From sequence record OR844650.1: DNA of 64,000 bases; one strand, 5' to 3'. Positions 1 through 64,000 of the stretch are shown piece by piece (within the stretch, counting starts at the first letter, position 1; each line of letters begins with the position of its first letter). Below the pieces are notes generated by a model. That model did not search any database, was not told the origin of the DNA, and saw nothing but the letters and a program-made list of their open reading frames with translations. The translations under genes and the position numbers were made by a program.

Positions 1-44
1 ACACCAGTACAATAAATTTACTTGTTCAAATAATTTTTTTATAT

Positions 45-347
45 TCATAAAAATCTCACAGATTTAATATTACTGGTTACATGATTTACCCAAGTGTTAT
101 CGAACTTGTAAACAATTGTATTAAGTGATTTATGAAAATTAACCTCGCACACTAATGCCTTGGAACCATTGATTGTACAGACCGTGGATGGTAAGTTGTT
201 TGCTAATATCTCTTTTTCATCTAAACATAGTGAACTAATACAATCATAATAGAGAGGTTCAAGAACTTTTTCAGTACTGAGAAAGTCAAAAGAAAGATCA
301 TCTATTAGTTTTATGTAATCGAATAAATTATGATAATATTCATTCAT
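45..347 (-). CDS. hypothetical protein
   Basis: ORF in packed minus-strand run; start moved to MNEYY, which overlaps the upstream gene's end. Confidence 0.6.
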   Translation of the reverse strand: MNEYYHNLFDYIKLIDDLSFDFLSTEKVLEPLYYDCISSLCLDEKEILANNLPSTVCTINGSKALVCEVNFHKSLNTIVYKFDNTWVNHVTSNIKSVRFL

Positions 348-594
348 TGTAGATCCTTTTAAATTTAGCATTATTAGAATATGTATATGAATGACCAAAA
401 TCATTTACACCATGTACATTTAGTACACCGTCACTGAAATAAATTCGATCAATCGTGAGTTCACGTTTATAATCCCAATCATCATACCAGCACAGAACAC
501 GAATGCCTTTGTACTTTGTAGTTAAATCATTTTCTAATATAGTCAAGTAATCAATATGACTTTTGAATATCTCTAAGTCCTGCTCAAACATCAT
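340..594 (-). CDS. family C small protein
   Basis: N-terminal helix then TKYKGIRVLC. Confidence 0.7.
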   Translation of the reverse strand: MMFEQDLEIFKSHIDYLTILENDLTTKYKGIRVLCWYDDWDYKRELTIDRIYFSDGVLNVHGVNDFGHSYTYSNNAKFKRIYNE

Positions 595-851
595 TGTTCC
601 TCGTATAATTCTATATCATCAACTCCAACTTGGCGAATTGCAGTACTTCTGATGAATGTATTTTTTTCAAACAAACATACTGTTAAACGTATTTCACACT
701 TCAATGCACTGTAATAAATCATATCAATAACACCATATGTTTCATACATTTCTACGTATACATTTCGACCTAAGTACTTTTCTTCTAAATCAGTAATTAG
801 ACTATTGATAAGATTACCTATCTGTGTTATATCTGTGTGAAATTTATCCAT
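591..851 (-). CDS. family C small protein
   Basis: EEKYLGRNVYV. Confidence 0.7.
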   Translation of the reverse strand: MDKFHTDITQIGNLINSLITDLEEKYLGRNVYVEMYETYGVIDMIYYSALKCEIRLTVCLFEKNTFIRSTAIRQVGVDDIELYEEQ

Positions 852-1027
852 TATAATAAACCTCTCACATAAAACATTGATGAAAATAGATAATCATCAG
901 TACTGGAATTTAGTAGTTTATCAAAACTATAATTTTTATGCTTATTTTCATACAAAGACAATCTATAGTATCGTTCTATATTTTCTAAGTAGTCTTTTTG
1001 TAATAACATCTGTGTTGTTACATTCAC
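851..1027 (-). CDS. small hypothetical protein (58 aa, GTG start, not in ORF track)
   Basis: Read by hand; fills the gap exactly; TAA overlaps next ATG; AAGG upstream. Confidence 0.45.
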   Translation of the reverse strand: MNVTTQMLLQKDYLENIERYYRLSLYENKHKNYSFDKLLNSSTDDYLFSSMFYVRGLL

Positions 1028-1040
1028 TATAATGTACCTT

Positions 1041-1073
1041 AAAAGAAAAAGGGACCAATATATGATCCCTTTT
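1041..1073 (-). terminator. putative rho-independent terminator after pseT
   Basis: AAAGGGA..TCCCTTT stem followed by a T-run on the minus strand. Confidence 0.45.
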
Positions 1074-1076
1074 GTA

Positions 1077-2009
1077 TTAGAAATTTCCTTCAGCCACTTG
1101 GAAAACTTTCAACCCAAGTAGCTTACGCCACATGAATACAACTTGATCGCGGTCATCATATACCTTTTTAACATCGTAATGATCAACCACATTTTTCATG
1201 TACAGGTCGAATTTTACAACATCATCAGGACGTTTATCATCGATATCTCGCATAAACAATGCATCGTAAGGAACACCCCAATTCTTAAGCCACTGTTCGG
1301 TATCAGCACGACACCCTTCAGTACGCCCACTCATGACGATAATCTTGCGTTTATGAAAAACTGCTTCAGCGATAATAGACAAAATAACTTCTTCATCAGG
1401 TGTATCCTGAAGAACAGTACTTTCATCGTAAGGATTACGACCCCATTTATGAGCAAGAGTTCCATCGATATCAACGATGATAGCAGCTTCGCGTGAATTA
1501 CCATAGTAACCAATGTGTAATGCCTTACTATAATAGTACGTATCTGCCATTGTGTCAATGATATCATCTTGTACTGAACGCTCACGCTGGAGGTTATATT
1601 TCTTACAAAGTTTTACGAACTCTTTAATCTTAAAGAATTCATGAACATCTGCACCACGGTCTTCATTAGGTACAAAATCATCATAGAAGTTCTTTTCTTT
1701 GTAATCATAACCATTATCTTTAGCCCATACTTTCCAGAGATTACGGAAATGTTGTTTAAGGTTTGTATCGGATATGATGATGTTCCAACCATTCTCTGCT
1801 GCTGAATTTGCTGCACTGAACTGTAAATTAGTTACGTGCTGCTCATTAGCATCGTTGAATTTGTAAGCATCATGTGACCCAGCCATAGATTCACGAATAT
1901 CATCACGGTTGATGTTGATAGTCTTGGATTTGGCATTTTTAATTTCTTGAACTGCCCATGTGGTTTTACCACACCCAGGTAATCCAACTGTTAGTGTAAT
2001 AGTTGGCAT
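1077..2009 (-). CDS. pseT: polynucleotide 5'-kinase / 3'-phosphatase (T4 PNK family)
   Basis: P-loop GLPGCGKTT, INRDDIR, HAD motif DIDGT, SGR, C-terminal DDRDQVV..W..LGL.VFQVA.G.F; 310 aa. Confidence 0.95.
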   Translation of the reverse strand: MPTITLTVGLPGCGKTTWAVQEIKNAKSKTININRDDIRESMAGSHDAYKFNDANEQHVTNLQFSAANSAAENGWNIIISDTNLKQHFRNLWKVWAKDNGYDYKEKNFYDDFVPNEDRGADVHEFFKIKEFVKLCKKYNLQRERSVQDDIIDTMADTYYYSKALHIGYYGNSREAAIIVDIDGTLAHKWGRNPYDESTVLQDTPDEEVILSIIAEAVFHKRKIIVMSGRTEGCRADTEQWLKNWGVPYDALFMRDIDDKRPDDVVKFDLYMKNVVDHYDVKKVYDDRDQVVFMWRKLLGLKVFQVAEGNF

Positions 2010-2021
2010 TATTACTCCTTG

Positions 2022-2336
2022 TTACTCAATGAATTCTACATCTTCGAGTTTGTGCCATCCTCTTGAAAGGTTTCTTGTTCCGTTATTGTATTCAGTGTAT
2101 ACAAAGCATTCACCATTTACTAAATTACCAATAGCAGTACGCGATACTTTAACATCAAGAATTATAGTACTGAACCATTCTCTGATTGTATGATCCCAGC
2201 ATTTAACTTTACATCCAATCAATGTTTTCTTAAAATCGAAAACGTAATCTTCGACCATTGATTCGACAGATTCTATTAGTTCCTTTTCAATGTACTTTAA
2301 CTTTTCGATCCTCTCAAATGCAAGTTCTTTATTCAT
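2022..2336 (-). CDS. family C small protein
   Basis: KKTLIGCKVKC after N-terminal helix. Confidence 0.7.
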   Translation of the reverse strand: MNKELAFERIEKLKYIEKELIESVESMVEDYVFDFKKTLIGCKVKCWDHTIREWFSTIILDVKVSRTAIGNLVNGECFVYTEYNNGTRNLSRGWHKLEDVEFIE

Positions 2337-2342
2337 ATGTCC

Positions 2343-2597
2343 TCAATTATCTAGAACATCCACTATCAAACAAGCTTCAATAACGAAACAATCATCTAAT
2401 TCAAAGAGTAATTGATAGTCATCAGAAAACTTCACTTTAGTAATGTAAGCACTTTCAATTCCACCACTATGATAAGAACTATATAAAATACATTTACCTG
2501 TATATTCCTCACGGATACGACTAAATTCTTCATATAAATGAGTAATAAACGTATCCGCAGTTTTGTTGTAGTATTTTAGGTCACTTACTGTGCTCAT
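2343..2597 (-). CDS. family C small protein
   Basis: REEYTGKCILY. Confidence 0.7.
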   Translation of the reverse strand: MSTVSDLKYYNKTADTFITHLYEEFSRIREEYTGKCILYSSYHSGGIESAYITKVKFSDDYQLLFELDDCFVIEACLIVDVLDN

Positions 2598-2811
2598 TAA
2601 CTTTTCCTACTCCAAATCGCTTGGAGATTTTCACAAGTACAGATTCATCACAACGAATACTAGCAGTATCATTGGATGAACTGTACTTTAATGGGGTCCA
2701 CTGTAATTGAGATTCTTCTAGGAACTTGATACATCTGAAATAATCTTTCAAGGAAAGAAATTTAACTACTGACATATCCTGAACAATACTATGCTGAACT
2801 TCAACTTTCAT
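2581..2811 (-). CDS. hypothetical protein
   Basis: ORF with GGAG RBS, packed. Confidence 0.6.
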   Translation of the reverse strand: MKVEVQHSIVQDMSVVKFLSLKDYFRCIKFLEESQLQWTPLKYSSSNDTASIRCDESVLVKISKRFGVGKVNEHSK

Positions 2812-2820
2812 ATGAACTCC

Positions 2821-3078
2821 TTATAGTGGGTCAAATTTATTTTCACGTTTCGATGTATAGCGAGTTACATCATGTATTCTCGGCTTAACACCTTTTGGTT
2901 TCCTTTTCTTCTTGTATTCAGTACTACTACATCCGAAGGTATTCTCGATTCGTTTCTTACTTATCTTCACACCTTTCATTGAGCGTTTGTGCTGTAATTC
3001 ATCGATTTCTTCTTGTATTTTCCTGAACTCAGTCGGAGAAAGGGAACCGTCATTTTTATACTTAGGTTTAGCCATCAC
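2821..3078 (-). CDS. small basic hypothetical protein
   Basis: Lys/Arg-rich; AAGGAG RBS. Confidence 0.65.
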   Translation of the reverse strand: MMAKPKYKNDGSLSPTEFRKIQEEIDELQHKRSMKGVKISKKRIENTFGCSSTEYKKKRKPKGVKPRIHDVTRYTSKRENKFDPL

Positions 3079-3105
3079 TTCTCCTTGTGCTTAGGCTAGA
3101 TAGTA

Positions 3106-4248
3106 CTAAAAATCCTTTAGTACAATTTTCATGTATTTTATAAGAGTCTCTTTGTAATCAACTTTCTTATTGTTATACATTGCAAAGGCCAAGCCCTGAC
3201 GATTCAGTTCATTAGTTAAACACTCCTGAACCTTCATTGCGAATTCCTTTCGCTCCAAGTGCTTGTGTTCCTTGACGAAGCTTTCTACTTCATCTTGTAA
3301 TGCATTATAGCACGAAAATACCAATTGTTCCATTCTTAATATCTTTTGCATAGCATATTCATCAGTACTGAACAATTGTTTTAAATCATCACTTGAACCA
3401 TTTAATACTGCTTCATATAAATGAGAATCAATAATAATACTATCTTTTGTAAGATGTAATGAACTGTACCAGTCAGTCTTTATTTTACACATTGTCCCAT
3501 TATTTAGGATGCACACAAAACCCTCAATATCAAGCATTTTATGAACTTCCTCCACGCTTTCACGGAAGGTATTTCGTACCGGAAAAGTGTGATGAATATC
3601 TTTTCCAGTCATATTAGTACTGTACTGTGCAAGACATGGAAACTTATCACGTAGTGCTTTACCACATAGCAACTCACCACTCACACGATGACGAACGTTC
3701 AGTACAAACAGTTGTTCTACCTGATATGGTAATACAATTCGGTACTCTGGGCTTGTATACTCCATATTAACTGTGTAACCTAAACGTTCCGCTTCGTCGA
3801 TGTACTGATACAAATTCTGGTTCTCGTTAATAAGTCGAGTACTGTTAATCGCATGGTCAGAATACAATGCAGTATGTGATTTACAACGAATCTCACCATC
3901 ATTATCACGGTAAGTACTGATAATCGAACCATCCAACTTAGGCATCACTACCGCAATGTCATCGCATGTGGTGTTAGCAGGGAACATTGTAGCAGGATTC
4001 TCGTAAGCATTGAAGAACTTTTTCATTGTACGTGCTGCACAACGTATCATTTCACCTTCTTCATCAATTTCCCACATAGAGCCACGGGTTTCCAACGCAT
4101 TTGGTTGCATGAAATCAGTGTATGATGCTAGACGATAACTGAATACACGATACGTGCCACCAGCAGGACTTTTATGATCCACATAAAAGAATGCATCGTT
4201 TGTATTACATAAGTGCATTAAATCTTCATATATTTGCAAAAGGGTCAT
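3106..4248 (-). CDS. rnlA: RNA ligase 1 (T4 RnlA family)
   Basis: Motif I KLDGS, N-terminal YRxFSYRLASYTDF, KFFN, EYTSP, EGFV, KIKTDWY; close to pseT as in T4. Confidence 0.93.
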   Translation of the reverse strand: MTLLQIYEDLMHLCNTNDAFFYVDHKSPAGGTYRVFSYRLASYTDFMQPNALETRGSMWEIDEEGEMIRCAARTMKKFFNAYENPATMFPANTTCDDIAVVMPKLDGSIISTYRDNDGEIRCKSHTALYSDHAINSTRLINENQNLYQYIDEAERLGYTVNMEYTSPEYRIVLPYQVEQLFVLNVRHRVSGELLCGKALRDKFPCLAQYSTNMTGKDIHHTFPVRNTFRESVEEVHKMLDIEGFVCILNNGTMCKIKTDWYSSLHLTKDSIIIDSHLYEAVLNGSSDDLKQLFSTDEYAMQKILRMEQLVFSCYNALQDEVESFVKEHKHLERKEFAMKVQECLTNELNRQGLAFAMYNNKKVDYKETLIKYMKIVLKDF

Positions 4249-4508
4249 TTTATTACCTCTATATCTACATCAGTTCCATAATATGATATTAATCCATCAT
4301 CAGATTCACACTGAATAGACAACTCAGATTCATAGTATGTTACTTTATTCACTGTTAGTACTTGTTCTTCAATTACTCCAGAAAAATAATTCATCTCACG
4401 TACACGAACTTTAGTTCCTTTAGGTAGTTCATCTGAGATTTTTCGAACAAGATCATAAGCAGCCTGTTCAAGTGTGTACAGTAATTGTAATCTATCTTGA
4501 ATATTCAT
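4245..4508 (-). CDS. family C-like small protein
   Basis: ELPKGTKVRV; start moved to MNIQDRL. Confidence 0.6.
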   Translation of the reverse strand: MNIQDRLQLLYTLEQAAYDLVRKISDELPKGTKVRVREMNYFSGVIEEQVLTVNKVTYYESELSIQCESDDGLISYYGTDVDIEVIK

Positions 4509-4509
4509 A

Positions 4510-5199
4510 TTATTTCCACCAACTGGTATCACGTCCATTAGACAAAGATTCATTGTACTGATGCCTAAAATTAGTTTTTGGATTATTGTTCATAGTACTA
4601 ATAAAATCAAATTTAACATTCTCTTGAATATATTTTTTAACACTATCTTTAAATTTAATAGTACTGAAGTCTAAATCTAGATGTTCATACAATACCGGAT
4701 GACAAAACTCATGTGTACGCAACGCTGGCATGGTATCCTTAATGTATTGCACAGTGTTAATCATTGCATTGTATTCCGGCATAGCACGCATCATCATTAG
4801 CTGAAAGTGTTCTTCCTCTGACATTGACTCATCCAAATCAATAACGACTTCATCATTTTTAGAGTCATAAACTTTAATGGTACTCTTGGTTGGATCAAGC
4901 ATAGCCCACTCTGGATACAGGCATGTTTTCCAAAAAGGATTATTGCACTGAAACATACTAATGAGATTTTGATCTTTATCAAAAATAGCAAATCCAAGAT
5001 CCGAACTTGGTTGTACTTCACATACACAAATATCGTAAGACGAGTCTTCAGTACTGAGTGAACCAACTACATTTGATATATGTGAATATGGAGTTTCTCT
5101 TGACTCCAACTGAAATGTACTTTCAATTCGATTGATTTGTGGATGTAATGTAATTACACCCCTTAGTACATATAAAATTCTATCTAAATCTTTAATCAA
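4510..5199 (-). CDS. family A protein (FQ motif)
   Basis: SEEEHFQLMM. Confidence 0.7.
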   Translation of the reverse strand: MIKDLDRILYVLRGVITLHPQINRIESTFQLESRETPYSHISNVVGSLSTEDSSYDICVCEVQPSSDLGFAIFDKDQNLISMFQCNNPFWKTCLYPEWAMLDPTKSTIKVYDSKNDEVVIDLDESMSEEEHFQLMMMRAMPEYNAMINTVQYIKDTMPALRTHEFCHPVLYEHLDLDFSTIKFKDSVKKYIQENVKFDFISTMNNNPKTNFRHQYNESLSNGRDTSWWK

Positions 5200-5774
5200 A
5201 ATTCTATCCCCGTATCAGTTAATTTCGTTCCGTCCATGTACTTAACAGTTATTTCAATGCGTCGATCAGTACTCAATTTTTGAAGATCATTGTAGTACAA
5301 TTTAAATTCTTCAAAGAACTCAAGTGGTGGAATATCGTATAAAGTACTAATCTGGAAGTGCTCAGGTAATCCAAATTCCAATATATCAATCTTAGGCATA
5401 AGTCCATCGGCTGCTGCACCTTCTGGAGTACTGCTATCTGCTACATAAAACATAGAATTACCATGACGCTGGATAACGAATATGCAATCATCTTCACTTA
5501 CATAAATCATATTTCCAAGGTATGGATCGTTATCACACCAATTATCATGGACGAGTTGTTCAACTTGAAGTAAATCTTTTATAATTCCCTGACCACTATC
5601 GTCAACTAGAATATGTAAACCAGAACAATCTTTGCTCAACCAGCGGTATCTTGCATCACATCCTGATTCCATAAATGGATATTTTGAAAAATCCATATCA
5701 GTACCATTATAAAACCAATCGTACCACTCATTACGCATACTAATCAGCTTAGTACTTAATTCTAATACATTCAT
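5196..5774 (-). CDS. family A protein (FQ motif)
   Basis: PEHFQISTLYD. Confidence 0.75.
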   Translation of the reverse strand: MNVLELSTKLISMRNEWYDWFYNGTDMDFSKYPFMESGCDARYRWLSKDCSGLHILVDDSGQGIIKDLLQVEQLVHDNWCDNDPYLGNMIYVSEDDCIFVIQRHGNSMFYVADSSTPEGAAADGLMPKIDILEFGLPEHFQISTLYDIPPLEFFEEFKLYYNDLQKLSTDRRIEITVKYMDGTKLTDTGIEF

Positions 5775-5781
5775 TTTAGTT

Positions 5782-6084
5782 TTATCCTCTTAATTTAATA
5801 GTACTGGCTGGATATTCTACAAAAGTATTATCTGGTAATCCTATACAGTAATAAGGTAAATACCCCATCTTTATATTAATACCAATTAAAATTCCTGTTT
5901 TATATGAAGTATTAATTCCATAGTAATCGTCTATATCAACAGCAAGTCCATATAATGATATGTTACAATCCTTGATGTATCGGTCAAACATTTTATACAT
6001 TGATGGATATAAAGTTCCATTGGATTGTCTCACCAAATCAGCCAACATTTTGATAGTACTGTTAATTAAATCTATACTGAACAT
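5782..6084 (-). CDS. hypothetical protein (family C-like)
   Basis: Helix then beta-rich C-terminus; packed ORF. Confidence 0.6.
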   Translation of the reverse strand: MFSIDLINSTIKMLADLVRQSNGTLYPSMYKMFDRYIKDCNISLYGLAVDIDDYYGINTSYKTGILIGINIKMGYLPYYCIGLPDNTFVEYPASTIKLRG

Positions 6085-6128
6085 CTTTGTACCTGCGAAA
6101 AAAGACCAGCAAACGCTGGCCTAAGAAT

Positions 6129-6410
6129 TTAAATTATTTCATAAAGACAATATACACCATCAACGCCAGCATCAGGAAAATCAACATAGAAATTGACACT
6201 AACAGTGTCGTAATCTATATCAGTGATTCGTCCGGTTTTACCTACACTTTTTACAAATATATCAGACCCAAGATACACAAACTCGAACTCGTCAGCATAC
6301 TCTTTTATGATATCTGCGAACCAACAACCACACCTAGGTTCTGTGTTAATAATTTCAAGATATAATGTAATATATTGTTCGTATGTCCATGTGTGTAGAT
6401 AAAAATCCAT
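6129..6410 (-). CDS. hypothetical protein (family C-like)
   Basis: FVYLGSDIFV. Confidence 0.6.
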   Translation of the reverse strand: MDFYLHTWTYEQYITLYLEIINTEPRCGCWFADIIKEYADEFEFVYLGSDIFVKSVGKTGRITDIDYDTVSVNFYVDFPDAGVDGVYCLYEII

Positions 6411-6420
6411 AGAAGTTTCC

Positions 6421-7158
6421 TTAGAAATATATCATACCCATCAATTCAGAATCGGCGGGGCGAGTATAACCTTGCTTCTTAACTTTAAAATAGAATGATT
6501 CATGCTCTTCTAAATTATAACGTTTTTTCAAGCAACGAGTGTATGTCTGACAATTTGGGTGAACCCATTCATAAATGTGAATGCCATTTTCGTCATAACC
6601 ATTTATACTACAACGATTTCCTTCATGCTTCATGAAGTTTTTACTTTTTTCAGTAAATTCTTTCACTGTAGTTGTATATGGAGATTTGTATTCAAAAGGA
6701 ACTTCAGTCATACGAAAATAATAGTATTCTTCGTCTTCATCATATCCCAAGAGCACTGTGTTAGTTTCACGTACATTGTAATGATTCTTACTTTTTAATT
6801 CATTTTCGTATATATCTTTCAGTACTTCTGCAAAAACTTCCTCGCTTGATGCATTAGGATTAGATACACCTGATACTCGGCGTTCAATAATAAAATCAGT
6901 GAATTTACGGTCTTCGGCAATATCTTCGTTCATATAAAGACTAACAAACTTATCCTTATATGTCTTTACACTATATTGCTTACTTTGCACTTCACTATAA
7001 ACATCTGCTAACATATTCTCCTGACCACACTGCACACCACTTACAGAATAAGCACATGCATGTTCAGCCATTACTGATGTTAACATTTGGAAATTTGCCA
7101 TGTTTAATTCATTCGCCATCTCTGTAGCGAAACGGATACGGTCAAGCATTTCACACAC
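6421..7158 (-). CDS. hypothetical protein
   Basis: 245-aa ORF, AAGGAG RBS, TGnTATAAT upstream (~7190). Confidence 0.75.
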   Translation of the reverse strand: MCEMLDRIRFATEMANELNMANFQMLTSVMAEHACAYSVSGVQCGQENMLADVYSEVQSKQYSVKTYKDKFVSLYMNEDIAEDRKFTDFIIERRVSGVSNPNASSEEVFAEVLKDIYENELKSKNHYNVRETNTVLLGYDEDEEYYYFRMTEVPFEYKSPYTTTVKEFTEKSKNFMKHEGNRCSINGYDENGIHIYEWVHPNCQTYTRCLKKRYNLEEHESFYFKVKKQGYTRPADSELMGMIYF

Positions 7159-7207
7159 TCCTTGTGTTAATTATTGTTCCTTACCCATTATTATATCATG
7201 AATTAAA

Positions 7208-7504
7208 CTATTGTCCCTGTTTATAGCAATAAAGATTCTCTAATTTAAAGTCCACTAGGTCACATTCAGAACGTACTCGATTCTTGTTCCAGAATAAAAT
7301 ACGAATCCTTTCATAATCACGATAAACACTAATAATGCTTCGGTGCTTGGATTTGTAGTACTCCTGTACTATCCCCAGATACACAGTCCTCAATAAAGAC
7401 TTAGTTGGATAGGGAATATTCTGTGCTGACGTGATATTGTAAATCATCTTCATTGTTTCAGCAATAAGTACTTCATTTGTTCTCATTGTAATCCTTACAT
7501 ACAC
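7208..7504 (-). CDS. family C-like small protein
   Basis: Same size and layout as the neighbouring array. Confidence 0.55.
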   Translation of the reverse strand: MYVRITMRTNEVLIAETMKMIYNITSAQNIPYPTKSLLRTVYLGIVQEYYKSKHRSIISVYRDYERIRILFWNKNRVRSECDLVDFKLENLYCYKQGQ

Positions 7505-7649
7505 TATGCAAAGTAAACCCTAAACCAACACCGACAAATGGAAATAGTAAATTGATATACCAAGTATTAATTGATGAAAGGAAACAAATCCCACATACTG
7601 TCAGTACTGCCAATGAAAAAAGACTCCAGATAAAAAATACTGTTCTCAT
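7473..7649 (-). CDS. small two-helix membrane protein (58 aa, not in ORF track)
   Basis: MRTVFFIWSLFSLAVLTVCGICFL..YINLLFPFVGVGLGFTL; GAGG RBS; ATG overlaps upstream stop. Confidence 0.6.
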   Translation of the reverse strand: MRTVFFIWSLFSLAVLTVCGICFLSSINTWYINLLFPFVGVGLGFTLHSVCKDYNENK

Positions 7650-7936
7650 AAAAATATTACCTCATCAAATGAAAAGTTTAAGTACGTTGTTGAATCTTGG
7701 TCTAAACTATGAATAGTAATATGACCATTGAAATAAAAAGAAACATCAACTATTTGAAGTTTTGGGTATTTTCTAGTACTGAAATATCTACCCACTAACA
7801 CAGCATATATATAATCCCTGTACTCTTGAGTAATGAATTCATACATATTATGATTTGCACTGCACTTTTCATCATAAGTATTAGTATATTCTTTCATCAG
7901 TAGAGTATATGTTTTTTGTATTAATATGATATTCAT
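7646..7936 (-). CDS. family C small protein
   Basis: LIQKTYTLL; VLVGRYF; YFNG. Confidence 0.7.
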   Translation of the reverse strand: MNIILIQKTYTLLMKEYTNTYDEKCSANHNMYEFITQEYRDYIYAVLVGRYFSTRKYPKLQIVDVSFYFNGHITIHSLDQDSTTYLNFSFDEVIFL

Positions 7937-8196
7937 AAATCACCTAATACCTCAAAAATTACTGATATTGGGTATAATGGGTTACCAGTTGAAGTAATAC
8001 ATACAATTAGTACGTTTTTTCCTGGTCCCACATCCGTTATAGTGAAATTAATATTATTAATATTCAGTGATTTACCAATATAATGCTCTTTCAATAATTC
8101 AACAAAATAATCCAGTACTGGATTATCTGCACTATATGATAACTCAGTACTTGATATCATTTTATATGTATGAACTATTAGTTCAGCTTTAGTCAT
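7933..8196 (-). CDS. family C small protein
   Basis: Start moved to MTKAELIVHTYKMI; HYIGKSL. Confidence 0.7.
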   Translation of the reverse strand: MTKAELIVHTYKMISSTELSYSADNPVLDYFVELLKEHYIGKSLNINNINFTITDVGPGKNVLIVCITSTGNPLYPISVIFEVLGDL

Positions 8197-8389
8197 GAAC
8201 ACGCTCACAATTAAGGCAATAAATGCACTCAATGTCAGGTCGCCATGATTTATCAAAATCTTTGTGTTGTTCTTCGGTGTATTCCGCATCATCATTAATA
8301 GGGAAGAAATCACCAGCACCAGTCGCCCAGTCTGAATCTAAACGGAAACGAGCTAATTGAGTACTGTTACAATATGGACATTTATTCAA
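8189..8389 (-). CDS. small C4 zinc-ribbon protein
   Basis: CPYC...CLNC. Confidence 0.7.
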   Translation of the reverse strand: MNKCPYCNSTQLARFRLDSDWATGAGDFFPINDDAEYTEEQHKDFDKSWRPDIECIYCLNCERVHD

Positions 8390-8666
8390 AATTTATTCCT
8401 TCTAACTGATATACGTTTAATGAAAATGACCCACTATTATTATCGCATCTGAAACACAGTGTTAAAGAACCATTAAAACTAACTACATCCGTACAGATAC
8501 ATTTTTCACCATTGGATATGATAGATTTTCCTATATATAAATCTCTTACTATAGTACGGTAATGTTGCCATAAAAAATAATACACACTTTCATAGTACTC
8601 ATCTTTTACATATGATAAGTATAAGAATTTATAAAATACTTGTATTTCCTTTAAGTTGTTTTTCAT
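8382..8666 (-). CDS. family C small protein
   Basis: EIQVFYKFLY; LYIGKSI; VSFNG. Confidence 0.75.
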   Translation of the reverse strand: MKNNLKEIQVFYKFLYLSYVKDEYYESVYYFLWQHYRTIVRDLYIGKSIISNGEKCICTDVVSFNGSLTLCFRCDNNSGSFSLNVYQLEGINFE

Positions 8667-8940
8667 TCTCCAACTCCAGTAAATTTACACCAATCCAATC
8701 AACATCACTATCAGTACTTAATTCCAATCGTAGCTTACCGCTATGACTAACAATATCGCGGAATTTGTATATTTTATTATCACGAACTATACACAAATCA
8801 TGGTAATATTCATGTAATTCATCCAAAAACTTTATCCATACCGAACGATAGATTTCACTGTAGAGATATTCTCCAGCATCAACCGTAGCGTATTGGATAT
8901 ACAAAAATTTGTATGTGAATTGTATATCATTTAATAACAT
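8629..8940 (-). CDS. family C small protein
   Basis: NDIQFTYKFLY; VSHSG. Confidence 0.75.
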   Translation of the reverse strand: MLLNDIQFTYKFLYIQYATVDAGEYLYSEIYRSVWIKFLDELHEYYHDLCIVRDNKIYKFRDIVSHSGKLRLELSTDSDVDWIGVNLLELENEKQLKGNTSIL

Positions 8941-8950
8941 ATGTAACCTC

Positions 8951-9262
8951 TTATAAATTCACCAACTTCACAACTTTAATCTCGATAAATCCCCTATCGG
9001 TTATTTCCTGAAATTGAACATGGATTATACCATTATATGATTGCACACCATAGAAATCGAATTTATCATTTCCATCGATAAAAGTACTGTAATTCTTTTT
9101 TATATATTCACCTACTGAATCTAAGTACTCAATATATAAATCAATAAATGGTTGTTCTTTGGATCGGTTATGTGAACCTATGTTGTTACTAACAAGGTAT
9201 ACATCATACAAATCATATAGTATCTTATAAGTGAATTGTATATCATTTAAATTTAATCCCAA
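8951..9262 (-). CDS. family C small protein
   Basis: NDIQFTYKILY; QSYNG. Confidence 0.75.
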   Translation of the reverse strand: MGLNLNDIQFTYKILYDLYDVYLVSNNIGSHNRSKEQPFIDLYIEYLDSVGEYIKKNYSTFIDGNDKFDFYGVQSYNGIIHVQFQEITDRGFIEIKVVKLVNL

Positions 9263-9519
9263 GGGAATATCTCCAACGGAATACTGGTAAATCCAAAATC
9301 AGTGTAGTACTGAACCTCAACTTTACCATCACGTCTAATGATTATATCAGAAAATTCTGCATGGTCATCACCAATAATAACAGTACTGAATTTTTTTTTA
9401 ATCTTACCACGAATCGTATGAATCATTTCAGTGCATGTGTCTTCTAGACTAGGGCTATCATTGTCGTGTGCTAAATCTTGAATAATCTTGTATGTTAGTA
9501 GGAAATCTTTATAATTCAT
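9253..9519 (-). CDS. family C small protein
   Basis: MNYKDFLLTYKII. Confidence 0.7.
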   Translation of the reverse strand: MNYKDFLLTYKIIQDLAHDNDSPSLEDTCTEMIHTIRGKIKKKFSTVIIGDDHAEFSDIIIRRDGKVEVQYYTDFGFTSIPLEIFPWD

Positions 9520-9791
9520 ATGTCCACCAAATCTATACTATATCTTTCATTAGTATTACTATCTATAAATGATAGTACTAATTTACCACCAAAACTATTA
9601 ACTTGTTCTATCTTCTGTTTTTTACCACGAATGATTATCTCACTATTAACAAAATATTCACGTATCATTATTAAGTGATTAATCCAGATAGTATGAGTGA
9701 ATGTGTTTTCTCGTATTGTATTGAGATATCTTCCATTGTGATGTAAATCAAACAAAACACTGTATGTATATTGTAGAACTTTATAATTCAT
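9516..9791 (-). CDS. family C small protein
   Basis: MNYKVLQYTYSVL; NSFGG. Confidence 0.75.
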   Translation of the reverse strand: MNYKVLQYTYSVLFDLHHNGRYLNTIRENTFTHTIWINHLIMIREYFVNSEIIIRGKKQKIEQVNSFGGKLVLSFIDSNTNERYSIDLVDI

Positions 9792-9803
9792 ATATCCCCT
9801 TAC

Positions 9804-9831
9804 AAAAATAGCCCGAACTTATGTCGGGCTA
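9804..9831 (-). terminator. rho-independent terminator
   Basis: TAGCCCGA / TCGGGCTA stem plus T5 on the minus strand. Confidence 0.7.
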
Positions 9832-9837
9832 TGTACA

Positions 9838-10452
9838 TTATTCATCGTCGTCATCGTCATCTAGATCGATATAGATACTATCATCACCATCATCAAAGTA
9901 CTCCACAATAACTCCTGGAATATTAAGAGCAGTAAACATTGCATCATATTTCTCATCAGATGGAATCAAAACAAATTCATCAATGTTTTGAACTTCTGGC
10001 ATTTTATCTTCGGGGATACCCATATCAACAAGTGACTGAATAATCTTTTCTTTGAATTCTAAAAACTTCTCTTCAGATTCAAAATCCATAATAAGCTGTG
10101 CAACATATCCTTCATCGTTACCGAATGAAATTGACATTTGTGCATCCGTACCGACATAGCACCAAACACGTTTACCTGTGTGCTGCTCAATAAAGTTTTG
10201 AATCTGTAACACAATGTCATGGCGAGAACTGTTAGCAATGTTGTTAAGATTTTCTACACCAGCATTAATTCCAGTACTGTCATTTGTTTCTTCAAATTCA
10301 CCATAATCACCCAATACATACTGTACACCTTCATGATGTAATGCATATGCATAGTCAAGGTCAGCGAGTGAATCGCACTTTCCACGGATCGGACGTAGGG
10401 AAAGACCTAAGCGAAGATAACGGAAATATGTATTAGTATTTGTATTTGTCAA
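9838..10452 (-). CDS. acidic hypothetical protein with poly-Asp tail
   Basis: Probable TTG start at 10452 after GGAG; C-terminus DLDDDDDDE. Confidence 0.7.
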   Translation of the reverse strand: MTNTNTNTYFRYLRLGLSLRPIRGKCDSLADLDYAYALHHEGVQYVLGDYGEFEETNDSTGINAGVENLNNIANSSRHDIVLQIQNFIEQHTGKRVWCYVGTDAQMSISFGNDEGYVAQLIMDFESEEKFLEFKEKIIQSLVDMGIPEDKMPEVQNIDEFVLIPSDEKYDAMFTALNIPGVIVEYFDDGDDSIYIDLDDDDDDE

Positions 10453-10732
10453 CGTAATGCTCCTTAACAATATAAAAGTAGTTGCTGTTATTGTCAAAAA
10501 AGATAACCATCCCTTTATAGACATTTACACCAATTTTGATTTCACATATGTTATTTGATTTACTGGCTTCAGTCAATAACATTTTGTGCTCTTTACTGAA
10601 AGTGTGGAACAGTGGTTTGACATGCCACATTTCGATACCATCCAGTACTGAAAATTTATCACTAAATTTAATCATTGATTCTTGTAAAAAATATCCTGTA
10701 AGATTTATTTCATCACACATGCAAGTTTCCAA
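10433..10732 (-). CDS. hypothetical protein
   Basis: Packed ORF. Confidence 0.6.
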   Translation of the reverse strand: METCMCDEINLTGYFLQESMIKFSDKFSVLDGIEMWHVKPLFHTFSKEHKMLLTEASKSNNICEIKIGVNVYKGMVIFFDNNSNYFYIVKEHYVDKYKY

Positions 10733-11006
10733 GAAAATTAATCACATCTGCATGTGATAATGTATCATTACCTTCTAGTACATTAATGATAAACGGCACT
10801 TGACGATATAGTTCAGCCAGGAATTGAACCTCATCAGATGTGTAAGAATATCCCATAGGAACAACCTGTGCAGTCCAGTTTCCTAGAGTTTTGTTAGCAA
10901 TAATTGCAACTACAGTATTACCTTTGTATTCAACATGGATGGAACGAAATCCTGATTGCTCATTTTGATCCCAAAGTACTGGATTGGTTTTGAACAGTAC
11001 TGACAT
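10713..11006 (-). CDS. hypothetical protein
   Basis: Packed ORF, GAGG RBS. Confidence 0.7.
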   Translation of the reverse strand: MSVLFKTNPVLWDQNEQSGFRSIHVEYKGNTVVAIIANKTLGNWTAQVVPMGYSYTSDEVQFLAELYRQVPFIINVLEGNDTLSHADVINFLGNLHV

Positions 11007-11008
11007 AA

Positions 11009-11542
11009 TTATTTCCTCATGTATTTTATAACGTCTTCAAATAATTGTATTTTTAAGTCCTCGTCATTTCCAGGTAAAAACTCACGAAAACTATCAAAAT
11101 CTTCATTTTTTGCGAAGTTACGCATTTGTGTTGAGCTATATTGACTTACATTACGGTCAATACCTGCTTGAATTGCTTTTATACTACAAAAATTATACAA
11201 CTTACCATTGTACATGTCAAGAGTTTTTTGAAAAGAATCAATACGGTCAGAACCACATATGAAAAGAACATCTAAGTACTTTCCATCCAGTTCTCTCATT
11301 ATATCAAATAGATTGTCTTCTGTGTAGATGTTCTCTTGCACTGAAGGATAGAATCCCTCTGTATAATACATTTTTAGTTCAGGTGGGAGTGGGTTTTTTA
11401 TATTGTCAGTACTGGTGCTTAGATATATTTTTAAATCAGCATTGTACTGTTCTTTCAATTCCAATGCACTGTTGAATACAAACCCATGTCCATTATGTAT
11501 TGGGTTACATCTCATGAATGATAGTATACATGTTTCTTTCAT
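11009..11542 (-). CDS. HxGH-class nucleotidyltransferase (phage cytidylyltransferase-like)
   Basis: R.NPIHNGH, KNPL, GSDR, YNG, SSTQMR match the cytidylyltransferase-like family of T4-like phages. Confidence 0.8.
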   Translation of the reverse strand: MKETCILSFMRCNPIHNGHGFVFNSALELKEQYNADLKIYLSTSTDNIKNPLPPELKMYYTEGFYPSVQENIYTEDNLFDIMRELDGKYLDVLFICGSDRIDSFQKTLDMYNGKLYNFCSIKAIQAGIDRNVSQYSSTQMRNFAKNEDFDSFREFLPGNDEDLKIQLFEDVIKYMRK

Positions 11543-12324
11543 TTAAGGTACTCTCTTACAATTCTCACAACTTCATCCAGCTTATCAATCCCAACAGTTT
11601 CGGTGTATCCACTACCATATTCTTCTTTTGTAAAGAATGTATGATAACCCATACTTTTTATATACTTTTCAATTTCATTAGTATATCCAATATATTCATG
11701 AAGATATAACTCATACTTTTGTTTGGAAGTATTTTCAATATCATATTTTCTGCGAGTGATATCTTTAGAAACACCTAATTTGAAATGGTCTTCAGCTTTC
11801 AGGATATAAAAATAAAGCTCATCATCAGATTTAACATCATGCTTTAAATTATAGGTTGAGCATTCTGGACAACCATAGCCATGAACTTTGAAATTATTAT
11901 AACTGGTAGTGTTCCATATACCATGTGTTGGGCATTCCAAAGATAGTATTGAATCTTTACCAGAAAATTTATGTATGCCATGAAATGTATACATATTTCT
12001 TTCTGAATCATTTGCGATAATTGATTTTACATTTTCACTTATTGATTCTTTGGTATGTTTTTTGCAGCCAACACATACAGGACAACCGACTGTTTGATGT
12101 GTAAAATTACCAATTGTACATTTCCATGTCCCATGTTCAGAACATTCCATTTCACAATAAGTTCCGTGTCCATTCCATTCACCAACAAAGCCATTAAATT
12201 TAATATTTGATAGCTTAGGTGCTTTTAGTTTATCATTTATTCTACTAGCATAAACACGTGGGTGTAGAGCATTTGGTGGTTTTCCTATCATAGAAACTGT
12301 GTTGATATCAATGTATTTTGTCAT
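11539..12324 (-). CDS. putative free-standing homing endonuclease (CxxHG/CPxC Zn repeats + GIY-YIG-like domain)
   Basis: CSEHGTW..GCPVC, CPTHGIW..GCPEC, then YFYIL..FKLGVSKDITRR..GYTE. Confidence 0.7.
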   Translation of the reverse strand: MTKYIDINTVSMIGKPPNALHPRVYASRINDKLKAPKLSNIKFNGFVGEWNGHGTYCEMECSEHGTWKCTIGNFTHQTVGCPVCVGCKKHTKESISENVKSIIANDSERNMYTFHGIHKFSGKDSILSLECPTHGIWNTTSYNNFKVHGYGCPECSTYNLKHDVKSDDELYFYILKAEDHFKLGVSKDITRRKYDIENTSKQKYELYLHEYIGYTNEIEKYIKSMGYHTFFTKEEYGSGYTETVGIDKLDEVVRIVREYLK

Positions 12325-12842
12325 AAATTCTTCATCACCAATCCAAGAGATTTAAGATAATTGATTTTAGCAGTGGTTAAGTACTTATCCAGTACTATCA
12401 GACACGAAGGAAATGGTGCTGAATCTGTTTTCTTCTCTGGTTCTTCTGGGATACCAAATCGTAACCTTCCCTTAATAAAACAAATACAATCACAAACTTT
12501 CGCAGCATAATCCTGAAAGGCTATAGTATCCGTTCTTGATGGTACAAGAATTAATACAGTTGCCCCTTTATTATACGCATCTACTGCTTTAGATAACCAT
12601 GTTTTCAAATCACTATATGGAGGGTTCAACCAAACTATATTCTTTCCCCAATCCTGTGAAAGAGAATCATCATTTGGTGTAAAATAATTCTCACATAATG
12701 CAGTCTCATCAACACAAGCAGCATCAAGCGTAAATCCCCATAACTCATCTAACTCTTCAAAGAAATCTTTTGGAGTTGTCCAGTTATCTTTACCAGTACT
12801 AAAATGTACTGAATGTTTTTTCGAAGCATCCTTCTTCGACAT
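12321..12842 (-). CDS. dam: phage DNA N6-adenine methyltransferase (phage Dam family)
   Basis: WTTP..F..L...GFTLDAA, catalytic NPPY, LVPSRTDT, FIKGRLRF; target site not established. Confidence 0.88.
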   Translation of the reverse strand: MSKKDASKKHSVHFSTGKDNWTTPKDFFEELDELWGFTLDAACVDETALCENYFTPNDDSLSQDWGKNIVWLNPPYSDLKTWLSKAVDAYNKGATVLILVPSRTDTIAFQDYAAKVCDCICFIKGRLRFGIPEEPEKKTDSAPFPSCLIVLDKYLTTAKINYLKSLGLVMKNL

Positions 12843-12858
12843 TATATAATTCCTTTTG

Positions 12859-13401
12859 TTAGAGACAGTTCTGTACTATCTTATCAAAAGTACTACTGTC
12901 AATGTTATATTCATATAAAAATTTAAAATGTGAACCATAACGCATCATCAGATTAAACTCTTCTTCAGTATTAAATTTGTAATCATGAAGAGTTTCAGGG
13001 GTACATGTTAAACCTAAAAACTCAATTATTTCAGATGTTACATCATTTCCTGAATTGAAGTATTTAACCCAAACACATTTTCCTTGTGGGTTGTATTTTC
13101 TATATTCTCCTTCTAGTTCTCCTTTTATAATATGAGCCTTAACACTTATTAAATTATTACTATATCTTTCCTCGAAATAATTACCATACTGTGCTTTTAA
13201 TATTGTTGGTTTTTGTGTAGGAAGTAATTTGACTGAAGTAACTTCAATGCCGTTCTGTAATTCCTTTATATACGAAATGCATCCTTTTTCTTTAAAAACA
13301 ACAAATCCAGTAAAGATATCTTCGTCTTGTGATTGATTAATGCAATCATCAAAATTCAAAGTTTTATAAGTAACAGTTTTTTCTTTTCTAATAAATGCCA
13401 T
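12859..13401 (-). CDS. hypothetical protein with MORN-like repeat and degenerate family A motif
   Basis: GELEGEYRKYNPQGK; TEEEFNLMM; start moved to MAFIRK. Confidence 0.65.
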   Translation of the reverse strand: MAFIRKEKTVTYKTLNFDDCINQSQDEDIFTGFVVFKEKGCISYIKELQNGIEVTSVKLLPTQKPTILKAQYGNYFEERYSNNLISVKAHIIKGELEGEYRKYNPQGKCVWVKYFNSGNDVTSEIIEFLGLTCTPETLHDYKFNTEEEFNLMMRYGSHFKFLYEYNIDSSTFDKIVQNCL

Positions 13402-13509
13402 CATTATTCCTATGGAAACATCAATGAATATACGTGACGTTGATTTCATCAACATCAGTAGAATTACCATGCTACGCATGTCTAATTCTACAAGTACTAT
13501 TTTCTTTTA

Positions 13510-14023
13510 ATTAATATTGACGGGGTTTGCTTGAGCATATTTCATCCCCCCGCAGGGGAAAGAACAAAAAAGTTTGACGCTGGTGGCCTTCACATAGTTC
13601 ATATCACGAATTCTCTTACGAGACGAAAGCGGGTTGCTCTGTTTCTCTCTATCGCGGTTCTTGTAGCAACGGTCGTCGGTCTTAAACATCCCGACACATA
13701 ATACAAATACCATATGACCAGTACTTGTATTTGATTTCACAAAATTTGGACGCAACTATATTGTATAATTCCGACCGCATATTTCTTATGAAATCTCCCT
13801 TAGATAATTGGTAAGGTGCGATCCTTATATGTCTATCGAGGAACTCTCTTTATCCTATTGGAGTTCTTTATACAGCCGCATTGCCGTGAGTGGTTCAAAC
13901 TATGCCATCATCTAACGGGTTTCATCTGCTGTTCGTACTGAAAGGACTACTCATCTACCCTCTACATTTTCGAGTGGATTAGGCTTTTAATCATTTCCTT
14001 ATGGGAACCTTTCAGGATTAAAA
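13510..14023 (-). ncRNA. candidate large structured ncRNA (class unknown)
   Basis: ORF-poor, more GC-rich than flanks, many complementary segments; strand inferred from G-U pairs and an upstream TGnTATAAT. Confidence 0.5.
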
Positions 14024-14054
14024 AAAGGTGACTAACATATTATGTTGTCACCTT
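14021..14054 (-). terminator. rho-independent terminator or 5' hairpin of the ncRNA
   Basis: AAGGTGAC..AACAT / ATGTT..GTCACCTT stem plus T-run on the minus strand. Confidence 0.65.
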
Positions 14055-14082
14055 ATATTATATCATTAACTTATCATTTGTC

Positions 14083-14937
14083 TCAGTTATATTCGGTTTT
14101 TTCTGTGAAATTTGTTAGTATATCAACACTAAAACTTCGAATAACCTCAATCTTGCTTGGCATGAAACGGTGTTTATTTTTAATATACAACTCATCATCT
14201 TCAATAAAAGATGTAAAAATGAATGCCATATCTTCACGTGGAATTTGTAAAATATCACACATTTCATTTGCCGATGCTACTGGTGAATCATTATAGTACT
14301 GAGAGTATGCACTAGATTGGCGACCGATTATAATAGAATTTCTGATTAGAAAATTACTACAGTACTGAAAATCTTTGTAGTACTTTTCAATAATGTACGG
14401 CATAAGTGCTTCTTTCACGTCTTCATACCCATTAGTACTATCAATTGCTATACAGTAATCTTCACGTTCTTTTTTCTCATGATGGTAATCATAAACATAC
14501 TCAAAGAATAAATTTTCATTTAATGAATCATTTAAACCAACTGATCCACTATAGTATGATTTTCTATCATTCATTCGATCATCTGGGCATGATGCATACA
14601 TAGAAGTGTCATGTGATGATGTACCAATATAAATTTTCTTAGTAATATGATTATATGCTATGTAATCATAATCTTGAACTCCAGTTAGCATTAACTGGAA
14701 CATTAAATCATCAGGAACATCAATTAACGGGTACTCAAACTTCGAATATCTACTGCGGCAGAAGTTCTTTTCAAATGCTCGGTATGCGATAAAATCTTTT
14801 AGATTTTTACAAGATTCATGTTCATGAGCACTACTGCTACGTACATTGACATTAGTCGATGTGCAATATCCATCCGAATCTTCGGTGAAGTTACCAGCAT
14901 AATCCTTATTGTAGTCAACGATTAGATAAAGTTTCAT
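14083..14937 (-). CDS. hypothetical protein with family A-like motif
   Basis: PDDLMFQLML; start moved to MKLYL. Confidence 0.7.
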   Translation of the reverse strand: MKLYLIVDYNKDYAGNFTEDSDGYCTSTNVNVRSSSAHEHESCKNLKDFIAYRAFEKNFCRSRYSKFEYPLIDVPDDLMFQLMLTGVQDYDYIAYNHITKKIYIGTSSHDTSMYASCPDDRMNDRKSYYSGSVGLNDSLNENLFFEYVYDYHHEKKEREDYCIAIDSTNGYEDVKEALMPYIIEKYYKDFQYCSNFLIRNSIIIGRQSSAYSQYYNDSPVASANEMCDILQIPREDMAFIFTSFIEDDELYIKNKHRFMPSKIEVIRSFSVDILTNFTEKTEYN

Positions 14938-14949
14938 ACATCTCCAGAC

Positions 14950-14982
14950 AAAAAAAGGACGAGATAACAAATCCCGTCCTTT
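14950..14982 (-). terminator. rho-independent terminator
   Basis: AAAGGACG / CGTCCTTT stem plus T-run. Confidence 0.65.
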
Positions 14983-14988
14983 GGTTTA

Positions 14989-15294
14989 TTAGTGACTTGC
15001 CCAGCAGTAAACAGGACGTAGATTTTCCATTGGATTTACTTCAGGCTTCAGTACTGTTACACGTACTTCATATGGAGTTCCATCTGCATGATGGAATGTT
15101 TCATAATGAATACTTTCAATAAATGTTTCGTATTCTTCTTGTGAACGTGAACGTACTGCTGATGAATATTTCTTCTTAGAATCTGCTTTAAGTGTAACAC
15201 TGACTAGTTCTGATTCCTCACCTTCTTCAAGTTTGTTGAAATCGAACTCTGGTACACCTTCAAACATATCAAATTTCATTCCATTGTCTTCCAT
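14989..15294 (-). CDS. hypothetical protein
   Basis: AAGG RBS, followed by terminator. Confidence 0.7.
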   Translation of the reverse strand: MEDNGMKFDMFEGVPEFDFNKLEEGEESELVSVTLKADSKKKYSSAVRSRSQEEYETFIESIHYETFHHADGTPYEVRVTVLKPEVNPMENLRPVYCWASH

Positions 15295-15343
15295 TTTTAA
15301 ATTCCTTTTATATAATGTTAATTAGATATTTTTAATAAGCAGA

Positions 15344-15730
15344 TTAGATTGTGTTATACTGTAGTGTTCCGTGACGGAATTTTTCAAGTCGTGCTAGGAC
15401 TTCTTTTCGTTCGACAATTTCTGGAACATCTTCTTGTAGTTGATCACAAACTTCAACAATGAAGTCCCAATCACTCTCACAACTTTGTCGTACCGCCTCA
15501 ATTGTTTTCCAATCAGTACTGATATCACCATCAGCATTTTGATATACAGGCCAAACTTTTCCATAATCAGCAATGGATTTGTCATTTAGAATACGAATGG
15601 CATTGAAAATCTGACCAGTACTGAAGTGTTTTGTATTCTTCATATCTTCTAAACAGCATAGCTTTGGCTCACCTTTTACTTCAATGAGTAAAACACCACC
15701 AATTGCTTTTAGGATTGAACTTGTATTCAT
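15344..15730 (-). CDS. hypothetical protein
   Basis: GGAG RBS; TGATATAAT upstream. Confidence 0.75.
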   Translation of the reverse strand: MNTSSILKAIGGVLLIEVKGEPKLCCLEDMKNTKHFSTGQIFNAIRILNDKSIADYGKVWPVYQNADGDISTDWKTIEAVRQSCESDWDFIVEVCDQLQEDVPEIVERKEVLARLEKFRHGTLQYNTI

Positions 15731-15801
15731 CTATATCTCCGTTATCAAAAAAAGATGTGAACATTATATCACAAGAATCTAATATGTTCACATTATTTTC
15801 A

Positions 15802-16095
15802 TTAGATTTTAATAATATTGTACCAGTTATCAAAATCCTCGATTGCTAGAATGAACATATTTTCATCATTAAATTCTAGAATATGTTCATTGTATAAGTA
15901 GCTAATGTACTTATTACTACAGTGTTTGCTATTCATAATTAGCATTTCAACTGCACGTTCATAAGAACAAGGAACAAGGTATAACTTAGTACCATCTTGG
16001 TGAATAATTTCCTCAGCACCATGTGGTATAAAACGTTCTGCTGTATGTGGAATATACGGCTTAGTTTTAAAAATAATTTTGAATTTAGTATCCAT
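15802..16095 (-). CDS. hypothetical protein
   Basis: Packed ORF; DENMFIL is a weak family A echo. Confidence 0.65.
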   Translation of the reverse strand: MDTKFKIIFKTKPYIPHTAERFIPHGAEEIIHQDGTKLYLVPCSYERAVEMLIMNSKHCSNKYISYLYNEHILEFNDENMFILAIEDFDNWYNIIKI

Positions 16096-16111
16096 ACCAA
16101 ATCCTCCAGAT

Positions 16112-16957
16112 TTATAATGTTTCTTTTATGTTATGTAACATAGTATTAACTATGCACATCTTACCACCTAACTTGTAGTAATATTCTAACTTATTAATAA
16201 TATTACTTTTTAATATATCAAATATTTGATATTCATTTGGATCGAAACTAAGTTCGAATTGGAATGTATATAAATTGTTAAAGAGGTGAACTAATGATGC
16301 ATCTGGTGATTCCATTGTAACTGTATATTTTTCACGATAACCAGTACTAATCACTACTTCGGATATATCACCTTTCATGTATATATCAATATTGTACATC
16401 ATTGGTCTGCCTGTGGCAATATCTTTCATGCGAAAGAATGCAGTGCTACGATATACAATGCCTTCTGAAACCTGTTCTTGTATAGTGATATTTGAAACTT
16501 CACTCTCTTGGAATTTGGACTCGAATGAATGAGTGTAATTTGTTTTTTCATTATCCGTGTGCATAGTACATGTGTATTTTCCAAAATCATCTCTAGATGT
16601 ATATGATTTATCACTGCTAGTTTTATAGAACGAAACACCATTGATATGTTGTTCTTTATACATCATCGTGTCATGGGATTTGTAGTATGAACAATTAGGT
16701 GTTGCAAGAGATTCAAAATTGTTCACATCATGACAGTAAGAAATAGAAGAATCGCTATACAGTACTACATCACGAATTGCAACTTCTTTTGAAGTACCTT
16801 TTTTGACAGAAATTTGAAAGTCATTGCATGGGAAGATTCTATATCCATCGTATGTATCTGATGTACTGATACCAAATGGTGTTGGGGAATTCAGAAATTC
16901 GTTGATATGTTCAAGTACTGAATACTTTTTGAAATTACGAAAATCTGTTGTATCCAT
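16112..16957 (-). CDS. hypothetical protein
   Basis: 281-aa ORF, AGGAG RBS. Confidence 0.75.
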   Translation of the reverse strand: MDTTDFRNFKKYSVLEHINEFLNSPTPFGISTSDTYDGYRIFPCNDFQISVKKGTSKEVAIRDVVLYSDSSISYCHDVNNFESLATPNCSYYKSHDTMMYKEQHINGVSFYKTSSDKSYTSRDDFGKYTCTMHTDNEKTNYTHSFESKFQESEVSNITIQEQVSEGIVYRSTAFFRMKDIATGRPMMYNIDIYMKGDISEVVISTGYREKYTVTMESPDASLVHLFNNLYTFQFELSFDPNEYQIFDILKSNIINKLEYYYKLGGKMCIVNTMLHNIKETL

Positions 16958-16990
16958 AGTAATACAATCTCCTAAATTTCGGATAAAAAA

Positions 16991-17122
16991 TTAGTCGAGA
17001 ATAAATCTCGACTTGTGTTTTACTTTACCATTCTTCATTGCTTTTTTACGGTCCACATGTGTTTGAGGTTTATTAAACTCATTCATATGCTTTTGTACAA
17101 AGTTGTTTACATTTTTAGCCAT
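16991..17122 (-). CDS. small basic protein (43 aa, not in ORF track)
   Basis: MAKNVNNFVQKHMNEFNKPQTHVDRKKAMKNGKVKHK; GGAG RBS; terminator-like hairpin AGTCGAGA/TCTCGACT at its end. Confidence 0.6.
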   Translation of the reverse strand: MAKNVNNFVQKHMNEFNKPQTHVDRKKAMKNGKVKHKSRFILD

Positions 17123-17124
17123 AC

Positions 17125-17598
17125 TTACTCCAAATCGGGATCTTTAACTGTTAGGCTTTCAATATCACTTGCGTAAAGAACTACATTAGTTTGTGTCTCT
17201 GATACTTTAAAATCATGATAACTATCTTTCACTTTAAAATTATCCAAAATAAACCCTTTACTACAACACATCATGATTTTATCATCTTTGATAGTGTATG
17301 TATTCTTTTTCTTACGTACTTCAGATTGTGGGGTAATATTATCATTGTTACGAATAACACAATCAATGTACTCGTCATTTGTACTCATAGGCATACCCAT
17401 GATAAACGAATTACTAGTACTGATTGTTAGTATAAAAACATTAGTATTTGGATTGTGAAAGAAGTCGTGCATAGTTTTACTGCATAAAAACAAGCACTGA
17501 ATTATGTCCTTTACATTAAACATTATATCATGAACTTTGAATGCGTCCAACTCTAAAATGTCATCAATTTTCCCATTTTCAACAGTTTTAATCTCCAT
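17125..17598 (-). CDS. hypothetical protein
   Basis: AAGG RBS. Confidence 0.7.
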   Translation of the reverse strand: MEIKTVENGKIDDILELDAFKVHDIMFNVKDIIQCLFLCSKTMHDFFHNPNTNVFILTISTSNSFIMGMPMSTNDEYIDCVIRNNDNITPQSEVRKKKNTYTIKDDKIMMCCSKGFILDNFKVKDSYHDFKVSETQTNVVLYASDIESLTVKDPDLE

Positions 17599-17640
17599 GA
17601 TCTATCCTTGATCTTCTAATGCACTCCATGTGCGTTTTTA

Positions 17641-18138
17641 TTAAGTCACTGCATTATACTTCTCTATAGCATTAGTAATATTTAATATAGCTTCAGGAAC
17701 CATTTCTTTATTGTATTCACGTTTTAAATTTTCCATTTTCTTAATAATTTCCAAGAAAAATGGCAAAATACATGAAGTATCTGTAAAATTACATGAGTAC
17801 AAAGTACTCATTTGAAATAATTCACCTGAATCAATATTAAGAGTATTGTATTCCTTAACAATGTTTTCGTTTGAATTGAAAATGTGAAATACTGTTCCCA
17901 TGTGATGAAGATATACACCATTCTCATTTTGAATATTGCATGGTGTGATTACAATAGCAGTGTTGTCAATATTATTTACTATTGATAAACGTAGACTATG
18001 TAAACCTAAAATAACAGTACAATCACTTGAACTGCTTTGAATTTGGTCAGCAGTTTGTGTAACACTTGTAATATTTTCCCCATCAAGACAACTCTTGATT
18101 TTATCAAATGAATTTTTCATTGATTTAGTTAGATACAT
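17641..18138 (-). CDS. family A protein
   Basis: SGELFQMSTLY. Confidence 0.75.
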   Translation of the reverse strand: MYLTKSMKNSFDKIKSCLDGENITSVTQTADQIQSSSSDCTVILGLHSLRLSIVNNIDNTAIVITPCNIQNENGVYLHHMGTVFHIFNSNENIVKEYNTLNIDSGELFQMSTLYSCNFTDTSCILPFFLEIIKKMENLKREYNKEMVPEAILNITNAIEKYNAVT

Positions 18139-18542
18139 TTATGAACACCTTCGAAATATTTGATTAATGATTTTATCATATCGCTACTAATGCCATGTAA
18201 GTCAACACCTAAACACTCGTATTGAAAAAAATCAATATCCTCCAGTGTGTTTAGATCAATTTCCACCTTATCATGACCCAACGAATTCATAATAACATTT
18301 TTATCATTAATTGTCAAGAAAGTTTTTTTATTTGAACCTAAAAAGATTTTTACATGTTTTTTTGGCATTACATCATAAGATAAAGATTGTGAACCATAAA
18401 TGTATATGCCTTCCATTGAACCAATATCTATAAAATATAGACGAATCCCTTTGTGGTATTTTGACTCCTTAGTCATCGCCTCTATTAGTTCATCTGTGGT
18501 TGTTAACCTTGTTTCTTTCTTCTCTAAATTGCTCAAATGCAT
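18129..18542 (-). CDS. family A protein
   Basis: DIDFFQYECL. Confidence 0.7.
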   Translation of the reverse strand: MHLSNLEKKETRLTTTDELIEAMTKESKYHKGIRLYFIDIGSMEGIYIYGSQSLSYDVMPKKHVKIFLGSNKKTFLTINDKNVIMNSLGHDKVEIDLNTLEDIDFFQYECLGVDLHGISSDMIKSLIKYFEGVHKCI

Positions 18543-18963
18543 AAAATAATACCTTGATCATTTGTAATGTTTCTGACATTACATCAGCAGAAAATTGAAC
18601 ATCAGTGTATTTTACCATAGTACTTTGAGTAAAGAAAGTAGCTTCAATATCTTCAAGGTCAAATGGCTCATCAAATAAATTAGTACTGAACATATCAGTT
18701 TTTTTCTTATAAGTCAACATAAACTTAGCACTGTATCTCAATACAATTTCATCTTTACTTACTAAAATTCGTGCAATGTTCTGTCTACCCAGTGTTGTAA
18801 TGTTAACATTAAACGTATTCTTTCGTGCCTCAACAATATCAACGAAATAACCATCACCTTGGTAAACGTTATGACGAACTTCTAATCCTTGTTGAACTGT
18901 ATTGAACAGTGCGTCCTGGATAAAATAATTTGCAGTATCGATGTTTCCTAAAATATCTAACAT
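18490..18963 (-). CDS. family A protein (degenerate)
   Basis: EATFFTQSTM. Confidence 0.7.
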   Translation of the reverse strand: MLDILGNIDTANYFIQDALFNTVQQGLEVRHNVYQGDGYFVDIVEARKNTFNVNITTLGRQNIARILVSKDEIVLRYSAKFMLTYKKKTDMFSTNLFDEPFDLEDIEATFFTQSTMVKYTDVQFSADVMSETLQMIKVLFYAFEQFREERNKVNNHR

Positions 18964-19493
18964 AACTTCTCCTTTATAGCTGTCATATTTAGAAGAAATT
19001 CAGTAAGCAATTCCTCCGTAACATGCTCTGTATACCAGAATATCACAATATCTTTTGAAAGTCGTGTATTCATAAAAATATCTACTAACTCTTTGTAGAA
19101 CTCTAGTGTTTCGAGATTTGTGAGAATTAACGAGTACTGAAAGAGTAATTCTTCCGTTAGATTAAATTCTGGATAAAGTAAATCATTGAACTCATGTGAT
19201 GCAGTTTGAACTTTAATTTCTTTGAAGTTATTGGTTATACAACCGGAATAAATATTTCTGTGCAACTCTCTGTACAACGCAGCATAATCTATGAATTTTG
19301 CTTTAGGGTTAAAATCAAGAACACTTTCACCTTTATATGACAATCGGTGGAACGCCGAGAACATAGTCACTTCCCACGGTTGCTTAATATCTAGCTCAGT
19401 GATATCAATATTATTGGACAGAAGAACCGTAAAAATCTCACCAATCTTTAATAGTAATTTTGTACGTGCCAGTGCTACCATCGGTTCAGACAT
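18957..19493 (-). CDS. family A protein
   Basis: EELLFQYSLI. Confidence 0.75.
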   Translation of the reverse strand: MSEPMVALARTKLLLKIGEIFTVLLSNNIDITELDIKQPWEVTMFSAFHRLSYKGESVLDFNPKAKFIDYAALYRELHRNIYSGCITNNFKEIKVQTASHEFNDLLYPEFNLTEELLFQYSLILTNLETLEFYKELVDIFMNTRLSKDIVIFWYTEHVTEELLTEFLLNMTAIKEKLC

Positions 19494-19906
19494 TATACAC
19501 CTTCATATTCATCAAGAAAATCTTCGATAATCATTTCAGCTTCATCCATATGCATAGCATCAACTTCAATGATGCGAACTTTAGATGCATCCCAAATCAT
19601 AAAGCTAGGAACATTGTCTGGCTCGTAATCATTTTTGTACTGAACAGCATCATAACCTTGAGCAGTGCAATTCTCAATAAGTGAACGCCACTCATCATCA
19701 CTGCCTAAATCTTCACACAGAAGCACGTTATCAACATCAACTTCTAAGGTATGCAAGTATACTGTACATGCGTCTACTACGTTCAGTGGGCTTCTCAGCT
19801 TGCGTAATGCAGCTTCCAAAGCACTGTGTTTACCTCCCATATGAAGACCACCATACGGGATATAAAAGTTATCAATTTTTACAGTACTCGCATGATACAG
19901 TTTCAT
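19493..19906 (-). CDS. putative ADP-ribosyltransferase-fold protein
   Basis: LYHAS first strand, GLHMG, GYDAVQYKNDYE..SFMIWD, resembling ART-PolyVal-type domains. Confidence 0.45.
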   Translation of the reverse strand: MKLYHASTVKIDNFYIPYGGLHMGGKHSALEAALRKLRSPLNVVDACTVYLHTLEVDVDNVLLCEDLGSDDEWRSLIENCTAQGYDAVQYKNDYEPDNVPSFMIWDASKVRIIEVDAMHMDEAEMIIEDFLDEYEGV

Positions 19907-19915
19907 ATTTCATTC

Positions 19916-20500
19916 CTATTTCAGTACTTTAGTCAATGCTTTCACAGCGGTTTCGAGTTGAGCATAGTCGTTAATTGTAAGGTAATGAATACCATGTGCC
20001 TTCATTTCAGCATCTATTTTACTATATAAATCAAACATGTCAAGGATATGATTGTATGCATATGAAGTATTTGAAACACACAATTCTTGGAACAAACGTT
20101 CTTCCAAGTCATTCACAACTTCTCCATGAATATCAAGTACTACACCATCTTTGTAAGTGTAGTACTCTTCACTCCACTCTTCAGAAAGTCGGAACAGTAA
20201 CGGATTCCCGCCGAACACTTCCATGTCATAGGAATTTATCTCACTAAGTAGTGTTTCACCTGGTTCTGGTGTGAAGTCAAAATATGCGAGTGTTGTACCA
20301 TCATAGTCCTTGAGTGATATACCAGTATGATTTAAGGTTACTTCACCATAATTATTATTCTTGAACTTGATTTTGATATTAATCTCAATGTATTTTATTG
20401 TCTCATCATCACTGAAATTGTAATCAACTTTATACTTTTTCCAAAGAAGTTTGATATCTTTGAAGTACTTTAATTTACTTTCAATTTCTTTAAAGTCCAT
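19916..20500 (-). CDS. family A protein
   Basis: EERLFQELCV. Confidence 0.7.
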   Translation of the reverse strand: MDFKEIESKLKYFKDIKLLWKKYKVDYNFSDDETIKYIEINIKIKFKNNNYGEVTLNHTGISLKDYDGTTLAYFDFTPEPGETLLSEINSYDMEVFGGNPLLFRLSEEWSEEYYTYKDGVVLDIHGEVVNDLEERLFQELCVSNTSYAYNHILDMFDLYSKIDAEMKAHGIHYLTINDYAQLETAVKALTKVLK

Positions 20501-21092
20501 CTGGAACCACCATTTCTTGAATGTGCTTACATTTTATATTTGCCATATTGGTATGTAATATAATGCTGTGTTTACGCAATGATTTTACTTTGTAGCACTC
20601 ATTGAGTACTGAAATAATTCCCCATAACTCTTCTACACTAATAGTGATAGGTTCACTTGTACTCAGTTGCATCAGTGCTGCTTGAACATCATCTTTGTTA
20701 TTAATAGTGAACTGGATTCCTCTTTTGAGAATTTTAGTTTTTGGATTGTACTCAGCTAATACATCACCTTCTGGATAACCCTCATGAAGTAATAATGTTG
20801 TTTCAAAATCACCGCAGTTGAAGTTAATTTCATCATAATCAGGTACACAAATGTTCCCTTCCCCGTACTCATTAGGTTCAGATTCTAGTGTTAAAATACG
20901 CTGAGTCTCATTGCTCAGGATGATAGAATCATTCCAGTACTGGGTAGTGAATGCTCTACGTTTCTTTTGAAAGCACATACTCGACATTGAACCATACTTC
21001 TTGTATATGGACTTCTTGAACTCAATAGCAGCAGGAGCCACCTTGATAACTTCACGAATTAAGTCAATAGCTTCTTGATAACTTTTTCTCAT
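20490..21092 (-). CDS. family A protein (degenerate)
   Basis: QAALMQLSTS. Confidence 0.65.
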   Translation of the reverse strand: MRKSYQEAIDLIREVIKVAPAAIEFKKSIYKKYGSMSSMCFQKKRRAFTTQYWNDSIILSNETQRILTLESEPNEYGEGNICVPDYDEINFNCGDFETTLLLHEGYPEGDVLAEYNPKTKILKRGIQFTINNKDDVQAALMQLSTSEPITISVEELWGIISVLNECYKVKSLRKHSIILHTNMANIKCKHIQEMVVPDGL

Positions 21093-21640
21093 TTATCGTA
21101 TCCATATAAAATATGATCTAGTGTACTTTGTACTTCTTCATGAAAGAATGAAGGGTAAACTTGTATCAATTTATCTTTAAGTTCAAGGGAATGGCATAGT
21201 TCTAATGTTTTGTAACAATCCTCGTACTGTGCCAGATCATGTAATGTACTTAACTGAAAATGTTGTTCTTCGGAGTACAATAAATCATAAACCATATTAT
21301 CGGATAAAAGATTAGATTTGATTGAAGGATCAAGTACTGTCTGGTGGTGACCAACCCAAAAGATAGCTTTTGAGTTAATGTTATTACAACCCCATCCTTT
21401 CCCCATCTTTTGGTGAATAGCAAATACACAGGAATCATACAAATTAATGCTCAGACGTTCTTCGTCTGCATGGATAGTTACACCATCAATAGATAGTGTA
21501 TATTTGAAATCCATAGCCCCCTCACTTCGTGCACGAGAACTAAAGACCAGATATCGATGAATTATGGTATTGATTTTATCTGTCCATCCATCAACACATT
21601 TGGATGCACATAATGTAAAAAGATCATGATTGTAGTTCAT
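21089..21640 (-). CDS. family A protein
   Basis: EEQHFQLSTLHD. Confidence 0.75.
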   Translation of the reverse strand: MNYNHDLFTLCASKCVDGWTDKINTIIHRYLVFSSRARSEGAMDFKYTLSIDGVTIHADEERLSINLYDSCVFAIHQKMGKGWGCNNINSKAIFWVGHHQTVLDPSIKSNLLSDNMVYDLLYSEEQHFQLSTLHDLAQYEDCYKTLELCHSLELKDKLIQVYPSFFHEEVQSTLDHILYGYDK

Positions 21641-21701
21641 AAAATTCTCCTTTAGGACAATGTATCATACAAAAATACCAGAGTCAACCCCTGGTACGAA
21701 T

Positions 21702-22283
21702 TTAATCCATCATAAGTGGGATAATTGCCCATATCTTTTTCATAATCATATCTTCAGTAAAAACAAATGTTTTAGGAGCAGTATATGATATTGACACACC
21801 AAATGGAAGTTTGATTGCATCATCAATTATATTATGAATATCAAACAATGTTTTAACATAATCATACGGTGGAAGTTCATGAATTGTACTTAACTGAAAG
21901 TAATTCTCTTCACCAAAATCACTATATTCAATTTCACAAATTTTAGTGAATTGATGATTCCATTTAGATATAATACTATTTTTATTATTGTACATAGTAG
22001 TTCTATGCATAAAACCATTTTTGCTAGTATGATTTGATATTACGTTTTCTTCAATGTCAGTATCTATTTTAAAATTCATATCAAAGTTGTAGTACGGACT
22101 TGACGATTCTTTGAATTTTAAATGTAAATTGCGATTGTTATTAATTTCAATTTCAATACAAAACACATCTGAATCAAAACGATTAAACTTGTAATCGTTA
22201 TCTTCCGGTAGATTCTGTATTTTTTTCATAATACTAAGCATAGGGTGTACTACACTTTTAATAAAATCATTTGTTATTTTCAT
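21702..22283 (-). CDS. family A protein
   Basis: EENYFQLSTIHE. Confidence 0.75.
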   Translation of the reverse strand: MKITNDFIKSVVHPMLSIMKKIQNLPEDNDYKFNRFDSDVFCIEIEINNNRNLHLKFKESSSPYYNFDMNFKIDTDIEENVISNHTSKNGFMHRTTMYNNKNSIISKWNHQFTKICEIEYSDFGEENYFQLSTIHELPPYDYVKTLFDIHNIIDDAIKLPFGVSISYTAPKTFVFTEDMIMKKIWAIIPLMMD

Positions 22284-22776
22284 AGTATTCCTTTAGAACT
22301 TTATATGATTCAACAATACTATCTTGTGTATAATTTGAACTATATACAACAGCACTTGTTTTAGTTGACCATAGATATGACATAAAGGTTATAACACTAC
22401 TACATGGACTTAATGTATTGTTTTGAAATTCAATTTCTTCAATGTTATCAGTACTGGTATAGATGAATTGGAAAGTACCCATTGATTTATTGGACAGCGA
22501 TACTATAGTAGAATCCGTACCAGGACTATACATGAATGTCTCATTACTAATTGAACTATCATTAGTATATGATGGTTTGGGAATATAAATCAAACGCATG
22601 ATATCGCGTTCAAGACCTGACTTATTACTTTCCACCAAAGAAATCATATCTATATTTGATATATGTTCAACACTGACATGGAACTTTTTGTCGAGAATCA
22701 CATCTCCATGAGAATTTTTATATGAAGACAAAATCTCATACATCTCAACTAATTCGCGTGCATTTAATAAACTCAT
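22267..22776 (-). CDS. family A protein
   Basis: EEIEFQNNTLS. Confidence 0.7.
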   Translation of the reverse strand: MSLLNARELVEMYEILSSYKNSHGDVILDKKFHVSVEHISNIDMISLVESNKSGLERDIMRLIYIPKPSYTNDSSISNETFMYSPGTDSTIVSLSNKSMGTFQFIYTSTDNIEEIEFQNNTLSPCSSVITFMSYLWSTKTSAVVYSSNYTQDSIVESYKVLKEYYENNK

Positions 22777-23201
22777 GTTTTGTCTCTTAATGAAAGAATA
22801 TCCTTAGTATAAACTGAAACAGAAATATGATTATATTTCATCATTAATTTATACACATAAGAAGCTAGTACTAAATCGTAAATTAATTTAGTATTATACA
22901 GTACTTGGTATTGTAACGCAAGTGAATCAATATCATCTTTACTTTCAATATCCAGAAATGTACCGAAAAATGTAGTACCGTAGAGATGAAAAGTGGAATT
23001 AATGCAATCAATGCATTCATTGTCCAATAGAGTAGATGCTGATGCCCTCGGTGAATCCCAAATAGTCACTGCGTGTATGCCCTCAACGAACAAATCTATC
23101 CATATTTTGTGTCGTTGTCTTTTTTTTGTTTTATAATTTTCTGGATTTGAAAGTGTAGTTTCAATTATATCCCATATGTACAAACAATCATCTCTTGTCA
23201 T
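22773..23201 (-). CDS. family A protein (degenerate)
   Basis: DSLALQYQVLY. Confidence 0.65.
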   Translation of the reverse strand: MTRDDCLYIWDIIETTLSNPENYKTKKRQRHKIWIDLFVEGIHAVTIWDSPRASASTLLDNECIDCINSTFHLYGTTFFGTFLDIESKDDIDSLALQYQVLYNTKLIYDLVLASYVYKLMMKYNHISVSVYTKDILSLRDKT

Positions 23202-23779
23202 TGTAGCACCTTATCCATTGCTGCATTTAATGCTTTTAAACGATCAACATTCAAAGTATTGAAGATGTACGTTCCTAAAATGTGGAAATCGAATTGGTTC
23301 TTTTTGTATGTATGATAAATTAAACTACAAAAAACAACAGTACTAAGAACCTCTTCAGGTATAACAGTGCTCATCTGGAACAGTTCTTCTTCAACTGTAC
23401 TTGAATCTGGATTGATAGCTTTTAACACATACTCTTCATCACCGAATAGTACTTTAATATTATATAAAACACCAATAGTACTAATATGGAATGGGTGATG
23501 TGAAAAACTTCCATCATCCTTAATTTGTATATCGGTTCTAATCTCACACTCTTCATTACTTTTACTTTTATTTTTTACAATACAAATATTTCTGGCCCCA
23601 GAAATAGTAAGAATACCGTGGTCGTAATATTCATTTGACCAACATTTGGATGAAATTGATACATCACGGATGAGATATTGTTTTTCAATTTCTTTCGCAC
23701 TACCAACAATTGATAGCATTTTTTTACTGATATCATATAATAACTGATGGCGTTCTGTCATATAACTATAAGCGTTCAT
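23198..23779 (-). CDS. family A protein
   Basis: EEELFQMSTVI. Confidence 0.75.
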   Translation of the reverse strand: MNAYSYMTERHQLLYDISKKMLSIVGSAKEIEKQYLIRDVSISSKCWSNEYYDHGILTISGARNICIVKNKSKSNEECEIRTDIQIKDDGSFSHHPFHISTIGVLYNIKVLFGDEEYVLKAINPDSSTVEEELFQMSTVIPEEVLSTVVFCSLIYHTYKKNQFDFHILGTYIFNTLNVDRLKALNAAMDKVLQ

Positions 23780-24350
23780 ATTTTTCCTTAACAGATTCTA
23801 TATTTTGAAGTAGTGTATTCAGAACATCAGTCTTGCAATTGATAAAATCATTGTACATAACTAGTTCACCACAATCAAGAATTTTTGCAGTATCGTAACA
23901 AAGCATTAAGTACTCGAATTCTTTGTAATTGTCCAACAAGGATTTCTGGAAAATGAATGCATCTCGAATATCTTCACTTTGGTCTAATTCTGGTGGAACA
24001 TCCAACCCAATAAAACCATCATCTTCACTGAAATCAGATTCTACAATTTTATTCATTTTTTCATGTAATGCATTCGCAAATACCATATTAGAAGAAATAG
24101 AACCAATACGTTCACGATTTCTGGATGTGCGAATGTACATAGTAATCGTATCCCATGAACTTTTAATTTTTTTAGAAAATTCATAAGTTTTATATACATC
24201 CAACTGAACTGATCCAAAACGATGTTTGGATTTGTTTTCAATTTTCAGTCGATAATCATCAAATTCAACAATTTCTGTAATGTCATGAATCTCTGAAAGT
24301 TCTGCAATGTCATGCATGAGTCTCAAAATTTTAGTTCTGATATGGTTCAT
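23766..24350 (-). CDS. family A protein
   Basis: DAFIFQKSLLD. Confidence 0.75.
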   Translation of the reverse strand: MNHIRTKILRLMHDIAELSEIHDITEIVEFDDYRLKIENKSKHRFGSVQLDVYKTYEFSKKIKSSWDTITMYIRTSRNRERIGSISSNMVFANALHEKMNKIVESDFSEDDGFIGLDVPPELDQSEDIRDAFIFQKSLLDNYKEFEYLMLCYDTAKILDCGELVMYNDFINCKTDVLNTLLQNIESVKEKYERL

Positions 24351-24925
24351 TGTGCATCCTCGAATTTAACAGGTACATGTTCATTAATGAAATTCTTAAG
24401 AGCCTGTACTAAATCCTCTAATTCTTTTGTACTGTATTTTAAAATAGTTTTAAAGTGAATCAAATCTTTTCTTTCCATGATCTTTGGAATTTTATATGCT
24501 AACTCTAAACAGCGTACAGTACTGGCATCATACAAAAGGTTTGCGTTGAACATTAGAACATTGTATTCATCAGATGAAATTTTATAATTATATGTATCAA
24601 TCACTTCATGTGTGTATAAATTCTTATACACAATTTTATTCTCACTGAAGTTTGAGCAAACACACAGATGATCGTTGTAAAATGAAGAACGATAATCTTG
24701 TTTACGTTGTACATCTGATATGATTTGTAATACTGTATATTTTTCTTCAGAATCCAACTCAATGTTAGCATAACTGCTTGCAGTTTCGGATGCAAGGATA
24801 TTGATGTTATATTTCTCATTGACTTTAATGTACTGGCGGGAACCAGTATCAGGAATGAACTTAAAACAATGCTTCAGAAGTAATGTGACTTCTTTAATTA
24901 ATTCAGTACTCATAGATTCCTCCAA
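24347..24925 (-). CDS. hypothetical protein (family A-like layout)
   Basis: Similar size; motif degenerate (VLMFNANLLYD). Confidence 0.65.
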   Translation of the reverse strand: MEESMSTELIKEVTLLLKHCFKFIPDTGSRQYIKVNEKYNINILASETASSYANIELDSEEKYTVLQIISDVQRKQDYRSSFYNDHLCVCSNFSENKIVYKNLYTHEVIDTYNYKISSDEYNVLMFNANLLYDASTVRCLELAYKIPKIMERKDLIHFKTILKYSTKELEDLVQALKNFINEHVPVKFEDAQ

Positions 24926-24940
24926 CTCTATTTAAAATCA

Positions 24941-24969
24941 AGTATAACACACCTGAATGCTCTTGTAAA
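24941..24969 (-). promoter_or_regulatory. sigma70-type promoter
   Basis: TTTACA-17-TATACT. Confidence 0.65.
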
Positions 24970-24980
24970 GCCATAAACAC

Positions 24981-25002
24981 AAAAAGACCCATACGGGTCT
25001 TT
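24981..25002 (-). terminator. rho-independent terminator
   Basis: AAAGACCC-ATAC-GGGTCTTT plus T-run. Confidence 0.7.
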
Positions 25003-25567
25003 ATTTTGGTAAAACACTGTCAATGTACGCTAGAACCTCATCTCGAAGGTACGTTCCATCTATAGTTAGGTAATAGTTCATGGGAATATCACTCCCAACC
25101 TTCTCATAAATTTTCATACATGATATCACATCTTCATCACAAATGGTACTCAATTGAAAAAGTACTTCATCGGTTAACGGTACGATATCATGTTTAGATA
25201 GGGGATTGGTATTTTCATTCAACACAATATTAATCAAGTTAGGCGTATTCTTTGACGAAATATAACGATGCTTACTACGAATTACCATTCTCGATAGTGA
25301 AATACTGGAACTCCATCTTGGATCAACATCTTCATATGATAACGATATTAACATCTCGTGAAAATCTTGAAATTTCATTGACGCATAATATGTTTTATCC
25401 TCACCGTACATACCAAATGATTTAAATTCAATATCCCCTACTTTGTATGTATCGACATCATTATTTGAGAACTTTATTAAACTATTAATTAGTCTAATTA
25501 GAATATCATCTTTATCCATTCTTAAATAACTCCAAGTGCATGTCGTATAAATCTCTGAAGTCTTCAT
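25001..25567 (-). CDS. family A protein
   Basis: DEVLFQLSTICD. Confidence 0.75.
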   Translation of the reverse strand: MKTSEIYTTCTWSYLRMDKDDILIRLINSLIKFSNNDVDTYKVGDIEFKSFGMYGEDKTYYASMKFQDFHEMLISLSYEDVDPRWSSSISLSRMVIRSKHRYISSKNTPNLINIVLNENTNPLSKHDIVPLTDEVLFQLSTICDEDVISCMKIYEKVGSDIPMNYYLTIDGTYLRDEVLAYIDSVLPK

Positions 25568-26075
25568 AGAAATCTTTTTCTTCCAGAATATCCTTTAAAC
25601 TAGGAAACAGTGCCATAATTTCTTCTATATCCGATTCTATGAAAAACCCTGATGGATTATCGTAGTTTTGTAACAGATAACTGAAAGTAATAATGTAAAG
25701 AAGTTCATTAGGATTGTGAATTAAACTTAGCTGGAACATAGCTGATTCTAAATCGGATTCAGTACTAAGATCAACCCAACGTGAATTTCTATAATCAATT
25801 CGTACTTGACTTGTATTTGGATTCCATGTGAAGCAATGTGTACCAATATGACCTATACAACCAACCCTTGTACTGTCTCCGGTATCAACACTGATATCAA
25901 CAAATAGTTCAATACTGATATCGGATGATGTTACACGACCTTTTTTCAGAAATAAATCATTATCCTTACGAAATTGTTTGGATGAAAGAGTGTCAATGAT
26001 GCACATCAATGTTTTTGCAAATGCAACACAATGACGAAATTCAAGCCTATGAAATTGGTAATCATTGATATTCAT
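25512..26075 (-). CDS. family A protein
   Basis: ESAMFQLSLIHN. Confidence 0.75.
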   Translation of the reverse strand: MNINDYQFHRLEFRHCVAFAKTLMCIIDTLSSKQFRKDNDLFLKKGRVTSSDISIELFVDISVDTGDSTRVGCIGHIGTHCFTWNPNTSQVRIDYRNSRWVDLSTESDLESAMFQLSLIHNPNELLYIITFSYLLQNYDNPSGFFIESDIEEIMALFPSLKDILEEKDFYEDFRDLYDMHLELFKNG

Positions 26076-26614
26076 AATTCAACCCTCAATATTTTATCAG
26101 CAATTGATATAACCTTATCATTGAATACATTACCAATCTCAATCCTTATATACATAGCAGGTGGAATCTTTCCTTGTAGTGAATAATATGTTTGTATACC
26201 TAAGTACTCATTATCTGATAATGAAAATTTGATTCTCTCCATATCAATGTCTGTTACTGGTAAATCAATCATTTCATAATGGTAGTCAACGTTTTCAGTG
26301 TATATTTTATCGAAGTAATTTGAATAATCACTACTAATGTAGATGCTATCATCACGAATAATTACTTTATAATCAGAAGGTTCAAATTTATCTTTACAGG
26401 AAAAGAATGCATCATCTATTTTCTCTTCTCTTATACCGAATAACATTTTACCATCATATTTTACATCAAGAATACTACCTAGTATATTAATGGTACAATG
26501 CTCATCAATATTATGATGTAATGAACGTTTTTTGTATTTTGGGTTAATGAAAATTTTCATTAATTTTATACAAATGTCAGTAATGCATTTTACATTCTCA
26601 TTTTCTATGTACAT
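26072..26614 (-). CDS. family A protein (degenerate)
   Basis: MERIKFSLSD; same size class. Confidence 0.6.
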   Translation of the reverse strand: MYIENENVKCITDICIKLMKIFINPKYKKRSLHHNIDEHCTINILGSILDVKYDGKMLFGIREEKIDDAFFSCKDKFEPSDYKVIIRDDSIYISSDYSNYFDKIYTENVDYHYEMIDLPVTDIDMERIKFSLSDNEYLGIQTYYSLQGKIPPAMYIRIEIGNVFNDKVISIADKILRVEL

Positions 26615-27101
26615 TAAAAGCCCTCTTTAATTCTTTTACATTTTTAATGAATACTTTCATTGCAGAAATCTCAAAAGATAATGTATTAAATTTGCAGTAC
26701 TTTTTAAAGTACGACATAATATATAACATTTTGAGTTCTTTTTCTGTATAAATTAAACTGTTTTGAAAGTAACTTTCTTCGGAAATGTCCGTAAGAAAAG
26801 AATAAAATGTATTTTGCTTGTGCACAATTTTAATACTATCAGACCAAGATTTGTATGAAACGTAATCAGTACGTGCAAAATCATATAGTGAATTAGATGT
26901 ATCTGTGTATGTTTCCGAGAACACAATCTTATATATCTTATCTTGAATTCGAGAACATATGTACCTATGGTCATCTGTCTCACTGATTGCAATGTATCTA
27001 TGGAGTAAATCTTTATGAGCATTGATGAACTCAAACACTTCTAAACACTCCTTAGCGAACTTCATAGTTTCTCTGTACTTTCGGTTCATTAGTCTCTCCA
27101 A
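26598..27101 (-). CDS. family A protein
   Basis: EESYFQNSLIY. Confidence 0.75.
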   Translation of the reverse strand: MERLMNRKYRETMKFAKECLEVFEFINAHKDLLHRYIAISETDDHRYICSRIQDKIYKIVFSETYTDTSNSLYDFARTDYVSYKSWSDSIKIVHKQNTFYSFLTDISEESYFQNSLIYTEKELKMLYIMSYFKKYCKFNTLSFEISAMKVFIKNVKELKRAFNVHRK

Positions 27102-27502
27102 ACTTTACCAGGGAAGTGTTTCTCGTAGTACTCATCATCACTTAACATATAATCAGGAGTTTCTACTTCTATGGTTTTGAAGATTGTTTCTGGAATGTGT
27201 GTGACTTTATTGGGTTGTACTTTATGTTCGCGTAAAACCTTCTGTATCGCTCCTAGACGTTGTAAATCGATACATGTAGGAAGAACTAAGCTGTACTGAA
27301 ATAGCTCATCAGGGGTCATTATAGACACATCTTTCGCTTGTTTGATTTGATAATTAGTACTAATGAATATATCAAATCCTTGTACAGCATTATAGCTTAC
27401 ATAGGTTGTTTTATTTTTGTCAATAGGAGCACTTAAACGATATCCATATACCCCGTGTTGATCAACAAGACAGCGTTGCATAATTTTAATCATTTCTAAC
27501 AT
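27089..27502 (-). CDS. family A protein (short type)
   Basis: PDELFQYSLVL. Confidence 0.75.
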   Translation of the reverse strand: MLEMIKIMQRCLVDQHGVYGYRLSAPIDKNKTTYVSYNAVQGFDIFISTNYQIKQAKDVSIMTPDELFQYSLVLPTCIDLQRLGAIQKVLREHKVQPNKVTHIPETIFKTIEVETPDYMLSDDEYYEKHFPGKVWRD

Positions 27503-27848
27503 AATTTACCTCATATGTATTGTAACACCACGGTTTAACAATATCGATTTGTATATCATTTGCTTCATGAAAATGTTTAAGTACCTTCTGGTATTCCATT
27601 ATTTCGTACACATCTTCAGTACTGATAGTGCTCTCCTGAAATAATTCCTCTTCTGATAAAGTACTATAATCAGGGATTTTTATTTCTGAATATATATCAT
27701 TTATCTTTCCATTATTTTGATAAATCTGGATATAAAATTGATTGTACTCTGGAATATAGGTTACATAATGGTTGTGGTTGATTACATATCTTGAAACAAA
27801 GTATTCAGTACCATCAGTCATGTACTGAATTGTTGTCGTATTTTGCAT
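27486..27848 (-). CDS. family A protein (short type)
   Basis: PDYSTLSEEELFQEST. Confidence 0.75.
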   Translation of the reverse strand: MQNTTTIQYMTDGTEYFVSRYVINHNHYVTYIPEYNQFYIQIYQNNGKINDIYSEIKIPDYSTLSEEELFQESTISTEDVYEIMEYQKVLKHFHEANDIQIDIVKPWCYNTYEVNYVRND

Positions 27849-28308
27849 TCAAATAATCCACGCATTTATAGTATACTACTAAATCTAAAAAGAATCGTTG
27901 TTTGTATTTGTAATGATGAAGTAGTGCACCATAAAATAACATAGCATTAAGTACTTTTACATCATGAATACAAGACTCTTGAAAGTACATTTCTTCTGTC
28001 ATGAAAACTAACTCACTATAAGGGACAAGCACTGAATCTCTAAAGGTATCAATATTAATCTTCAAATCAGACCCAGGGCAATATGAAATGTATTCTGCTT
28101 TGTAATGAAAGTCATTATCATCAAAGTACTCCGCGTAGATTTGATTACCTCTACCATTAGTAAATGCTAGTCTTCCTTTAGATGAACTGAACTCATCGTA
28201 TTGAAACATACCACCAAAAGGTTTAGGACTTCTGAACTCCTTTGCAATGCGATAGATATTTTCTGCAAATTCTAAAACACCATCGTAATCATATTCTGTA
28301 GTAATCAT
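27814..28308 (-). CDS. family A protein
   Basis: EEMYFQESCIHD; FFLDL. Confidence 0.75.
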   Translation of the reverse strand: MITTEYDYDGVLEFAENIYRIAKEFRSPKPFGGMFQYDEFSSSKGRLAFTNGRGNQIYAEYFDDNDFHYKAEYISYCPGSDLKINIDTFRDSVLVPYSELVFMTEEMYFQESCIHDVKVLNAMLFYGALLHHYKYKQRFFLDLVVYYKCVDYLNAKYDNNSVHD

Positions 28309-28781
28309 AAACCATTTTTCTCCAGGTACTCAATAATACAATCGACATTGTTCAGGTCCAAGTAGAAATGATCACTATCGGAATTTAGTTCATTTTTAAG
28401 GGCTGTTAAAATCACTGAACTGAAAACAATCCTCTCTGGATACACAGTACTGTACTGGAAGAACTCTTCTTCAGTGTTAATTACAATCGTATCAAATGCT
28501 TCATTTATAAGAAGATGATTGTAGTATTTGAAATTATCTGAACTTGGGAAATGGTATGAAATAAAATCACCACTTGGTACTTCATCAAGCACTCTAATAC
28601 TACAAGTTGATTCATCTGAGCTATAGAGTAACCCATCCATAAAGGAAAGATATCCATTTCGTTTAATAACTTTATTTTTATCAATTAAAAAATCTTCAGT
28701 AACATTCGCAAGGAATTTATAAACCCTGATAATGTCTTTTGCTATTTTTTGTGCATTGCTAAATGATAGGTCTTTGGACAT
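28305..28781 (-). CDS. family A protein
   Basis: EEEFFQYSTVY; FYLDL. Confidence 0.75.
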   Translation of the reverse strand: MSKDLSFSNAQKIAKDIIRVYKFLANVTEDFLIDKNKVIKRNGYLSFMDGLLYSSDESTCSIRVLDEVPSGDFISYHFPSSDNFKYYNHLLINEAFDTIVINTEEEFFQYSTVYPERIVFSSVILTALKNELNSDSDHFYLDLNNVDCIIEYLEKNGL

Positions 28782-28814
28782 TGTGTTATAACCCTTTACA
28801 ATTAATATAAAGGG

Positions 28815-28844
28815 ATTATATCACAAAAAATCGGTGGGTGTCAA
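28815..28844 (-). promoter_or_regulatory. sigma70-type promoter
   Basis: TTGACA-18-TATAAT. Confidence 0.65.
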
Positions 28845-29377
28845 GAGTGGTTGCGAAGTTCTACCATTTCTTCCCAAACTAATTGGTAATCTTCTAAGTC
28901 CAGATAGAAGTCTTCATTCCAGTGCTCATGAAAGTACTTATACATGAATAGAACTCCTAAATCGTATGCAGGAAACAATAATGATAGTTGAAAGTAGTAT
29001 TCCTGATTTAAAACTATATCAATAAACTCTAATGTACGTATGCCACCTTTCGATGAACGTATCTCAATGTGTGAGGTATCCTTCATACTGTAACACATGA
29101 AACCACCTCTAAATTCTGGATCATATTCACATTCGAACTGCTCACTGTTGTTATAGAAATCTCTCCCACTTTCTTGATCTTTCGGTCTACGTACTGATAC
29201 ATGAATATTTTTATCACGGTACATTGAACGATTTAGTATTTTCAAACATTTGAACTTATCTTTTTTAATGAACTTGATAATATCAATTATATCTTGTGCT
29301 GTACTGATAGCTGATTCGAATGTATCCAACTTAAGATGATTATATTGGGTTCCAGAGTTCATTTTTTTATCTAACAT
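28841..29377 (-). CDS. family A protein
   Basis: QEYYFQLSLLF; FYLDL; start moved to MLDKK. Confidence 0.75.
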   Translation of the reverse strand: MLDKKMNSGTQYNHLKLDTFESAISTAQDIIDIIKFIKKDKFKCLKILNRSMYRDKNIHVSVRRPKDQESGRDFYNNSEQFECEYDPEFRGGFMCYSMKDTSHIEIRSSKGGIRTLEFIDIVLNQEYYFQLSLLFPAYDLGVLFMYKYFHEHWNEDFYLDLEDYQLVWEEMVELRNHS

Positions 29378-29384
29378 ATAAACC

Positions 29385-29726
29385 TCATAATTCATACATT
29401 TTTGATTTGAACTGCATATGACCACCTATTTCACATGGATAACAATTCATAATTTTGTTCAATAGAATCTGGTATTTTTTAATAACTTCTATATCAATTT
29501 TTATATTACTATTAAAAACTAATGATTCTTGAAATAATTCCCCCTCGTCAAGTGAAGTAAAATCATTTATCTTCAAGGGTATATTGTTGCATCGCAAGGA
29601 GAATGTATTTTCATCACGAATTAAAGTATAGAAATCATTATGTTTTTTATTATAATCAAATTTAACAAGTAGTAGTTTAATATGAGTAGCGTACATTACT
29701 TTAACTAATTCAGATTCACGTCGCAT
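29385..29726 (-). CDS. family A protein (short type)
   Basis: EGELFQESLVFN. Confidence 0.75.
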   Translation of the reverse strand: MRRESELVKVMYATHIKLLLVKFDYNKKHNDFYTLIRDENTFSLRCNNIPLKINDFTSLDEGELFQESLVFNSNIKIDIEVIKKYQILLNKIMNCYPCEIGGHMQFKSKMYEL

Positions 29727-30082
29727 ACAATACCTCTCTTATGATGCAAACATTCTTGCATAATGTGTTGTATTTTTCGTAACAGAAACACATCCAGTTC
29801 ATTAAAAACAGTACTGTACTGGAACATCTCTTCTTCCCCGTACTCAGTTAAATCATCAATTTCATCTCTAGAAACAGCTACAATATTAAAACCACGTGTA
29901 CTACAATAACCCTTAGTAAGATAATATATGTACTTGTACTCTCCGTTGATATCTAAGAGATCTTGTGTGATACAGAAGCTTTTGGGTGACAGTTTATCAT
30001 CAGGAACCATATGCCTTGCTTGTACATAGCAACGGATACCATCACCTATACTATATGTAATAACTTCAAATTCAATCTTCAT
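29705..30082 (-). CDS. family A protein (short type)
   Basis: EEEMFQYSTVFN; start moved to MKIEF. Confidence 0.75.
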   Translation of the reverse strand: MKIEFEVITYSIGDGIRCYVQARHMVPDDKLSPKSFCITQDLLDINGEYKYIYYLTKGYCSTRGFNIVAVSRDEIDDLTEYGEEEMFQYSTVFNELDVFLLRKIQHIMQECLHHKRGIVCDVNLN

Positions 30083-30434
30083 AGGTGAATATAATCCTTT
30101 TATATTGCTCAGGTGCAGTACTGAAACGTTTGATTGGATAATTATCAAAGATTCTTTTCATTTCTTTCTGGATTAAACATAAGAAATCAAAGTTACAATC
30201 GTACTTATTATCCCATACTAAACTTTCTTGGAATAACTCATCCTCTTGCATTAGTGTAGTGTCAATTACATCTTCACGGACATAGCTATATACTTCATAG
30301 CTCTTGAAGCCATCTTCTGATAATTCTAATTCATATGCAGCCATATCAAACATATCATCATGGTTTGTCTTCAAAGATATTAAACAAGTAACTAATTTTT
30401 TAGTTGTATAGTATGTAATACTTAATGTGTTCAT
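30072..30434 (-). CDS. family A protein (short type)
   Basis: EDELFQESLVWD. Confidence 0.75.
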   Translation of the reverse strand: MNTLSITYYTTKKLVTCLISLKTNHDDMFDMAAYELELSEDGFKSYEVYSYVREDVIDTTLMQEDELFQESLVWDNKYDCNFDFLCLIQKEMKRIFDNYPIKRFSTAPEQYKRIIFTYED

Positions 30435-30439
30435 TTGTT

Positions 30440-31042
30440 TTATACCTCAGTGTATAGCTTACAATAACTTTCATCGAAGTCACAAACACTTCTCAAGTAC
30501 TGACACAGGTCATTGAAAATATTTACATTTGATATATATACATTATCAAATTCTGTTCGTTGAAAGAATGTATGCATAGAATTTGTAATATATCGCATTG
30601 CATCTTCACGTCCCATAGTTATATCATTTGTGAACATTGCATCTTCATCAGTACTGATGTGTTCTATTTTAAATGATTTCATAAATGGAATACTCTTTCC
30701 TAGGGCATAACCATCACCATATGATGCTTCTACTGCACCTTTAGAATAAAGGAATTGATATAAGTCCGAATCACGATTATAAAAAGTACGACATACGGAG
30801 GAACATAATTTATTATCTATATGAAATAAAAATCTTTTAGCATTTTTGTCTAATACTATTCGCAATGCATCACTCTCTAGAAATATATCACCATCAAGCA
30901 TAAATGAGAACTGTACTAATGCTTTTTCTAAATCCGCTCGTTTGTGATAAATCATTTCCTGCATATATATAATATCATTTGCTAATTTCTTAAAAAACAA
31001 ATGCACATCTGCACTACAACATTTATTTGCATTTATTGACAT
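30440..31042 (-). CDS. hypothetical protein (family A-like, degenerate)
   Basis: STDEDAMFTNDIT. Confidence 0.65.
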   Translation of the reverse strand: MSINANKCCSADVHLFFKKLANDIIYMQEMIYHKRADLEKALVQFSFMLDGDIFLESDALRIVLDKNAKRFLFHIDNKLCSSVCRTFYNRDSDLYQFLYSKGAVEASYGDGYALGKSIPFMKSFKIEHISTDEDAMFTNDITMGREDAMRYITNSMHTFFQRTEFDNVYISNVNIFNDLCQYLRSVCDFDESYCKLYTEV

Positions 31043-31593
31043 AATAGTTCCTTATACATATGATGTACTTTACAAATCTCATTATAGTATTTCATATCAA
31101 TGTCATTTGTATTAAAAACGGAAACAGACAATACTGCTAACTTATCAATTAAGTAATTATTATCGGCGTACTGTTTTAACTTATTGAACATATAGATGCA
31201 TTTTATACTTAATTCATCATGCAACACACTGTTCTGAAAAATATTCTCTTCAGTATTAGGAGATAAGTAATCTTCAATTATATACGATAAACTACTATCG
31301 CAATCTTTATAGATTGAAATTGATGGATGTAATGTGTCATACATTACACTAAACAGATCACCGTCATATGTGGATATTAAACTATTATTGGAAACAGTAG
31401 GATGATAATATTTCAGTACTGAAAACTTTGAACAATCAGTGCAGTAAAAATGATCCATCCCTCGACGACTTTCGTATGAGAATAGTTTACTTGTATATTC
31501 AATCCCTTTGGTGCGACGGATTGTTTCATGCATTTCTGCACATTGCATTAAAATTACCATACGTTCAAACGCAATATCTAAATCATCGTACAT
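31033..31593 (-). CDS. family A protein
   Basis: EENIFQNSVLHD. Confidence 0.75.
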   Translation of the reverse strand: MYDDLDIAFERMVILMQCAEMHETIRRTKGIEYTSKLFSYESRRGMDHFYCTDCSKFSVLKYYHPTVSNNSLISTYDGDLFSVMYDTLHPSISIYKDCDSSLSYIIEDYLSPNTEENIFQNSVLHDELSIKCIYMFNKLKQYADNNYLIDKLAVLSVSVFNTNDIDMKYYNEICKVHHMYKELLCQ

Positions 31594-31774
31594 AACGGAT
31601 ATCCTTCTTCAGCGAATTAATATATTCCAAAATAACTTGTTCCTGATATTGGGTTCCCAAGTACATCAGGACTTTCAACTCTTTGAATTCAGTACTATAT
31701 GAGTCTGTTTGCATCATTCTAGTAGAATATATATTGAATAGTTTAGCAATGTCATTTTGGTCTATTATTTTCAT
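31583..31774 (-). CDS. family B small protein
   Basis: YLGTQYQEQ. Confidence 0.75.
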   Translation of the reverse strand: MKIIDQNDIAKLFNIYSTRMMQTDSYSTEFKELKVLMYLGTQYQEQVILEYINSLKKDIRYVR

Positions 31775-31973
31775 ATATTCTCTTCTGGATTAGTTCCTGT
31801 AAGTGCTGAATATAACCCTTCATTGCAACATCCTGTTTGTTAGAGCCAACGAAGAACAAGAGCTTAAAGTCATGGTAATCCATTTTTGGTTTAGTAGTGA
31901 ACCATATGTCCCACACTGCACTCACAGTTCTCATGTATTCAATTCGATTAAATGTTTTTGAATACTTCATCAA
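31752..31973 (-). CDS. family B small protein
   Basis: FVGSNKQDV. Confidence 0.7.
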   Translation of the reverse strand: MMKYSKTFNRIEYMRTVSAVWDIWFTTKPKMDYHDFKLLFFVGSNKQDVAMKGYIQHLQELIQKRIYENNRPK

Positions 31974-32484
31974 TGTTAATCGCCAATAAGTTAATATACA
32001 AATTACTGTTAAATGCTATCTGCAATTCCATATAGAACTGAATGATAGCATAGTCAGGGTCAGTACACGATAGTTGAAAACACTGTTCGTCAAATGCATT
32101 GTAATTGTACTTAGGGATGTGAATTTCACGCTTCAAATCAGGTTGACCCCACTTCATCGCATACACACCAATGTTATTGTTCTTTTTCCTTTTCTTAAAT
32201 GTTAATTGTTGAATATTTCCAGCGTTGTCTAGGAAAATAGTATTATTCGACACAGGTGCACCAATAGAAAACAATGATGTATCAATTACGTGTGTCTCAC
32301 GCACCTCACACTTCTGGAATGCCCCAGTACCCTGTAATACATAATGAAAATTGTACTTCTCATTAACAACAGTACTAGGATCGATTAAACCAGTACTGCA
32401 TTTTTTGAGTACTGGTACAATGGTGCGAATCTTTTTTGATAAATCTTGTAATGCATCAAAGTCATTGATGTTAACTTTCATCAC
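31948..32484 (-). CDS. family A protein
   Basis: DEQCFQLSCTD. Confidence 0.75.
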   Translation of the reverse strand: MMKVNINDFDALQDLSKKIRTIVPVLKKCSTGLIDPSTVVNEKYNFHYVLQGTGAFQKCEVRETHVIDTSLFSIGAPVSNNTIFLDNAGNIQQLTFKKRKKNNNIGVYAMKWGQPDLKREIHIPKYNYNAFDEQCFQLSCTDPDYAIIQFYMELQIAFNSNLYINLLAINIDEVFKNI

Positions 32485-32930
32485 TCGAATGTAGCCTCTT
32501 CAGTAGTAACAAAATTGGTTAGTGTATCCAGTTCAGCAGTGTCAAGATAAAATACATCTAGTACAGATTTCTGATATATTACACTGAATGTGCATAGATT
32601 GTCAAGTGTTCCTTGTTCATAAACAGTACTACCCTGGAAGTACCCTTCTTCAGTACTCAGGGATAAAATATCTGAAATTTTAAAAGATTCTTCAGTTGCA
32701 TGTCTTTCTATATTAACTATATTGCCGTTTCGGTTCAATGAAATATAATCGTATGCTAACTCAATTAGACTATAATTATCCGCATTAGTGTCAAATAAAG
32801 CGACAATTTTTCGTCTCAATCTCTCATCGTGATCATGGTTTTCATCAGCTAAGTATTCAGGATTTTCTTTGAAGAATTTAACGACGCGTAGAATATCATT
32901 TGCTTTCTTGATTGCACTTTCGTAACTCAT
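32481..32930 (-). CDS. family A protein (MSxxSA subgroup)
   Basis: EEGYFQGSTVY; FYLD. Confidence 0.75.
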   Translation of the reverse strand: MSYESAIKKANDILRVVKFFKENPEYLADENHDHDERLRRKIVALFDTNADNYSLIELAYDYISLNRNGNIVNIERHATEESFKISDILSLSTEEGYFQGSTVYEQGTLDNLCTFSVIYQKSVLDVFYLDTAELDTLTNFVTTEEATFE

Positions 32931-33235
32931 AATAATTCAACCACTCCATCTCTAAAGTACATATAACTACCACCATTGGATACTGTGAATTCTATTGTCC
33001 CCAATAATATATTATATTTTTTTATTTCACATGTAGTACTTGTAGTGTAAGGCTCACCATCTCCTAAGTACATTGACATATGACATAGAACTTTTCTACC
33101 AGCATATTTCTCTTCAAACGATTGTTCAAAACTATGCATAATTTGATTTAAAGCTGAAATGTAATTAATAAAGTCAGGTATTTCTGTCAATGAATTATAA
33201 ACCGTACAAAGTGAATCAAATTCATTTTTAGTCAT
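32927..33235 (-). CDS. family C small protein
   Basis: EEKYAGRKVLC. Confidence 0.7.
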   Translation of the reverse strand: MTKNEFDSLCTVYNSLTEIPDFINYISALNQIMHSFEQSFEEKYAGRKVLCHMSMYLGDGEPYTTSTTCEIKKYNILLGTIEFTVSNGGSYMYFRDGVVELL

Positions 33236-33549
33236 TATATTTCTATCTCAATGTAATCCTGTGTGATTAAGTAATCCCAATGATACTTCACCTGCTTTTG
33301 TAATTCAATTAACGTAAAGAAGTTGATCGATTTATCCCATACGAGCGATTCCTGGAAAATAAATGATTCATGTTCATCGTAATAATCACACTCTAAAAAA
33401 TCAGGTATATATTCACTATCGTGAATGTATTCAACAAACGAACTAGCTTGGCATTTCTTTACTACTAGTAATAATGAATTATCATGATCAAACAGATACA
33501 ATAAACTAATTTCACCAGGGACGTACTGAACACTGAATAAGTTTTTCAT
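33235..33549 (-). CDS. family A protein (short type)
   Basis: ESFIFQESLVWD. Confidence 0.75.
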   Translation of the reverse strand: MKNLFSVQYVPGEISLLYLFDHDNSLLLVVKKCQASSFVEYIHDSEYIPDFLECDYYDEHESFIFQESLVWDKSINFFTLIELQKQVKYHWDYLITQDYIEIEI

Positions 33550-33998
33550 TCTATACCTTCTGGATCTTTACGAAGTTCTTCGAAATCCAAATAAAATCGA
33601 GGACAGTTAACACTCTTTAAATACCACATAATAACTAATGCTTCAAGTACTTCATCATCGTAAACAGTACTGTTTTGGAAGTAATACTCTTCACTATCCC
33701 ACGGACCATCCAGTACTTCATAATTCAAAATTAATGGTTTTTTGCGATTAATAAAACGAATGCTACCATTTTCAACATAACTAATAAATTCTGCATCTCT
33801 ATTGTATTCAGAAAACGATATAGGACTATTGGAATTCAACCCAAGAATAACCCTTACACCAACGGAGTTATTATACATTTCATCTTTGTAGTAGTTGCCG
33901 TTCTCGGCTTTGTACACTTCTTTGAACTTTCCTGCCTTTATATCGTCAAAGTATCCATGTAGTTCTTTTGCTTTTTCAAGAGCACTTTGTAATGACAT
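33546..33998 (-). CDS. family A protein (GPWDSEEYYFQ subgroup)
   Basis: MSLQSAL..LDGPWDSEEYYFQNST. Confidence 0.8.
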   Translation of the reverse strand: MSLQSALEKAKELHGYFDDIKAGKFKEVYKAENGNYYKDEMYNNSVGVRVILGLNSNSPISFSEYNRDAEFISYVENGSIRFINRKKPLILNYEVLDGPWDSEEYYFQNSTVYDDEVLEALVIMWYLKSVNCPRFYLDFEELRKDPEGIE

Positions 33999-34464
33999 TA
34001 CCTTCTCCTACAGTATTCTCTACATATTCATAATCAAAATAGAAACTACTGGAGTCAATACTTTTGAAATACCACATAATCACAATAACATCCAGTTCTT
34101 CTTCATTGTACAACGTACTATTCTGGAAGTAATACTCTTCACTATCCCACGGACCTTCTAGTACTGAATAAGGAATGATAGTGTCATCAGCATCACTATC
34201 TGTGTTGTAGATGGTAATATCTTCATTACGGCAATAACTAATGTACTGATTGTACATATGATATTCACAGTTATCACTGTCACCAGTATCAGTGTGCAGT
34301 ACTAATGTTTCTGCACATATCTCGGACTCGTCATAATCGTCACGGTCTTTTACAAAAAATTCAGTATCAGATGTTTTATATACACCTGGAACTGAACCTT
34401 CTTGTACCATAATCATATACTCATGAATCTTCTTTGCTTCTTTCAATGCACTTTGTAATGACAT
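33976..34464 (-). CDS. family A protein (GPWDSEEYYFQ subgroup)
   Basis: MSLQSAL..LEGPWDSEEYYFQNST. Confidence 0.8.
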   Translation of the reverse strand: MSLQSALKEAKKIHEYMIMVQEGSVPGVYKTSDTEFFVKDRDDYDESEICAETLVLHTDTGDSDNCEYHMYNQYISYCRNEDITIYNTDSDADDTIIPYSVLEGPWDSEEYYFQNSTLYNEEELDVIVIMWYFKSIDSSSFYFDYEYVENTVGEGNVITKCS

Positions 34465-34907
34465 TACAAATCCCCTGTACTTAAATATTCACATGCTCCC
34501 CAGTCAAGAAAGAATGGTTCAAAATTCAATTCCTTAAAGTACCACAACACAACCAAGGAATCAAGAATTTCTTGGTTAAAAATGAGACTCTGTTGGAAGT
34601 AATACTCTTCAGTACCCCACGGGCCATCAAGTACCCCGAAGTCAACAGGTGTATTTGTTGTGTCAAAAGTAATCTTAGTACCTGGAATATATACAAAAAA
34701 ATTAGTATATTGACTACATGAAGAGTACTGTATAGTATTGTCTTTATCCTGTCCCATAAGTAAAATATCATCAGAGTATGTCTTTATACCTGATAGATAA
34801 TACTCATCACCAAATGCACTTACTTTATCACCATAGACCCCACTTTTTATGTTATCGTGGAAGTGATGTATTCTGTGTGCTAGTTCAAGTGCACTTGCTA
34901 AACTCAT
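34464..34907 (-). CDS. family A protein (GPWDSEEYYFQ subgroup)
   Basis: MSLASAL..LDGPWGTEEYYFQQSL. Confidence 0.8.
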   Translation of the reverse strand: MSLASALELAHRIHHFHDNIKSGVYGDKVSAFGDEYYLSGIKTYSDDILLMGQDKDNTIQYSSCSQYTNFFVYIPGTKITFDTTNTPVDFGVLDGPWGTEEYYFQQSLIFNQEILDSLVVLWYFKELNFEPFFLDWGACEYLSTGDL

Positions 34908-35374
34908 ATATCCTCTTTAATAACTCGTAGTAGATCCAAGTCCAAATAGAAGCTAGGACAATCTGTATTATTAAAGTACCACAGAATGACAAGCTTGTCA
35001 AGTACATCTTCCTCGTAGATAGTATTCTGCTGGAAGTAGTACTCTTCACTTCCCCAGTCATTATCCAGTACTGAATACGGAAGATGTTTCTCTGCTGCAC
35101 CAGTTATAATGTCAGTATATTGTATTAAAATATCAGCATCACGACAGAAGTACATGTAATTATCTTCCAGATTAACATCACACCCAGTGAGTGTTGTTTC
35201 AGAAGAATCTAAGTTTTCTTCGTACATGTGAATGTACTCACTACTGTCATCGTATATCATTCGACAATAAGCTTTACCTTCCTTGAATAGATACCCATTG
35301 AGACAATTTGCTACAATTTCTTTGCTGCATAAATCAATTAACTTCGCAATCTCTAATGCTCTTTCTAAACTCAT
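34904..35374 (-). CDS. family A protein (GPWDSEEYYFQ subgroup)
   Basis: MSLERAL..DWGSEEYYFQQNT. Confidence 0.8.
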   Translation of the reverse strand: MSLERALEIAKLIDLCSKEIVANCLNGYLFKEGKAYCRMIYDDSSEYIHMYEENLDSSETTLTGCDVNLEDNYMYFCRDADILIQYTDIITGAAEKHLPYSVLDNDWGSEEYYFQQNTIYEEDVLDKLVILWYFNNTDCPSFYLDLDLLRVIKEDI

Positions 35375-35375
35375 T

Positions 35376-35870
35376 TCAACCCCTGTTAATACCGTTATCT
35401 ACAGTTTTCTTTACGTATTTGTAATCGAAATAGAAGTTCCCAGAACCAATACTTTTAAAGTACCACATAATTATAATAACATCAAGTACTTCATCATCGT
35501 ATACAGTACTTTGTTGGAAGTAATACTCTTCACTATCCCACGGACCTTCCAGTACTTCACTCGGAATTATAATGTCATCGGAATCGCTGTCAGTACTGTA
35601 TATGGTAATATCTGCATCATTAATATAGACCATGTACTCATTATGCATATCAATGAAACATTCATAATCATTAGGGTCGGTATCTAGTATGCACGTTTCT
35701 GTATCCAGTACACACGTTTCTGTATCTGAGTAGTCATTATTAAGGAGGTTATCCGGTACATAATATTGAGTACTTGTGTCTTTGAAAACACCGTAAACTG
35801 AACCTTCTTTTGCCATATTCATGTACTCATGAATCTTCTTTGCTTTTTCCAATGAACTCTGTAATGTCAT
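35376..35870 (-). CDS. family A protein (GPWDSEEYYFQ subgroup)
   Basis: MTLQSSL..LEGPWDSEEYYFQQST. Confidence 0.8.
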   Translation of the reverse strand: MTLQSSLEKAKKIHEYMNMAKEGSVYGVFKDTSTQYYVPDNLLNNDYSDTETCVLDTETCILDTDPNDYECFIDMHNEYMVYINDADITIYSTDSDSDDIIIPSEVLEGPWDSEEYYFQQSTVYDDEVLDVIIIMWYFKSIGSGNFYFDYKYVKKTVDNGINRG

Positions 35871-35879
35871 TTTATAATC

Positions 35880-36239
35880 TCATATATTGAAATAATAATT
35901 ATTCGTTCTTGATGGGGATGGATTAAATACGTTTTCTTTTTCAAATCTCTTCATTTCATTTTGCAAAGAAACCATTTCTTCAAATGTACAGGAGTACTTA
36001 TTCTTATCAAACACTAATGCAGCCTGAAATAGTTCACCATCGTCCAGTACTGTATAATCTATAAGACTCTCAGATTCATAGTCATAGTCGTCATGTGATA
36101 CATGAATAAATTTAAAACAAGAATCTTTGTAATGCATATATAAACTCAACTCATGTTCCGAGTCGCCCTTAATAAGATTACAGCACAAGTCCCATCCTTT
36201 AGGTAACTTATAATAGTACATAGAATAATCATATGTCAT
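35880..36239 (-). CDS. family A protein (short type, NLxKGD subgroup)
   Basis: DGELFQAALVFDK. Confidence 0.75.
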   Translation of the reverse strand: MTYDYSMYYYKLPKGWDLCCNLIKGDSEHELSLYMHYKDSCFKFIHVSHDDYDYESESLIDYTVLDDGELFQAALVFDKNKYSCTFEEMVSLQNEMKRFEKENVFNPSPSRTNNYYFNI

Positions 36240-36592
36240 TCTTGAATTCCTAAATTGAATTTGTATTCTTGATTAATACTTGCATTGGGTTTATGCAAAG
36301 CAGCATACTCTTTCATTTCATTTTGTATTGCAATAACTTCTTCAAATGTACACAAGTACTTCTTATCAAATACTAATGATTCTTGGAATAGTTCTGCGGT
36401 ATCCATTAATGTATAGTCCGGCATATCTTGGTGTGGATACTGTAATGAACTGTAATCAATGAATGTAAATTTACCCTGAGTGTAATGAATATACTCATTT
36501 GCACTGTGCATTAAATCACCTTTGTTTAAATTACAAAAGTACTGATAACTGTGCTTGAAAGTATGTACTGATATTAAAAAATCAAATTCCAT
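36236..36592 (-). CDS. family A protein (short type, NLxKGD subgroup)
   Basis: TAELFQESLVFDK. Confidence 0.75.
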   Translation of the reverse strand: MEFDFLISVHTFKHSYQYFCNLNKGDLMHSANEYIHYTQGKFTFIDYSSLQYPHQDMPDYTLMDTAELFQESLVFDKKYLCTFEEVIAIQNEMKEYAALHKPNASINQEYKFNLGIQE

Positions 36593-36963
36593 CAGTACTC
36601 AACCTCTACATAAATAGATTCAGGAAACTTAGTCATATAATCTTCTGGATAGTTCTGCATTACTTTGATCATTTCTGCCTGTGTAGCACGGACGTATTCA
36701 ATTGGTGCTCCTGGTAAATTCCAGACAGTACTTTCCTGAAAGAATTCCTCTTCTGACAGTACTGTCAGATTTACAAAATCATTACGGTAATTTTTTGAAT
36801 CATCATATGTGAAGATTTTAAAAGACCCATTTTCATATAGTACAAGAACAAAATGGGAGAATTTTTGTAATGCACCACCAAGGCTTTCCACGACCGCATG
36901 ATTCAGTGTACAGATGACCTCTCTTTTCCTCATACCGAATTGAATTCTAATTTCTTTTTTCAT
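36592..36963 (-). CDS. family A protein (short type)
   Basis: EEEFFQESTVWN. Confidence 0.75.
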   Translation of the reverse strand: MKKEIRIQFGMRKREVICTLNHAVVESLGGALQKFSHFVLVLYENGSFKIFTYDDSKNYRNDFVNLTVLSEEEFFQESTVWNLPGAPIEYVRATQAEMIKVMQNYPEDYMTKFPESIYVEVEY

Positions 36964-37121
36964 AAAATCTCCTTCAGATTAGTACTGAATTTGTACAGAA
37001 TATTAGAACTGTATACAGCCTCTGTATCTGTATCCATAATCAAATCACCTTTGTTTAAATTACAAAAGTACTGATAACTGTGCTTAAAAGAATGTACTGA
37101 TATTAAAAAATCAAATTCCAT
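36960..37121 (-). pseudogene. truncated/chimeric duplicate of the 5' end of 36236..36592 (53 aa)
   Basis: MEFDFLISVHSFKHSYQYFCNLNKGDL nearly identical at DNA level, then diverges and stops. Confidence 0.65.
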
Positions 37122-37498
37122 CACACTTCCCCTAGATTGAAATGATTACAAAAATTATCTTCACCAGTACTGCACCAGATATCTATACATTCCCTGTGAA
37201 TACATTTAATTCTACGCTGTAATTCAATCATCTCTTCTAATGTACAGATGTACTTCTTATCAAATACTAATGCCTCCTGAAACAGTGCAGCATCATCAAG
37301 TACTGTATAGTCCAACATCTCGGTTGCTTTACCCCTAAACCCAGTACTAAAATCCATCAAATAAAAGTCAGCATTCCAGTACTTTAAAATCTTGTCCCTG
37401 GCGTAGTTTAAATCACCCTTGTATAAGTTAGAGTGCGTAACTAACTCACCAGTGTACATCCATGTCCTTGCACAAAATTCATTATATTTTATTTCCAT
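37121..37498 (-). CDS. family A protein (short type, NLxKGD subgroup)
   Basis: DAALFQEALVFDK; start moved to MEIKY. Confidence 0.75.
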   Translation of the reverse strand: MEIKYNEFCARTWMYTGELVTHSNLYKGDLNYARDKILKYWNADFYLMDFSTGFRGKATEMLDYTVLDDAALFQEALVFDKKYICTLEEMIELQRRIKCIHRECIDIWCSTGEDNFCNHFNLGEV

Positions 37499-37694
37499 CT
37501 TAATCTCTACTATAATTAATAAGGTAAACTCCAATATAAGGAGCACGTTGCGGGGGCGGGGTATTTTTTGTTTCAGGAAACATGAACTGTACTCTGAAAA
37601 ACACACTATAAAACTTTATATTAAACATATACCTTAGCATGTTTTTCAGCGGAAATTTTTTTGACCCCCTGCGGCCTGTCAAAATGAAACGTCT

Positions 37695-37919
37695 CTATTT
37701 ATTCAGCCTAGAAACCTTGATTTCTTCAATCCTTTTCATTGCACAAAGCCTTCGACTTGTCTTCTCGTACATATTCATTACACGCTGTAATGCATTATCT
37801 GTATTATCTGTAACTGCAATCTGAACCAAATATGTATCCTTCAAAATCGAATCCATCATGAATTCAAAACCTTTCACACTAAAGCAATATACCACTTCCG
37901 GCTCTTCAAACGTAATCAT
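37695..37919 (-). CDS. small hypothetical protein
   Basis: Packed ORF; possibly a very degenerate family B member. Confidence 0.55.
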   Translation of the reverse strand: MITFEEPEVVYCFSVKGFEFMMDSILKDTYLVQIAVTDNTDNALQRVMNMYEKTSRRLCAMKRIEEIKVSRLNK

Positions 37920-38136
37920 AATTCCAATCCCCTATTCCCTCTAACCTTCTAAGATATCTTGCGTAAATTATTTCGAAATATCTGTGCAACGAAATTACGG
38001 ATTGTTCATAATCATCATCCCTGAACATTGTGCATGTAAGAAAATTATTTAAACCGTAATCTAAACTGCACTCCAACTTCTCCTTTGCAACGGCACTATT
38101 ACTTGCACTTTTCATAATAAACCCTTTGTACCGCAT
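37906..38136 (-). CDS. small hypothetical protein
   Basis: Packed ORF. Confidence 0.5.
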   Translation of the reverse strand: MRYKGFIMKSASNSAVAKEKLECSLDYGLNNFLTCTMFRDDDYEQSVISLHRYFEIIYARYLRRLEGIGDWNYDYV

Positions 38137-38297
38137 TGGTGTACTGTGAACTCAGCACCACCAATAGGTAATCAATATTGTAAGCACGATTTCCTCTTTG
38201 ACTGGCACGACTGGAATAAAGAATATTATCCACATATGTATTGAACTGATCTTCAAATAACTCTTTCATCAGCATTATCCCATCCCATAATCATACA

Positions 38298-38849
38298 TCA
38301 TACATTAACAACTTTATCGATGTAATCTTCTAACATATCAATATATCTGGTATTGGTTCTAACTAAAAGGTATGCAAATCCAGAGAACTCCTGTGTATAA
38401 TGCTTTACAGCGTACATACAACGAAGCTTATCATTGTCATACATTGTACTGTACTGAAACAAACTCTCGTCTGATAGCTCTAATAACGCTTGGGCTTCAC
38501 TTCTCGTGAACTTCATAGGGTCATGTACTGCATCACAAAAACAAACCTGTGTCTCGCTATTGAAACCCTGTGATAGATATATACCTTCACACTCTGAACG
38601 CACCGATACTGCATTATAACTATGTGTTGCCCCCATCATATCTGAACTCAAAACTAAAATCAACCCATTTTTATTTTTAATCAACAAATCTGACTTAAGG
38701 GATTTTATCTCCGTATGGGAAATATCACCAAATCTTCCTGGGACTTCAAACTTATCAACGTTGTATACAATCTTTTGTACTTGCTCTTTTAAACGCTTAA
38801 TTGCACTTCTGTCTTTTTCTAATGTATCTAATAAACTCATTGAACTCAT
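38298..38849 (-). CDS. family A protein
   Basis: DESLFQYSTMYD; start moved to MSSMS. Confidence 0.75.
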   Translation of the reverse strand: MSSMSLLDTLEKDRSAIKRLKEQVQKIVYNVDKFEVPGRFGDISHTEIKSLKSDLLIKNKNGLILVLSSDMMGATHSYNAVSVRSECEGIYLSQGFNSETQVCFCDAVHDPMKFTRSEAQALLELSDESLFQYSTMYDNDKLRCMYAVKHYTQEFSGFAYLLVRTNTRYIDMLEDYIDKVVNV

Positions 38850-38859
38850 TGTACTTTCC

Positions 38860-39204
38860 TTACATATTTGTACCGAACAAAACGGAACTTTGAATGCCAT
38901 TAATCGACACTTCATGTACATATATATTTTGTCTGAATACCTGAAGCAATTGAACTAAACTTTGTTGCATAATAATATGCATATGTACATTATCAAAGGC
39001 CGTTTCGTATTGGAATCGTGCCGCTTCATCTTCTATGAAATTCGGAACTTGGACTGGATTCTCAAAATTTGTCCTTGTACTGAACTGTACATCATTGTCC
39101 TGTACCTTAATACCATATGAATTATCATTGTTATCAACTACATCAAATTCAATTAAACTACCATCTTTACTGACGTTTACTATATAAACTGAAAATCGAC
39201 TCAT
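38860..39204 (-). CDS. family A protein (short type)
   Basis: EAARFQYETAFD. Confidence 0.7.
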   Translation of the reverse strand: MSRFSVYIVNVSKDGSLIEFDVVDNNDNSYGIKVQDNDVQFSTRTNFENPVQVPNFIEDEAARFQYETAFDNVHMHIIMQQSLVQLLQVFRQNIYVHEVSINGIQSSVLFGTNM

Positions 39205-39716
39205 AAACCTATTTCCTCTAAATCTTTGACAAATGTATCATAATCCGATAATGACAAAAATATGTCTGTACTGATGTTTTGACGTAATGTATTAAACAAA
39301 TTATGTACCTGTAATAAATCAGGTGCATAAATCAGGGATTGCTGGAAATACGATTCTTCTGTATCTAATATATCCCTGCACTCAATTTCACGAACTCGTT
39401 GGTATATTGAATTTAATAATACATTTTCATCTTTGAGCATTGGAAGGTATCGGATGTACATGTTCTCCATCAACTCATCTTGGATTGAACCCCTGAACTG
39501 CAACACGTATTCAAAACACATCACTACATCTTGTAGGTAATTGGCACTGTACTGATTACTATACACGATTTTATGACAACTGAACTCGGAATCATTTCTG
39601 AACCAATTGTTACCCTCTTTCCTGTACTTATGACTAAGCTTCCCATCCTCCAACGCTCGAATGAACTTCATAATGTTAATTGCAAAATCATATGAATGAT
39701 GCTTGTGTTGATGCAT
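39201..39716 (-). CDS. family A protein
   Basis: EESYFQQSLIY. Confidence 0.75.
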   Translation of the reverse strand: MHQHKHHSYDFAINIMKFIRALEDGKLSHKYRKEGNNWFRNDSEFSCHKIVYSNQYSANYLQDVVMCFEYVLQFRGSIQDELMENMYIRYLPMLKDENVLLNSIYQRVREIECRDILDTEESYFQQSLIYAPDLLQVHNLFNTLRQNISTDIFLSLSDYDTFVKDLEEIGL

Positions 39717-39724
39717 TTTTTACC

Positions 39725-39919
39725 TCAATTCTGTCCGAAAAAATAACCAAAATGTTTAAAGCAAGAAAGCATTACTATGTTCATCACTCTATCATCAAAT
39801 TCATCTTGTGTTTCTGCACATAATGTTTCACAGATATTCAAATGTAATAATTCAAGCTGGAAACTGTCGGTGAACCAATCAAACTTACGGTATTTTTGTT
39901 TAACATCAACTGTAAGCAT
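39725..39919 (-). CDS. small hypothetical protein
   Basis: Packed ORF. Confidence 0.55.
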   Translation of the reverse strand: MLTVDVKQKYRKFDWFTDSFQLELLHLNICETLCAETQDEFDDRVMNIVMLSCFKHFGYFFGQN

Positions 39920-39920
39920 A

Positions 39921-40544
39921 CTATATATCCAACCCTTTTACAACATCTACGAAATGTTCAAACACTTCTTTTGAAAAATAACCACCTTCACAAAAAAGCA
40001 TACTAAACGGTGGCAGCATGTCCGATAACTCTTTAGCTAAATTGATTTCTGCTCTTAACTCTTGAACATCAATGATATCATGTACTAAAGATAATTGAAA
40101 CATGAATGCATCTACATCTTCATTCATTTCTGAATTGTAATATAACTCTTCAGGGAATTTGTCGGTTTCGTAATAATAAAAAACTTTATTGTTGAACACA
40201 CCACTAATAGGAACATCATTTTCATCTTTCTTTGAAATGTTTGTTTCCCATGACTCTATATTATTAGGAACAAAAAAATCATAGGCTGATTTTGAACCCT
40301 GAACTGAATCCAACTTTATTCCATAATATTCCGTATCCATGTATTTCTGCTGTAATGTAATACCACGTGTACTGACATTCACTTGGAATATATCATCTTT
40401 ATCTGGAACGCTAAATGGAATACATAACACTGAATTCTCAGGGTATTTGGCAATGAATGCATCCAGCACTTTATTAAGCACTGGAATGGCAATTTTACTG
40501 TACTGCATCAAATCATACATTTTAATTCTGGTCATATCATTCAC
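39921..40544 (-). CDS. family A protein
   Basis: DAFMFQLSLVHD. Confidence 0.75.
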   Translation of the reverse strand: MNDMTRIKMYDLMQYSKIAIPVLNKVLDAFIAKYPENSVLCIPFSVPDKDDIFQVNVSTRGITLQQKYMDTEYYGIKLDSVQGSKSAYDFFVPNNIESWETNISKKDENDVPISGVFNNKVFYYYETDKFPEELYYNSEMNEDVDAFMFQLSLVHDIIDVQELRAEINLAKELSDMLPPFSMLFCEGGYFSKEVFEHFVDVVKGLDI

Positions 40545-41064
40545 CTGTGTATGTTTTCACCCTTAGCGATTCAAAATCCCATACATCACTGATTGTACCA
40601 TTGTGCCTGTAATCATAATATTCTACTAATACATTATACAATAACTTCAACGATACAAATTCATGATTCCACGGAGCTTTATTCTCATGAACACATTTGG
40701 TGATATAAGGTATAATATATAAACTAAACAACACTAATGGTGAATGTATACATTGCATTTGAAAATATTCTTCTTCTTGCATACAATGTTCAGGAATAAT
40801 TAGATCATAATGTGTCTCAAATAAATGTAAACCTATTGTGGTTTTTTTCGTATCACATGCGTACCATATTGTACTATCCGAAATAAATGGAATGATACCA
40901 TTATTGTTTGCAATGTACATCATATGGTAAGAGCGATTTGTCTTGTTAAATATCTCGATACTTTCGATATTACTACAAATCATGTATTCAATGCAATCAA
41001 TGATCTTATCTTTAAATGTACCAATTTCATTGAATGTCATTGATTTCTGCACTTCACTGCTCAT
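40537..41064 (-). CDS. family A protein
   Basis: EEEYFQMQCIH. Confidence 0.75.
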   Translation of the reverse strand: MSSEVQKSMTFNEIGTFKDKIIDCIEYMICSNIESIEIFNKTNRSYHMMYIANNNGIIPFISDSTIWYACDTKKTTIGLHLFETHYDLIIPEHCMQEEEYFQMQCIHSPLVLFSLYIIPYITKCVHENKAPWNHEFVSLKLLYNVLVEYYDYRHNGTISDVWDFESLRVKTYTGE

Positions 41065-41603
41065 ATTTTCTCCTTAAAAAAATTCAAATACTCTTCATTG
41101 AAAGCATATGTATCATCTTTTTTGTTATGCACCACATAATCATAAAGAGCTATGAATGCAGGGATTATGATCTTACATGATTTATTATTGTATTTGTACT
41201 GCTCCAAATCAACGGTATTCAATTTAGCAATAAGCATAGCAACAAAGATATCTTCATGGTGGTGTACTGTACTGTACTGAAAATATTCATCCTCTCCAAT
41301 ATCAGGATGATATAACGGTATATCCAAATTATTACGAATTGACATTTTATATTTTTGTAATGCAGCTAAATGCATGAACCACAATCTATCTTCATGGAAA
41401 GATGGAAAAATAATTTTGTCTGTGCTAATAAAAATTTCTTCATTTCGATTATTTGTCACAAGAGGTGCATACATTTTAATTTTTGCAGATCTAATAATTA
41501 AATTAAAAATATAATGAATCTTATGAACTGCACTTGATGCATCTTCGTATGTACTTGGGATTATGAAACTCACTATATGTTCTCCTTTAAAATGATTACA
41601 CAT
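41061..41603 (-). CDS. family A protein
   Basis: EDEYFQYSTVHH. Confidence 0.75.
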   Translation of the reverse strand: MCNHFKGEHIVSFIIPSTYEDASSAVHKIHYIFNLIIRSAKIKMYAPLVTNNRNEEIFISTDKIIFPSFHEDRLWFMHLAALQKYKMSIRNNLDIPLYHPDIGEDEYFQYSTVHHHEDIFVAMLIAKLNTVDLEQYKYNNKSCKIIIPAFIALYDYVVHNKKDDTYAFNEEYLNFFKEKI

Positions 41604-41630
41604 GATAACAGCTTTGGTCTTCTATGTCAA
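41602..41630 (-). promoter_or_regulatory. sigma70-type promoter
   Basis: TTGACA-17-TATCAT. Confidence 0.6.
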
Positions 41631-41655
41631 TACCAAAACGAAAAAAGCCCATATC

Positions 41656-42162
41656 TTACGATACAGGCGTTCTGGGCATGTTTATTTGAATTTCATTGTA
41701 CAAATCATCAATATATAGACATGAAAACGATACACTTTCTTTAACTATATTGTTGTGATAAAGCATTTTAAATGCAATATAGAAAAATAAATCAATATCA
41801 TCATGTACTAAATTCTGCTGGAACCACCACTCTTCTGTTAAATCTTGTGCATTAAAATCATCAGGAACTACAATTGACGACATATCAGAATCTTCTTTGT
41901 ACTCAAACCACATGTCGTCATTCGGATAACGTTCATGCTTCTCTGGGTAACAATTGGTGGGATTAAATGCTAAAATATAAAATGCCGTCGAAGAATGTTC
42001 TTTATTAAAAAATGAATTATTCCACACCTGATATTTTTCACCAACATCAAGCTCTTCTGTTACTGATTTTATTGCACATAATGTACTGTATATTGTTTCT
42101 ATCTTGTGAACATATTTAAATGCAGCATCTAAGCTGAACTCTAAATCATACATGTACTGCAT
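41656..42162 (-). CDS. family A protein
   Basis: EEWWFQQNLVHD. Confidence 0.75.
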   Translation of the reverse strand: MQYMYDLEFSLDAAFKYVHKIETIYSTLCAIKSVTEELDVGEKYQVWNNSFFNKEHSSTAFYILAFNPTNCYPEKHERYPNDDMWFEYKEDSDMSSIVVPDDFNAQDLTEEWWFQQNLVHDDIDLFFYIAFKMLYHNNIVKESVSFSCLYIDDLYNEIQINMPRTPVS

Positions 42163-42482
42163 AAAATTACCTCAACTAAAGCAAGGACTGTATTGAATTC
42201 CACTATACTTGTAATTCCTTGAAGGTACATGTACTTTGCTACTACATATTTCTGTACTAAATTATAATTTTTAAATTCCTCAAAATTGTAATTTAGAACA
42301 AAATCTGTACTCAAAAATAACTTATGCATCTCTAATGCACTTTGATAATACGCGTACAACTCACTGATATCAATACTGGTTAAATTATATTGTTCATATC
42401 TATGATACGGGATGGCTTCAATTTCAATACTATAAAACCATTCTCTTAACTTATTAATATCAAATGTATTATTCAGCTTCAT
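42141..42482 (-). CDS. hypothetical protein
   Basis: Packed ORF. Confidence 0.6.
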   Translation of the reverse strand: MKLNNTFDINKLREWFYSIEIEAIPYHRYEQYNLTSIDISELYAYYQSALEMHKLFLSTDFVLNYNFEEFKNYNLVQKYVVAKYMYLQGITSIVEFNTVLALVEVILCSTCMI

Positions 42483-43035
42483 AACTCAATATCTCCATTA
42501 AGCACTCATAAACACCATCAATCGCATAAGCACAAAAATTGAAATTAATTTTGTGATTCTTGTGTAATGGACTATTGTGTACTGTACTCATTATGACATT
42601 ATAAAATAACAAACGCACTGGTACAAGCATTGAACCTTGGAAAAATTCTTCCTCTGATTTATATGTATTGTACTCTATTGTTTTGTTCGTTTCTTTATTA
42701 TATGTTACCATTACTAATGGGGAATTTTTATTATACCATGCGTACTCTAAATCATTCTTTCCAATAACAGCCCCAGGGGCAAAATCCAAAAGACCAATAA
42801 CACTACGGGCATTTGGGTTATCAGGTGTATTGAATCGTTTATCAAAATGACTCGTGCACGTAATATATGTATTGTACTTCGATGGAATAATACCAATACA
42901 TTTGTGGATGTGACGCTTGTAATCTTTCTGTGCATTATATAAGGCTGCAACAATACAAGCTAACTTTTGTCCCATAAGGATTGCATTAGCGTAGGTGTAC
43001 TGAATATCATTGCTGGTACGGTACTTCGAGGTCAT
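42469..43035 (-). CDS. family A protein
   Basis: EEEFFQGSML; N-terminal NDIQYTY echoes family C. Confidence 0.75.
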   Translation of the reverse strand: MTSKYRTSNDIQYTYANAILMGQKLACIVAALYNAQKDYKRHIHKCIGIIPSKYNTYITCTSHFDKRFNTPDNPNARSVIGLLDFAPGAVIGKNDLEYAWYNKNSPLVMVTYNKETNKTIEYNTYKSEEEFFQGSMLVPVRLLFYNVIMSTVHNSPLHKNHKINFNFCAYAIDGVYECLMEILSYEAE

Positions 43036-43318
43036 AATATTTCCTTTGCCATATCATGGGCTTAAAATCAATAACAGCTTTCTGTATCTTTTTTAATAAT
43101 AAGACATCATAACCACCCGTGTCAATCACTAATTGCTGTTGGAACAATTCTTCATCGGATAATGTATTGAAATCTACAAAATAATCTGTAACTATCGAAT
43201 CATTTAAATGTGCCATGTACCAACCTGAACTTCTTGAATAAATCAAATTCCACCCATCGTCATCATCTTCTAATTCAACATAAATCATATCTGGGGTATA
43301 CATCATTTTATACTTCAT
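43007..43318 (-). CDS. family A protein (short type)
   Basis: DEELFQQQLVID. Confidence 0.75.
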   Translation of the reverse strand: MKYKMMYTPDMIYVELEDDDDGWNLIYSRSSGWYMAHLNDSIVTDYFVDFNTLSDEELFQQQLVIDTGGYDVLLLKKIQKAVIDFKPMIWQRKYYDLEVPYQQ

Positions 43319-43814
43319 AACTATATCCTTGCATCAAAATATCATAAACGTTTGAAAGGTACGGAATTTTGATATAAAATTTAAAACCCTTAATTAAAGG
43401 ATTCGCGTACAATGAACTGAATAACTTTAGATAATGTATTTGACGAGGACTGTATAATAACGATTTCTGAAATAATTCAGAACTACAATCTGAACTAATA
43501 TCAATTAAATCAATTCGTGCTTCTACTTCATCATTTTGTTTCAAATCATAAAAGAAATAATCGTTTGTGTTGACCCACAAATACCCTTCACTATTTTCGT
43601 ATATAACAGGAGATGCTTGTTCTGGATTGCCTTGGGCAAATGCTGCAAAACAAACTTTTGCATTACTTTCATCTTTAAACAAAAACGATAATTTATCATA
43701 TCTATCTTCTATGCGTAAATCACCTATATAAATGTACTTATGCATAGAATGATTATTCTTGAGCATAAGCATTACTGTACTAATCTTGTGTGCTAATAAT
43801 TCTATCTCATTCAT
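43308..43814 (-). CDS. family A protein (MNEIELLAHKIST pair)
   Basis: SSELFQKSLLY. Confidence 0.75.
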   Translation of the reverse strand: MNEIELLAHKISTVMLMLKNNHSMHKYIYIGDLRIEDRYDKLSFLFKDESNAKVCFAAFAQGNPEQASPVIYENSEGYLWVNTNDYFFYDLKQNDEVEARIDLIDISSDCSSELFQKSLLYSPRQIHYLKLFSSLYANPLIKGFKFYIKIPYLSNVYDILMQGYSYEV

Positions 43815-43837
43815 ATATTATTACCTATTGATGGATG

Positions 43838-43912
43838 CATCATCTTCTAATTCAACATAAATCATATCTTGGGGTATACATCATTTTATACTTCATAACT
43901 ATATCCTTGCAT
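43838..43912 (-). repeat. near-exact copy of 43261..43334, carrying a frameshifted remnant of the next gene's start
   Basis: 74/75-bp direct repeat differing by one inserted T (ATATCTGGGG vs ATATCTTGGGG). Confidence 0.85.
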
Positions 43913-44440
43913 TAATAAATCATAAACTACATGGACTAAATTTAATTGAATATAAAATTTTAAACCTTTAATTAATGGATTCAAATGCATTGTACTGAAT
44001 AAAATTAGATACATCATCTCATGCGGTTTTGTGATTAATGATTTTTGAAATACTTCAGCTTCATCATAAGGGTCTATGAACTGAAATTTGTCTTCATCAT
44101 AATTTGTATTGGAATGCTGATATATAAAATAATCATCATTGGTATTGTACCACAAATACCCTTCGAATCCTGTACTTACATTTCTTGTCAATGGTGATGC
44201 TGATACTGGATTTGAACTGATTAATGCACCTACACCAACAATCCCCGTTGTATCATATTCGATTTCAACATCAATGTCAATATCAATGTATTTCCTTGCG
44301 ATATCTGCGTTTATGGACAAATATAAACTACCACCTGTCCTCTGACTCAGGATTCCATCTATCTGCGATATAGGATGGTTGTTATTGAGGATAAGCATTA
44401 TTGTACTTATCTTGTGTGCTAATAACTCTATCTCATTCAT
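43886..44440 (-). CDS. family A protein (MNEIELLAHKIST pair)
   Basis: EAEVFQKSLI. Confidence 0.75.
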   Translation of the reverse strand: MNEIELLAHKISTIMLILNNNHPISQIDGILSQRTGGSLYLSINADIARKYIDIDIDVEIEYDTTGIVGVGALISSNPVSASPLTRNVSTGFEGYLWYNTNDDYFIYQHSNTNYDEDKFQFIDPYDEAEVFQKSLITKPHEMMYLILFSTMHLNPLIKGLKFYIQLNLVHVVYDLLMQGYSYEV

Positions 44441-44640
44441 AATTTACCTATCGATGGATACCTAGGATTTGTAGGATGTAAAATCCTGTCCTGTACTGAA
44501 AGGTGCTCAAATGTAATTAAACTCAAATAATAATCGTAATCATCAATACCACCCTTCAAATGTATATTGTAATACATCTTAATACTATCTAATAATGAAT
44601 CCTGTAATGCATTTAATGTTATCGTATTAATCTTTTGCAT
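44437..44640 (-). CDS. small hypothetical protein
   Basis: Packed ORF. Confidence 0.55.
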   Translation of the reverse strand: MQKINTITLNALQDSLLDSIKMYYNIHLKGGIDDYDYYLSLITFEHLSVQDRILHPTNPRYPSIGKL

Positions 44641-44788
44641 TAATGTTCTTCTCTTAAAAATCGTTTGATAGCATAATCTAAATAAAATTCATAACACATG
44701 CTATCTCTGTTCTTTATCCATATTTTGTAATCGGATTTTATATTACGCAACAAATAATTTGTATTAATTGTGTAATAATCTAATCGCC

Positions 44789-45175
44789 CTAATCTTTCCA
44801 TTTAATAGGATACTCCTTTCCTTGTACTATATATGACAAAATCCATCCGTAATGAATAGGATGATTTTTATCTGAATCAGGAATAAAATATAAAGCTGTA
44901 CTTGGATTATGACTGAATAAATCTTTATTGTCAAATGTAAAATGTGATAATATAATTTTCCTTGTACTTGGACGAATAACATTCTTAACACTGAACTCTG
45001 TTCCTTTGTATTTCTCCGAGAATTCAAATAATGCATCTGTAATTAAATCACTGAACTCTTGGATTACAAAATTCTGATAAAATGCATTAATCTCTTTTAA
45101 CTCTGTATACAATTCACTTCTGGTATTCAAAAGGAATATTACTTGTTTAAGATCCTGTACTATTGTTGGGTTCAT
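44789..45175 (-). CDS. family C-like protein
   Basis: SEKYKGTEFSV after long helix. Confidence 0.65.
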   Translation of the reverse strand: MNPTIVQDLKQVIFLLNTRSELYTELKEINAFYQNFVIQEFSDLITDALFEFSEKYKGTEFSVKNVIRPSTRKIILSHFTFDNKDLFSHNPSTALYFIPDSDKNHPIHYGWILSYIVQGKEYPIKWKD

Positions 45176-45410
45176 ATTTGTTTATCTCATTATGTACCTT
45201 AAGCATAAAAATTTGCATATGAATTTTTTGTTCAAGGTGCTTGATAAATTTCTGTACTGTATCTTCTTGATCTTTTGTACCAAGATAAAATAACATATTA
45301 AATTCAGATAATCTCAGAGAGAAATCTTCCTCTCCCCCTCGTAAACAAAAATCCCTGTACTTTGAAGCGTACAATAAAGAATCTACCTTTTTATATATTT
45401 GGGTCTGCAT
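45147..45410 (-). CDS. family B small protein
   Basis: FYLGTKDQED. Confidence 0.75.
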   Translation of the reverse strand: MQTQIYKKVDSLLYASKYRDFCLRGGEEDFSLRLSEFNMLFYLGTKDQEDTVQKFIKHLEQKIHMQIFMLKVHNEINKYEPNNSTGS

Positions 45411-45595
45411 TGTATCTCCATTTTCAAGGACCATATGAGCTTATCAACGCATTGATCCTGTGCTATTGTCCCTAGATAAAATAATACATCAAAATCTGAT
45501 ATTTTGATATTAAAAGGATCGGTGTGTACATTTTTAATAAACTCCCTGTACTTCATTTCATATGCATTAGGTATATTCTTATATGTCAATTTCAA
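45383..45595 (-). CDS. family B small protein
   Basis: FYLGTIAQDQ. Confidence 0.75.
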   Translation of the reverse strand: MKLTYKNIPNAYEMKYREFIKNVHTDPFNIKISDFDVLFYLGTIAQDQCVDKLIWSLKMEIQCRPKYIKR

Positions 45596-45896
45596 TGATC
45601 CTCCCTGACATACCTTGTATTAGCTTATCATACATATCGAGCATCACTTTTTGAATACTAATTAGTACTGGCATCGTGCAAATATCAATGTCGTATACTA
45701 AGCTGTACTGGAATAATTCATCTTCCTGCATTTGTACTAAATTAGGTAAAAGATAATTGTCTGCCTCTTCATCCTGGTACTTGAAATGCATAACACCATC
45801 CTTTTTGTACAAAAGAATGTCAATATCACCCAACTCTTCGGCATAACCAAATATACATATATTAGATGTTTTTGCTATATTAAATTTCATCTCCAC
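45579..45896 (-). CDS. family A protein (short type)
   Basis: EDELFQYSLVYD. Confidence 0.75.
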   Translation of the reverse strand: MEMKFNIAKTSNICIFGYAEELGDIDILLYKKDGVMHFKYQDEEADNYLLPNLVQMQEDELFQYSLVYDIDICTMPVLISIQKVMLDMYDKLIQGMSGRIIEIDI

Positions 45897-46132
45897 CTCT
45901 CTCCGTCAGCACAAGAGTACTGGTACGTTGTCGTTAGGGTAGGGACCATGTTTGTAATGGGCATATTATTAACAATAACGGTAACAGGCATAAGAATCGT
46001 CTCTACTCTACTCTGTCCTGTCCTTGTACAATTCATCTTCTGCATTTCATCTGAATCCATGAAATACAATACAAATGGTGCAATCCCAAGAACAATACAC
46101 AAGACGATAAGGAAATTTAAAAAATTTAACAT
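45887..46132 (-). CDS. small membrane-anchored protein
   Basis: N-terminal TM helix FLNFLIVLCIVLGIAPFVLYF; two Cys in the exported part. Confidence 0.7.
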   Translation of the reverse strand: MLNFLNFLIVLCIVLGIAPFVLYFMDSDEMQKMNCTRTGQSRVETILMPVTVIVNNMPITNMVPTLTTTYQYSCADGERWR

Positions 46133-46161
46133 AATTTTTACCCTATGATTAACGTTAGTGT

Positions 46162-46190
46162 ACTATATCAGTAATGAAAAGTACTGTCAA
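46162..46190 (-). promoter_or_regulatory. sigma70-type promoter
   Basis: TTGACA-17-TATAGT with AGTACT in the spacer region. Confidence 0.7.
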
Positions 46191-46191
46191 G

Positions 46192-46596
46192 CTAGTATTG
46201 CACTGTTCTAATGAAAGTACCTGAACTCATGGATTTAAGCTTATGAACCTCTTCCTGTATACCCTTGAGCAACTCTAAAGGTATAGGTACATCATGTACT
46301 AAGCTGTACTGAAAATATTCTTCTTCAGATAAAGTACTAACATCTGGAACGCCAATTTTAGTTAGATAATCTTGATGTGTTGACCAATAAATTATATCTT
46401 CAGTAGAATTGTACTCCCCATATACTGAACAATATTGATGAATATCTTTCCTGTACCCTTGAGCAATAAAGAACTTATCTACTGCATTACCAGCATTAAT
46501 AGAATTCACTTCGATTGTCACAGTACTTGAGCTTGTATAACTCTTAATATTATCAGTACTTTTAATACTCAACTGTGTGTTCTTCATAATCACCAT
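46192..46596 (-). CDS. family A protein (short type)
   Basis: PDVSTLSEEEYFQYSLVHD. Confidence 0.75.
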   Translation of the reverse strand: MVIMKNTQLSIKSTDNIKSYTSSSTVTIEVNSINAGNAVDKFFIAQGYRKDIHQYCSVYGEYNSTEDIIYWSTHQDYLTKIGVPDVSTLSEEEYFQYSLVHDVPIPLELLKGIQEEVHKLKSMSSGTFIRTVQY

Positions 46597-46906
46597 TAGG
46601 CTCCTGTTTAGATTCTTTCATTAGTACTATCATCTTATGTACTAATGGCATAGGAAACTCTAAATCCCATACTAATGATTCCTGAAAGTATTCCTCTGGT
46701 GATAAAGTACTTAAATCTTTAATATCAACGTGCTTGTATATTTTATTTTCGTAATTAACAAATGATATATATAAATCACTAACATAAGAATCATAGGTAA
46801 TTGTGAATGGCTTACCCTTGTAATCCATTACATCTCTACATAGACTACTTTTGATATATGTATGTTCAAATGATTTATATACCTTGAGTTGTATATTAGT
46901 TTTCAT
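46562..46906 (-). CDS. family A protein (short type)
   Basis: DLSTLSPEEYFQESLVWD. Confidence 0.75.
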   Translation of the reverse strand: MKTNIQLKVYKSFEHTYIKSSLCRDVMDYKGKPFTITYDSYVSDLYISFVNYENKIYKHVDIKDLSTLSPEEYFQESLVWDLEFPMPLVHKMIVLMKESKQEPNGDYEEHTVEY

Positions 46907-47138
46907 ATTTCTCTTTATTAGCTTGTTTGGTTTTATAGTGAATTAAATCTATTAATGTAATCAAGTACAACGTCAAATAGTACTCTTGTTGATCTGTACC
47001 TAATGATACAAAGAACTTGTGCTCATAGATTAAAACCTGTTTCTCTTCAAATGGACATTTAATCCTCTGTATAGGCTTAAGTAAATGATAGTACTTATTA
47101 AATCTATGATACATTTCTAGTTCTGTCAGTACTTTCAT
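46896..47138 (-). CDS. family B small protein
   Basis: SLGTDQQEY. Confidence 0.75.
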   Translation of the reverse strand: MKVLTELEMYHRFNKYYHLLKPIQRIKCPFEEKQVLIYEHKFFVSLGTDQQEYYLTLYLITLIDLIHYKTKQANKEKYEN

Positions 47139-47139
47139 A

Positions 47140-47361
47140 TTAAACACATACTCCATTAGCTGTAGCATCACGTAAAGCTGTCAAATACTTCTGTACGGCT
47201 TGCTCTTGCTTATTTGTACCTAAAAGTATATACATCCATAATTCACTGTAATGTACATCTTGTGTATAAGGGTTGTTGTAACTTTTTGATAATATAGCAT
47301 CAAATTCAGATGCATGAACCCTTGTGAACTTAAGAATATCTTGTTGTGATATGATTCTCAT
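47140..47361 (-). CDS. family B small protein
   Basis: LLGTNKQEQ. Confidence 0.75.
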   Translation of the reverse strand: MRIISQQDILKFTRVHASEFDAILSKSYNNPYTQDVHYSELWMYILLGTNKQEQAVQKYLTALRDATANGVCV

Positions 47362-47573
47362 ATCTTTTCCTGTACAATCTGTATAAGAATACCTATGTGT
47401 GAATTAACAGTTCTCTCTTGATGCTGTGTTCCTAAGAGTGTCAGTACTATCATATCTGAACGCAAAAGATTTTTTTCAAGTTCACTTATATCAGTTCTTG
47501 AATCAAGTGCCATATATTTGTGATTATTCTTCCTGAATAGTGCCAAGTACTCTTGGTTTGATATTATCTTCAT
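47358..47573 (-). CDS. family B small protein
   Basis: LLGTQHQER. Confidence 0.75.
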   Translation of the reverse strand: MKIISNQEYLALFRKNNHKYMALDSRTDISELEKNLLRSDMIVLTLLGTQHQERTVNSHIGILIQIVQEKI

Positions 47574-47785
47574 AGTTTACTTTGAATTTCCATTAAAAGT
47601 GCTCTAATATGCTCATTGACAAATCTCTCTTGGGAATCTGTGTCTAGGGTGAGAAGCATTCTTAAATCGGAACCTCTGATGGTATATTCTAAATCATTCT
47701 TTGATTCTCGCATAAGTTTCTGAAAGGATGAGAAGTGTAATCCCATGAGTTCAATGTATTCTGCTGTTCCTAGTGGTTTTGGCAT
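47570..47785 (-). CDS. family B small protein
   Basis: TLDTDSQER. Confidence 0.75.
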   Translation of the reverse strand: MPKPLGTAEYIELMGLHFSSFQKLMRESKNDLEYTIRGSDLRMLLTLDTDSQERFVNEHIRALLMEIQSKL

Positions 47786-47997
47786 TTTAGTTCAATCGCT
47801 CGTTTAAGTGTATTAATATAATCATTAATATAGCATTCTTGATAGTTAGTCCCTAGTGTAGCTTGAACATAGATTTCATTTCTCTTAATAATTTTATCCA
47901 TATCTGGTATATCTGATGTGTTAATAACAAACAACTTCAAAAACAATCCATTTATAATTGTTAGGTATTCTTCGTCGGTAATCATTCGCATTTGCAT
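47770..47997 (-). CDS. family B small protein
   Basis: TLGTNYQEC. Confidence 0.75.
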   Translation of the reverse strand: MQMRMITDEEYLTIINGLFLKLFVINTSDIPDMDKIIKRNEIYVQATLGTNYQECYINDYINTLKRAIELKCQNH

Positions 47998-48203
47998 CTT
48001 CTCAGTACTGATTCTTTAAGTTCATCAATGTAGTACTCTACATATTCTTCTTGTAGGTTTGTTCCGAGATGTAACAGTACTCTTAAATCTGCTCTCAGTA
48101 CTTCTTTATCATCTTCATCTATATCAGACAGTGTTATGTTTAAGAATTTACTTGAACTCTCTATAAGTAATATTACTGAATCACCTTTGCTTAAAATTTT
48201 CAT
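47982..48203 (-). CDS. family B small protein
   Basis: HLGTNLQEE. Confidence 0.75.
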   Translation of the reverse strand: MKILSKGDSVILLIESSSKFLNITLSDIDEDDKEVLRADLRVLLHLGTNLQEEYVEYYIDELKESVLRRCKCE

Positions 48204-48411
48204 AATCTCTTTTTGCTTTCCTCGCCAAAAGGTACATATACGATTCTTCGTATTGTGCTTGGTAGTTTGTGTTTAAGAGTCGAAACAACTTCTGTTCTGC
48301 TAGAACTAGTTGCTTATCTTCATAACAACGATAGCGTATCAACTTTTTGTATTCGATGTTGATTACATCCATTACTATAAGCCCATGTTCATCATCTGTC
48401 AAGTGTTTCAT
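48181..48411 (-). CDS. family B small protein
   Basis: LLNTNYQAQ. Confidence 0.75.
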   Translation of the reverse strand: MKHLTDDEHGLIVMDVINIEYKKLIRYRCYEDKQLVLAEQKLFRLLNTNYQAQYEESYMYLLARKAKRDYENFKQR

Positions 48412-48649
48412 GCATTTTTCTTTTTCTTATATGTTTAGTTAAAAGGTATATTAGTTTTCTATTGTATTCTTCCTGATAGTTTGTTCCTAATAGTGCAAGA
48501 AGTTTTGCTTCAACTAAAGCTAATTGACGTTCTTCAAATGTGTGTTCCAGTATGTACTTGGGGTTTGATTTTTTAGCGTAAGCACTATTAGTCTTCATTA
48601 CAATCTTATGATATTCATTAGCAGTTAGGATTTTTAAATACTTGATCAT
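48392..48649 (-). CDS. family B small protein
   Basis: LLGTNYQEE. Confidence 0.75.
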   Translation of the reverse strand: MIKYLKILTANEYHKIVMKTNSAYAKKSNPKYILEHTFEERQLALVEAKLLALLGTNYQEEYNRKLIYLLTKHIRKRKMHETLDR

Positions 48650-48869
48650 GTATCTTTTCCTTTATAGAGAATTTAAGATATCGAAGCATACTTTCAATGT
48701 AATACTCTTGTCTGTCAGTGCCAAGAAAGTACATGAGTTGAATGTATAAAACTTCTGCACTCCTTTCCGCTGGAGACTTGTTTGTGTCGTTTGGAAGTTG
48801 ATTTGTATGTTTTCTTGATTTAATTAGTCGTTCTTTTAACTCATCGTCTGTTAAGTATTTCATTTGCAT
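48618..48869 (-). CDS. family B small protein
   Basis: FLGTDRQEY. Confidence 0.75.
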   Translation of the reverse strand: MQMKYLTDDELKERLIKSRKHTNQLPNDTNKSPAERSAEVLYIQLMYFLGTDRQEYYIESMLRYLKFSIKEKIHDQVFKNPNC

Positions 48870-49095
48870 TTACTTTTTCCTTAATAGTGATTTTAAGATA
48901 TCTAATCATACGTGCAACATATTCCTCTTGTCTATCAGTTCCCAGAAGATATGGTAGTGATTGGAATAATACTTCTGCACTCCTTTCTGCTGGGGTTTGG
49001 TTTAGGTCAATTGGACGTTTATTGGTATATCTCTTGGCACGAACTAATCTCTCGACGTATTCATTATAGGTTAAGTATATCATTTCATTTTGCAT
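48841..49095 (-). CDS. family B small protein
   Basis: LLGTDRQEE. Confidence 0.75.
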   Translation of the reverse strand: MQNEMIYLTYNEYVERLVRAKRYTNKRPIDLNQTPAERSAEVLFQSLPYLLGTDRQEEYVARMIRYLKITIKEKVNANEILNRR

Positions 49096-49315
49096 TTACT
49101 TTTTCCTTAATACTCATTATAAGATGTTCAATCATATTTTGAACCATAAATTCTTGTTTATCAGTTCCAAGAACGTATGGTAGCTTCTGAAACAATACAT
49201 TTGCAGATACTTCAGATATTGATTGATTTGGAACGAACTTAAGAGTAATGTTTTTGGTTTTTAACATCTTCTCTTGAAATTCTTCATTCGTTAAGTATAT
49301 CATTTCATTTTGCAT
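49085..49315 (-). CDS. family B small protein
   Basis: VLGTDKQEF. Confidence 0.75.
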   Translation of the reverse strand: MQNEMIYLTNEEFQEKMLKTKNITLKFVPNQSISEVSANVLFQKLPYVLGTDKQEFMVQNMIEHLIMSIKEKVNAK

Positions 49316-49531
49316 TTACATTCTCTCATATATATTTTGGGTTAAAAGGTCAATCCAGATTTCCACATATCGTTGTTGGTGTTGCGTCCCTAACAGTACA
49401 CCCAACTTAGCTTCACACTCTAATAACAATCTGGTTTTGTATGGTAGACTTTGGAATCCTATAGTAGCATCTAATTTGGTAATTGCATAGTTGATTCGGA
49501 TGAATCTTTCTTGCAATGTGATGTTGATCAT
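49316..49531 (-). CDS. family B small protein
   Basis: LLGTQHQQR. Confidence 0.75.
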   Translation of the reverse strand: MINITLQERFIRINYAITKLDATIGFQSLPYKTRLLLECEAKLGVLLGTQHQQRYVEIWIDLLTQNIYERM

Positions 49532-49791
49532 TTCTTAGTACACCTCAGTGGTTGGGTCATTTGATGAAAGTACAGCTTACCTCTGATTTCCAGTAGCAAC
49601 TCCGCGATTAAGCGATTTACTTCTGTATCTTGATAGTTTGTTCCTAAGAATACACCCATCTTTAACTCACGCATCATAATCATTTTCTTACTGTGTTGAA
49701 TTTCTGGGTTGTGATAGATTGTATTACGTTTGTGCGTAATTTTTGTCATACGCTCGGTATATTCATCTTTACTTAAATTGATCATTTGCAT
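49528..49791 (-). CDS. family B small protein
   Basis: FLGTNYQDT. Confidence 0.75.
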   Translation of the reverse strand: MQMINLSKDEYTERMTKITHKRNTIYHNPEIQHSKKMIMMRELKMGVFLGTNYQDTEVNRLIAELLLEIRGKLYFHQMTQPLRCTKK

Positions 49792-49820
49792 GTTAATTAC
49801 CCTTACATTTATTTTCAATA

Positions 49821-50060
49821 CTATTCTTTAGTTTGTAGATATAGTTTTCTTCCAATGTATCTCTTAAGTGCGATTATGTATTCATCTACATAATACTCCT
49901 GATAGTTTGTTCCTATGAATGCACCCACCTTTAACTCAAGTTTCATAATCATCTTATTTCCGTGTTTAATGACTTCTCCGTGATGGATTTCATTAAGTCC
50001 AGGTGCAATTTTTACCAGGCGTTCTTTATATTTTGCTTGAGATAATTTAATCATTTTCAT
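49821..50060 (-). CDS. family B small protein
   Basis: FIGTNYQEY. Confidence 0.75.
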   Translation of the reverse strand: MKMIKLSQAKYKERLVKIAPGLNEIHHGEVIKHGNKMIMKLELKVGAFIGTNYQEYYVDEYIIALKRYIGRKLYLQTKE

Positions 50061-50061
50061 G

Positions 50062-50292
50062 TTAATTACCCTTACATTTATTTTCAATACTATTCATGAG
50101 TTCTATAAGATAGTTTTCTACCTTACCTTCCTGATAGTTAGTCCCTAGGAAGTTGCACAACACGGCTTCTATGATTTTGATTTTCCTGATATCAGGCTTC
50201 AATCTTTTGTTATTGAATATTTGAATCCTTATATCTCTGGATGCATTTAAACGTTTTTGATATTCATGGTAAGTTAAATTAATCATTTTCAT
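50062..50292 (-). CDS. family B small protein
   Basis: FLGTNYQEG. Confidence 0.75.
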   Translation of the reverse strand: MKMINLTYHEYQKRLNASRDIRIQIFNNKRLKPDIRKIKIIEAVLCNFLGTNYQEGKVENYLIELMNSIENKCKGN

Positions 50293-50507
50293 TTACGTTT
50301 AACCTCTCGCTGGAGGGCATCAATTAACATCAGTACAGCATTCTCTTGATAGTTTGTTCCTAAGACTGAAAGCATCTTTATCTCATTTACTAAAATCAAC
50401 TTCTTTGAGGGTTCAATAATGTGACTATCATAAACGGCCTTACGTGCTGGATAAGTTTTCGCCAGTATAACATAAAATTCGTCTTTACTTAAATTAATCA
50501 TTTGCAT
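50289..50507 (-). CDS. family B small protein
   Basis: VLGTNYQEN. Confidence 0.75.
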   Translation of the reverse strand: MQMINLSKDEFYVILAKTYPARKAVYDSHIIEPSKKLILVNEIKMLSVLGTNYQENAVLMLIDALQREVKRK

Positions 50508-50716
50508 TTACTTTTAACCTCTTTCTGTAGAGCGTCAATCCATAGATCCACATACATTTGTTGATAGTTTGTGCCTAAGAGTGTTAAGACATAAAGTTCA
50601 GTTATCATTATATACTTTCGTTCTTCGGCAATTCTTTTATCCTTTTGAATCATTCTCCTTCTGATTCCACAGGTTTGTAGAAGCTTAACATATTCGAAAC
50701 CTATTAATTTTCTCAT
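50498..50716 (-). CDS. family B small protein
   Basis: LLGTNYQQM. Confidence 0.75.
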   Translation of the reverse strand: MRKLIGFEYVKLLQTCGIRRRMIQKDKRIAEERKYIMITELYVLTLLGTNYQQMYVDLWIDALQKEVKSKCK

Positions 50717-50928
50717 TTTAAACTCACCGACTTCAGACGTAAGCTGCTTAACCATGCGTCTATGTAGATACTTTGATAGTTTGTCCCAATGAAGAGTAAT
50801 AGCTTCATTTCAGCTATTATAACACATCGGTCCGCTTCTGCAATAGAATTATCTAAAAAAGTCCACGAGACTTTTCCTTGTATAGTTCTTAACCTATTGT
50901 AATACTCATGCTCAGTCAGGATTTTCAT
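50713..50928 (-). CDS. family B small protein
   Basis: FIGTNYQSI. Confidence 0.75.
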   Translation of the reverse strand: MKILTEHEYYNRLRTIQGKVSWTFLDNSIAEADRCVIIAEMKLLLFIGTNYQSIYIDAWLSSLRLKSVSLK

Positions 50929-51163
50929 TCTCACGTCTCCATATCTCGGTTCTAATGTGTTGGCAGTGTGCATCGATGAACATATCTATAGATTTGGTAA
51001 TTGCTGTTTTATCAGTGCCTGTCATCAGTACAAGCATCTCTGCCTCACTATGAATTAAACGCATGATATCATAGGGTAATATTTCAGATACAGTGTCATA
51101 GTGTTTCTGTGCCAGTGTCTGTAATAGTTTACAATACATTTTGTGATTTAGTCTGTGTCGCAT
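50912..51163 (-). CDS. family B small protein (degenerate)
   Basis: MTGTDKTAI. Confidence 0.65.
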   Translation of the reverse strand: MRHRLNHKMYCKLLQTLAQKHYDTVSEILPYDIMRLIHSEAEMLVLMTGTDKTAITKSIDMFIDAHCQHIRTEIWRRENENPD

Positions 51164-51399
51164 TGTTTATTCCATTCTCTTCTGGCTTGACGGGTTTTAT
51201 CTGATATTTCGTTTCTCAATGCAGCGATATATCGTAGAGTGAACAGTTCTTGATAGTTAGTCCCTATGAATTTATTAAGATATACATCAGCGTTGACGAT
51301 ATCAGCTTCACGGGAATTATAAAGTTTATTGTTCGTGCGGAGGGTGTTTAGAAGAGAGAAGAGGGCAGTCTGATACTCCACTCCTGATAAAATCTTCAT
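51148..51399 (-). CDS. family B small protein
   Basis: FIGTNYQEL. Confidence 0.75.
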   Translation of the reverse strand: MKILSGVEYQTALFSLLNTLRTNNKLYNSREADIVNADVYLNKFIGTNYQELFTLRYIAALRNEISDKTRQARREWNKQCDTD

Positions 51400-51640
51400 G
51401 TTTTGTGAGCAAATAATCATCTAGTTTATCCTGTATAACATTCGTTAATTGTTCGATATATTCTGTGCAAAACTTATCTTGATATTGAGTCCCCATAAAG
51501 TACAGCAACCATAGCTCATTAACTTTAGCTCGCATTTGGTTCCATGTAAGGCTGGGGTCACCGTAGACTATCCTTGTGATGGGGGTTAGTTTACGAATTA
51601 TAGTTTCAAATTCATCATCAGTTAAGTGTTTCATTTGCAT
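51326..51640 (-). CDS. family B small protein
   Basis: FMGTQYQDK. Confidence 0.75.
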   Translation of the reverse strand: MQMKHLTDDEFETIIRKLTPITRIVYGDPSLTWNQMRAKVNELWLLYFMGTQYQDKFCTEYIEQLTNVIQDKLDDYLLTKHEDFIRSGVSDCPLLSSKHPPHEQ

Positions 51641-51849
51641 TTGTCCCTTATTAAATCAGTGAGGGCAACTATGTGTGCAATAACATACTCTTCCTGGAAG
51701 TTCGTCCCCAGTACAGCCATCATGCGTTTATCGGTGGTGTTTATCCTGTGTTCCCTTACACATAAACCTTCTTTGTGAGGAAGTGTAAAATATTTGTTTA
51801 TTGCAGCTATGATAATTTTATTCTTCTCTATATTACTTAAATGTTTCAT
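51631..51849 (-). CDS. family B small protein
   Basis: VLGTNFQEE. Confidence 0.75.
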   Translation of the reverse strand: MKHLSNIEKNKIIIAAINKYFTLPHKEGLCVREHRINTTDKRMMAVLGTNFQEEYVIAHIVALTDLIRDKCK

Positions 51850-52058
51850 AGTTTACTCTTAATGTAGTTCTGAAGTTCAATTAAGTATTTCCCTACATAA
51901 TACTCCTGAAAGTCTGTATCCAAAAATGCACCCATAAGTAAATCCTTCTCCATTGCCCTTGATAAGTTAAGGTCTGCATTTGAAAGGTATATAAGTAATA
52001 TTTCAGTCTGGACAGAATTAAAACGTTTCTTATATTCTTCAGGTGTTAATATAATCAT
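51846..52058 (-). CDS. family B small protein
   Basis: FLDTDFQEY. Confidence 0.75.
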   Translation of the reverse strand: MIILTPEEYKKRFNSVQTEILLIYLSNADLNLSRAMEKDLLMGAFLDTDFQEYYVGKYLIELQNYIKSKL

Positions 52059-52270
52059 AATTTGCTCCTGATGTATTTCTCAAGAGATGACAAATACTTT
52101 TCCTCATAATACTCCTGATAGTCTGTTCCCAAGAATGCACCCAAAAGTATTTCATTTTCCAATACCTCGGCTAAGTTTAAATCAGACGTCTCTTCGTATA
52201 TTATGAGGATTTCAAGTTGTCTGGCAGCGATGCGTTCAGTATATTGATATGAGTTTTCTATAATAATCAT
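52055..52270 (-). CDS. family B small protein
   Basis: FLGTDYQEY. Confidence 0.75.
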   Translation of the reverse strand: MIIIENSYQYTERIAARQLEILIIYEETSDLNLAEVLENEILLGAFLGTDYQEYYEEKYLSSLEKYIRSKL

Positions 52271-52476
52271 ATTTTACTCTTAATATCTTCTATTAAAAAT
52301 CGAATCCATTCTTCAACATAATCTTCCTGATGGTTTGTGTTCAGTACAGCCAACATGCGGATCTCTGCTCTTGCAACTTCAATTTCAGTTTTAGGCAGGT
52401 CTTTGCTGATATCCACCATTAAGTCCATGTATTTCAAGATAAGACCGTATGATTGGGTTCGTGTTATAGTTTTCAT
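52267..52476 (-). CDS. family B small protein
   Basis: VLNTNHQED. Confidence 0.75.
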   Translation of the reverse strand: MKTITRTQSYGLILKYMDLMVDISKDLPKTEIEVARAEIRMLAVLNTNHQEDYVEEWIRFLIEDIKSKI

Positions 52477-52673
52477 TGTTTCCTCGTGGACAATATTTTA
52501 TTTTTCAATGTATCCATATATTGCCACACCCATCTACCCTGATAGTTTGTTCCCAATGTAATCAAAAGGTATAACTCCATTCGTTCTACGTGTGTGTCTG
52601 TGTTGTAAATCTTTACGTAGTTTTTACGTAACAGTGATTGATATTCTTCTTTATTTAAAATACGCATTTTCAT
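52473..52673 (-). CDS. family B small protein
   Basis: TLGTNYQGR. Confidence 0.75.
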   Translation of the reverse strand: MKMRILNKEEYQSLLRKNYVKIYNTDTHVERMELYLLITLGTNYQGRWVWQYMDTLKNKILSTRKQ

Positions 52674-52867
52674 AGTTTACTCGTTATATCTTCAATTAAA
52701 TACCAAATCCAATCGTTGACATACCTTTCCTGAAAGTTAGTTCCAATGAATAGTGCCATAATTAATTCACGCTTATAGGCAATACCACGGTCATGGGACT
52801 TATACATTATCATAGCCATGTTATTGATAAGTCTTTCGTGGTGCTGTTCTTTAGTTAAAATACGCAT
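52670..52867 (-). CDS. family B small protein (first of the array)
   Basis: FIGTNFQER; GGGAG RBS before MRILTK. Confidence 0.75.
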   Translation of the reverse strand: MRILTKEQHHERLINNMAMIMYKSHDRGIAYKRELIMALFIGTNFQERYVNDWIWYLIEDITSKL

Positions 52868-52897
52868 AGGGACTCCCTTAAAATTAATATCAATCAT

Positions 52898-52925
52898 ATT
52901 TTATACGATTCATATAAAAAGTCAA
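52898..52925 (-). promoter_or_regulatory. putative sigma70 promoter for the family B array
   Basis: TTGACT-16-TAAAAT. Confidence 0.5.
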
Positions 52926-53022
52926 TAACATTTTATTCGTAATACCCCTTTATCGAAGTCGCTAAGGTTACCCGCCCTTTAGCCCCCTACGCATTTTGCC
53001 ATAGTCCAATCCCTTTTATTTC

Positions 53023-53088
53023 AAAAAAGTCAAGGGATTACCTATGCATTTTTTTAACGCATAATTTTAAAAACGCCTTGACTTTTTT
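53023..53088. repeat. 13-bp perfect inverted repeat at the module boundary
   Basis: AAAAAAGTCAAGG (53023-53035) / CCTTGACTTTTTT (53076-53088), inner TATGC/GCATA. Confidence 0.75.
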
Positions 53089-53116
53089 CTGAATCAGTAC
53101 TAGATCCCTTTACGCA

Positions 53117-53326
53117 TTAATCCTTCGTTACGCTAACGATTATCTGTGTATCCCCGTAGTCCTGCCATACTTCCACGCCATCGGTCGCCCTGGTTAGTCG
53201 TGCTGTCATCTGCTTAATGGTCTTAGGCTTTAGTGGAACCTGTTGCAGTACTGTACGCATAGCATCATTGACGTTATCATGTACGCCTGCAATAGTACCT
53301 AGAACGCTGTATACTGTATAGAACAT
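53117..53326 (-). CDS. early-region hypothetical protein
   Basis: AGGAGG RBS, GC hairpin AGGCCGC/GCGGCCT in the leader. Confidence 0.7.
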   Translation of the reverse strand: MFYTVYSVLGTIAGVHDNVNDAMRTVLQQVPLKPKTIKQMTARLTRATDGVEVWQDYGDTQIIVSVTKD

Positions 53327-53394
53327 ATGTATGCCCTCCTGATATAGTTAAGGCCGCTACAAGGCGGCCTATGATGTTTGGTGATGTGTAACGC

Positions 53395-53796
53395 TTACAG
53401 TCCTAAGATAGTGCGTGCTTCGTTACGTTCCGTACACAGCTGCATGATGTGAGCAAGTAAGTCCTTGCTAATGTATCCGGTGTTCATAGCTTCACGAATA
53501 GATACATCATAAGCACCGAACCCCGTGCGAACGATACGCACATCATTCAGGTTAGTATTATAGATACCGCCGAGATCAACGGCTTCGAATACTACATCAA
53601 CAGAATATTCATTGTTGCCATCGTGGAAGTTTTCCAGTGCAATAGTATTGGATACCGCCCAACGTTTGCAGTTTCCAATGATGCGGCACTGTTCCGGTTG
53701 GATAGTACCATTACTTACAGCGTACTCCAGTGCATCTTTACCGAAAGTCCGAGCCAGTACTAAAACGTCAGCGAAGGAATTGATTGAGAAGGTCAT
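53395..53796 (-). CDS. early-region hypothetical protein
   Basis: Start moved to MTFSIN, downstream of a promoter-stem-loop cassette. Confidence 0.75.
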   Translation of the reverse strand: MTFSINSFADVLVLARTFGKDALEYAVSNGTIQPEQCRIIGNCKRWAVSNTIALENFHDGNNEYSVDVVFEAVDLGGIYNTNLNDVRIVRTGFGAYDVSIREAMNTGYISKDLLAHIMQLCTERNEARTILGL

Positions 53797-53885
53797 GATA
53801 AAACTCCTTAATTTAGGAGGGAGAACCATTTCCCCCTCTCTATGTAAAACATTATACTTGATTCTAAGTACTATGCAAGTACTTT

Positions 53886-54218
53886 TTACATTTTAATACC
53901 TGGATTCAGATAGCGGTGAGAACCATATTCTGGATCGGTTTCGGTCCAGTACTGTAAATCGATAGTACCTTTCGCGTTAATCTTGTCTACCAGCTTATTC
54001 ATCTTAGCGTATACTACGTCAGCATCGATGCGTTTAAAGCCAGTAGCTTTAGTGAAGTAGTAGTGATTTGCTTCACTATCATTAAGGATATACCGAGCAC
54101 CGTTTGCAGTCTGTGCGATAATGATTGAGTATTCTACTTCCCGATCCAGACCGTCGATGAATACAGATGAAACATTGGTACGGATGAAAGCTTTAACGAT
54201 AGCGATTGAAGTACTCAT
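53886..54218 (-). CDS. early-region hypothetical protein
   Basis: AGGAG RBS, own promoter at ~54272-54300. Confidence 0.75.
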   Translation of the reverse strand: MSTSIAIVKAFIRTNVSSVFIDGLDREVEYSIIIAQTANGARYILNDSEANHYYFTKATGFKRIDADVVYAKMNKLVDKINAKGTIDLQYWTETDPEYGSHRYLNPGIKM

Positions 54219-54368
54219 TTTGAATCTCCTAACTTTGTGGGCCGTCGCACCATTGCCGCCCTACGAGATACATTATTGCAGTACTGATATACTTTGTCAA
54301 TACTTTTTTTATTAATAGTTTTCACCCCACCAGCAGATAGTTACTCACCGTTATTAACTATATATTTT

Positions 54369-54452
54369 AGATACACTCCTGCACCCAGTGGGCTAGTTTT
54401 TGTCTATGCGTATATAATAGCAAAGGGACTGACCGGAGTCAATCCCTTTTTT
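54369..54452. repeat. repeat element R2 copy 1 (type A)
   Basis: AGATACAC..GCACCC..TGGG..TATATAATAGCAAAGGGACTGACCGGAGTCAATCCCTTTT. Confidence 0.85.
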
Positions 54453-54464
54453 TATTCTTTTTTG

Positions 54465-54665
54465 TTAGATGATTCTCCAATCTTCTACGATCATGGTAAG
54501 ATAACGGACCATCGATTCAAGTGATTCGAATTCCCGATAGTCTGCCGCTCCACCAGCGGTACAAGTACAGCCGATTAAACCATTTTGTAATTCCTTAATC
54601 TGTACATCGATAAGGTTGGCTTTAGCTTCTTTCAGTACTTCAACCAGGGCGATAGCGATAGACAT
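54465..54665 (-). CDS. early-region hypothetical protein
   Basis: GGAG RBS after cassette. Confidence 0.7.
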   Translation of the reverse strand: MSIAIALVEVLKEAKANLIDVQIKELQNGLIGCTCTAGGAADYREFESLESMVRYLTMIVEDWRII

Positions 54666-54754
54666 AATGTTTTACTCCAAACTATTGACGGGAGAACTAT
54701 TCCCCCGCTCTATGTAAAACATTATACATTACTTGTTAGTACTGTCAAATAGTT

Positions 54755-55012
54755 TTATGAAATATCTTCGATGTAGTCGGCCCATTTCATTTTTTCAGTA
54801 CTGTCAATGGCTACCGGATTATTTGGATCAAACCATTCACCATTACCGCAGTACATACCAACGGCTACGGTTTTATAGCCATCCTGGGCCGTACTCCACG
54901 ACATTGCACGATAGATATGGCCTTTAACTGGTTGCAGTACTGGTAACGTTTTATGGTCTTCTACGTAGGCCATAGCTTGAGGATTTACCCGATATTGTGT
55001 GAATTGTTCCAT
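54755..55012 (-). CDS. early-region hypothetical protein
   Basis: AAGGG RBS, TTGACA promoter at ~55041-55069. Confidence 0.7.
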   Translation of the reverse strand: MEQFTQYRVNPQAMAYVEDHKTLPVLQPVKGHIYRAMSWSTAQDGYKTVAVGMYCGNGEWFDPNNPVAIDSTEKMKWADYIEDIS

Positions 55013-55088
55013 GATGTTTCCCCTTGTAGTTAGTAAAGTTATTACATCAGTACTATCAAGCTATGTCAATAGTACTGAAATAAAACTT

Positions 55089-55313
55089 TTAGATTAGATT
55101 ATTGATGCCGTTGATGGTAGACTCGCTTTCTTCTTTCTCCCATTGGCGGTAGTACTTCCATGCTTCATGATATGTGGCGATTAGTTCATCTTTTTGATCC
55201 TGAGTACATGCCAGTACTGAATCACGGTGAGCGGTGTTATAGATAGAATCGAATGATTTCTTCTCTTCTGCCAGGTTAGCTACTTCCCGCATCAGTTCAT
55301 CAAAGTTAGCCAT
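55089..55313 (-). CDS. early-region hypothetical protein (helical, acidic)
   Basis: AAGGAG RBS after cassette. Confidence 0.7.
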   Translation of the reverse strand: MANFDELMREVANLAEEKKSFDSIYNTAHRDSVLACTQDQKDELIATYHEAWKYYRQWEKEESESTINGINNLI

Positions 55314-55380
55314 TTTATTACTCCTTTTAGTGGGGGAGGATATCTCCCCCTATGCAAAACATTATACTTTGTTTTAGTTA

Positions 55381-55644
55381 TTATGCAAGTACTTTTTTCA
55401 TATAAAGATTATATTCTACACCGCCGTAACCTTCTACGATGATATGTTTTGCGTTATCACGTTTGCACATAGTGAAACCGTTGTTGATGTGTTCTGCATT
55501 TTCCAGGGCGACATCACCGATAGCGGCACATACGGCACTAATAACAGTATTCCGCAAAGTACTGGTATCATTAGCGGTCATAGTAGTTTGCAGTACTACG
55601 TTGTCGTATACGTGTGCATTGATAGTGATTTCGATAGTGTTCAT
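55381..55644 (-). CDS. early-region hypothetical protein
   Basis: AGGAG RBS after cassette. Confidence 0.7.
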   Translation of the reverse strand: MNTIEITINAHVYDNVVLQTTMTANDTSTLRNTVISAVCAAIGDVALENAEHINNGFTMCKRDNAKHIIVEGYGGVEYNLYMKKVLA

Positions 55645-55730
55645 GGTGTATCTCCTGGACTGGCGGGAGAACTATTCCCCCGCTCTATGTAAAACATTAT
55701 ACGTTAATCTAACTACAATGCAAGTACTTT

Positions 55731-55922
55731 TTAAATTTTATTTCCGATATAGTCCGGTCTATTCTTTTCGGTCATACGCTTTGCTAATGTTTGCATATGG
55801 CTTATTGCGTTTAATGTGTCTTCCTCCAGGGATGAATCAACATAATCAGGATCATTCTTCACCTTGCAATGATTATGATAGCGTAGTACTGCCAGTACTT
55901 TTTTAACTTCTTCTACTGTCAT
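55731..55922 (-). CDS. early-region hypothetical protein
   Basis: ATGA-coupled to the upstream gene. Confidence 0.65.
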   Translation of the reverse strand: MTVEEVKKVLAVLRYHNHCKVKNDPDYVDSSLEEDTLNAISHMQTLAKRMTEKNRPDYIGNKI

Positions 55923-56191
55923 AATAAGTACCCCACTTCGTTAGCTTTCAGGTTAGTATCAATCATCAGTGGATTTTTGTAGTTCACAAAACGATTAGTT
56001 TTCTCGATAGCGAATCCCATATAATCCAGCTTACTAACAGTACATTCATTCTTAAAAACTTCTTTCGCTGCATCGATGGCTGATTGCATGGATAACCGAC
56101 CATCTAAATTAATGTTTCCAAATGATCCACCAGCAGAAGTAGGATTACCGTTCATATCTTTAATGATCATAGTAGCGGAGTAGCTGGACAT
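55919..56191 (-). CDS. early-region hypothetical protein
   Basis: AAGG RBS after cassette. Confidence 0.7.
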   Translation of the reverse strand: MSSYSATMIIKDMNGNPTSAGGSFGNINLDGRLSMQSAIDAAKEVFKNECTVSKLDYMGFAIEKTNRFVNYKNPLMIDTNLKANEVGYLL

Positions 56192-56278
56192 AATTTTGTT
56201 TCCTTTTAGTATCGGGGAGAACTATTCTCCCCTTGATGTAAACTATTATACAGTACTGATATACTTTGTCAAATACTT

Positions 56279-56686
56279 TTATTCGCCCATATAGATTAGA
56301 TTATCATCGCCTACATAGGGATCGCAAACGTTGATTTCTTCGCAGTACTTAGTGAATACATCGCCATAGTGACCTAAACCACGATCCCAAAAACCAGTTC
56401 CGTGACCTTCGCGGGTAAGGAACAGATCATGACCAGCTTGCTCATAACCGTAATCAATAAACATACCGCGAACTACTTCCAGATCATTACCGTGTTTCTC
56501 AATGAAGCGAGAACATGCAATCACCGCCGCTTGACGTGCTTCATCAGATAACTCATAATCTTCCAGGTAATCGCCGTTATCATTATGTACAGTACTGAAT
56601 TGCATAGCTTCAATGTAAGCTACAACCATTGCAGCATGATTTTTATCGTTAGTGATGTTCCGAGCGAGATTAGTAGTAGTAGACAT
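56279..56686 (-). CDS. conserved phage hypothetical protein (GHDxxLTRxGHGxGFWDR motif)
   Basis: Motif recalled as widespread in phage early regions; function unknown. Confidence 0.7.
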   Translation of the reverse strand: MSTTTNLARNITNDKNHAAMVVAYIEAMQFSTVHNDNGDYLEDYELSDEARQAAVIACSRFIEKHGNDLEVVRGMFIDYGYEQAGHDLFLTREGHGTGFWDRGLGHYGDVFTKYCEEINVCDPYVGDDNLIYMGE

Positions 56687-56769
56687 GATTTTATTCCTTA
56701 TTGTATTGGGGAGAACTATTCTCCCCTTGATGTAAACTATTATACAGTACTGATATACTTTGTCAATAC

Positions 56770-56991
56770 TTAATTACGTTTAAAATGATATGTGCCTTTA
56801 TCATCCTGTACGCCCCACACTGATTTACCATCAACACCAGTGAAACCGGATTGTAATTCAATATGGAAACCATTATTATCAACTACAAAAACTTTTTTAT
56901 TTTCATCCCGATAACATTGATATTCTGAATCAACATTAAAGGCCGCATCATTCAGAAGATTGGAAGCGTAAATGCAAGTCATTGTAGTCAT
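56770..56991 (-). CDS. early-region hypothetical protein
   Basis: Start moved to MTTMTC after cassette. Confidence 0.7.
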   Translation of the reverse strand: MTTMTCIYASNLLNDAAFNVDSEYQCYRDENKKVFVVDNNGFHIELQSGFTGVDGKSVWGVQDDKGTYHFKRN

Positions 56992-57084
56992 GATTTTATT
57001 CCTTATTACCAGGGAGAACCATTTCCCCCTCTCTATGTAAAACATTATACTTGATTCTAAGTACAATGCAAGTACTTTTTATCA

Positions 57085-57204
57085 AATAGTTTTCAGTACT
57101 GAATACTTATATAATAGATACACTTCCGCACCCTATGGGTCAGTGAGTTATCTCTCAATGAATATATAATAGCAAAGGGACTGACCGGAGTCAATCCCTT
57201 TTTT
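57085..57204. repeat. repeat element R2 copy 2 (type B)
   Basis: AAATAGTTTTCAGTACT..AGATACAC..GCACCC..TCTCTCAATGAATATATAATAGCAAAGGGACTGACCGGAGTCAATCCC. Confidence 0.85.
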
Positions 57205-57212
57205 AATCTTTT

Positions 57213-57797
57213 TTATCGTGTTACCTTACTTGCTTCTACATCACGCTTTTTATAGTACTGATTCCAGATATTGCGGGTTAAACCGTAATCAAGTACTTTA
57301 ATAAGGCCGTTGCGATCCTGGCCGATATTCTGTTTTCTGATATCTCTTATCGTTAGTGTTGACAGTGTATCATCAACGTGTTGTAGTGCATCAGCAAAGC
57401 GGTGCTGGCGTTCAATTGCATTACGTTTAATATTGTACTTTAATTCGTTGCACGCGTTAACGTGCTTTACACTGCCTTTACTTGCAGTACTCAACCGATC
57501 CATAACGATAAACATATTATCAGGATCGCATAAATGCATATGCACCTTTGCAAAGTACTGTTTCAATTGAGGGCGGTCATAGTCTAAAAAATTCCATACC
57601 TTACATTCAGTTTCATTTTGTTCTACACCCGCATCACAATTGGCGACCTTAATCACTAACCGATCATTTAAAGCGAATACAATACGGGAAGAACCCGCAC
57701 CGATGATCTCCAGACCAGCTAACCGACAAGCTGAAAGGATCTCTTTGTTGGTTTCCATTTCTGACAGGGTACGGATGAATTTAGTATAATTACGCAT
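57213..57797 (-). CDS. minimal protein-kinase-fold protein (putative Ser/Thr kinase)
   Basis: GAGSSR loop, VIK Lys, EQNETE helix C, DIRKQN catalytic loop, LDYG; start moved to MRNYT after AAGGAG. Confidence 0.75.
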   Translation of the reverse strand: MRNYTKFIRTLSEMETNKEILSACRLAGLEIIGAGSSRIVFALNDRLVIKVANCDAGVEQNETECKVWNFLDYDRPQLKQYFAKVHMHLCDPDNMFIVMDRLSTASKGSVKHVNACNELKYNIKRNAIERQHRFADALQHVDDTLSTLTIRDIRKQNIGQDRNGLIKVLDYGLTRNIWNQYYKKRDVEASKVTR

Positions 57798-57828
57798 TGC
57801 ATGTTCTCCTTGAGTTAATGAAACTATC

Positions 57829-58071
57829 TTACAGTACTTTACTATCAATGGCAACCACTTTTTTCACACTAACCGCGTGAATCACTTCCTTAGTGTTTTT
57901 AGTACTGAATACTTTCGCTGTTCCTTGTTCTACTGCAATGCGATAACGACCGTTAACATCAACCATATTAATAAAGTCCGGTGTACTAAACCGAGTAGTA
58001 CGGCATTTCAGTACTGTTAACAGTTCCACCAGCGATGTAGTTTCTTTGATACGTTTTTCTAAAGTAATCAT
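57829..58071 (-). CDS. early-region hypothetical protein
   Basis: Start moved to MITLEK; promoter TTGACA-17-TACTAT. Confidence 0.65.
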   Translation of the reverse strand: MITLEKRIKETTSLVELLTVLKCRTTRFSTPDFINMVDVNGRYRIAVEQGTAKVFSTKNTKEVIHAVSVKKVVAIDSKVL

Positions 58072-58128
58072 TTTGTTTTCCCCGTGTTGGTATGTACATA
58101 TAGTACTAAAACATTTGAGTACTGTCAA

Positions 58129-58347
58129 TTAGATAATTGCATATTTCTTTAAAGATAATGCGTCTTGGGTTGGCTGATACTCAATGCCGTTACCGTTATC
58201 TACTTTAACTAATAAACCTTTGTCAATTAGTTTTTTAATAGTCCTTTGGCCTTGTTGAAAATTGGTAAAATGTGAATCATTACGAAAGGTATAACCGTGC
58301 TTAACTGCTTCATCAATAGTTTTCTTTTCGATTTTAGATAATTTCAT
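58129..58347 (-). CDS. small hypothetical protein (possible winged-helix)
   Basis: RTIKKLIDKGLLVK; start moved to MKLSK; promoter TTGACA-17-TATTAT. Confidence 0.65.
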   Translation of the reverse strand: MKLSKIEKKTIDEAVKHGYTFRNDSHFTNFQQGQRTIKKLIDKGLLVKVDNGNGIEYQPTQDALSLKKYAII

Positions 58348-58400
58348 TTTGTTTCTCCCGTGTTGGTATGTGTACATAATACTAAAACAATTGAGTACTG

Positions 58401-58655
58401 TCAACGTGATATTAGTTTTATTTTCTTATTATATTGTTGATGTTCATAAAGGTTTATCTTTCCTGTGTTCTCTATTACTATTCTGTTGTTAGTGTCTACA
58501 TCGATTACACGCAGTTTTCCGTTGCTTAACTTCCTTGGTAATAGGTTACCATTAATAAACTCATTAGCAAGCTGTACGGCCTTTGTGATGATTCTCTGTG
58601 GTGCTTTATAGTGTACCCGCAAGATATTATCTTTAGATAGTTGTACCTTAATCAT
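58401..58655 (-). CDS. small basic hypothetical protein
   Basis: AGGA RBS. Confidence 0.65.
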   Translation of the reverse strand: MIKVQLSKDNILRVHYKAPQRIITKAVQLANEFINGNLLPRKLSNGKLRVIDVDTNNRIVIENTGKINLYEHQQYNKKIKLISR

Positions 58656-58670
58656 TTTAGTTTATCCTAT

Positions 58671-58695
58671 AAAAAAGGCGGGAACTGATCCCGCC
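58671..58695 (-). terminator. rho-independent terminator
   Basis: GGCGGGA-ACTGA-TCCCGCC plus T6 on the minus strand. Confidence 0.75.
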
Positions 58696-58717
58696 GTGTT
58701 GTTAGTACTGCAAGTTA

Positions 58718-59113
58718 TTAGATAACCTGGCGGCGTTTACTGTATACTGTTACACGATTACCCTTACGGTCGTGTCGGATCTCTTTCTGGTTGCGAACCA
58801 GTTCACTTGGACGCTTAAGGTTTGCCAGGTGATCCGCGTGAGTCCAAGCGGTATGGTTTGTCTGTACTTTGATATCAGAATCAGCGATAAATTCATCTTG
58901 TGCGTTAAGTACTGCCGCCAGTAAATCCGCTCGTTTTAGTTCTGCTGCTGTTAGTACTGGCTCCGGTGAATTCACGATATCAGAGATTTCTTTGAACTGT
59001 ACGGCCCAGCGTTGACCTTTCGGTGCATCTTTGCCCATGTCTTTAAATGCTGCTCCTTCCTCGCGTGCAACAATACGGGCAGCTTCACGGGTAGCGTAGA
59101 ATTTAGTAATCAT
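58718..59113 (-). CDS. early-region hypothetical protein
   Basis: Promoter TTGACA-17-TATAAT at 59158-59186. Confidence 0.75.
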   Translation of the reverse strand: MITKFYATREAARIVAREEGAAFKDMGKDAPKGQRWAVQFKEISDIVNSPEPVLTAAELKRADLLAAVLNAQDEFIADSDIKVQTNHTAWTHADHLANLKRPSELVRNQKEIRHDRKGNRVTVYSKRRQVI

Positions 59114-59208
59114 GGTATACATCCTATTAGTTGAGTTAGTACTACAAGTTAGAGTCTATTATAAAGTACTATCTGGGCAATGTCAAATAGTACTTTAAAT
59201 GGATTCTA

Positions 59209-59532
59209 TTACATGTCTTTCTTACGTTTTACATCGTAGTAGCGAACTGTTATTTCTTTGTTAATCTCTTTTTCGATGCGGTGAATAACTTTTTCTTTCG
59301 GGTTGAAACCTATAACGGTTTCTTTAATGATCTCCAAGCCCGTGTATTCTCCTTGTGTACCGTAACCGTAAGTAAAGGTTTCATGTCCCAAGTCTTCCCA
59401 GCGGTCGCCAATTAACGCGGACACGTAGCAAGAGTGGTAAGTGTTACCGTTCCGATCAGTCCAGCGATTAACTTTAATGTCAAAGGAGGTTACAATTTTC
59501 AGTTCTACTTTCTGGGTAAGGATCATAGCCAT
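59209..59532 (-). CDS. early-region hypothetical protein
   Basis: After cassette. Confidence 0.7.
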   Translation of the reverse strand: MAMILTQKVELKIVTSFDIKVNRWTDRNGNTYHSCYVSALIGDRWEDLGHETFTYGYGTQGEYTGLEIIKETVIGFNPKEKVIHRIEKEINKEITVRYYDVKRKKDM

Positions 59533-59619
59533 TTTTATTTCTCTCTCTTTGTTAGGAGGGGAACCATTCCCCTCGCTTGATGTAAACTATTATACAGTAC
59601 TAAGATACTTTGTCAATAC

Positions 59620-59802
59620 TTATTTTTTGGAAAGTTTACGCATTAATTCTACGCTTTCTTGTGAACGTTTTGCTACCTGGCAAGCTGTATGGGCAGTAAA
59701 CATTTTTGTATAGTCTGACGCTTTGCCACCAAACCGAGCGGCACGTTCACGGGCACTTGGAACTAATACTATTTCTTTCTTGCAGATAGTGCACTTAGCC
59801 AT
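59620..59802 (-). CDS. small Cys/His protein (CxxC...HxxC)
   Basis: CTIC and HTAC; after cassette. Confidence 0.7.
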   Translation of the reverse strand: MAKCTICKKEIVLVPSARERAARFGGKASDYTKMFTAHTACQVAKRSQESVELMRKLSKK

Positions 59803-59889
59803 TTTAATTTCTCTCTTTTAGTTAGGAGGGGAACCATTTCCCCGCCTTGATGTAAACTATTATACAGTACTAAGATACTTTGTCAATAC

Positions 59890-60165
59890 TTAAGTATTGT
59901 AAATGTCGTGAATAGTGATAAAGTTTTTACGCCCGTAAACCTGTAAATCGGTATTAATGTAGTGCTTATCAAGTACATCCTCGACGCTTAACGCGGTGTC
60001 GTGAATATCTTCGTAGAATTGGGGATCTACAATCTTGCTTAAGTCATCCGGCGTTAACTTATCGTTAAGCCATTGAACCGCCTGGATATCTGCATCACGT
60101 TTCCATTGTTCCAGGTTAGTAGTCAGTACTTGCTCGATTTCGTTAGCTGTCAGTAGAATCCGCAT
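59890..60165 (-). CDS. early-region hypothetical protein
   Basis: AAGG RBS; promoter at 60199-60226. Confidence 0.7.
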   Translation of the reverse strand: MRILLTANEIEQVLTTNLEQWKRDADIQAVQWLNDKLTPDDLSKIVDPQFYEDIHDTALSVEDVLDKHYINTDLQVYGRKNFITIHDIYNT

Positions 60166-60233
60166 TTTAATGTTTCCTTATCAGTGGTTGATGTAAGTAT
60201 TATACTCGTTTACTTTCTATTGTCAAACTATTT

Positions 60234-60309
60234 TATCAGGGGAGTTTTTCGTATGTCTTACTCCTGGACTACTTAACGGGGTTACTTGTTTCGTTCCCCG
60301 TCCTGATGT
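60234..60309 (-). ncRNA. candidate ~75-nt three-way-junction sRNA
   Basis: Own promoter (TTGCAT-16-TATAAT at 60315-60342); ATCAGG/CCTGAT closes CGGGG/CCCCG and GGAGT/ACTCC stems; no start codon. Confidence 0.45.
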
Positions 60310-60354
60310 AAAACATTATACTTGATTCTAAGTACAATGCAAGTACTTTTTAAA

Positions 60355-60470
60355 AATAGTTTTCAGTACTAGCCACCAGCAAACAATAGATACATTTATG
60401 CACCCTGTGGGCTGATTTGTTTCTATGCGTATATAATAGCAAAGGGACTGACTGGAGTCAATCCCTTTTT
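60355..60470. repeat. repeat element R2 copy 3 (type A)
   Basis: Same core; ACTGACTGGAGTCAATCCC variant. Confidence 0.85.
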
Positions 60471-60479
60471 CAAATATTT

Positions 60480-60629
60480 TTAAACTTCTTTCGGGTTGCG
60501 ATAGGTGATAGCGTTCGGGTACATTTGTTTAATGTTATTCCATGCCTGGTTAACATTATAACCACTTGAGCGAATCAGTTGGTTACTACCGACACCTTGA
60601 AACACTACTTCGAATAAGAATTCTTTCAT
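60480..60629 (-). CDS. small hypothetical protein (49 aa, not in ORF track)
   Basis: MKEFLFEVVFQGVGSNQLIRSSGYNVNQAWNNIKQMYPNAITYRNPKEV; GAGG RBS; ATGA overlap. Confidence 0.55.
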   Translation of the reverse strand: MKEFLFEVVFQGVGSNQLIRSSGYNVNQAWNNIKQMYPNAITYRNPKEV

Positions 60630-60799
60630 GCTTTCACCTCGCTATCTGCTTTACCTTTACGCCAGGACATTACTAATTGTTCGCGTTGCCATAAGTCGAG
60701 TGATACAAAAAGTTTTGCGGTATCACTTTTAGGATACTCGCCATTAGTACCTAACCGATAAAATAGATCTTTCAGTACTGATAATTCTACTTGGATCAT
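60626..60799 (-). CDS. small hypothetical protein
   Basis: Start moved to MIQVEL after cassette. Confidence 0.65.
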   Translation of the reverse strand: MIQVELSVLKDLFYRLGTNGEYPKSDTAKLFVSLDLWQREQLVMSWRKGKADSEVKA

Positions 60800-60885
60800 T
60801 ATACTTTCCTTTTTGTTAGGAGGGGAACTATTCCCCTCTCGATATAAAACATTATACACTTTATTCAGTACTGTGCAAGTACTTT

Positions 60886-61098
60886 TTAATCTTTCAGCCA
60901 ATGATCTTGGATGAATTTTTCACCGAAGCCTTGCTGCATGGATTGTAACAGTCGTTCACGGTGAGCGGCGGCAAATTGCTCAGTACTATGCGTTACACCT
61001 GGTTGATAACGTGATTCACCATTGGGGGCGATGTATTGTACATCCCACGGTTTAGCGTTAGTATCAGACCATTTACGAACGATTAGTTGACCTTGCAT
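60886..61098 (-). CDS. small hypothetical protein
   Basis: Start moved to MQGQL after cassette. Confidence 0.65.
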   Translation of the reverse strand: MQGQLIVRKWSDTNAKPWDVQYIAPNGESRYQPGVTHSTEQFAAAHRERLLQSMQQGFGEKFIQDHWLKD

Positions 61099-61185
61099 TT
61101 TTCTTTCCTCAGTACTGGGGAGAATCATTTCTCCCCTTCATGTAACTTATTATACAGTACTATAATCTATTGTCCAGTACTTTTT

Positions 61186-61374
61186 TTACAGTTTATGAAT
61201 CAATTCTTTATCTAAGCGATAGCGTACATTATTAATGGTAACAGCATTATTTTTAATGCTACGCTGTACTGGCCCACCAGCAATAACAAACGTTGCCTTA
61301 TTACCCCGAACAATAATAGCACTTCCTGGATTGCTGTATTCATCTTGTACTAAAATACTTGATAAGTTTTCCAT
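61186..61374 (-). CDS. small hypothetical protein
   Basis: GAGG RBS after cassette. Confidence 0.65.
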   Translation of the reverse strand: MENLSSILVQDEYSNPGSAIIVRGNKATFVIAGGPVQRSIKNNAVTINNVRYRLDKELIHKL

Positions 61375-61455
61375 TTTTATTTCCTCTTAGTAGGGGAAGA
61401 CGTTTCCCCTTGATGCAATACAGTATACACTATCTTTCAGTACTTTCAATACTTT

Positions 61456-61713
61456 TTATCTCATAGATCTATGCCAACAATTACGCGGATCTCTTTTAAA
61501 AGTACTATCATGATCCTCCTGGCAAGTTATGCAGTACTTACATCCCTTAACAGCCTGGCGGCGATTCTCAGGGATTTTATCGCCACAGTCGAGGCAATGT
61601 ATCAGTGATTCTATTTGTGCGTTAATTTGCTTTCTAGCGTGGTTTACGGCGGCCTGAATCACTGCGTTAATCTCGTCTTGTTCGGCCCCGTCTTTCGCGA
61701 ATCCGACAGCCAT
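61456..61713 (-). CDS. TraR/DksA-family C4 zinc-finger protein (YbiI / lambda Orf73-like)
   Basis: MAxGFAxDGAEQDEI N-terminus; CLDCGDKIPENRRQAVKGCKYCITCQ. Confidence 0.88.
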   Translation of the reverse strand: MAVGFAKDGAEQDEINAVIQAAVNHARKQINAQIESLIHCLDCGDKIPENRRQAVKGCKYCITCQEDHDSTFKRDPRNCWHRSMR

Positions 61714-61910
61714 TATTTTAACCTTTTTCTATCATTAATTAATGCTTTCAGTACTATACTAATAACTTGCAATGATTCATCAATAACTATAAAATTATTT
61801 TCTTTCATTAGATGATAGTTACCATTGATATTATATTCTAACGAGTACTGTTTACGTTTAATTTTTGATAATGTTTCTATTTGTTTTTGTACTGATTTCA
61901 TGCTAATCAT
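61713..61910 (-). CDS. small hypothetical protein
   Basis: Packed ORF. Confidence 0.6.
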   Translation of the reverse strand: MISMKSVQKQIETLSKIKRKQYSLEYNINGNYHLMKENNFIVIDESLQVISIVLKALINDRKRLK

Positions 61911-62015
61911 TGGTAAACGTCCTGTAACGCATTCTAACGAGATAAACGGTTGAGTACTGACATTGTATAGGGTAATGAATTAAAGCCCACCAGCGTTAAC
62001 CAGTGGGCTATAATC

Positions 62016-62159
62016 TTACATCTTGCGGATAATCTTAACAGTATCTTTCACCGATTTACCGTCTTGCTGGCATTGCTCGATCATTGCGTATTGTTCTGCG
62101 GTCAGATCCTCGCCAGTTTTTGCCAGTACTGCGTCGATGAATGAATCCAGTGCGATCAT
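62016..62159 (-). CDS. small hypothetical protein (47 aa, not in ORF track)
   Basis: MIALDSFIDAVLAKTGEDLTAEQYAMIEQCQQDGKSVKDTVKIIRKM; promoter at 62204-62231. Confidence 0.55.
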   Translation of the reverse strand: MIALDSFIDAVLAKTGEDLTAEQYAMIEQCQQDGKSVKDTVKIIRKM

Positions 62160-62521
62160 TTTATTTCTCTCTTAGGTTAAGTTAACTACTGTTGATAAAA
62201 CTTATTATACAGTACTATCAAACGTTGTCAATATCTTTAATAGTACTGGTAATATATTTTAGCGGTAATCGTCGTATGCTTTATTCACCTGGCGAATGTA
62301 ACTTTCAAAGGCTTCGTCTACCGTTTCATACTCCCGAACATAATCACCATAGGAAACTACATACATACCTTTTTGATCTTCAAACGTCATGATGATAGAA
62401 TCCAGACCAACGATTTCAGTTTTTGCGATGATAGCCATTTTTTAATTCCTTAGTAGTGTAGTTGATAAAAGTTATTATGTCAGTACTATCAAACTATGTC
62501 AATAGTACTGTGATAATATTT

Positions 62522-62734
62522 TTAGTTAATGATAGTCAGTGTAAAATTGTAATCACCGCAGCGATATAGCACGTTATTCCCAAATGTTCCAACTAATCGC
62601 ACATCACACAAAACGCCGGTTTTTTCTTTTACTTCCTTGATACTTGTAACTCCTGTAATATCTTTATTAAAGTATTCATGATCTGAAAATAAAACTTGTT
62701 TTGCATTTTTTAATTTCGACCGGATATTAGCCAT
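62522..62734 (-). CDS. small hypothetical protein
   Basis: After cassette. Confidence 0.65.
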   Translation of the reverse strand: MANIRSKLKNAKQVLFSDHEYFNKDITGVTSIKEVKEKTGVLCDVRLVGTFGNNVLYRCGDYNFTLTIIN

Positions 62735-62830
62735 TTTGTTTTCTCTCTCTGTTAGTGGGGAGAACTATTCTCCCCTTGATGTAAACTATTATACAGTACT
62801 ATAATCTATTGTCAAACTATTTTTTTTATA

Positions 62831-63172
62831 TTATTCGAAATCTTCTGGACCGGACTGATAATCATCTTCACCGTATGCACTTTCTAACCGCTCGCCAGTG
62901 TGATCATCAGTTAGTGAGTCATCCTCATAGTTCACGTTCACGCCCGTGATGTAAAACTGGCTATCGTCTGGATCATTGAAATTAATTTTTTGGATGTTTA
63001 CAATAACTGTATTGATACCCAGGACACCGCCATCAGCCGTTACAAAGTACTGATATTTTTCGCAACCGCCTGAATTGAAACCGTAATTAATTTCGGCCCG
63101 ACCATCATTTAAACGCAGTGCCTGGGCGATGATTTCATTTTCAAAGTTAGATTGAGCAATTGAGATAGTCAT
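62831..63172 (-). CDS. acidic hypothetical protein
   Basis: AAGG RBS after cassette. Confidence 0.7.
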   Translation of the reverse strand: MTISIAQSNFENEIIAQALRLNDGRAEINYGFNSGGCEKYQYFVTADGGVLGINTVIVNIQKINFNDPDDSQFYITGVNVNYEDDSLTDDHTGERLESAYGEDDYQSGPEDFE

Positions 63173-63254
63173 GATTTGTTTCCTTATTATCAGGGGAAAC
63201 CGTTTCCCCTTTCGATGTAAAACATTATACGCTTATCAGGAAGTAATGCAAGTA

Positions 63255-63722
63255 CTATTTCACGTTAATTTCAAAGTACTGCTCTTTGATGTTTTCCTGT
63301 TGGTAAATCTCGTTTAATGCTTTAAGATCTAAAACCTGTTTACCTGCTGCCTGAATATACTTTTTAAGAGTCGCTAACAGCTTCTCAGGCGTGTTTGTAG
63401 TCTTACGTGTTGGGATCTTATCGTGCCCCATAGCGTAGTACTGCTTACGTGCTATAGTACTGATAACACTGCGGTACGGTTCCATGATCAGCTTGTCTGT
63501 GTATTCGTCGCTATCCCCAAACTTCATACCGTGGATCGCAAAGGTCATCATCATGCGGTCGTTATCGCGGATATTGTGGGGGCAGTCGGCAAGCTCGCGA
63601 GTCAGTGACATAGTGATCCCCACGTCGCCACCCAGCGGTAAAGGTCGGGCGATAAAGAAACCGTTAGGGAATACTTTCAGGAAGTTTTCTTGAACTGCTG
63701 CGACGAATTCGATGCTATTCAT
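63255..63722 (-). CDS. early-region hypothetical protein
   Basis: AAGG RBS after cassette. Confidence 0.75.
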   Translation of the reverse strand: MNSIEFVAAVQENFLKVFPNGFFIARPLPLGGDVGITMSLTRELADCPHNIRDNDRMMMTFAIHGMKFGDSDEYTDKLIMEPYRSVISTIARKQYYAMGHDKIPTRKTTNTPEKLLATLKKYIQAAGKQVLDLKALNEIYQQENIKEQYFEINVK

Positions 63723-63825
63723 AATTCATTTCCTTAATTAGTGGGGGAAGTTGTTTCCCCTCTCGATGTAAAACATTATACGCCAATTGAGATAGTTTGC
63801 AAGTACTTTCTACAAATACTATTAA

Positions 63826-63945
63826 AATAGTTTTCAGTACTCAATACTCATATAATAGATACACTTATGCACCCTGTGGGCTAGTGAGCTATCTCTCAAT
63901 GAATATATAATAGCAAAATGGCTGACCGGAGTCAACCACTTTTTT
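63826..63945. repeat. repeat element R2 copy 4 (type B)
   Basis: Same core; hairpin variant AAAATGGCTGACCGGAGTCAACCACTTTT. Confidence 0.85.
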
Positions 63946-64000
63946 CATTTATTTTTAGCTTTTAGAATCGCCGCCTTTCGTGTCATGCCTTGTTTGATGT

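Follow-up and report, generated by a model that had tools for sequence, protein, structure and literature searches.

The 64,000-nucleotide stretch that we analysed (the window) comes from an Asteriusvirus, a jumbo coliphage of the 121Q/PBECO4/G17 group, and has a GC content of 33.5%, close to the ~32% guessed in an initial annotation of this DNA. Most genes in jumbo phages of this kind lack an assigned function (83% in phAPEC6). The window carries an array of the palindromic hexamer AGTACT, two blocks that lack it, the beginning of the terminal repeat and two genes with recognizable domains that bear on its interpretation:

1–64000, no strand: array of 224 copies of AGTACT, the hexamer at the centre of the palindromic 8-mer CAGTACTG, spread over every reading frame and non-coding DNA.
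12321–12842, minus strand: predicted N6-adenine DNA methyltransferase of the Dam family (PF05869); the window encodes no other candidate 'writer'.
37451–45664, minus strand: block A, a stretch of 8,213 bp whose plus strand lacks AGT; its roughly 20 small genes remained without an assigned function in PHROG and Pfam scans.
45665–48096, minus strand: AGTACT-dense segment between blocks A and B, with 17 sites (7 per kb) and 94.7% identity to phage TH47.
48097–53096, minus strand: block B, 5 kb that lack AGTACT and in which GTAC is not enriched.
52965–64000, minus strand: start of a direct terminal repeat of ~21 kb, the immediate-early region, which ends at coordinate 74239 if the window's numbering is continued.
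58404–58655, minus strand: protein of 83 amino acids with a ParE-like toxin domain, within the immediate-early terminal repeat.

Base composition predicts 21.4 AGTACT sites in the window, and the observed 224 exceed this about tenfold. The initial annotation had put the number within the first 6 kb at 21 (~2 expected), which is exact, and had called TGTACT and AGTACA also common, as they are (n = 114, 4.6-fold, and n = 40, 2.2-fold, respectively). Enrichment is nested, rising from GTAC through WGTACW and AGTACT to CAGTACTG, which occurs 47 times with 0.6 copies expected; among well-populated 6-mers, the highest observed/expected ratios belong to GTACTG (n = 147) and CAGTAC (n = 126). Markov models of order 1, 2 and 3 predict 17.3, 41.5 and 86.3 sites, and the fourth-order expectation is as high as 189, since the signal is shared by the 5-mers AGTAC and GTACT. 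That figure, with much of the excess already present in 5-mers, would suit a neutral by-product of mutation or repair bias, of codon or dinucleotide usage, or of copied promoter cassettes and paralogues, and some sites are indeed repeated by promoter cassettes and paralogous genes. The codon-shuffle null, however, fails by 20 standard deviations: shuffling synonymous codons within genes yielded 57.3 ± 6.2 sites (maximum of 77 in 300 shuffles) compared with 185 observed (z = 20.6), and permuting codons yielded 22.7. The excess thus persists under the Markov and codon-preserving nulls that had been proposed as a check, with amino acid sequence and codon usage held fixed.

The word is read in different frames and also lies outside genes, as first reported: 184 coding sites fall into the three frames as 79, 48 and 57, and 38 sites are non-coding, a ratio of ~5:1, although density is higher in intergenic DNA (5.6 per kb) than in coding DNA (3.2 per kb). 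Ser-Thr is spelled AGT-ACT 79 times (19.5 expected), and AGTACT spells X-Val-Leu 58 times (11 expected) and [KQE]-Tyr-X 45 times (12 expected). Synonymous choice at peptides able to encode the word is skewed four- to fivefold, and, as dipeptides, Ser-Thr and Val-Leu are in turn enriched 1.7–2 times. A neutral origin sits poorly with sites that lie in unique sequence and in all three frames, with only 38 of the 224 outside genes, and with one-mismatch neighbours that are not depleted, contrary to what a drive would predict.

Comparison with TH47 (86% identical) shows that AGTACT is under purifying selection, including at silent codon positions. The word is kept in place at 167 of 205 sites (81%), compared with 53% for control hexamers. 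Third-codon identity is 91.7% inside sites and 77.9% outside, such that synonymous positions change 2.7 times less often within the word, and in non-coding DNA 217 of 218 positions inside sites are identical, compared with 87% outside. Across genera, at 48% amino acid identity, 9.9 kb holds 37 versus 32 sites, maintaining density, and eight of these share a common position where 0.12 would be expected. The flanking bases mirror each other: C, A, T and G occur 107, 53, 50 and 14 times on the 5′ side, and G, T, A and C occur 98, 57, 46 and 23 times on the 3′ side. We searched for information beyond one base on either side of AGTACT and found none. Because the flanks are strand-symmetric, the constraint acts on duplex DNA; the DNA-level constraint first proposed is thereby borne out by the codon-preserving null, by synonymous and non-coding conservation and by symmetry on both strands. 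Codon shuffling, synonymous conservation and the two conserved blocks of the same genome that escape enrichment rule against the neutral reading, which we regard as largely refuted and highly improbable.

In the terminal repeat, every one of the small genes has its own strong σ70 promoter, and AGTACT occurs at 6–7 sites per kb. Position 1 of the G17 record corresponds to window position 52965, and the G17 repeat 1–20668 recurs at 350150–370817. The phage also concentrates true Chi sites in this repeat. Two promoter classes incorporate the word:

62788–62815, minus strand: perfect TTGACA-16-TATAAT promoter whose spacer contains AGTACT at 62795 (AGTACT-G-TATAAT).
62204–62231, 59859–59886, 59589–59616, 59158–59186, 56739–56766, 56245–56272 and 61149–61176, minus strand: AGTACT-G-TATAAT promoters of the same layout.
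53878–53883, minus strand: AAAAAGTAC-TTGCAT promoter class, with the site straddling the upstream boundary of the −35 box; found at 53878, 55723, 57071, 60342 and 63802.

AGTACT is present in 10 of the 11 best σ70 promoters of the terminal repeat, in eight of them as AGTACT-G-TATAAT. Its position is either about −19 to −14, where it immediately precedes TATAAT, or the upstream border of the −35 box, which it adjoins or overlaps. The matching layout AGTAC-TTGACA-N9/10-AGTACT-G-TATAAT is present in a RaK2-like Klebsiella phage, and the fixed core-promoter positions described at the outset are therefore not only confirmed but kept across phage genera. Spacing between sites is approximately exponential (coefficient of variation of 0.84–1.03 away from gaps) with a slight surplus at 20–23 bp; a search for quasi-periodic spacing or cooperative phasing revealed only the promoter pairs 20–23 bp apart.

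In ~285 kb sampled from the phage genome, AGTACT occurs in several hundred copies, mostly within genes. Its density was initially described as similar throughout, which does not hold: it ranges from 1.8 per kb mid-genome to 7–8 per kb around the terminal repeat, with 3.5 per kb in the adjoining early region, and falls to zero at 37378–45664 and 48097–53096. Block B is a tandem array of small paralogous genes adjoining the terminal-repeat boundary. Block A has no AGT on its plus strand and hence no ACT on its coding strand, where 168 would be expected. Coding-strand C-AGTACA-G (45 copies) takes the place of the iterated word there, and the ACT-free state is conserved in G17 and TH47. To our knowledge, block A is the cleanest case of a multi-gene region purged of one trinucleotide on one strand, and a nuclease or some other strand-specific reader that recognizes three nucleotides would be predicted from it. 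The ParE toxin family is related to RelE-type RNases, and the ParE-like protein at 58404–58655 is a candidate, though a speculative one, for the nuclease avoided by block A.

These patterns also bear on whether the signal is one of RNA, with AGUACU in mRNA acting as a nuclease or binding site that sets transcript lifetime. Under this reading AGUACU would be most abundant in immediate-early transcripts and missing from both site-free blocks. Site density tracks the probable expression class: the terminal repeat has 7 per kb, the early region next to it 3.5 and the middle of the genome 1.8. The constraint on block A is strand-specific and concerns ACT, half of the word; enterobacterial MazF/PemK toxins cleave U^ACU; and a gene with a ParE-like domain sits in the immediate-early region. 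An RNA signal, however, needs neither a perfect palindrome nor strand-symmetric flanks, sites in promoters precede the start of transcription, non-coding sites are as conserved as stated above (217 of 218 positions), and enrichment is similar where genes occupy the other strand. We consider an RNA signal very unlikely.

Lytic phages are textbook palindrome avoiders. This genome lacks GCGC and many 6-bp palindromes, and the enrichment of AGTACT therefore runs counter to its general trend; under a test for restriction-site avoidance the word is not under-represented but ten times enriched. The enrichment is common to RaK2-like and GAP32 phages (Asteriusvirus, Alcyoneusvirus and Mimasvirus) and co-occurs with the total absence of GCGC, of which ~350 kb of phage DNA holds no copy compared with 6.8 per kb in the host. 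Among the relatives compared, it is limited to phages of Enterobacterales (Escherichia coli, Klebsiella and Cronobacter); PA5oct (0 versus 6.1 expected) and XacN1 (0 versus 2.9) lack it and show the usual avoidance of palindromes. A 50-kb sample of E. coli K-12 contains three sites where 11.6 are expected. Compared with this sample, the phage has the word at ~55 times the density, and the word could thus serve as a mark of self. We know of no modified bases and no phage nucleus in jumbo phages of this group.

Restriction of the trait to Enterobacterales phages, and its absence from Pseudomonas and Xanthomonas relatives, would also be expected if the word recruited or titrated a conserved enterobacterial protein, such as the TetR-type SlmA or a type IIA topoisomerase. 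Immediate-early promoters must act before any phage protein exists, the phage accumulates another host signal, Chi, the SlmA site GTGAGTACTCAC is centred on AGTACT, and infection by the relative Sharanji makes cells filamentous. The type IIA topoisomerase would be one that prefers A^GNNC^T; the older gyrase consensus GRYC mismatches GTAC. SlmA, for its part, requires G, T, purine, A and G at positions 1–5, and we rejected AGTACT as SlmA-binding sites: 285 kb of phage DNA contains no full 12-bp site, and the position before the core, unlike that of the SlmA site, favours C (2.64-fold) and avoids G (0.47-fold). The host itself under-uses the word, as the K-12 sample shows. A host factor is, on balance, improbable.

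The initial annotation had likened AGTACT to the cyanobacterial palindrome HIP1 and tied it to a methyltransferase. As a description the comparison stands, given the codon-preserving null and the conserved sites, whereas the link to a methyltransferase writer is unsupported. If a phage enzyme, for example the Dam-family protein at 12321–12842, methylated AGTACT or the nested GTAC, the word might persist because it lets early promoters be regulated epigenetically (parental versus newly replicated DNA) or marks self. The short, sharp palindrome and its nested enrichment resemble HIP1 with nested methylase sites (PMC4390886). The AGTACT-rich clade encodes methyltransferases, whereas the PA5oct paper mentions none, and the Dam-family gene has a syntenic orthologue in RaK2 (62.6% identical). 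The RaK2 paper, however, reports CpG methylation by bisulfite treatment, and AGTACT contains no CpG; its authors interpreted the restriction patterns as methylation of known types, Dam being one example (data not shown), and nothing in the RaK2 data points to AGTACT. We looked for a signature of VSP-type repair in the depletion of deaminated variants of AGTACT and did not find it (observed/expected of 1.06 for AGTATT and 1.53 for AATACT). PF05869 is widespread in other phages such as HK97, Stx phages and small Klebsiella siphoviruses, a comparison of family occurrence alone, and the sequence of the enzyme does not reveal its specificity. We therefore regard methylation as unlikely, if worth keeping in view.

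From the enrichment, selection, symmetry, promoter placement and spread documented above, we infer a protein that reads AGTACT. We tentatively favour, at somewhat less than an even chance, a phage-encoded symmetric DNA-binding reader for which the word is both an early-promoter operator and a genome-wide mark of self. AGTACT, the core of CAGTACTG, would be a duplex recognition word maintained by selection in enterobacterial RaK2-like jumbo phages, and its reader, either synthesized by the phage or delivered with the virion, a protein that binds DNA sequence-specifically and with two-fold symmetry. At immediate-early σ70 promoters, where the palindrome holds a fixed core position (10 of 11 top promoters) that a RaK2-like phage shares, it would act as an operator that switches early transcription; elsewhere it would be held at 2–8 copies per kb as a density-selected mark distinguishing phage from host DNA. 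A Pfam search of the 148 window proteins for sequence-specific DNA-binding domains recognized only a DksA/TraR zinc finger. A sharp word of 6–8 bp with no flank information looks more like the site of an enzyme (methyltransferase, nuclease or topoisomerase) than an operator of 12–20 bp. A promoter repressor explains neither the ~5:1 coding majority (184 versus 38 sites) nor the site-free 5-kb early block, and the nearly random spacing of sites outside the promoter pairs also speaks against this reading.

A broader scheme, which we think quite unlikely, is that RaK2-like enterobacterial jumbo phages use a three-layer, sequence-based code of self and non-self in place of base modification. In the first layer, the positive word CAGTACTG may be read on phage DNA; in the second, GCGC may be forbidden and left for a phage nuclease or terminator acting on host DNA. 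In the third, found in Asteriusvirus, the 8.2-kb early block may have been recoded without ACU such that its transcripts, or a displaced strand, survive a nuclease of three-nucleotide specificity, possibly the ParE-like-domain protein. 'Single-protein production' uses MazF with ACA-less mRNAs, and this third layer would be a natural version of that trick.

A tenfold-enriched palindrome stands out against the rule of avoidance that lytic phages, and nearly all of this genome, otherwise follow. Silent-site conservation, dipeptide bias, presence in three genera and placement in immediate-early promoters together imply a reader with a genome-wide role, which would act in well-known jumbo phages that are therapeutic candidates. 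AGTACT thus offers a handle on how these phages separate their own DNA from that of the host and time their early genes.

Several known systems share parts of this pattern. In T5, the pre-early genes lie within a long direct terminal repeat and are driven by strong promoters of the host type, and we know of no report of an iterated palindrome in T5. The T5 first-step-transfer region resembles the terminal repeat of this phage in its early genes and promoters; CBB likewise has promoters on its terminal repeat. Phage-repressor operators (λ CI/Cro, P22 Arc and LexA boxes over −35/−10) are also palindromes fixed in strong promoters, with pairs about two helical turns apart, but the phage word has only 6–8 informative bp and is mostly intragenic. 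Chi (GCTGGTGG), DNA uptake sequences and KOPS similarly distinguish DNAs by the density of a short word; they are asymmetric and orientation-dependent, whereas AGTACT is symmetric. The E. coli SlmA site shares the central hexamer but needs GT-purine flanks, which the phage word lacks and partly avoids. HIP1 sites at orthologous positions show turnover. Like the phage word, HIP1 (GCGATCGC) is an 8-bp palindrome over-represented 10–100 times in all frames and in non-coding DNA, with selection at orthologous positions (PMC5861425 and PMC4390886), an influence on codon choice and an unsettled function. Unlike HIP1, the phage word is AT-rich, is carried by a clade of lytic phages rather than by a cell, has no evident cognate methyltransferase and no periodicity, and occupies fixed places within σ70 promoters.

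The palindrome AGTACT occurs 224 times in the window, against 21.4 expected from composition; the initial annotation, which had called it highly iterated, put the tally for the opening 6 kb at 21, which proved exact. Markov models of orders 1–3 gave expectations of 17, 41 and 86, and the fourth-order expectation is high (189) because the 5-mers AGTAC and GTACT hold the same excess. GTACTG and CAGTAC have the top observed-to-expected ratios among well-populated hexamers, and the octamer CAGTACTG, which has AGTACT as its core, is present in 47 copies versus 0.6 expected. The base 5' of the site is C, A, T or G in 107, 53, 50 and 14 cases, and the base 3' is G, T, A or C in 98, 57, 46 and 23; the flanks are mirror-symmetric between strands and carry no information past the C/G at ±1. 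This pattern is what one would expect if a partner with two-fold symmetry reads the duplex; for an RNA signal it would be unnecessary.

The window matched OR844650.1 and OR845138.1 (two records, both without annotation, of an Escherichia phage of 351,992 bp) at 100%, and G17, Sharanji, 121Q, slurp01 and phAPEC6 at 95–99% identity; these belong to the genus Asteriusvirus, jumbo myoviruses that are kin of Klebsiella phage RaK2. The G17 annotation places all genes of this region, nearly all small and hypothetical, on the minus strand, and genes were therefore called on that strand only, using a simple longest-ORF scheme (162 calls, 89.5% coding). AGTACT is denser outside genes (5.6 per kb) than inside (3.2 per kb), uses all three frames (79, 48 and 57 sites) and showed no strong gradient in its placement within genes. 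The initial annotation had allowed that the enrichment might vanish under a null that preserves amino-acid sequence and codon usage. It did not: shuffling synonymous codons within genes left 57.3±6.2 sites (maximum 77 in 300 shuffles) and permuting codons left 22.7, versus 185 observed. Ser-Thr is spelled AGT-ACT in 79 of 143 cases (19.5 expected), X-Val-Leu is spelled nnA-GTA-CTn 58 times (11 expected) and [KQE]-Tyr-X is spelled nAG-TAC-Tnn 45 times (12 expected). Ser-Thr and Val-Leu are also 1.7–2 times over-represented as dipeptides, and the pressure for AGTACT therefore extends into protein sequence. An artefact of repeats or cassettes was rejected, as it accounts solely for sites in promoters and for a few in paralogues.

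Sites are also conserved, including at synonymous positions. In an alignment with TH47 that spans 57 kb at 86% identity, 167 of 205 sites are preserved in place; the corresponding rates are 52.6% among all hexamers and 52.9% among composition-matched words. Third-codon-position identity is 91.7% in AGTACT sites versus 77.9% outside them, and in non-coding DNA 217 of 218 positions within sites are identical versus 87% outside. At greater distance, in a Klebsiella phage of the RaK2 type (mean amino-acid identity 48% over 23 orthologues), density is kept across the orthologues (37 versus 32 sites in 9.9 kb) and eight sites share their position, with 0.12 expected by chance; selection therefore holds the density of AGTACT and, in part, its position.

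Comparison of observed and expected counts in relatives showed the excess in TH47, the RaK2-like phage and GAP32, and none in PA5oct or XacN1.

AGTACT and GCGC in sampled stretches of related phages (observed / expected for AGTACT)
TH47 (E. coli), 85 kb: AGTACT 337 / 28.5; GCGC 0
RaK2-like (Klebsiella), 50 kb: AGTACT 179 / 16.5; GCGC 0
GAP32 (Cronobacter), 25 kb: AGTACT 53 / 8.4; GCGC 0
PA5oct (Pseudomonas), 20 kb: AGTACT 0 / 6.1; GCGC normal (14 / 17)
XacN1 (Xanthomonas), 15 kb: AGTACT 0 / 2.9; GCGC present (28 / 51)

Among the phages sampled, AGTACT excess and GCGC absence thus co-occur in the enterobacterial branch only. GCGC is missing from the window (49 expected) and from 200 kb of the genome (178 expected); 50 kb sampled from E. 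coli K-12 contain 342 GCGC and 3 AGTACT (11.6 expected). The absence of GCGC may be a sign of a phage nuclease aimed at GCGC in host DNA. Many 6-bp palindromes are absent as well, among them AGGCCT, CCATGG, CGTACG, CTCGAG, CTGCAG and GAGCTC.

Whole-genome statistics cover ~285 kb of this genome's 352 kb. The excess extends across the genome, with counts per 50 kb of 245, 143, 87 and 90 where 17 are expected. Density is 6–8 per kb in and just past the direct terminal repeat, 2.5–4 further out and 1.8 mid-genome. The G17 record carries this repeat, 20.7 kb long, at both ends; its left boundary, the physical genome end in G17, corresponds to window position 52965 and its far end to window-like coordinate 74239.

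In an 11-kb part of the repeat we found nine perfect TTGACA-16/17-TATAAT promoters, and AGTACT is present in 10 of the 11 best promoters of the repeat. The initial annotation had placed the word at fixed promoter positions, and this was borne out: eight promoters share the layout AGTACT-G-TATAAT, with the word at about -19 to -14, and a second class reads AAAAAGTAC-TTGCAT. In a third, AGTACT flanks the -35 box on both sides, 22 bp apart. Eleven promoters in the first 8.5 kb of the stretch sampled from the RaK2-like phage are built in the same way, the majority as AGTAC-TTGACA-N9/10-AGTACT-G-TATAAT. Since promoter sites precede the transcription start, the word acts on DNA at least there. An RNA-level signal is very improbable, with both these untranscribed sites and the palindromic symmetry against it. 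Spacing between sites is approximately exponential with a slight excess at 20–23 bp, and a search for periodicity or helical phasing yielded nothing besides promoter pairs 20–23 bp apart.

Conserved stem-loops of the type GGGGAGAAnnnTTCTCCCC lie 3' of early promoters at 53–64 kb in the window (for example after 62795, 59866 and 56746); they overlap the GGAG-type ribosome-binding region and are situated where immediate-early transcripts probably have their 5' ends. The stem of a further hairpin element, AAAGGGATTGACTCCGGTCAGTCCCTTT followed by GCTATTATAT, encloses a TTGACT -35 box; a TATTAT -10 box follows directly, and the element is present in four copies:
54422–54449, minus strand, hairpin element
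57174–57201, minus strand, hairpin element
60441–60468, minus strand, hairpin element
63915–63942, minus strand, hairpin element

The terminal repeat also contains true E. coli Chi sites (GCTGGTGG), ~90 times enriched by an estimate from composition:
54327, 54550, 56127, 58026, 60373, 61274 and 61987, minus strand, Chi in the window
66615 and 73643, minus strand, Chi past the window
66677 and 73655, plus strand, Chi past the window
On our own reading of Chi orientation, the nine sites that point the same way would block RecBCD entry at the repeat's left end; at 584 bp from its right end there is one copy in the correct orientation. This use of Chi by the phage, together with the host range of the trait, is suggestive of a host factor that recognises AGTACT, a reading that we nevertheless consider distinctly unlikely. 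SlmA, the sole concrete candidate, shares the central hexamer but requires flanks that are absent here. Hijacking of SlmA was rejected, these flanks being partly avoided, and the members of the AGTACT array are not SlmA sites.

Two blocks are free of sites:
37451–45664 (8,213 bp), block A, no ACT on the coding (minus) strand
48097–53096, minus strand, block B, no AGTACT

Block B adjoins the repeat, whose left boundary lies 131 bp ahead of the first AGTACT after this gap, and is a tandem array of ~23 paralogous genes of 65–100 codons. The paralogues share a conserved GCT GTA CTG (Ala-Val-Leu) motif, which holds the few GTAC copies of the block; no GTAC enrichment was found there, and the TH47 counterpart contains no AGTACT.

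The plus strand of block A has no AGT (168 expected), and the coding strand therefore lacks ACT. The block starts in or just after gene 45579–45896, and its end lies 45 nt inside the gene starting at 37498. None of its 111 Thr codons is ACT, versus 42% elsewhere, and usage of Leu CTN and of NAC codons departs in the same direction. The iterated word is retained as C-AGTACA-G, the palindrome with its last T exchanged, in 45 coding-strand copies (15 times expectation). Three overlapping copies of this variant, (AGTAC)3-A, stand at 41263–41278 (minus strand), and two-copy forms at 38445–38455 and 42578–42588. Despite ~15% divergence the desert is retained over 7.6 kb in G17 and 7.0 kb in TH47, and it is unique in ~300 kb sampled, where the next-longest ACT gap is 532 bp; the RaK2-like genome lacks it in its syntenic part. 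A second constraint, specific to one strand, is thus superimposed in block A on that for AGTACT. Origin of the word as a neutral by-product is largely excluded by these conserved site-free blocks, the codon-shuffle null and third-codon-position conservation.

Block A proteins have no Pfam domain and match only PHROGs of unknown function. The most natural idea for the block is that a nuclease recognising 3 nucleotides would act on RNA or on a displaced single strand. MazF/PemK toxins of enterobacteria that cut U^ACU are known, and the immediate-early repeat encodes a ParE-like toxin-domain protein of 83 aa (58404–58655, minus strand; PF24732, E-value 6e-11), for which no sequence relatives were found in the PDB; a tie between either and block A would be speculation. 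The downstream gene 58132–58404 overlaps the ParE-like gene by one base and could be its partner. A second, weaker word desert covers both blocks: plus-strand ACCG (coding-strand CGGT) is absent over 11.9 kb, 38872–50726, with ~21 expected. Non-coding DNA at the downstream edge of block A (37540–37720, minus strand) holds the G/C-rich element ACCCCGCCCCCGCAACG, odd for an AT-rich genome, and the Sharanji record starts near this edge, at about 37009.

The initial annotation proposed a methyltransferase-linked mark in the manner of HIP1, the iterated palindrome of cyanobacteria. Methylation would fit a nested, enzyme-like word, but we regard it as unlikely: the VSP signature is not present, the methyltransferase family of the window is common among other phages, and the RaK2 data point to CpG methylation and, as their authors read them, to known methylation types such as Dam. 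In the search for a C5-methyltransferase gene, a back-translated PCQ motif matched too often, and a motif scan of 200 kb of the genome found no such ORF; the RaK2 paper in any case suggests CpG as the specificity. Directly downstream of the Dam-family methyltransferase gene, on its left in window coordinates, lies a 261-aa ORF with CapR and DUF723 domains (11539–12324, minus strand), which looks like a mobile insertion because G17 is without it. A VSP-type repair drive was rejected, as deamination variants are not depleted.

We tentatively favour, as quite possible though short of probable, a symmetric DNA-binding reader: a two-fold symmetric protein, made by the phage or carried in the virion, that would recognise AGTACT on duplex DNA. 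Duplex symmetry, operator-like promoter placement conserved across genera, density-type selection and a 55-fold contrast with the host sample are consistent with such a reader. Against it, typical operators are longer and less sharp than this word, and Pfam searches of 148 window proteins found no candidate.

The AGTACT signal is real, strong and conserved, and it appears to be unreported, no earlier account of the motif in phages having been found in the searchable literature. It constitutes an iterated palindrome carried by a lytic phage clade, the reader hypothesis for it can be tested, and the array unexpectedly encloses a gene block free of one trinucleotide. Among known phenomena HIP1 comes closest: its repair-drive signature and periodicity have no match in AGTACT, but hyper-abundance, palindromy and selection hold for both. 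As for the methyltransferases linked to HIP1, the Dam-family enzyme of the window is a candidate counterpart. Relative to restriction-site avoidance, AGTACT is the opposite, in a genome that itself avoids many other palindromes.

Follow-up and report, generated by a model that had tools for sequence, protein, structure and literature searches.

The analysed window, a stretch of 64,000 nucleotides, is part of a jumbo phage of E. coli, an Asteriusvirus of the 121Q/phAPEC6 group; it is 100% identical to Escherichia phage ECO103 4-12-1 and 98.7% identical to phAPEC6 across gp404c-466c. Its minus strand carries a long array of small genes whose products share a short motif built around the dipeptide FQ (Table 1). 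The pattern FQx[SNQAT][TLCVMI][VILMTS] was found in 45 of the 168 non-nested minus-strand ORFs, whereas sets of residue-shuffled ORFs averaged 1.06 matches and never exceeded 6, confirming that the motif described in an earlier note on this DNA is there at the coordinates given and occurs well above chance (about 1 ORF expected); the exact regular expression of that note matches 37 window ORFs.

Iterative HMM building from the ORFs of the window recovered 42 solid members, and an HMM of 180 sequences added 4510-5199, 38860-39204 and 22267-22776, with 31948-32484 and 12859-13479 as borderline additions, for a window total of about 47 copies (42 solid and 3-5 degenerate). Another 17 members lie elsewhere in the 352-kb genome, bringing the whole genome to about 62 copies, or around a tenth of the phage's genes. 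The original count of about 50 plus degenerate forms was therefore roughly right for the window and too low for the genome. The 42 solid members occupy 67% of 17641-46906, in agreement with the view that the family fills most of 17.6-46.9 kb. Of two larger proteins also proposed as members, 4510-5199 is supported by the 180-sequence HMM, and 14083-14970 contains DDLMFQLML with no HMM support; the MORN-like domain suggested for 12859-13479 has no Pfam MORN match.

Table 1. FQ-family genes and candidate regulatory sites in the window, in order of position.
Positions	Strand	Feature	Length (aa)	Motif or site	HMM E-value or other support
4510..5199	-	Member, divergent	229	MSEEEHFQLMMM	7.7e-8 (180-sequence HMM)
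5196..5774	-	Member, long type; outlier 12 kb from main array	192	LPEHFQISTL	2.5e-18 (window HMM)
12859..13479	-	Borderline/degenerate relative	206	NTEEEFNLMM (FQ to FN)	0.003; Pfam negative
17641..18138	-	Member	165	SGELFQMSTL	2.6e-11
18957..19493	-	Member	178	TEELLFQYSLI	3.6e-16
21089..21640	-	Member	183	SEEQHFQLSTL	6.4e-15
21675..21697	-	Terminator-like hairpin, gap between 21702-22283 and 21089-21640			
21702..22283	-	Member; AlphaFold model 2 target	193	GEENYFQLSTI	1.5e-24
22267..22776	-	Degenerate member	169	IEEIEFQNNTL	3e-4 (180-sequence HMM)
23198..23779	-	Member	193	VEEELFQMSTV	1.3e-21
24941-24969	-	Promoter-like site after 24983..25002 hairpin			10/12 matches
24983..25002	-	Terminator-like hairpin and T run			
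25001..25567	-	Member	188	TDEVLFQLSTI	2e-23
25512..26075	-	Member	187	LESAMFQLSLI	2.9e-20
26598..27101	-	Member	167	SEESYFQNSLI	3.1e-25
27089..27502	-	Member, short type	137	TPDELFQYSLV	1.3e-16
27486..27848	-	Member, short type	120	SEEELFQESTI	4e-18
27814..28308	-	Member	164	TEEMYFQESCI	6.6e-30
28305..28781	-	Member	158	TEEEFFQYSTV	5e-24
28815..28844	-	Sigma-70 consensus promoter-like site, gap upstream of 28305-28781		TTGACA-18-TATAAT with TG	12/12 matches; enrichment test
28841..29425	-	Member	194	NQEYYFQLSLL	1.1e-26
29385..29726	-	Member, short type	113	DEGELFQESLV	2.2e-17
29705..30148	-	Member	147	GEEEMFQYSTV	3.3e-19
30072..30434	-	Member, short type	120	QEDELFQESLVWD; LIQKEMK	2.1e-17
31033..31593	-	Member	186	TEENIFQNSVL	5.7e-18
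31948..32484	-	Borderline member	178	FDEQCFQLSCT	0.0025 (180-sequence HMM)
32481..32930	-	Member	149	TEEGYFQGSTV	1.4e-19
33235..33549	-	Member, short type	104	HESFIFQESLVWD	5e-9
33546..33998	-	Member	150	SEEYYFQNSTV; FYLD	2.2e-31
33976..34464	-	Member; AlphaFold model 1 target	162	SEEYYFQNSTL	1.7e-34
34464..34907	-	Member	147	TEEYYFQQSLI	3.2e-25
34904..35374	-	Member	156	SEEYYFQQNTI	2.1e-25
35376..35870	-	Member	164	SEEYYFQQSTV	6.4e-31
35880..36239	-	Member, short type	119	DDGELFQAALV	2.3e-17
36236..36592	-	Member, short type	118	DTAELFQESLV	2.2e-22
36592..36963	-	Member, short type	123	SEEEFFQESTVW	9.4e-16
37121..37606	-	Member; ORF from GTG start	161	DDAALFQEALV	2.4e-19
38298..38921	-	Member	207	SDESLFQYSTM	9.9e-24
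38860..39204	-	Degenerate member	114	DEAARFQYETA	3.7e-5 (180-sequence HMM)
39201..39716	-	Member	171	TEESYFQQSLI	1.9e-22
39921..40544	-	Member	207	VDAFMFQLSLV	1.9e-10
40537..41064	-	Member	175	QEEEYFQMQCI	1e-20
41061..41603	-	Member	180	GEDEYFQYSTV	1e-15
41602..41630 (approximate)	-	Sigma-70-like promoter, T-rich terminator-like tail before it		TTGACA-17-TATCAT	11/12 matches; enrichment
41656..42162	-	Member	168	TEEWWFQQNLV	6.6e-20
42469..43035	-	Member	188	SEEEFFQGSML	1.4e-23
43007..43318	-	Member, short type	103	SDEELFQQQLV	3.7e-15
43308..43814	-	Member	168	CSSELFQKSLL	1e-22
43886..44440	-	Member	184	DEAEVFQKSLI	2.7e-24
45579..45896	-	Member, short type	105	QEDELFQYSLV	6.9e-16
46162..46190 (approximate)	-	Sigma-70-like promoter, gap upstream of 45887-46132		TTGACA-17-TATAGT	11/12 matches; enrichment
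46192..46596	-	Member, short type	134	SEEEYFQYSLV	2.3e-21
46562..46906	-	Member, short type	114	SPEEYFQESLVWD	1.6e-17

Family proteins are 103-229 aa long with pI mostly 4-5.5, and transmembrane-like segments were absent from them except for one probable start-codon artefact. The member at 37121..37606 is probably of the short type, because gp447c, its orthologue in phAPEC6, has an annotated length of 125 aa. Searches of Pfam, NCBIfam, PADLOC, PDB and Foldseek gave no match outside Rak2-like phages (in PDB, neither sequence comparison nor Foldseek gave a hit), and the PHROGs matched by the family are all of unknown function. The FQ ORFs are one undescribed, lineage-specific multigene family of small acidic proteins.

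Both F and Q are invariant in 42/42 window members and in 180/180 aligned sequences, which share about 9-12% column identity outside FQ. The conserved string reads [LM][ST]EEE[YLF]FQxS[TL][VI][YWH][DN], and FQ lies at 0.50-0.75 of protein length in the motif-bearing window ORFs, in the C-terminal half as originally noted. Synonymous codons vary at both residues in the 42 window members (TTT 22 and TTC 20 for F, CAG 27 and CAA 15 for Q), so the constraint acts on the protein. The proposed long and short subtypes hold up: nine members have F[YF][LF]D after the motif, and 9 of the 12 short members carry [IL]Q[KN]xM. The FYLD element, taken at first for a helix end, is instead predicted to be a beta-strand.

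The paralogues are very divergent (median identity 16.5%) around one invariant element, which bears out the idea of a large library of variable proteins. Neighbouring genes resemble each other more (21.5% identity) than genes further apart do (17.3%; permutation p < 0.0002), and the family probably expanded by tandem duplication, after which its copies diverged extremely. Comparison with orthologues on a syntenic contig of about 76% nucleotide identity gave dN/dS values of 0.15 for the motif, 0.29 for the C-part and 0.37 for the N-part; the orthologues are under purifying selection, and nothing at the level of gene segments (dN/dS 0.3-0.4) points to diversifying selection. Arrays are kept in relatives lacking alignable DNA (L007, 22 members in 20.6 kb; L006, 5/5; L008, 15).

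The earlier note had interpreted the motif as a portable tag attached to unrelated N-terminal domains. When isolated N-parts were searched alone, neither BLAST nor hhalign linked any members, and to this extent the N-parts do look unrelated; a conserved aromatic strand and a common predicted topology nevertheless argue otherwise. In long members the family HMM runs almost end to end, covering positions 1-160 of 165. The N-part holds a second family-wide element, a [YF][ILMV]x[YF] strand of 3.2 bits whose median distance upstream of FQ is 38 residues. Of the 42 window members, 38 have Y or F there, as do 157 of the full 180 sequences; the regular expression of the element matches 16/42 members, versus 3.8 in shuffles, and 57/135 in a larger set, versus 13.8. 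The AlphaFold models of two members from separate BLAST clusters and subfamilies, model 1 (pLDDT 78.9, pTM 0.75, middle poorly predicted) and the medium-confidence model 2 (pLDDT 68, pTM 0.54), both run helix, beta-meander, motif helix, helix, strand, helix, and Foldseek against BFVD matched paralogues over their full length at 16-28% identity and TM 0.5-0.73. Among 1.84 billion representatives we found 138 homologue clusters, of which 131 keep FQ; all are 65-210 aa, and hence none is a fusion to another domain. Given the unlinked N-parts and limited models, the case for a common N-part fold is one of topology and a single conserved strand, not of superposition. Against the portable tag, the members appear to be variants of a single one-domain fold.

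Each product would then be a small, mostly acidic, soluble, stand-alone protein of one alpha+beta domain. Its predicted order begins with an N-terminal amphipathic helix, which short-type members lack, and continues with an antiparallel beta-meander of 6-7 strands, a short motif-bearing helix, a long helix, the extra FYLD strand and finally a C-terminal helix. The [ST]EEE residues may form a helix N-capping box with a hydrophobic staple, the motif F and the following [TL][VI][YWH] would be part of the core, and the invariant Q could make a conserved polar contact, either intramolecular or to a partner. Read this way, the conserved string would be no detachable tag and would start a helical hairpin packing on the sheet, and FQ would serve as invariant core or hinge. 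Contact between FQ and a shared hub would also fit, as a structural role alone would not normally require both residues to be absolutely invariant across 180 otherwise divergent sequences.

Overlaps were found at 56 of 70 gene junctions, and 3 of the 7 intergenic gaps in the array contain sigma-70 sites matching at least 11/12 consensus positions, compared with 0.02 in shuffles and 0.14 in random array segments (P < 0.0005). The hairpin at 24983..25002 and its neighbouring promoter-like site likely mark an operon boundary inside the array. Near-consensus sigma-70 promoters together with overlapping gene ends point to early operons driven by the host polymerase. The promoters are matches to the consensus. 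The FQ genes would form overlapping polycistronic operons behind them, and we infer that these genes are transcribed early in infection by host RNA polymerase. PA5oct, a distant relative, relies on the RNA polymerase of its host for infection, and its early genes include a block of small uncharacterised ones (PMC7318152).

Divergent paralogues, each under purifying selection and all with one invariant element, are compatible with many specificities and one shared feature. We put even weight on the family being a tandemly expanded set of single-domain early host-interaction or counter-defence binders. The most likely role would be that of a repertoire of early host-interaction proteins, in which each protein binds, and then neutralises or redirects, a different host protein through its hypervariable sheet and loops; possible targets are the effectors of defence or abortive-infection systems.

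Several known systems had been offered as parallels. Membership in an F-box/BTB-like group found no supporting profile match. In the T4 parallel the motif would act as an internal-protein capsid-targeting sequence, which is N-terminal in T4, whereas the FQ motif is internal. Six common motif tetrapeptides were not found in the JP4 virion dataset; low-abundance virion proteins can be missed by mass spectrometry. None of the 62 proteins of the phAPEC6 virion proteome is a mapped family member (PMC7247149), which argues against capsid targeting, and the products are probably not packaged into virions. As a repertoire of early host-interaction proteins, the family would act like a viral 'poly-immunity' array.

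Every sizeable ORF in the window lies on the minus strand, and over roughly the first 52 kb G+C content stays within 30-35%. The segment 30000-38000 matches Escherichia phages ECO103 4-12-1 and EC22.5-2 at 100% identity, phAPEC6 at 98.7% and 121Q at 95%, all members of the genus Asteriusvirus ('Rak2-like' jumbo myoviruses). The window corresponds to phAPEC6 gp387c-gp504c, nearly all of which are annotated 'hypothetical protein'; across its whole length we found no tRNA and no Rfam family.

An earlier note on this DNA had reported a large set of ORFs sharing a short acidic motif around the dipeptide Phe-Gln. The motif is real: the pattern FQx[SNQAT][TLCVMI][VILMTS] occurs in 45 of the 168 non-nested minus-strand ORFs, compared with 1.06 on average and at most 6 in residue-shuffled ORFs, and the exact pattern of the note matches in 37. 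All-against-all BLAST places the motif ORFs in several clusters, and an iterated HMM joins 42 ORFs at E <= 5e-9 (window HMM, Z = 168), making these mutually homologous paralogues, here called the FQ family. The 42 solid members cover 67% of 17641-46906 and carry the motif at 0.50-0.75 of protein length, in agreement with the claims that the family fills most of this stretch and that the motif sits in the C-terminal half. A larger HMM, built by aligning the 42 window members with 138 outside homologues (180 sequences), adds three to five window members. It gains 4510-5199 (E 7.7e-8, motif MSEEEHFQLMMM), rightly listed in the note as a larger member, and also 38860-39204 and 22267-22776; 31948-32484 and 12859-13479 (motif decayed to NTEEEFNLMM) are borderline. 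Two other assignments did not survive: 14083-14970 has a motif-like DDLMFQLML without profile support, and 12859-13479, said to contain a MORN-like domain, matches no Pfam family at E <= 0.1.

Scanning the rest of OR844650.1 piecewise revealed 17 more members, all on the same strand, most of them in a second cluster (see table). The family thus amounts to about 62 copies per genome, of roughly 550 genes, a larger copy number than the window had suggested. In phAPEC6 the second cluster also includes gp066c, which codes for an RpoD-like sigma factor, and gp123c, which codes for a DNA methyltransferase. One ordinary member at 37121-37606 has an orthologue (phAPEC6 gp447c) annotated 'amidohydrolase 3', which is probably wrong because neither Pfam nor NCBIfam supports it.

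Coordinates of FQ-family members beyond the window, neighbouring paralogue families and promoter-like sites
Feature	Coordinates	Strand	Description	Source
15 extra FQ members	OR844650.1 record 9033-49015		second cluster	genome scan
2 dispersed FQ members	OR844650.1 199842-200237, 212661-213062		phAPEC6 gp291c, gp318c	genome scan
Promoter-like site	28815-28844	minus	12/12 consensus + extended -10 TG	
ORF-free gaps with promoter-like sites	window 13756-14082, 52898-53116		327 nt, 219 nt	
Second multigene family	window 46896-52897, 31583-31973, 45147-45595	minus	~30 ORFs, 63-104 aa	
Third small paralogue family	window 8382-9791	minus	five adjacent ORFs, 88-103 aa	

The earlier note interpreted the motif as a possible common docking tag carried by largely unrelated variable domains. 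Compared pairwise, the segments preceding the motif (N-parts, cut eight residues before FQ) do appear unrelated: BLAST and iterated HMMs connect only small subclusters, and hhalign links 15 of 820 pairs of subfamily N-part profiles at a probability of at least 90%. Among full-length subfamily profiles the linked pairs number just 68 of 861. Pairwise comparison lacks the sensitivity that this family demands, and the features common to the N-parts are seen only by the family-wide HMM and in structural models. At the family level the N-parts are probably related. For long members the HMM alignment runs across positions 1-160 of 165, while the alignment of short members (103-137 aa) begins at about position 40-50, so that these lack only the first helix. 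The information profile of the HMM contains a second conserved element within the supposedly variable part, a [YF][ILMV]x[YF] strand with 3.2 bits, compared with 4.4-4.5 bits for F and Q. The strand position is Y or F in 38 of 42 window members (157 of 180 overall), a median of 38 residues upstream of FQ (interquartile range 35-42). A later I-x-I strand and the heptad-like hydrophobic pattern of the N-terminal helix are also conserved. An alignment-free test located the strand pattern at the expected place in 16 of 42 window members (shuffles: 3.8 +/- 1.8) and in 57 of 135 outside homologues (shuffles: 13.8 +/- 3.5).

Structure prediction, which the note had suggested, points the same way, one of its two models being of medium confidence. 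The AlphaFold2 model of 33976-34464 (model 1; pLDDT 78.9, pTM 0.75) has a helix at 3-21, six strands within 28-97 and a short helix at 99-103, followed by helices at 109-115 (EEYYFQN) and 121-135, a strand at 141-144 (FYFD) and a helix at 145-152; residues 31-70 are poorly predicted. The medium-confidence model of 21702-22283 (model 2; pLDDT 68, pTM 0.54), from the other main BLAST cluster and 16% identical, has a helix at 5-23, seven strands within 31-119, the motif helix at 125-134, a helix at 140-157, a strand at 164-167 and a helix at 177-192. The predicted order of secondary-structure elements is identical in the two. A Foldseek search of BFVD with model 1 returned only paralogues from 121Q, SP27, RaK2 and, weakly, GAP32, in full-length alignments with TM 0.5-0.73 at 16-28% identity; RaK2 and GAP32 are represented solely by these structural matches.

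Searched by profile, 1.84 billion representative proteins yielded 138 clusters at E <= 1e-3, all of 65-210 aa and 131 with FQ, so that the 'module' was never seen fused to another domain. None of the 49 matches in a 5.8-billion-protein collection has a Pfam domain. The idea of a tag on independent domains fits neither these uniform lengths nor the conserved strand in the N-part. Judging from the alignments and, for the N-parts, from predicted topology and one conserved strand, we consider it highly probable that the FQ proteins are one very divergent single-domain family.

The motif consensus is [LM][ST]EEE[YLF]FQxS[TL][VI][YWH][DN], with F and Q invariant in all 180 aligned sequences. The position between Q and S is hypervariable and therefore probably exposed. 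In both models the motif is predicted to open a short helix, which a tight turn connects to a long helix, and the motif is the most confidently predicted region (pLDDT 93-97 in model 1). A [ST]-x-x-E string with hydrophobic residues before and after it forms an N-capping box with hydrophobic staple; the [ST]EEE of the motif looks like such a box, and F and [TL][VI][YWH] resemble core residues. The absolute invariance of Q exceeds the usual demands of packing and may reflect a conserved polar contact, either internal or with a partner. Among the 42 members, the codon for the invariant F is TTT in 22 and TTC in 20, and that for the invariant Q is CAG in 27 and CAA in 15; when orthologues are compared, dS in the motif segment is normal or raised and dN is lowest there. 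Since synonymous codons vary freely at F and Q and motif dS is not reduced, the constraint acts on the protein, and a DNA- or RNA-level cause of conservation is ruled out.

Median pairwise identity among members is 16.5%. Over match columns, adjacent genes share 21.5% identity and non-adjacent ones 17.3% (permutation p < 0.0002), a difference that fits tandem duplication. A search of relatives, also suggested in the note, found syntenic arrays at four related loci (L001-L004) and divergent arrays at three more (L006-L008); beyond Asteriusvirus the phage records yielded nothing, tblastn of distant members against 50,697 phage records returning only 36 Asteriusvirus records or no match. The metagenomic relatives are about 87% (L003/L004) and 76% (L002) identical in nucleotide sequence, with some gene gain and loss. 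Against L002 (dS about 0.8-1.1), dN/dS is 0.37 in the N-part, 0.15 in the motif and 0.29 in the C-part that follows it; purifying selection acts on all three parts, evolution is fastest in the N-part, and no segment as a whole shows positive selection. Contigs without alignable DNA retain the same invariant FQ, in 22 members within 20.6 kb in L007 and in five of five in L006, and the 357.8-kb contig L008 of GCA_012813795.2 has 15 FQ members. Inside the L008 array, the gene at 4882-6294 encodes a product of 470 aa that includes an MCPsignal domain (PF00015). A search of IMG/VR for related loci with a single query (P0026) found none.

In the array 56 of 70 gene junctions overlap, 15 of these by 4 nt. 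Three of the seven intergenic gaps of at least 35 nt carry TTGACA-N16-18-TATAAT sites matching at least 11 of 12 positions, compared with 0.02 such sites in shuffled gaps and 0.14 in random same-size array segments (P < 0.0005), and terminator-like hairpins lie ahead of two gaps. The three sites are the perfect match at 28815-28844 and those at about 41602-41630 and 46162-46190. The overlapping genes together with the sigma-70-like sites suggest polycistronic operons that the host sigma-70 holoenzyme would transcribe as early genes. The distant relative PA5oct relies on host RNA polymerase for infection, and its small uncharacterized genes include a long block that is expressed early (PMC7318152). 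Several of the longest-ORF starts are probably too far upstream. The longest ORF at 41061-41603 begins with an ATG that the -10 of the promoter-like site at 41602-41630 overlaps, and the phAPEC6 start for its orthologue, 30 nt downstream, fits the promoter better. The GTG-start ORF at 37121-37606 likewise looks over-extended, with a hydrophobic N-terminus and an orthologue annotated at 125 aa. Promoter-like sites also occur in two ORF-free gaps elsewhere in the window (see table).

No mapped FQ-family member is among the 62 proteins of the phAPEC6 virion proteome (Table 1 of PMC7247149). The mapped set comprised the family genes within gp404c-466c, the dispersed gp291c and gp318c, and the second-cluster genes gp039c, gp054c, gp084c, gp087c, gp088c, gp093c, gp103c, gp120c, gp121c, gp127c-129c, gp131c and gp134c. 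As a partial check, six motif tetrapeptides, together covering 26 of 42 window members, were sought in the JP4 virion dataset (49 proteins), and none was present; the JP4 supplement uses coordinates that differ from the GenBank record, and the comparison was by motif strings only.

We propose that the FQ proteins would be early, cytoplasmic, non-packaged single-domain products in which a conserved helical-hairpin core, containing the FQ element, presents a hypervariable sheet and loops, and that every paralogue would bind a host target of its own, plausibly an effector of defence or abortive infection. We see the chances of this entire chain as evenly balanced, and hold its functional step taken alone, that each paralogue binds a different host protein, somewhat more tentatively; a library of diversified binders that keep one element constant is a viable reading. 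In the main alternative, which recasts the hub idea of the earlier note on a single domain, the constant element would be a contact surface, with an invariant FQ face docking on one putative partner (RNA polymerase, a protease or a chaperone of the host, or else a factor of the phage) while the variable sheet recruits paralogue-specific targets. Such hub adaptors would account for F and Q being invariant in 180 sequences, for a motif dN/dS that is the lowest (0.15) while the rest diverges, for a hypervariable residue between Q and S, as expected of a surface position beside a conserved contact, and for some 62 stable paralogues under purifying selection. They are nevertheless unlikely, given that the motif lies in the hydrophobic, helix-forming and best-predicted part of both models with conserved core-type flanks, that modular fusions are absent from the 138 clusters, and that Pfam detects no similarity to known adaptor domains. 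A more specific form, in which about 60 single-domain substrate receptors would dock through their (S/T)EEExFQxS face on one machine and deliver different host proteins on their sheet face, strikes us as less likely still; if true, it would be the phage counterpart of the receptor libraries of eukaryotic viruses, on a fold without PDB match.

Two readings treat the motif as a targeting or cleavage signal, and we regard both as very improbable. T4-type prohead proteases cleave at (L/I)xE sites, which the [LMI][ST]E of the motif resembles, and the phage encodes a gp21-like prohead protease (gp227c), so the proteins might be loaded into the head and injected; phAPEC6 has an inner body (PMC7247149). 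This reading, and with it the parallel drawn in the earlier note to T4 capsid targeting, founders on the position of the motif, which is internal (0.50-0.75 of length) and not in an N-terminal leader, on the absence of any mapped member among the 62 phAPEC6 virion proteins and of common motif strings from the JP4 dataset, and on sigma-70 promoters that point to early, not late, expression. Glutamine-specific 3C/TEV-type protease sites resemble ExxYFQx, cut between Q and x. The likeness of EE(x)YFQ(x)S to these, as in EEGYFQGS at 32481-32930, is one of sequence only, and a cleavage site after Q, or a decoy for a Q-specific protease, would have to operate from a predicted helix within a folded core; moreover, the Y position is equally often L or F, and the proteases in the phAPEC6 table are all of the prohead type, with no 3C-like enzyme. 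A role inside the phage, as nucleic-acid-binding or regulatory proteins or as assembly chaperones, or duplicates of little individual function, would suit the other expanded small-protein families adjoining the FQ family and the tolerance of jumbo phages for extra DNA. We nonetheless think it improbable: the acidic pI (mostly 4-5.5) speaks against nucleic-acid binding, no mapped member is in the phAPEC6 virion proteome, and dispensable duplicates would be hard to reconcile with purifying selection, with conserved synteny in relatives at 70-90% nucleotide identity, and with arrays in relatives that are not alignable at the DNA level.

Other paralogue families lie nearby (see table). The second multigene family has a near-invariant LGT(N/D)(Y/F)Q(E/D) motif followed by a helix, and no copies of it were found in the scanned parts of the genome beyond the window; kinship between it and the FQ family was rejected (hhalign probability 0.2%). 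A third, smaller family lies closer to the start of the window. Where both arrays end, G+C content rises from about 0.30-0.33 to about 0.38 (window ~52000-64000), and the phAPEC6 annotation likens some small genes there to genes of T4-like, rV5-like and N4-like phages; this segment is possibly a mosaic of acquired genes.

Well-studied therapeutic-candidate coliphages (121Q, PBECO4, phAPEC6, Sharanji and others) carry one family of about 62 genes, and its invariant dipeptide offers a clean mutational handle. Several of the hosts are laboratory strains of E. coli K-12, on which Sharanji and slurp01 plate. Should the members prove to be early proteins that engage the host or counter its defences, the array would supply a ready set of natural binders for E. 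coli proteins and a tractable model for how phage multigene arsenals are built and maintained; if they share one hub, it would represent a new takeover strategy.

The FQ family has no description in the literature we searched, nor in Pfam. Pfam searches of the 42 members found no F-box, BTB or other adaptor and no SUKH domain, and Pfam, NCBIfam and PADLOC together gave only isolated chance-level matches on all 42. A sequence-profile search of the PDB gave no matches, and Foldseek searches of the PDB with both models gave nothing significant (best E 3.1 and 0.27, TM < 0.26). In PHROGs, members are scattered over many separate 'unknown function' groups. Weak Foldseek rows to MAM33/p32 (gC1qR) share with the FQ models acidity and the order alpha, seven beta strands, alpha, alpha; at TM 0.14-0.23 (E 0.6-2.8, rmsd 17-20 A) they are no evidence of relationship, and polo-box rows were dismissed at TM below 0.25.

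Poxvirus and giant-virus F-box, BTB and ankyrin expansions consist of modular two-domain proteins with a recognizable hub-binding domain. The FQ array resembles these in having dozens of paralogues in a large virus and in the idea of a constant interface combined with variable target recognition. The parallel with F-box and BTB proteins made in the earlier note goes no further, since FQ proteins have one domain, no adaptor profile match and no fusions. T4 internal proteins similarly share a short common sequence on otherwise diverse small phage proteins, and the acidic residues and L-x-E-like string of the FQ motif presumably resemble the T4 capsid-targeting sequence. That sequence lies at the extreme N-terminus, whereas the FQ motif is internal in a predicted folded helix, and FQ proteins differ further in their absence from the virion proteome and their early sigma-70-type promoters.

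The gp34-gp105 region of PA5oct (PMC7318152) is likewise a same-strand block of small unknown genes dependent on host RNA polymerase, and in T-even phages segmental or tandem amplification is reported to expand counter-defence genes (eLife 2022, PMC9391042; Nat Commun 2026, PMC13096335). FQ homologues differ in being found by tblastn in Asteriusvirus-like phages only, and their timing and counter-defence role are putative. Lineage-specific expansion in jumbo phages is itself already known: about 10% of RaK2 genes are reported to be paralogous (PMC3622015), and the zinc ribbon of Bacillus phage G, with about 35 copies, was called an 'unprecedented lineage-specific expansion' (Iyer et al. 2021, PMC7824862). 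The phage G case is also a very large expansion of a small domain whose function is guessed; the FQ family exceeds it in copy number, has a different fold without metal ligands, and belongs to Rak2-like enterobacterial phages rather than a Bacillus phage.

In the SUKH superfamily the core combines four helices with six strands, the latter arranged as a hairpin and a four-stranded meander; its 'poly-immunity' arrays have been read as binders that each neutralize another effector, with herpesvirus US22 as a viral expansion (Zhang, Iyer & Aravind 2011, PMC3113570). Both families form tandem, lineage-specific expansions of divergent, small, single-domain alpha+beta paralogues recruited by large DNA viruses. 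The FQ models, of medium confidence, have four helices and 7-8 strands, a count of elements similar to that of SUKH. FQ proteins show no sequence-profile match to SUKH and no PDB Foldseek match, their motif has no SUKH counterpart, no linked toxin genes were seen at the FQ arrays, and they number about 62 copies against 6-21 in the cited SUKH genomes (PMC3113570). Profile and fold searches give no support for membership; SUKH arrays offer the closest analogy for how the FQ family might work.

Follow-up and report, generated by a model that had tools for sequence, protein, structure and literature searches.

A candidate family of large structured RNAs, kept in several copies by RaK2-like jumbo phages and shared with enterobacterial chromosomal islands

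The window analysed here, a stretch of 64,000 nt from record OR844650.1, contains a gene-free gap of 681 nt (13402-14082) between two minus-strand genes of unassigned function. Over 13480-14082, blastn gives identities of 100% with Escherichia phage vB_EcoM_CRJP21 and 99.8% with phage 121Q, the latter belonging to the genus Asteriusvirus, jumbo coliphages with genomes of ~350 kb. The upstream neighbour (14083-14970, minus strand; PHROG 15199) ends at 14083. The length of the gap follows from the start of the downstream neighbour, which lies at 13401 rather than at 13479 according to the G17 annotation and a match to PHROG 16210 over residues 1-180. Careful published annotations (G17, Munch, GAP32) place no gene in between. 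As noticed in a first-pass annotation made from the sequence alone, the gap is more GC-rich than its flanks (G+C of 0.37-0.445 vs 0.28-0.30). The same annotation had proposed a structured noncoding RNA at 13510-14023; an RNA within the gap is upheld by the present analysis, but its extent is not, since the conserved unit is larger: it begins at ~14085 and extends to 13517 or beyond, and additional conserved hairpins follow down to ~13439. We found no second copy of the element inside the window and no change in GC skew at the locus, and ARAGORN reported no tRNA in the window or in 34 copy-bearing loci. On the plus strand, a consensus scan of 12800-15000 returned three promoter-like sites within 13736-14061.

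A putative promoter on the minus strand occupies 14057-14085. It consists of a -35-like TGAGAC (14085-14080) that shares nucleotides with the upstream gene's stop codon, and of the extended -10 element TGATATAAT (14065-14057), which had been picked out before and is now seen to be kept in nearly all copies. Phage and bacterial copies alike carry TGnTATA(A/C)T with TGAAAC, TGGAAC or TGAGAC 14-17 nt upstream, and a regular expression for such promoters hits only two sites in the window. The class is the same as that of the 'divergent RpoD-like' promoter of phages CBB and GAP32, with its -35 consensus TGAAACG, and in 11 of 18 cases such a promoter stands in front of a gene block with many DNA-synthesis functions (PMC5259590). 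Judged from the promoter, transcription would start at ~14052-14050. Immediately downstream, a hairpin GGUGAC...GUCACC with a U7 run (14020-14052, minus strand) represents the intrinsic terminator of the upstream gene, annotated as such in G17, Munch and GAP32, and would at the same time form the RNA 5′ end in the syntenic copy. This arrangement, in which the first 30 nt of the RNA coincide with the terminator hairpin of the upstream gene, exists only in the clade of syntenic copies.

At the other end, most of the non-syntenic paralogues possess a terminator-like hairpin and U run of their own 3′ of the core. All copies continue past the core into a C4/G6 hairpin and then a conserved box with CGUCA(G/A) at its end. 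This motif recurs ~60-100 nt upstream of its box-end copy; beyond the box follow an AT-rich spacer and then one to three hairpins with C-GNA-G loops. That sequence past a terminator-like hairpin (the G hairpin, the CGUCA boxes and the downstream hairpins) should be conserved is left unexplained if the RNA simply acts in trans. In most copies, the genes downstream run in the same direction as the element, and these genes are different at every locus. Paralogue B of G17 is flanked by two genes on the opposite strand and must therefore constitute a unit independent of any downstream gene.

Is the element transcribed? Public wastewater and whole-organism metatranscriptomes, whose contigs are unstranded and might partly derive from DNA, contain contigs that concentrate on 13471-13986 in three of four runs. 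In run X3, a 5-kb stretch is covered only at 13471-13923 (depth 7-16), leaving aside two bins with low values; the peaks of runs X10 and X11 fall into the bins covered in X3, while coverage in run X2 is more even. One metatranscriptome contig spans 13471-13647, and a contig from X10 crosses the terminator hairpin, G hairpin and 3′ box of a paralogue, implying at least partial read-through of this terminator. With libraries that are unstranded and possibly contain DNA, such enrichment is suggestive of expression.

Among 50,697 phage records, blastn recovered the gap from 62-71; apart from two phages recorded on Xanthomonas, these are RaK2-like jumbo phages with Enterobacterales hosts. Phages outside the RaK2-like group yielded no copy in this set. 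Outside Asteriusvirus, identity amounts to 66-75% over ~450-530 nt. Synteny holds across Asteriusvirus, Eneladusvirus, Mimasvirus and Munch-like phages, and Alcyoneusvirus has the core only. The same site is occupied in Munch, Kaldavass, Serratia BF, GAP32, XbC2, CBB, Yen9-03 and RaK2, with a gene of 260-290 codons, the element, a gene of ~175 codons and a Dam methylase following one another; the best matches in Yen9-04 and XaC1 sit in other neighbourhoods. Per genome, the element is found at four (Asteriusvirus) or five places, adding up to 275 in 62 records. Copies in 121Q lie at ~193, 247 and 326 kb on one strand; the fourth Asteriusvirus paralogue was not located. An invariant signature in the 3′ core (GACCGTTG ... 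CAACCCGC), present in all copies, identifies 41 loci in IMG/VR, 8 loci in GTDB genomes and 63 loci in metagenomes. In a tree of 48 distinct copies, several paralogue clades emerge, each common to different genera, and the duplications are therefore old, with all copies having been retained.

The first-pass annotation had suggested collecting homologues and examining them for covariation. In an alignment of 39 distinct full-length copies in the minus-strand (RNA) sense, compensatory changes indeed exceed those of slid and shuffled controls. As RNAalifold on the raw MAFFT alignment recovered the structure only in part, helices were chosen from a covariation scan and visual inspection, then tested by pair counting. 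The full proposal comprises 17 helices and 98 base pairs, with four of the helices forming pseudoknots; ~90% of positions are paired over the 39 copies as compared to ~40% when slid, and compensatory double changes occur at 64 of the 98 pairs in counts uncorrected for phylogeny. For the main structure (90 pairs, 16 helices), 91.5% of cells are paired vs 39-47% after sliding partners by 1-3 columns, two-sided changes affect 57 of 90 pairs vs 23-31 when slid, and the likewise phylogeny-uncorrected covariation score is 0.487 vs 0.06-0.12; none of 500 shuffles reached the observed values. The helices with the best support are P4 (4 of 5 pairs), P5 (6 of 6), P9 (11 of 12) and those termed b and c. 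Folding energy is lower on the minus strand (z = -1.87) than on the plus strand (z = -0.33), and G-U pairs, for instance in helix c and the C4/G6 hairpin, are valid on the minus strand only. By these sequence criteria, together with promoter orientation and the neighbouring terminators, the RNA sense is the minus strand.

The predicted fold is described here from its 5′ end, all features being on the minus strand. The 5′ leader (13985-14023) includes helix P1a (14023-14016 with 13992-13985), the 5′ strand of pseudoknot PK0 and the variable hairpin P1 (14007-13995). P1a corresponds to the complementarity TTTTAATC/GATTAAAA seen previously, and forms in the syntenic clade, with 7-8 of 8 pairs, but not outside it. 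The segments CTGAAAGG/CCTTTCAG, also noticed at the outset, prove to be the long-range pseudoknot PK0: its 5′ strand CUGAAAGG (14015-14008) pairs with the P3 loop (13945-13938), 7 of 8 pairs covary, at least eight different complementary sequence pairs occur among the copies, and 89.9% of cells are paired vs 22-49% when slid. Hairpin P2 (13955-13982; 8 pairs, 7 with two-sided changes; 89% paired) displays the conserved loop GAAAAUGUA, and P3 (13935-13950; 100% paired) is flanked by invariant GAUGAG and CGAA. In the P4 domain (13872-13932), P4 (13932-13928 with 13876-13872; 100% paired, 4 of 5 pairs covarying) encloses P4a (13918-13915 with 13887-13884; 100% paired), the invariant GGCAAUGCGGC and an inner hairpin that exists in two alternative versions, exchanged among paralogues.

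The middle of the RNA starts with hairpin P5 (13841-13866; all 6 pairs covarying, 93% paired), whose loop GAUAA (13854-13850) pairs with UUAUC (13807-13803) to give PK1; here 5 of 5 pairs covary and 77% of cells are paired in a region of imprecise alignment. The following junction segment (13796-13840) contains the invariant GAUAGACAUAU, hairpin P6 (13826-13813), in which changes are one-sided only, the 3′ strand of PK1 and the invariant UAAGGGAG. Next comes the P7/P8 rod (13732-13795), an optional domain with the conserved module UACAAUAUAG...CGUCC.AAAUU, in which helix 8 is weaker (70% paired). A P8-type module is inserted in P13 in all 8 copies that have no P8, and at both sites in two copies; occupancy of one of two insertion points is a pattern of ribozyme peripheral docking elements, as in globular RNAs. 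Hairpin P9 (13700-13731; 12 bp, 11 of 12 pairs covarying) connects via its loop (13717-13712) to 13604-13599, forming PK3 (6 of 6 pairs covarying, 100% paired), and P10 (13675-13695; 4 of 5 pairs covarying, 92% paired) carries a conserved UAAGAC loop.

The 3′ core (13599-13674) contains the invariant GACCGUUG, P11/PK2, helices b and c, P13 (13623-13612) and the 3′ strand of PK3. Helices b (13656-13652 with 13609-13605) and c (13649-13645 with 13629-13625) are part of a three-way junction, and P11/PK2 (13670-13666 with 13637-13633) joins the loop closed by helix c; all three are 99.5-100% paired. The 3′ tail (13517-13598) consists of a degenerate P15 with the first CGUCAA box, a U6 run (13571-13566), the C4/G6 hairpin (13560-13545), in which the only changes are C-to-U on the 5′ arm, and the conserved box that ends with the second CGUCAA (13522-13517). 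Two more hairpins (13439-13488), one at 13488-13461 with a CGUAG loop and one at 13453-13439, lie 5′ of the next gene's ribosome-binding site and start codon; C-GNA-G-loop hairpins recur downstream of most phage and bacterial copies, and those in the window may be part of the RNA. Unpaired stretches that never vary include GAUGAG, GGCAAUGCGGC, GAUAGACAUAU, UAAGGGAG, GACCGUUG and GAAAC. In the predicted structure, the four pseudoknots tie the 5′, middle and 3′ parts of the RNA into one body, as in a globular RNA.

Conservation and covariation thereby confirm seven of nine features listed in the first-pass annotation. Besides PK0 and the extended -10 element, its GAACTC/GAGTTC is P5, its 13700-13710/13721-13731 is P9, GTCGG/CCGAC is P10 and GTTGC/GCAAC is P11, all of them covarying, and the CCCC/GGGG hairpin is conserved, with one-sided changes of the G-U type only. 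The long-range pairing of CGGTCG with CGACCG found no support, because its 5′ half has a local partner in P8.

Copies of the element are also present in bacteria, which, like its multi-copy nature, goes beyond what had been seen from the window. Our search of complete E. coli genomes located it in two chromosomes. In E. coli LR-29-1, it resides in an island of ~10 kb between ffs and ybaA and is a complete family member (nhmmer, 393 bits). GTDB species representatives contributed seven chromosomal contigs with one copy each, from Buttiauxella, Silvania, two Serratia, Enterobacter chinensis and two other Enterobacteriaceae, plus one short contig binned as Clostridium, and metagenomes about nine loci; the plasmids we searched contained no copy. 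A recurrent gene order is evident in the islands: an integrase (of the tyrosine type or a large serine recombinase), the RNA, a convergent CI/LexA-like S24 repressor gene, a divergent HTH_35 regulator, a 286-aa protein with a hydrophobic N-terminus (F1), an LprI-like protein and a small resolvase. None has a recognisable replicase. F1 belongs to no Pfam, PHROG or PADLOC family and has no tblastn match in the 50,697 phage records; considered as a partner of the RNA and dismissed, it also lacks similarity to the two genes that flank the window copy. One island encodes KwaB of the Kiwa defence system, and that of LR-29-1 encodes DUF4326, DUF488 and dual-OB genes. Bacterial copies have kept the phage-type promoter, every pair of PK2 and PK3 and 86-94% of the nested pairs, and are therefore under the same structural constraint as phage copies. 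They fall at two places of the tree, each next to phage copies, which indicates that the element has been exchanged between phages and islands.

The first-pass annotation could not match the RNA to any class, and neither could we. With Rfam 15 covariance models at gathering threshold, the whole window gave no match; for 13300-14200 with E up to 10, only chance matches were returned, the best of them on the terminator hairpin; and two phage paralogue loci and six bacterial loci gave nothing but the host SRP RNA. Families in scope included ROOL, GOLLD, OLE, RNase P, tmRNA, 6S, group I/II introns, hammerhead and pRNA, among others. A search of the literature on jumbo-phage noncoding RNAs, satellites and ROOL/GOLLD uncovered no account of this RNA. 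Unnamed candidates upstream of Dam methylase genes are mentioned for a catalogue of 10,006 viral candidate RNAs, which might include part of the element. Likenesses noted by eye were dropped, since covariation partners contradict them and no covariance model matches; these concerned RNase P CR-V and P4, the P3/P7 topology of group I introns, the sarcin-ricin loop and the hammerhead. Hammerheads have CUGAUGA and GAAA cores, with stems III and I closing on the cleavage site. In the GAUGAG-hairpin-CGAA arrangement of 13955-13932, an A stands at the position of the invariant U4, one A of GAAA is missing, and the flanking strands pair elsewhere (in P2 and P4). Altogether, a new family of large structured RNA, absent from Rfam 15, is well supported by comparative sequence evidence.

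Which known RNAs does it resemble? ROOL and GOLLD are frequently adjacent to tRNA genes and form homo-oligomeric, RNA-only cages. Our element shares with them the size class (0.5-0.8 kb), the many conserved helices and pseudoknots, invariant loops, a phage or mobile-element habitat, a transcription unit of its own, which here is putative, and the lack of an assigned function. It differs from them in matching neither covariance model, in having no tRNA neighbours (34 loci and the window), in its Enterobacterales hosts (rather than Firmicutes or rumen organisms), in its four to five diverged paralogues per genome and in being common to integrase/CI islands. Similar to phi29 pRNA, it is a phage-encoded structured RNA with its own promoter and covarying loop-loop pairings, yet it is three times larger, multi-copy and without an Rfam match. 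The sequences of PK1 and PK3 differ among paralogues within one genome, which would suit specific assembly as in pRNA; everywhere, the loop matches the partner strand of its own copy, so that pairing within one molecule suffices. We know of no RNA requirement of T4-like terminases. The Pseudomonas phage PA5oct, a jumbo-phage relative of the RaK2 group that likewise depends on host RNA polymerase, produces four abundant transcripts of 0.24-0.62 kb without ORFs (ncRNA001-004), defined by RNA-seq (PMC7318152); ncRNA001 and ncRNA002 were rejected as homologues, as nhmmer with all filters off detected no similarity.

Could the gap encode a protein after all? An 82-codon ORF is present in the window (13507-13755, minus strand), and GGGGGG-AUG at 13550-13543, after the G-rich hairpin, resembles a ribosome-binding site followed by a start codon. 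The former is intact only in the 121Q group. In the 37 copies outside it, the start codon is mostly lost and the frame at the ORF start meets a stop within 1-41 codons in every case, in keeping with the earlier statement that the gap lacks a convincing coding sequence; the short ORF shows no peptide conservation in the alignment, because an indel shifts the frame across nucleotides that are still conserved after the AUG. Given also that careful annotations leave the gap empty, we regard a coding function as practically negligible. A DNA-level repeat without RNA function, for example a packaging, recombination or protein-binding site, would account for four or five repeats per genome and their sharing with mobile islands, but appears very unlikely in view of the element's own promoter, the enrichment of RNA-library contigs over it and compensatory changes that maintain Watson-Crick and G-U pairing on one strand, including between positions more than 100 nt apart. 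In line with cross-genus conservation, covariation in 17 helices, loss of the ORF, the conserved promoter and contig enrichment, we thus retain the initial proposal of a structured noncoding RNA of ~500 nt on the minus strand.

Functionally, this RNA might act in cis, as a leader that works on its own transcribing polymerase (processive antitermination, the mode of HK022 put RNA) or influences translation or stability of the downstream operon. Like put, it follows directly on a promoter and leads co-directional gene arrays, in the window and at most other loci, with terminators read through further downstream; conserved and transcribed sequence follows the terminator-like hairpins inside the unit, and the downstream C-GNA-G-loop hairpins are reminiscent of binding sites for proteins or polymerase. 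We nevertheless consider a leader improbable: paralogue B precedes opposite-strand genes and has no co-directional genes downstream, the island RNA converges on a CI-like repressor gene, downstream genes vary by locus, and size and complexity lie far above those of known cis antiterminator RNAs, put itself measuring ~65 nt with two stem-loops. Alternatively, each copy could be a replication origin, whose folded transcript would hybridise at its 3′ invariant G run and prime the leading strand. There is precedent in ColE1 RNA II (~550 nt), which forms a persistent RNA-DNA hybrid and primes leading-strand synthesis, as do the T4 oriE, oriF and oriG transcripts. Resemblances extend to a length of ~0.5 kb, the possession of a promoter, a G-rich stretch close to the 3′ end, the presence of several copies in one large T4-like genome and a promoter class associated with DNA-synthesis genes, in CBB concentrated upstream of them. 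Four to five dispersed copies per 350-kb genome would fit, as would ~0.5 kb between promoter and an invariant G5-6 run in a genome of 30% G+C, an AT-rich stretch thereafter, and conservation and transcription of the sequence past the terminator-like hairpin. Small islands without a replicase would then keep a single copy so that the machinery of an infecting phage amplifies them. Against this, four covarying pseudoknots, invariant loops and relocation of a module far exceed what known primer RNAs need, and neither sequence relation nor comparable tertiary elaboration links the element to ColE1 RNA II or the T4 transcripts; the locus shows no GC-skew change, neither iterons nor an antisense regulator equivalent to RNA I were seen, and the G run already has a pairing partner within a conserved RNA hairpin. 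A primer function, the main alternative, is thus possible, though doubtful.

On balance, we lean toward a trans-acting RNA that builds up in the form of a compact particle, serving as a ribonucleoprotein core or as a ribozyme while genes with TGAAACG promoters are being expressed. Bacterial RNA polymerase would transcribe the minus strand from the TGAGAC/extended -10 promoter, and the transcript would fold, through at least 17 conserved helices and four long-range pseudoknots, into one compact body. As a discrete particle, it would act in trans rather than on the adjoining gene, its activity residing in the invariant unpaired nucleotides, be it as the RNA part of a ribonucleoprotein or in catalysis. 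Expression would coincide with that of the 'TGAAACG'-promoter genes, many of which serve DNA synthesis, and island copies might exploit or interfere with the same phage process. To our knowledge, large RNAs with such a density of conserved tertiary pairings are rare, and almost all are ribozymes, ribonucleoprotein cores or RNA-only cages. A bolder version, unlikely as it may be, envisages a new natural ribozyme or self-assembling particle, required by RaK2-like phages in several loop-pairing versions for a core step such as DNA replication or host take-over, with defence or satellite islands in Enterobacterales chromosomes having copied the RNA and its promoter to sense, exploit or sabotage the phage. 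If true, this would reveal an arms race at the RNA level between a giant phage and a mobile island.

With four or five copies kept in RaK2-like phages and its presence in enterobacterial islands, the element has strong claims to be a functional RNA of a new class. It connects the biology of jumbo phages, most of whose genes have no assigned function, with that of mobile islands, and we know of no earlier description of an RNA common to mobile islands and a virulent phage. Several phages with the element have E. coli as host, laboratory K-12 strains such as MG1655 among them, which makes the system tractable, and the paralogue sets represent ready-made natural mutational series. Should the element prove to be an origin RNA, it would show where RaK2-group phages begin their replication; should it instead be a particle acting in trans, the few large RNAs described from bacteria and phages would gain a new class.

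The automatic call of an ORF at 12859-13479, the gene downstream of the RNA, proved too long: its first 26 codons (window 13402-13479) fall inside a conserved non-coding hairpin, and a start at 13401 is backed by annotation as well as by PHROG. A minus-strand ORF of 261 aa at 11539-12324, placed between the Dam methylase gene and the cytidylyltransferase-like gene, combines DUF723 with two stretches of CapR homology. Phage G17 has no such ORF at the corresponding site, and in contigs of two RNA libraries exactly 782 nt are missing there. The ORF probably represents a homing-endonuclease-type mobile gene.

Elsewhere in the window, the promoter class of the RNA (TGRRAC-N-TGnTATAAT) has a single other match, at 3304-3332 on the minus strand. 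The plus strand at 53800-63900 carries more than nine cassettes (repeat families D1, D3 and D4), each pairing a G/C-rich hairpin with a downstream (T)ATGTAAA(A/C)-N-TTATAC motif. These cassettes look like terminator-plus-phage-promoter units of a plus-strand gene array; the C4/G6 hairpin in the 3′ tail of the RNA, with GAUGAAA after it, bears a faint likeness to them. Five tandem paralogous units spaced ~440–480 nt apart at 33579-35650 (families D2, D7, D18 and D19) are probably a small tandem gene family.

Within the conserved helix P4, the RNA carries an inner hairpin that exists in two unrelated versions (columns 212-250 of A2, our alignment of 39 distinct full-length copies): one is short, its loop being CAUAGUUUGUA; the other is longer and includes GCAGUC and GACAUAAGAC. 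Judged from the aligned copies (L004, L005, L007, L012, L021, L024 and other loci), the versions are spread over the paralogue clades as if they had been exchanged by recombination.

Does the RNA occur outside phages? In our locus survey, intact copies were found within small chromosomal islands of Enterobacterales, as in the chromosome of E. coli LR-29-1 (locus L056, 11961-12545) and at loci L057-L062, L064, L071, L075, L082, L086, L090, L092, L116, L123 and L124. Most of these island copies have their nearest relatives in one XaC1 phage paralogue (L008) and in a copy on a short, 15.7-kb metagenomic contig (L018). With an island copy as blastn query, the best match in XaC1 lay at a site other than L008 (OR258281.1, 48670-49261). 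Unlike most island copies, that of E. coli clusters with a Serratia BF-type paralogue. Transfer of the RNA between phages and islands seems to have occurred more than once.

The islands share a recurrent gene order, namely integrase, RNA, CI/LexA-like repressor, HTH_35 regulator, a 286-aa protein without known family, LprI and resolvase, and the island at L071 includes KwaB (Kiwa) among its cargo. The RNA-bearing islands may represent a family of satellites or defence islands tied to RaK2-like phages.
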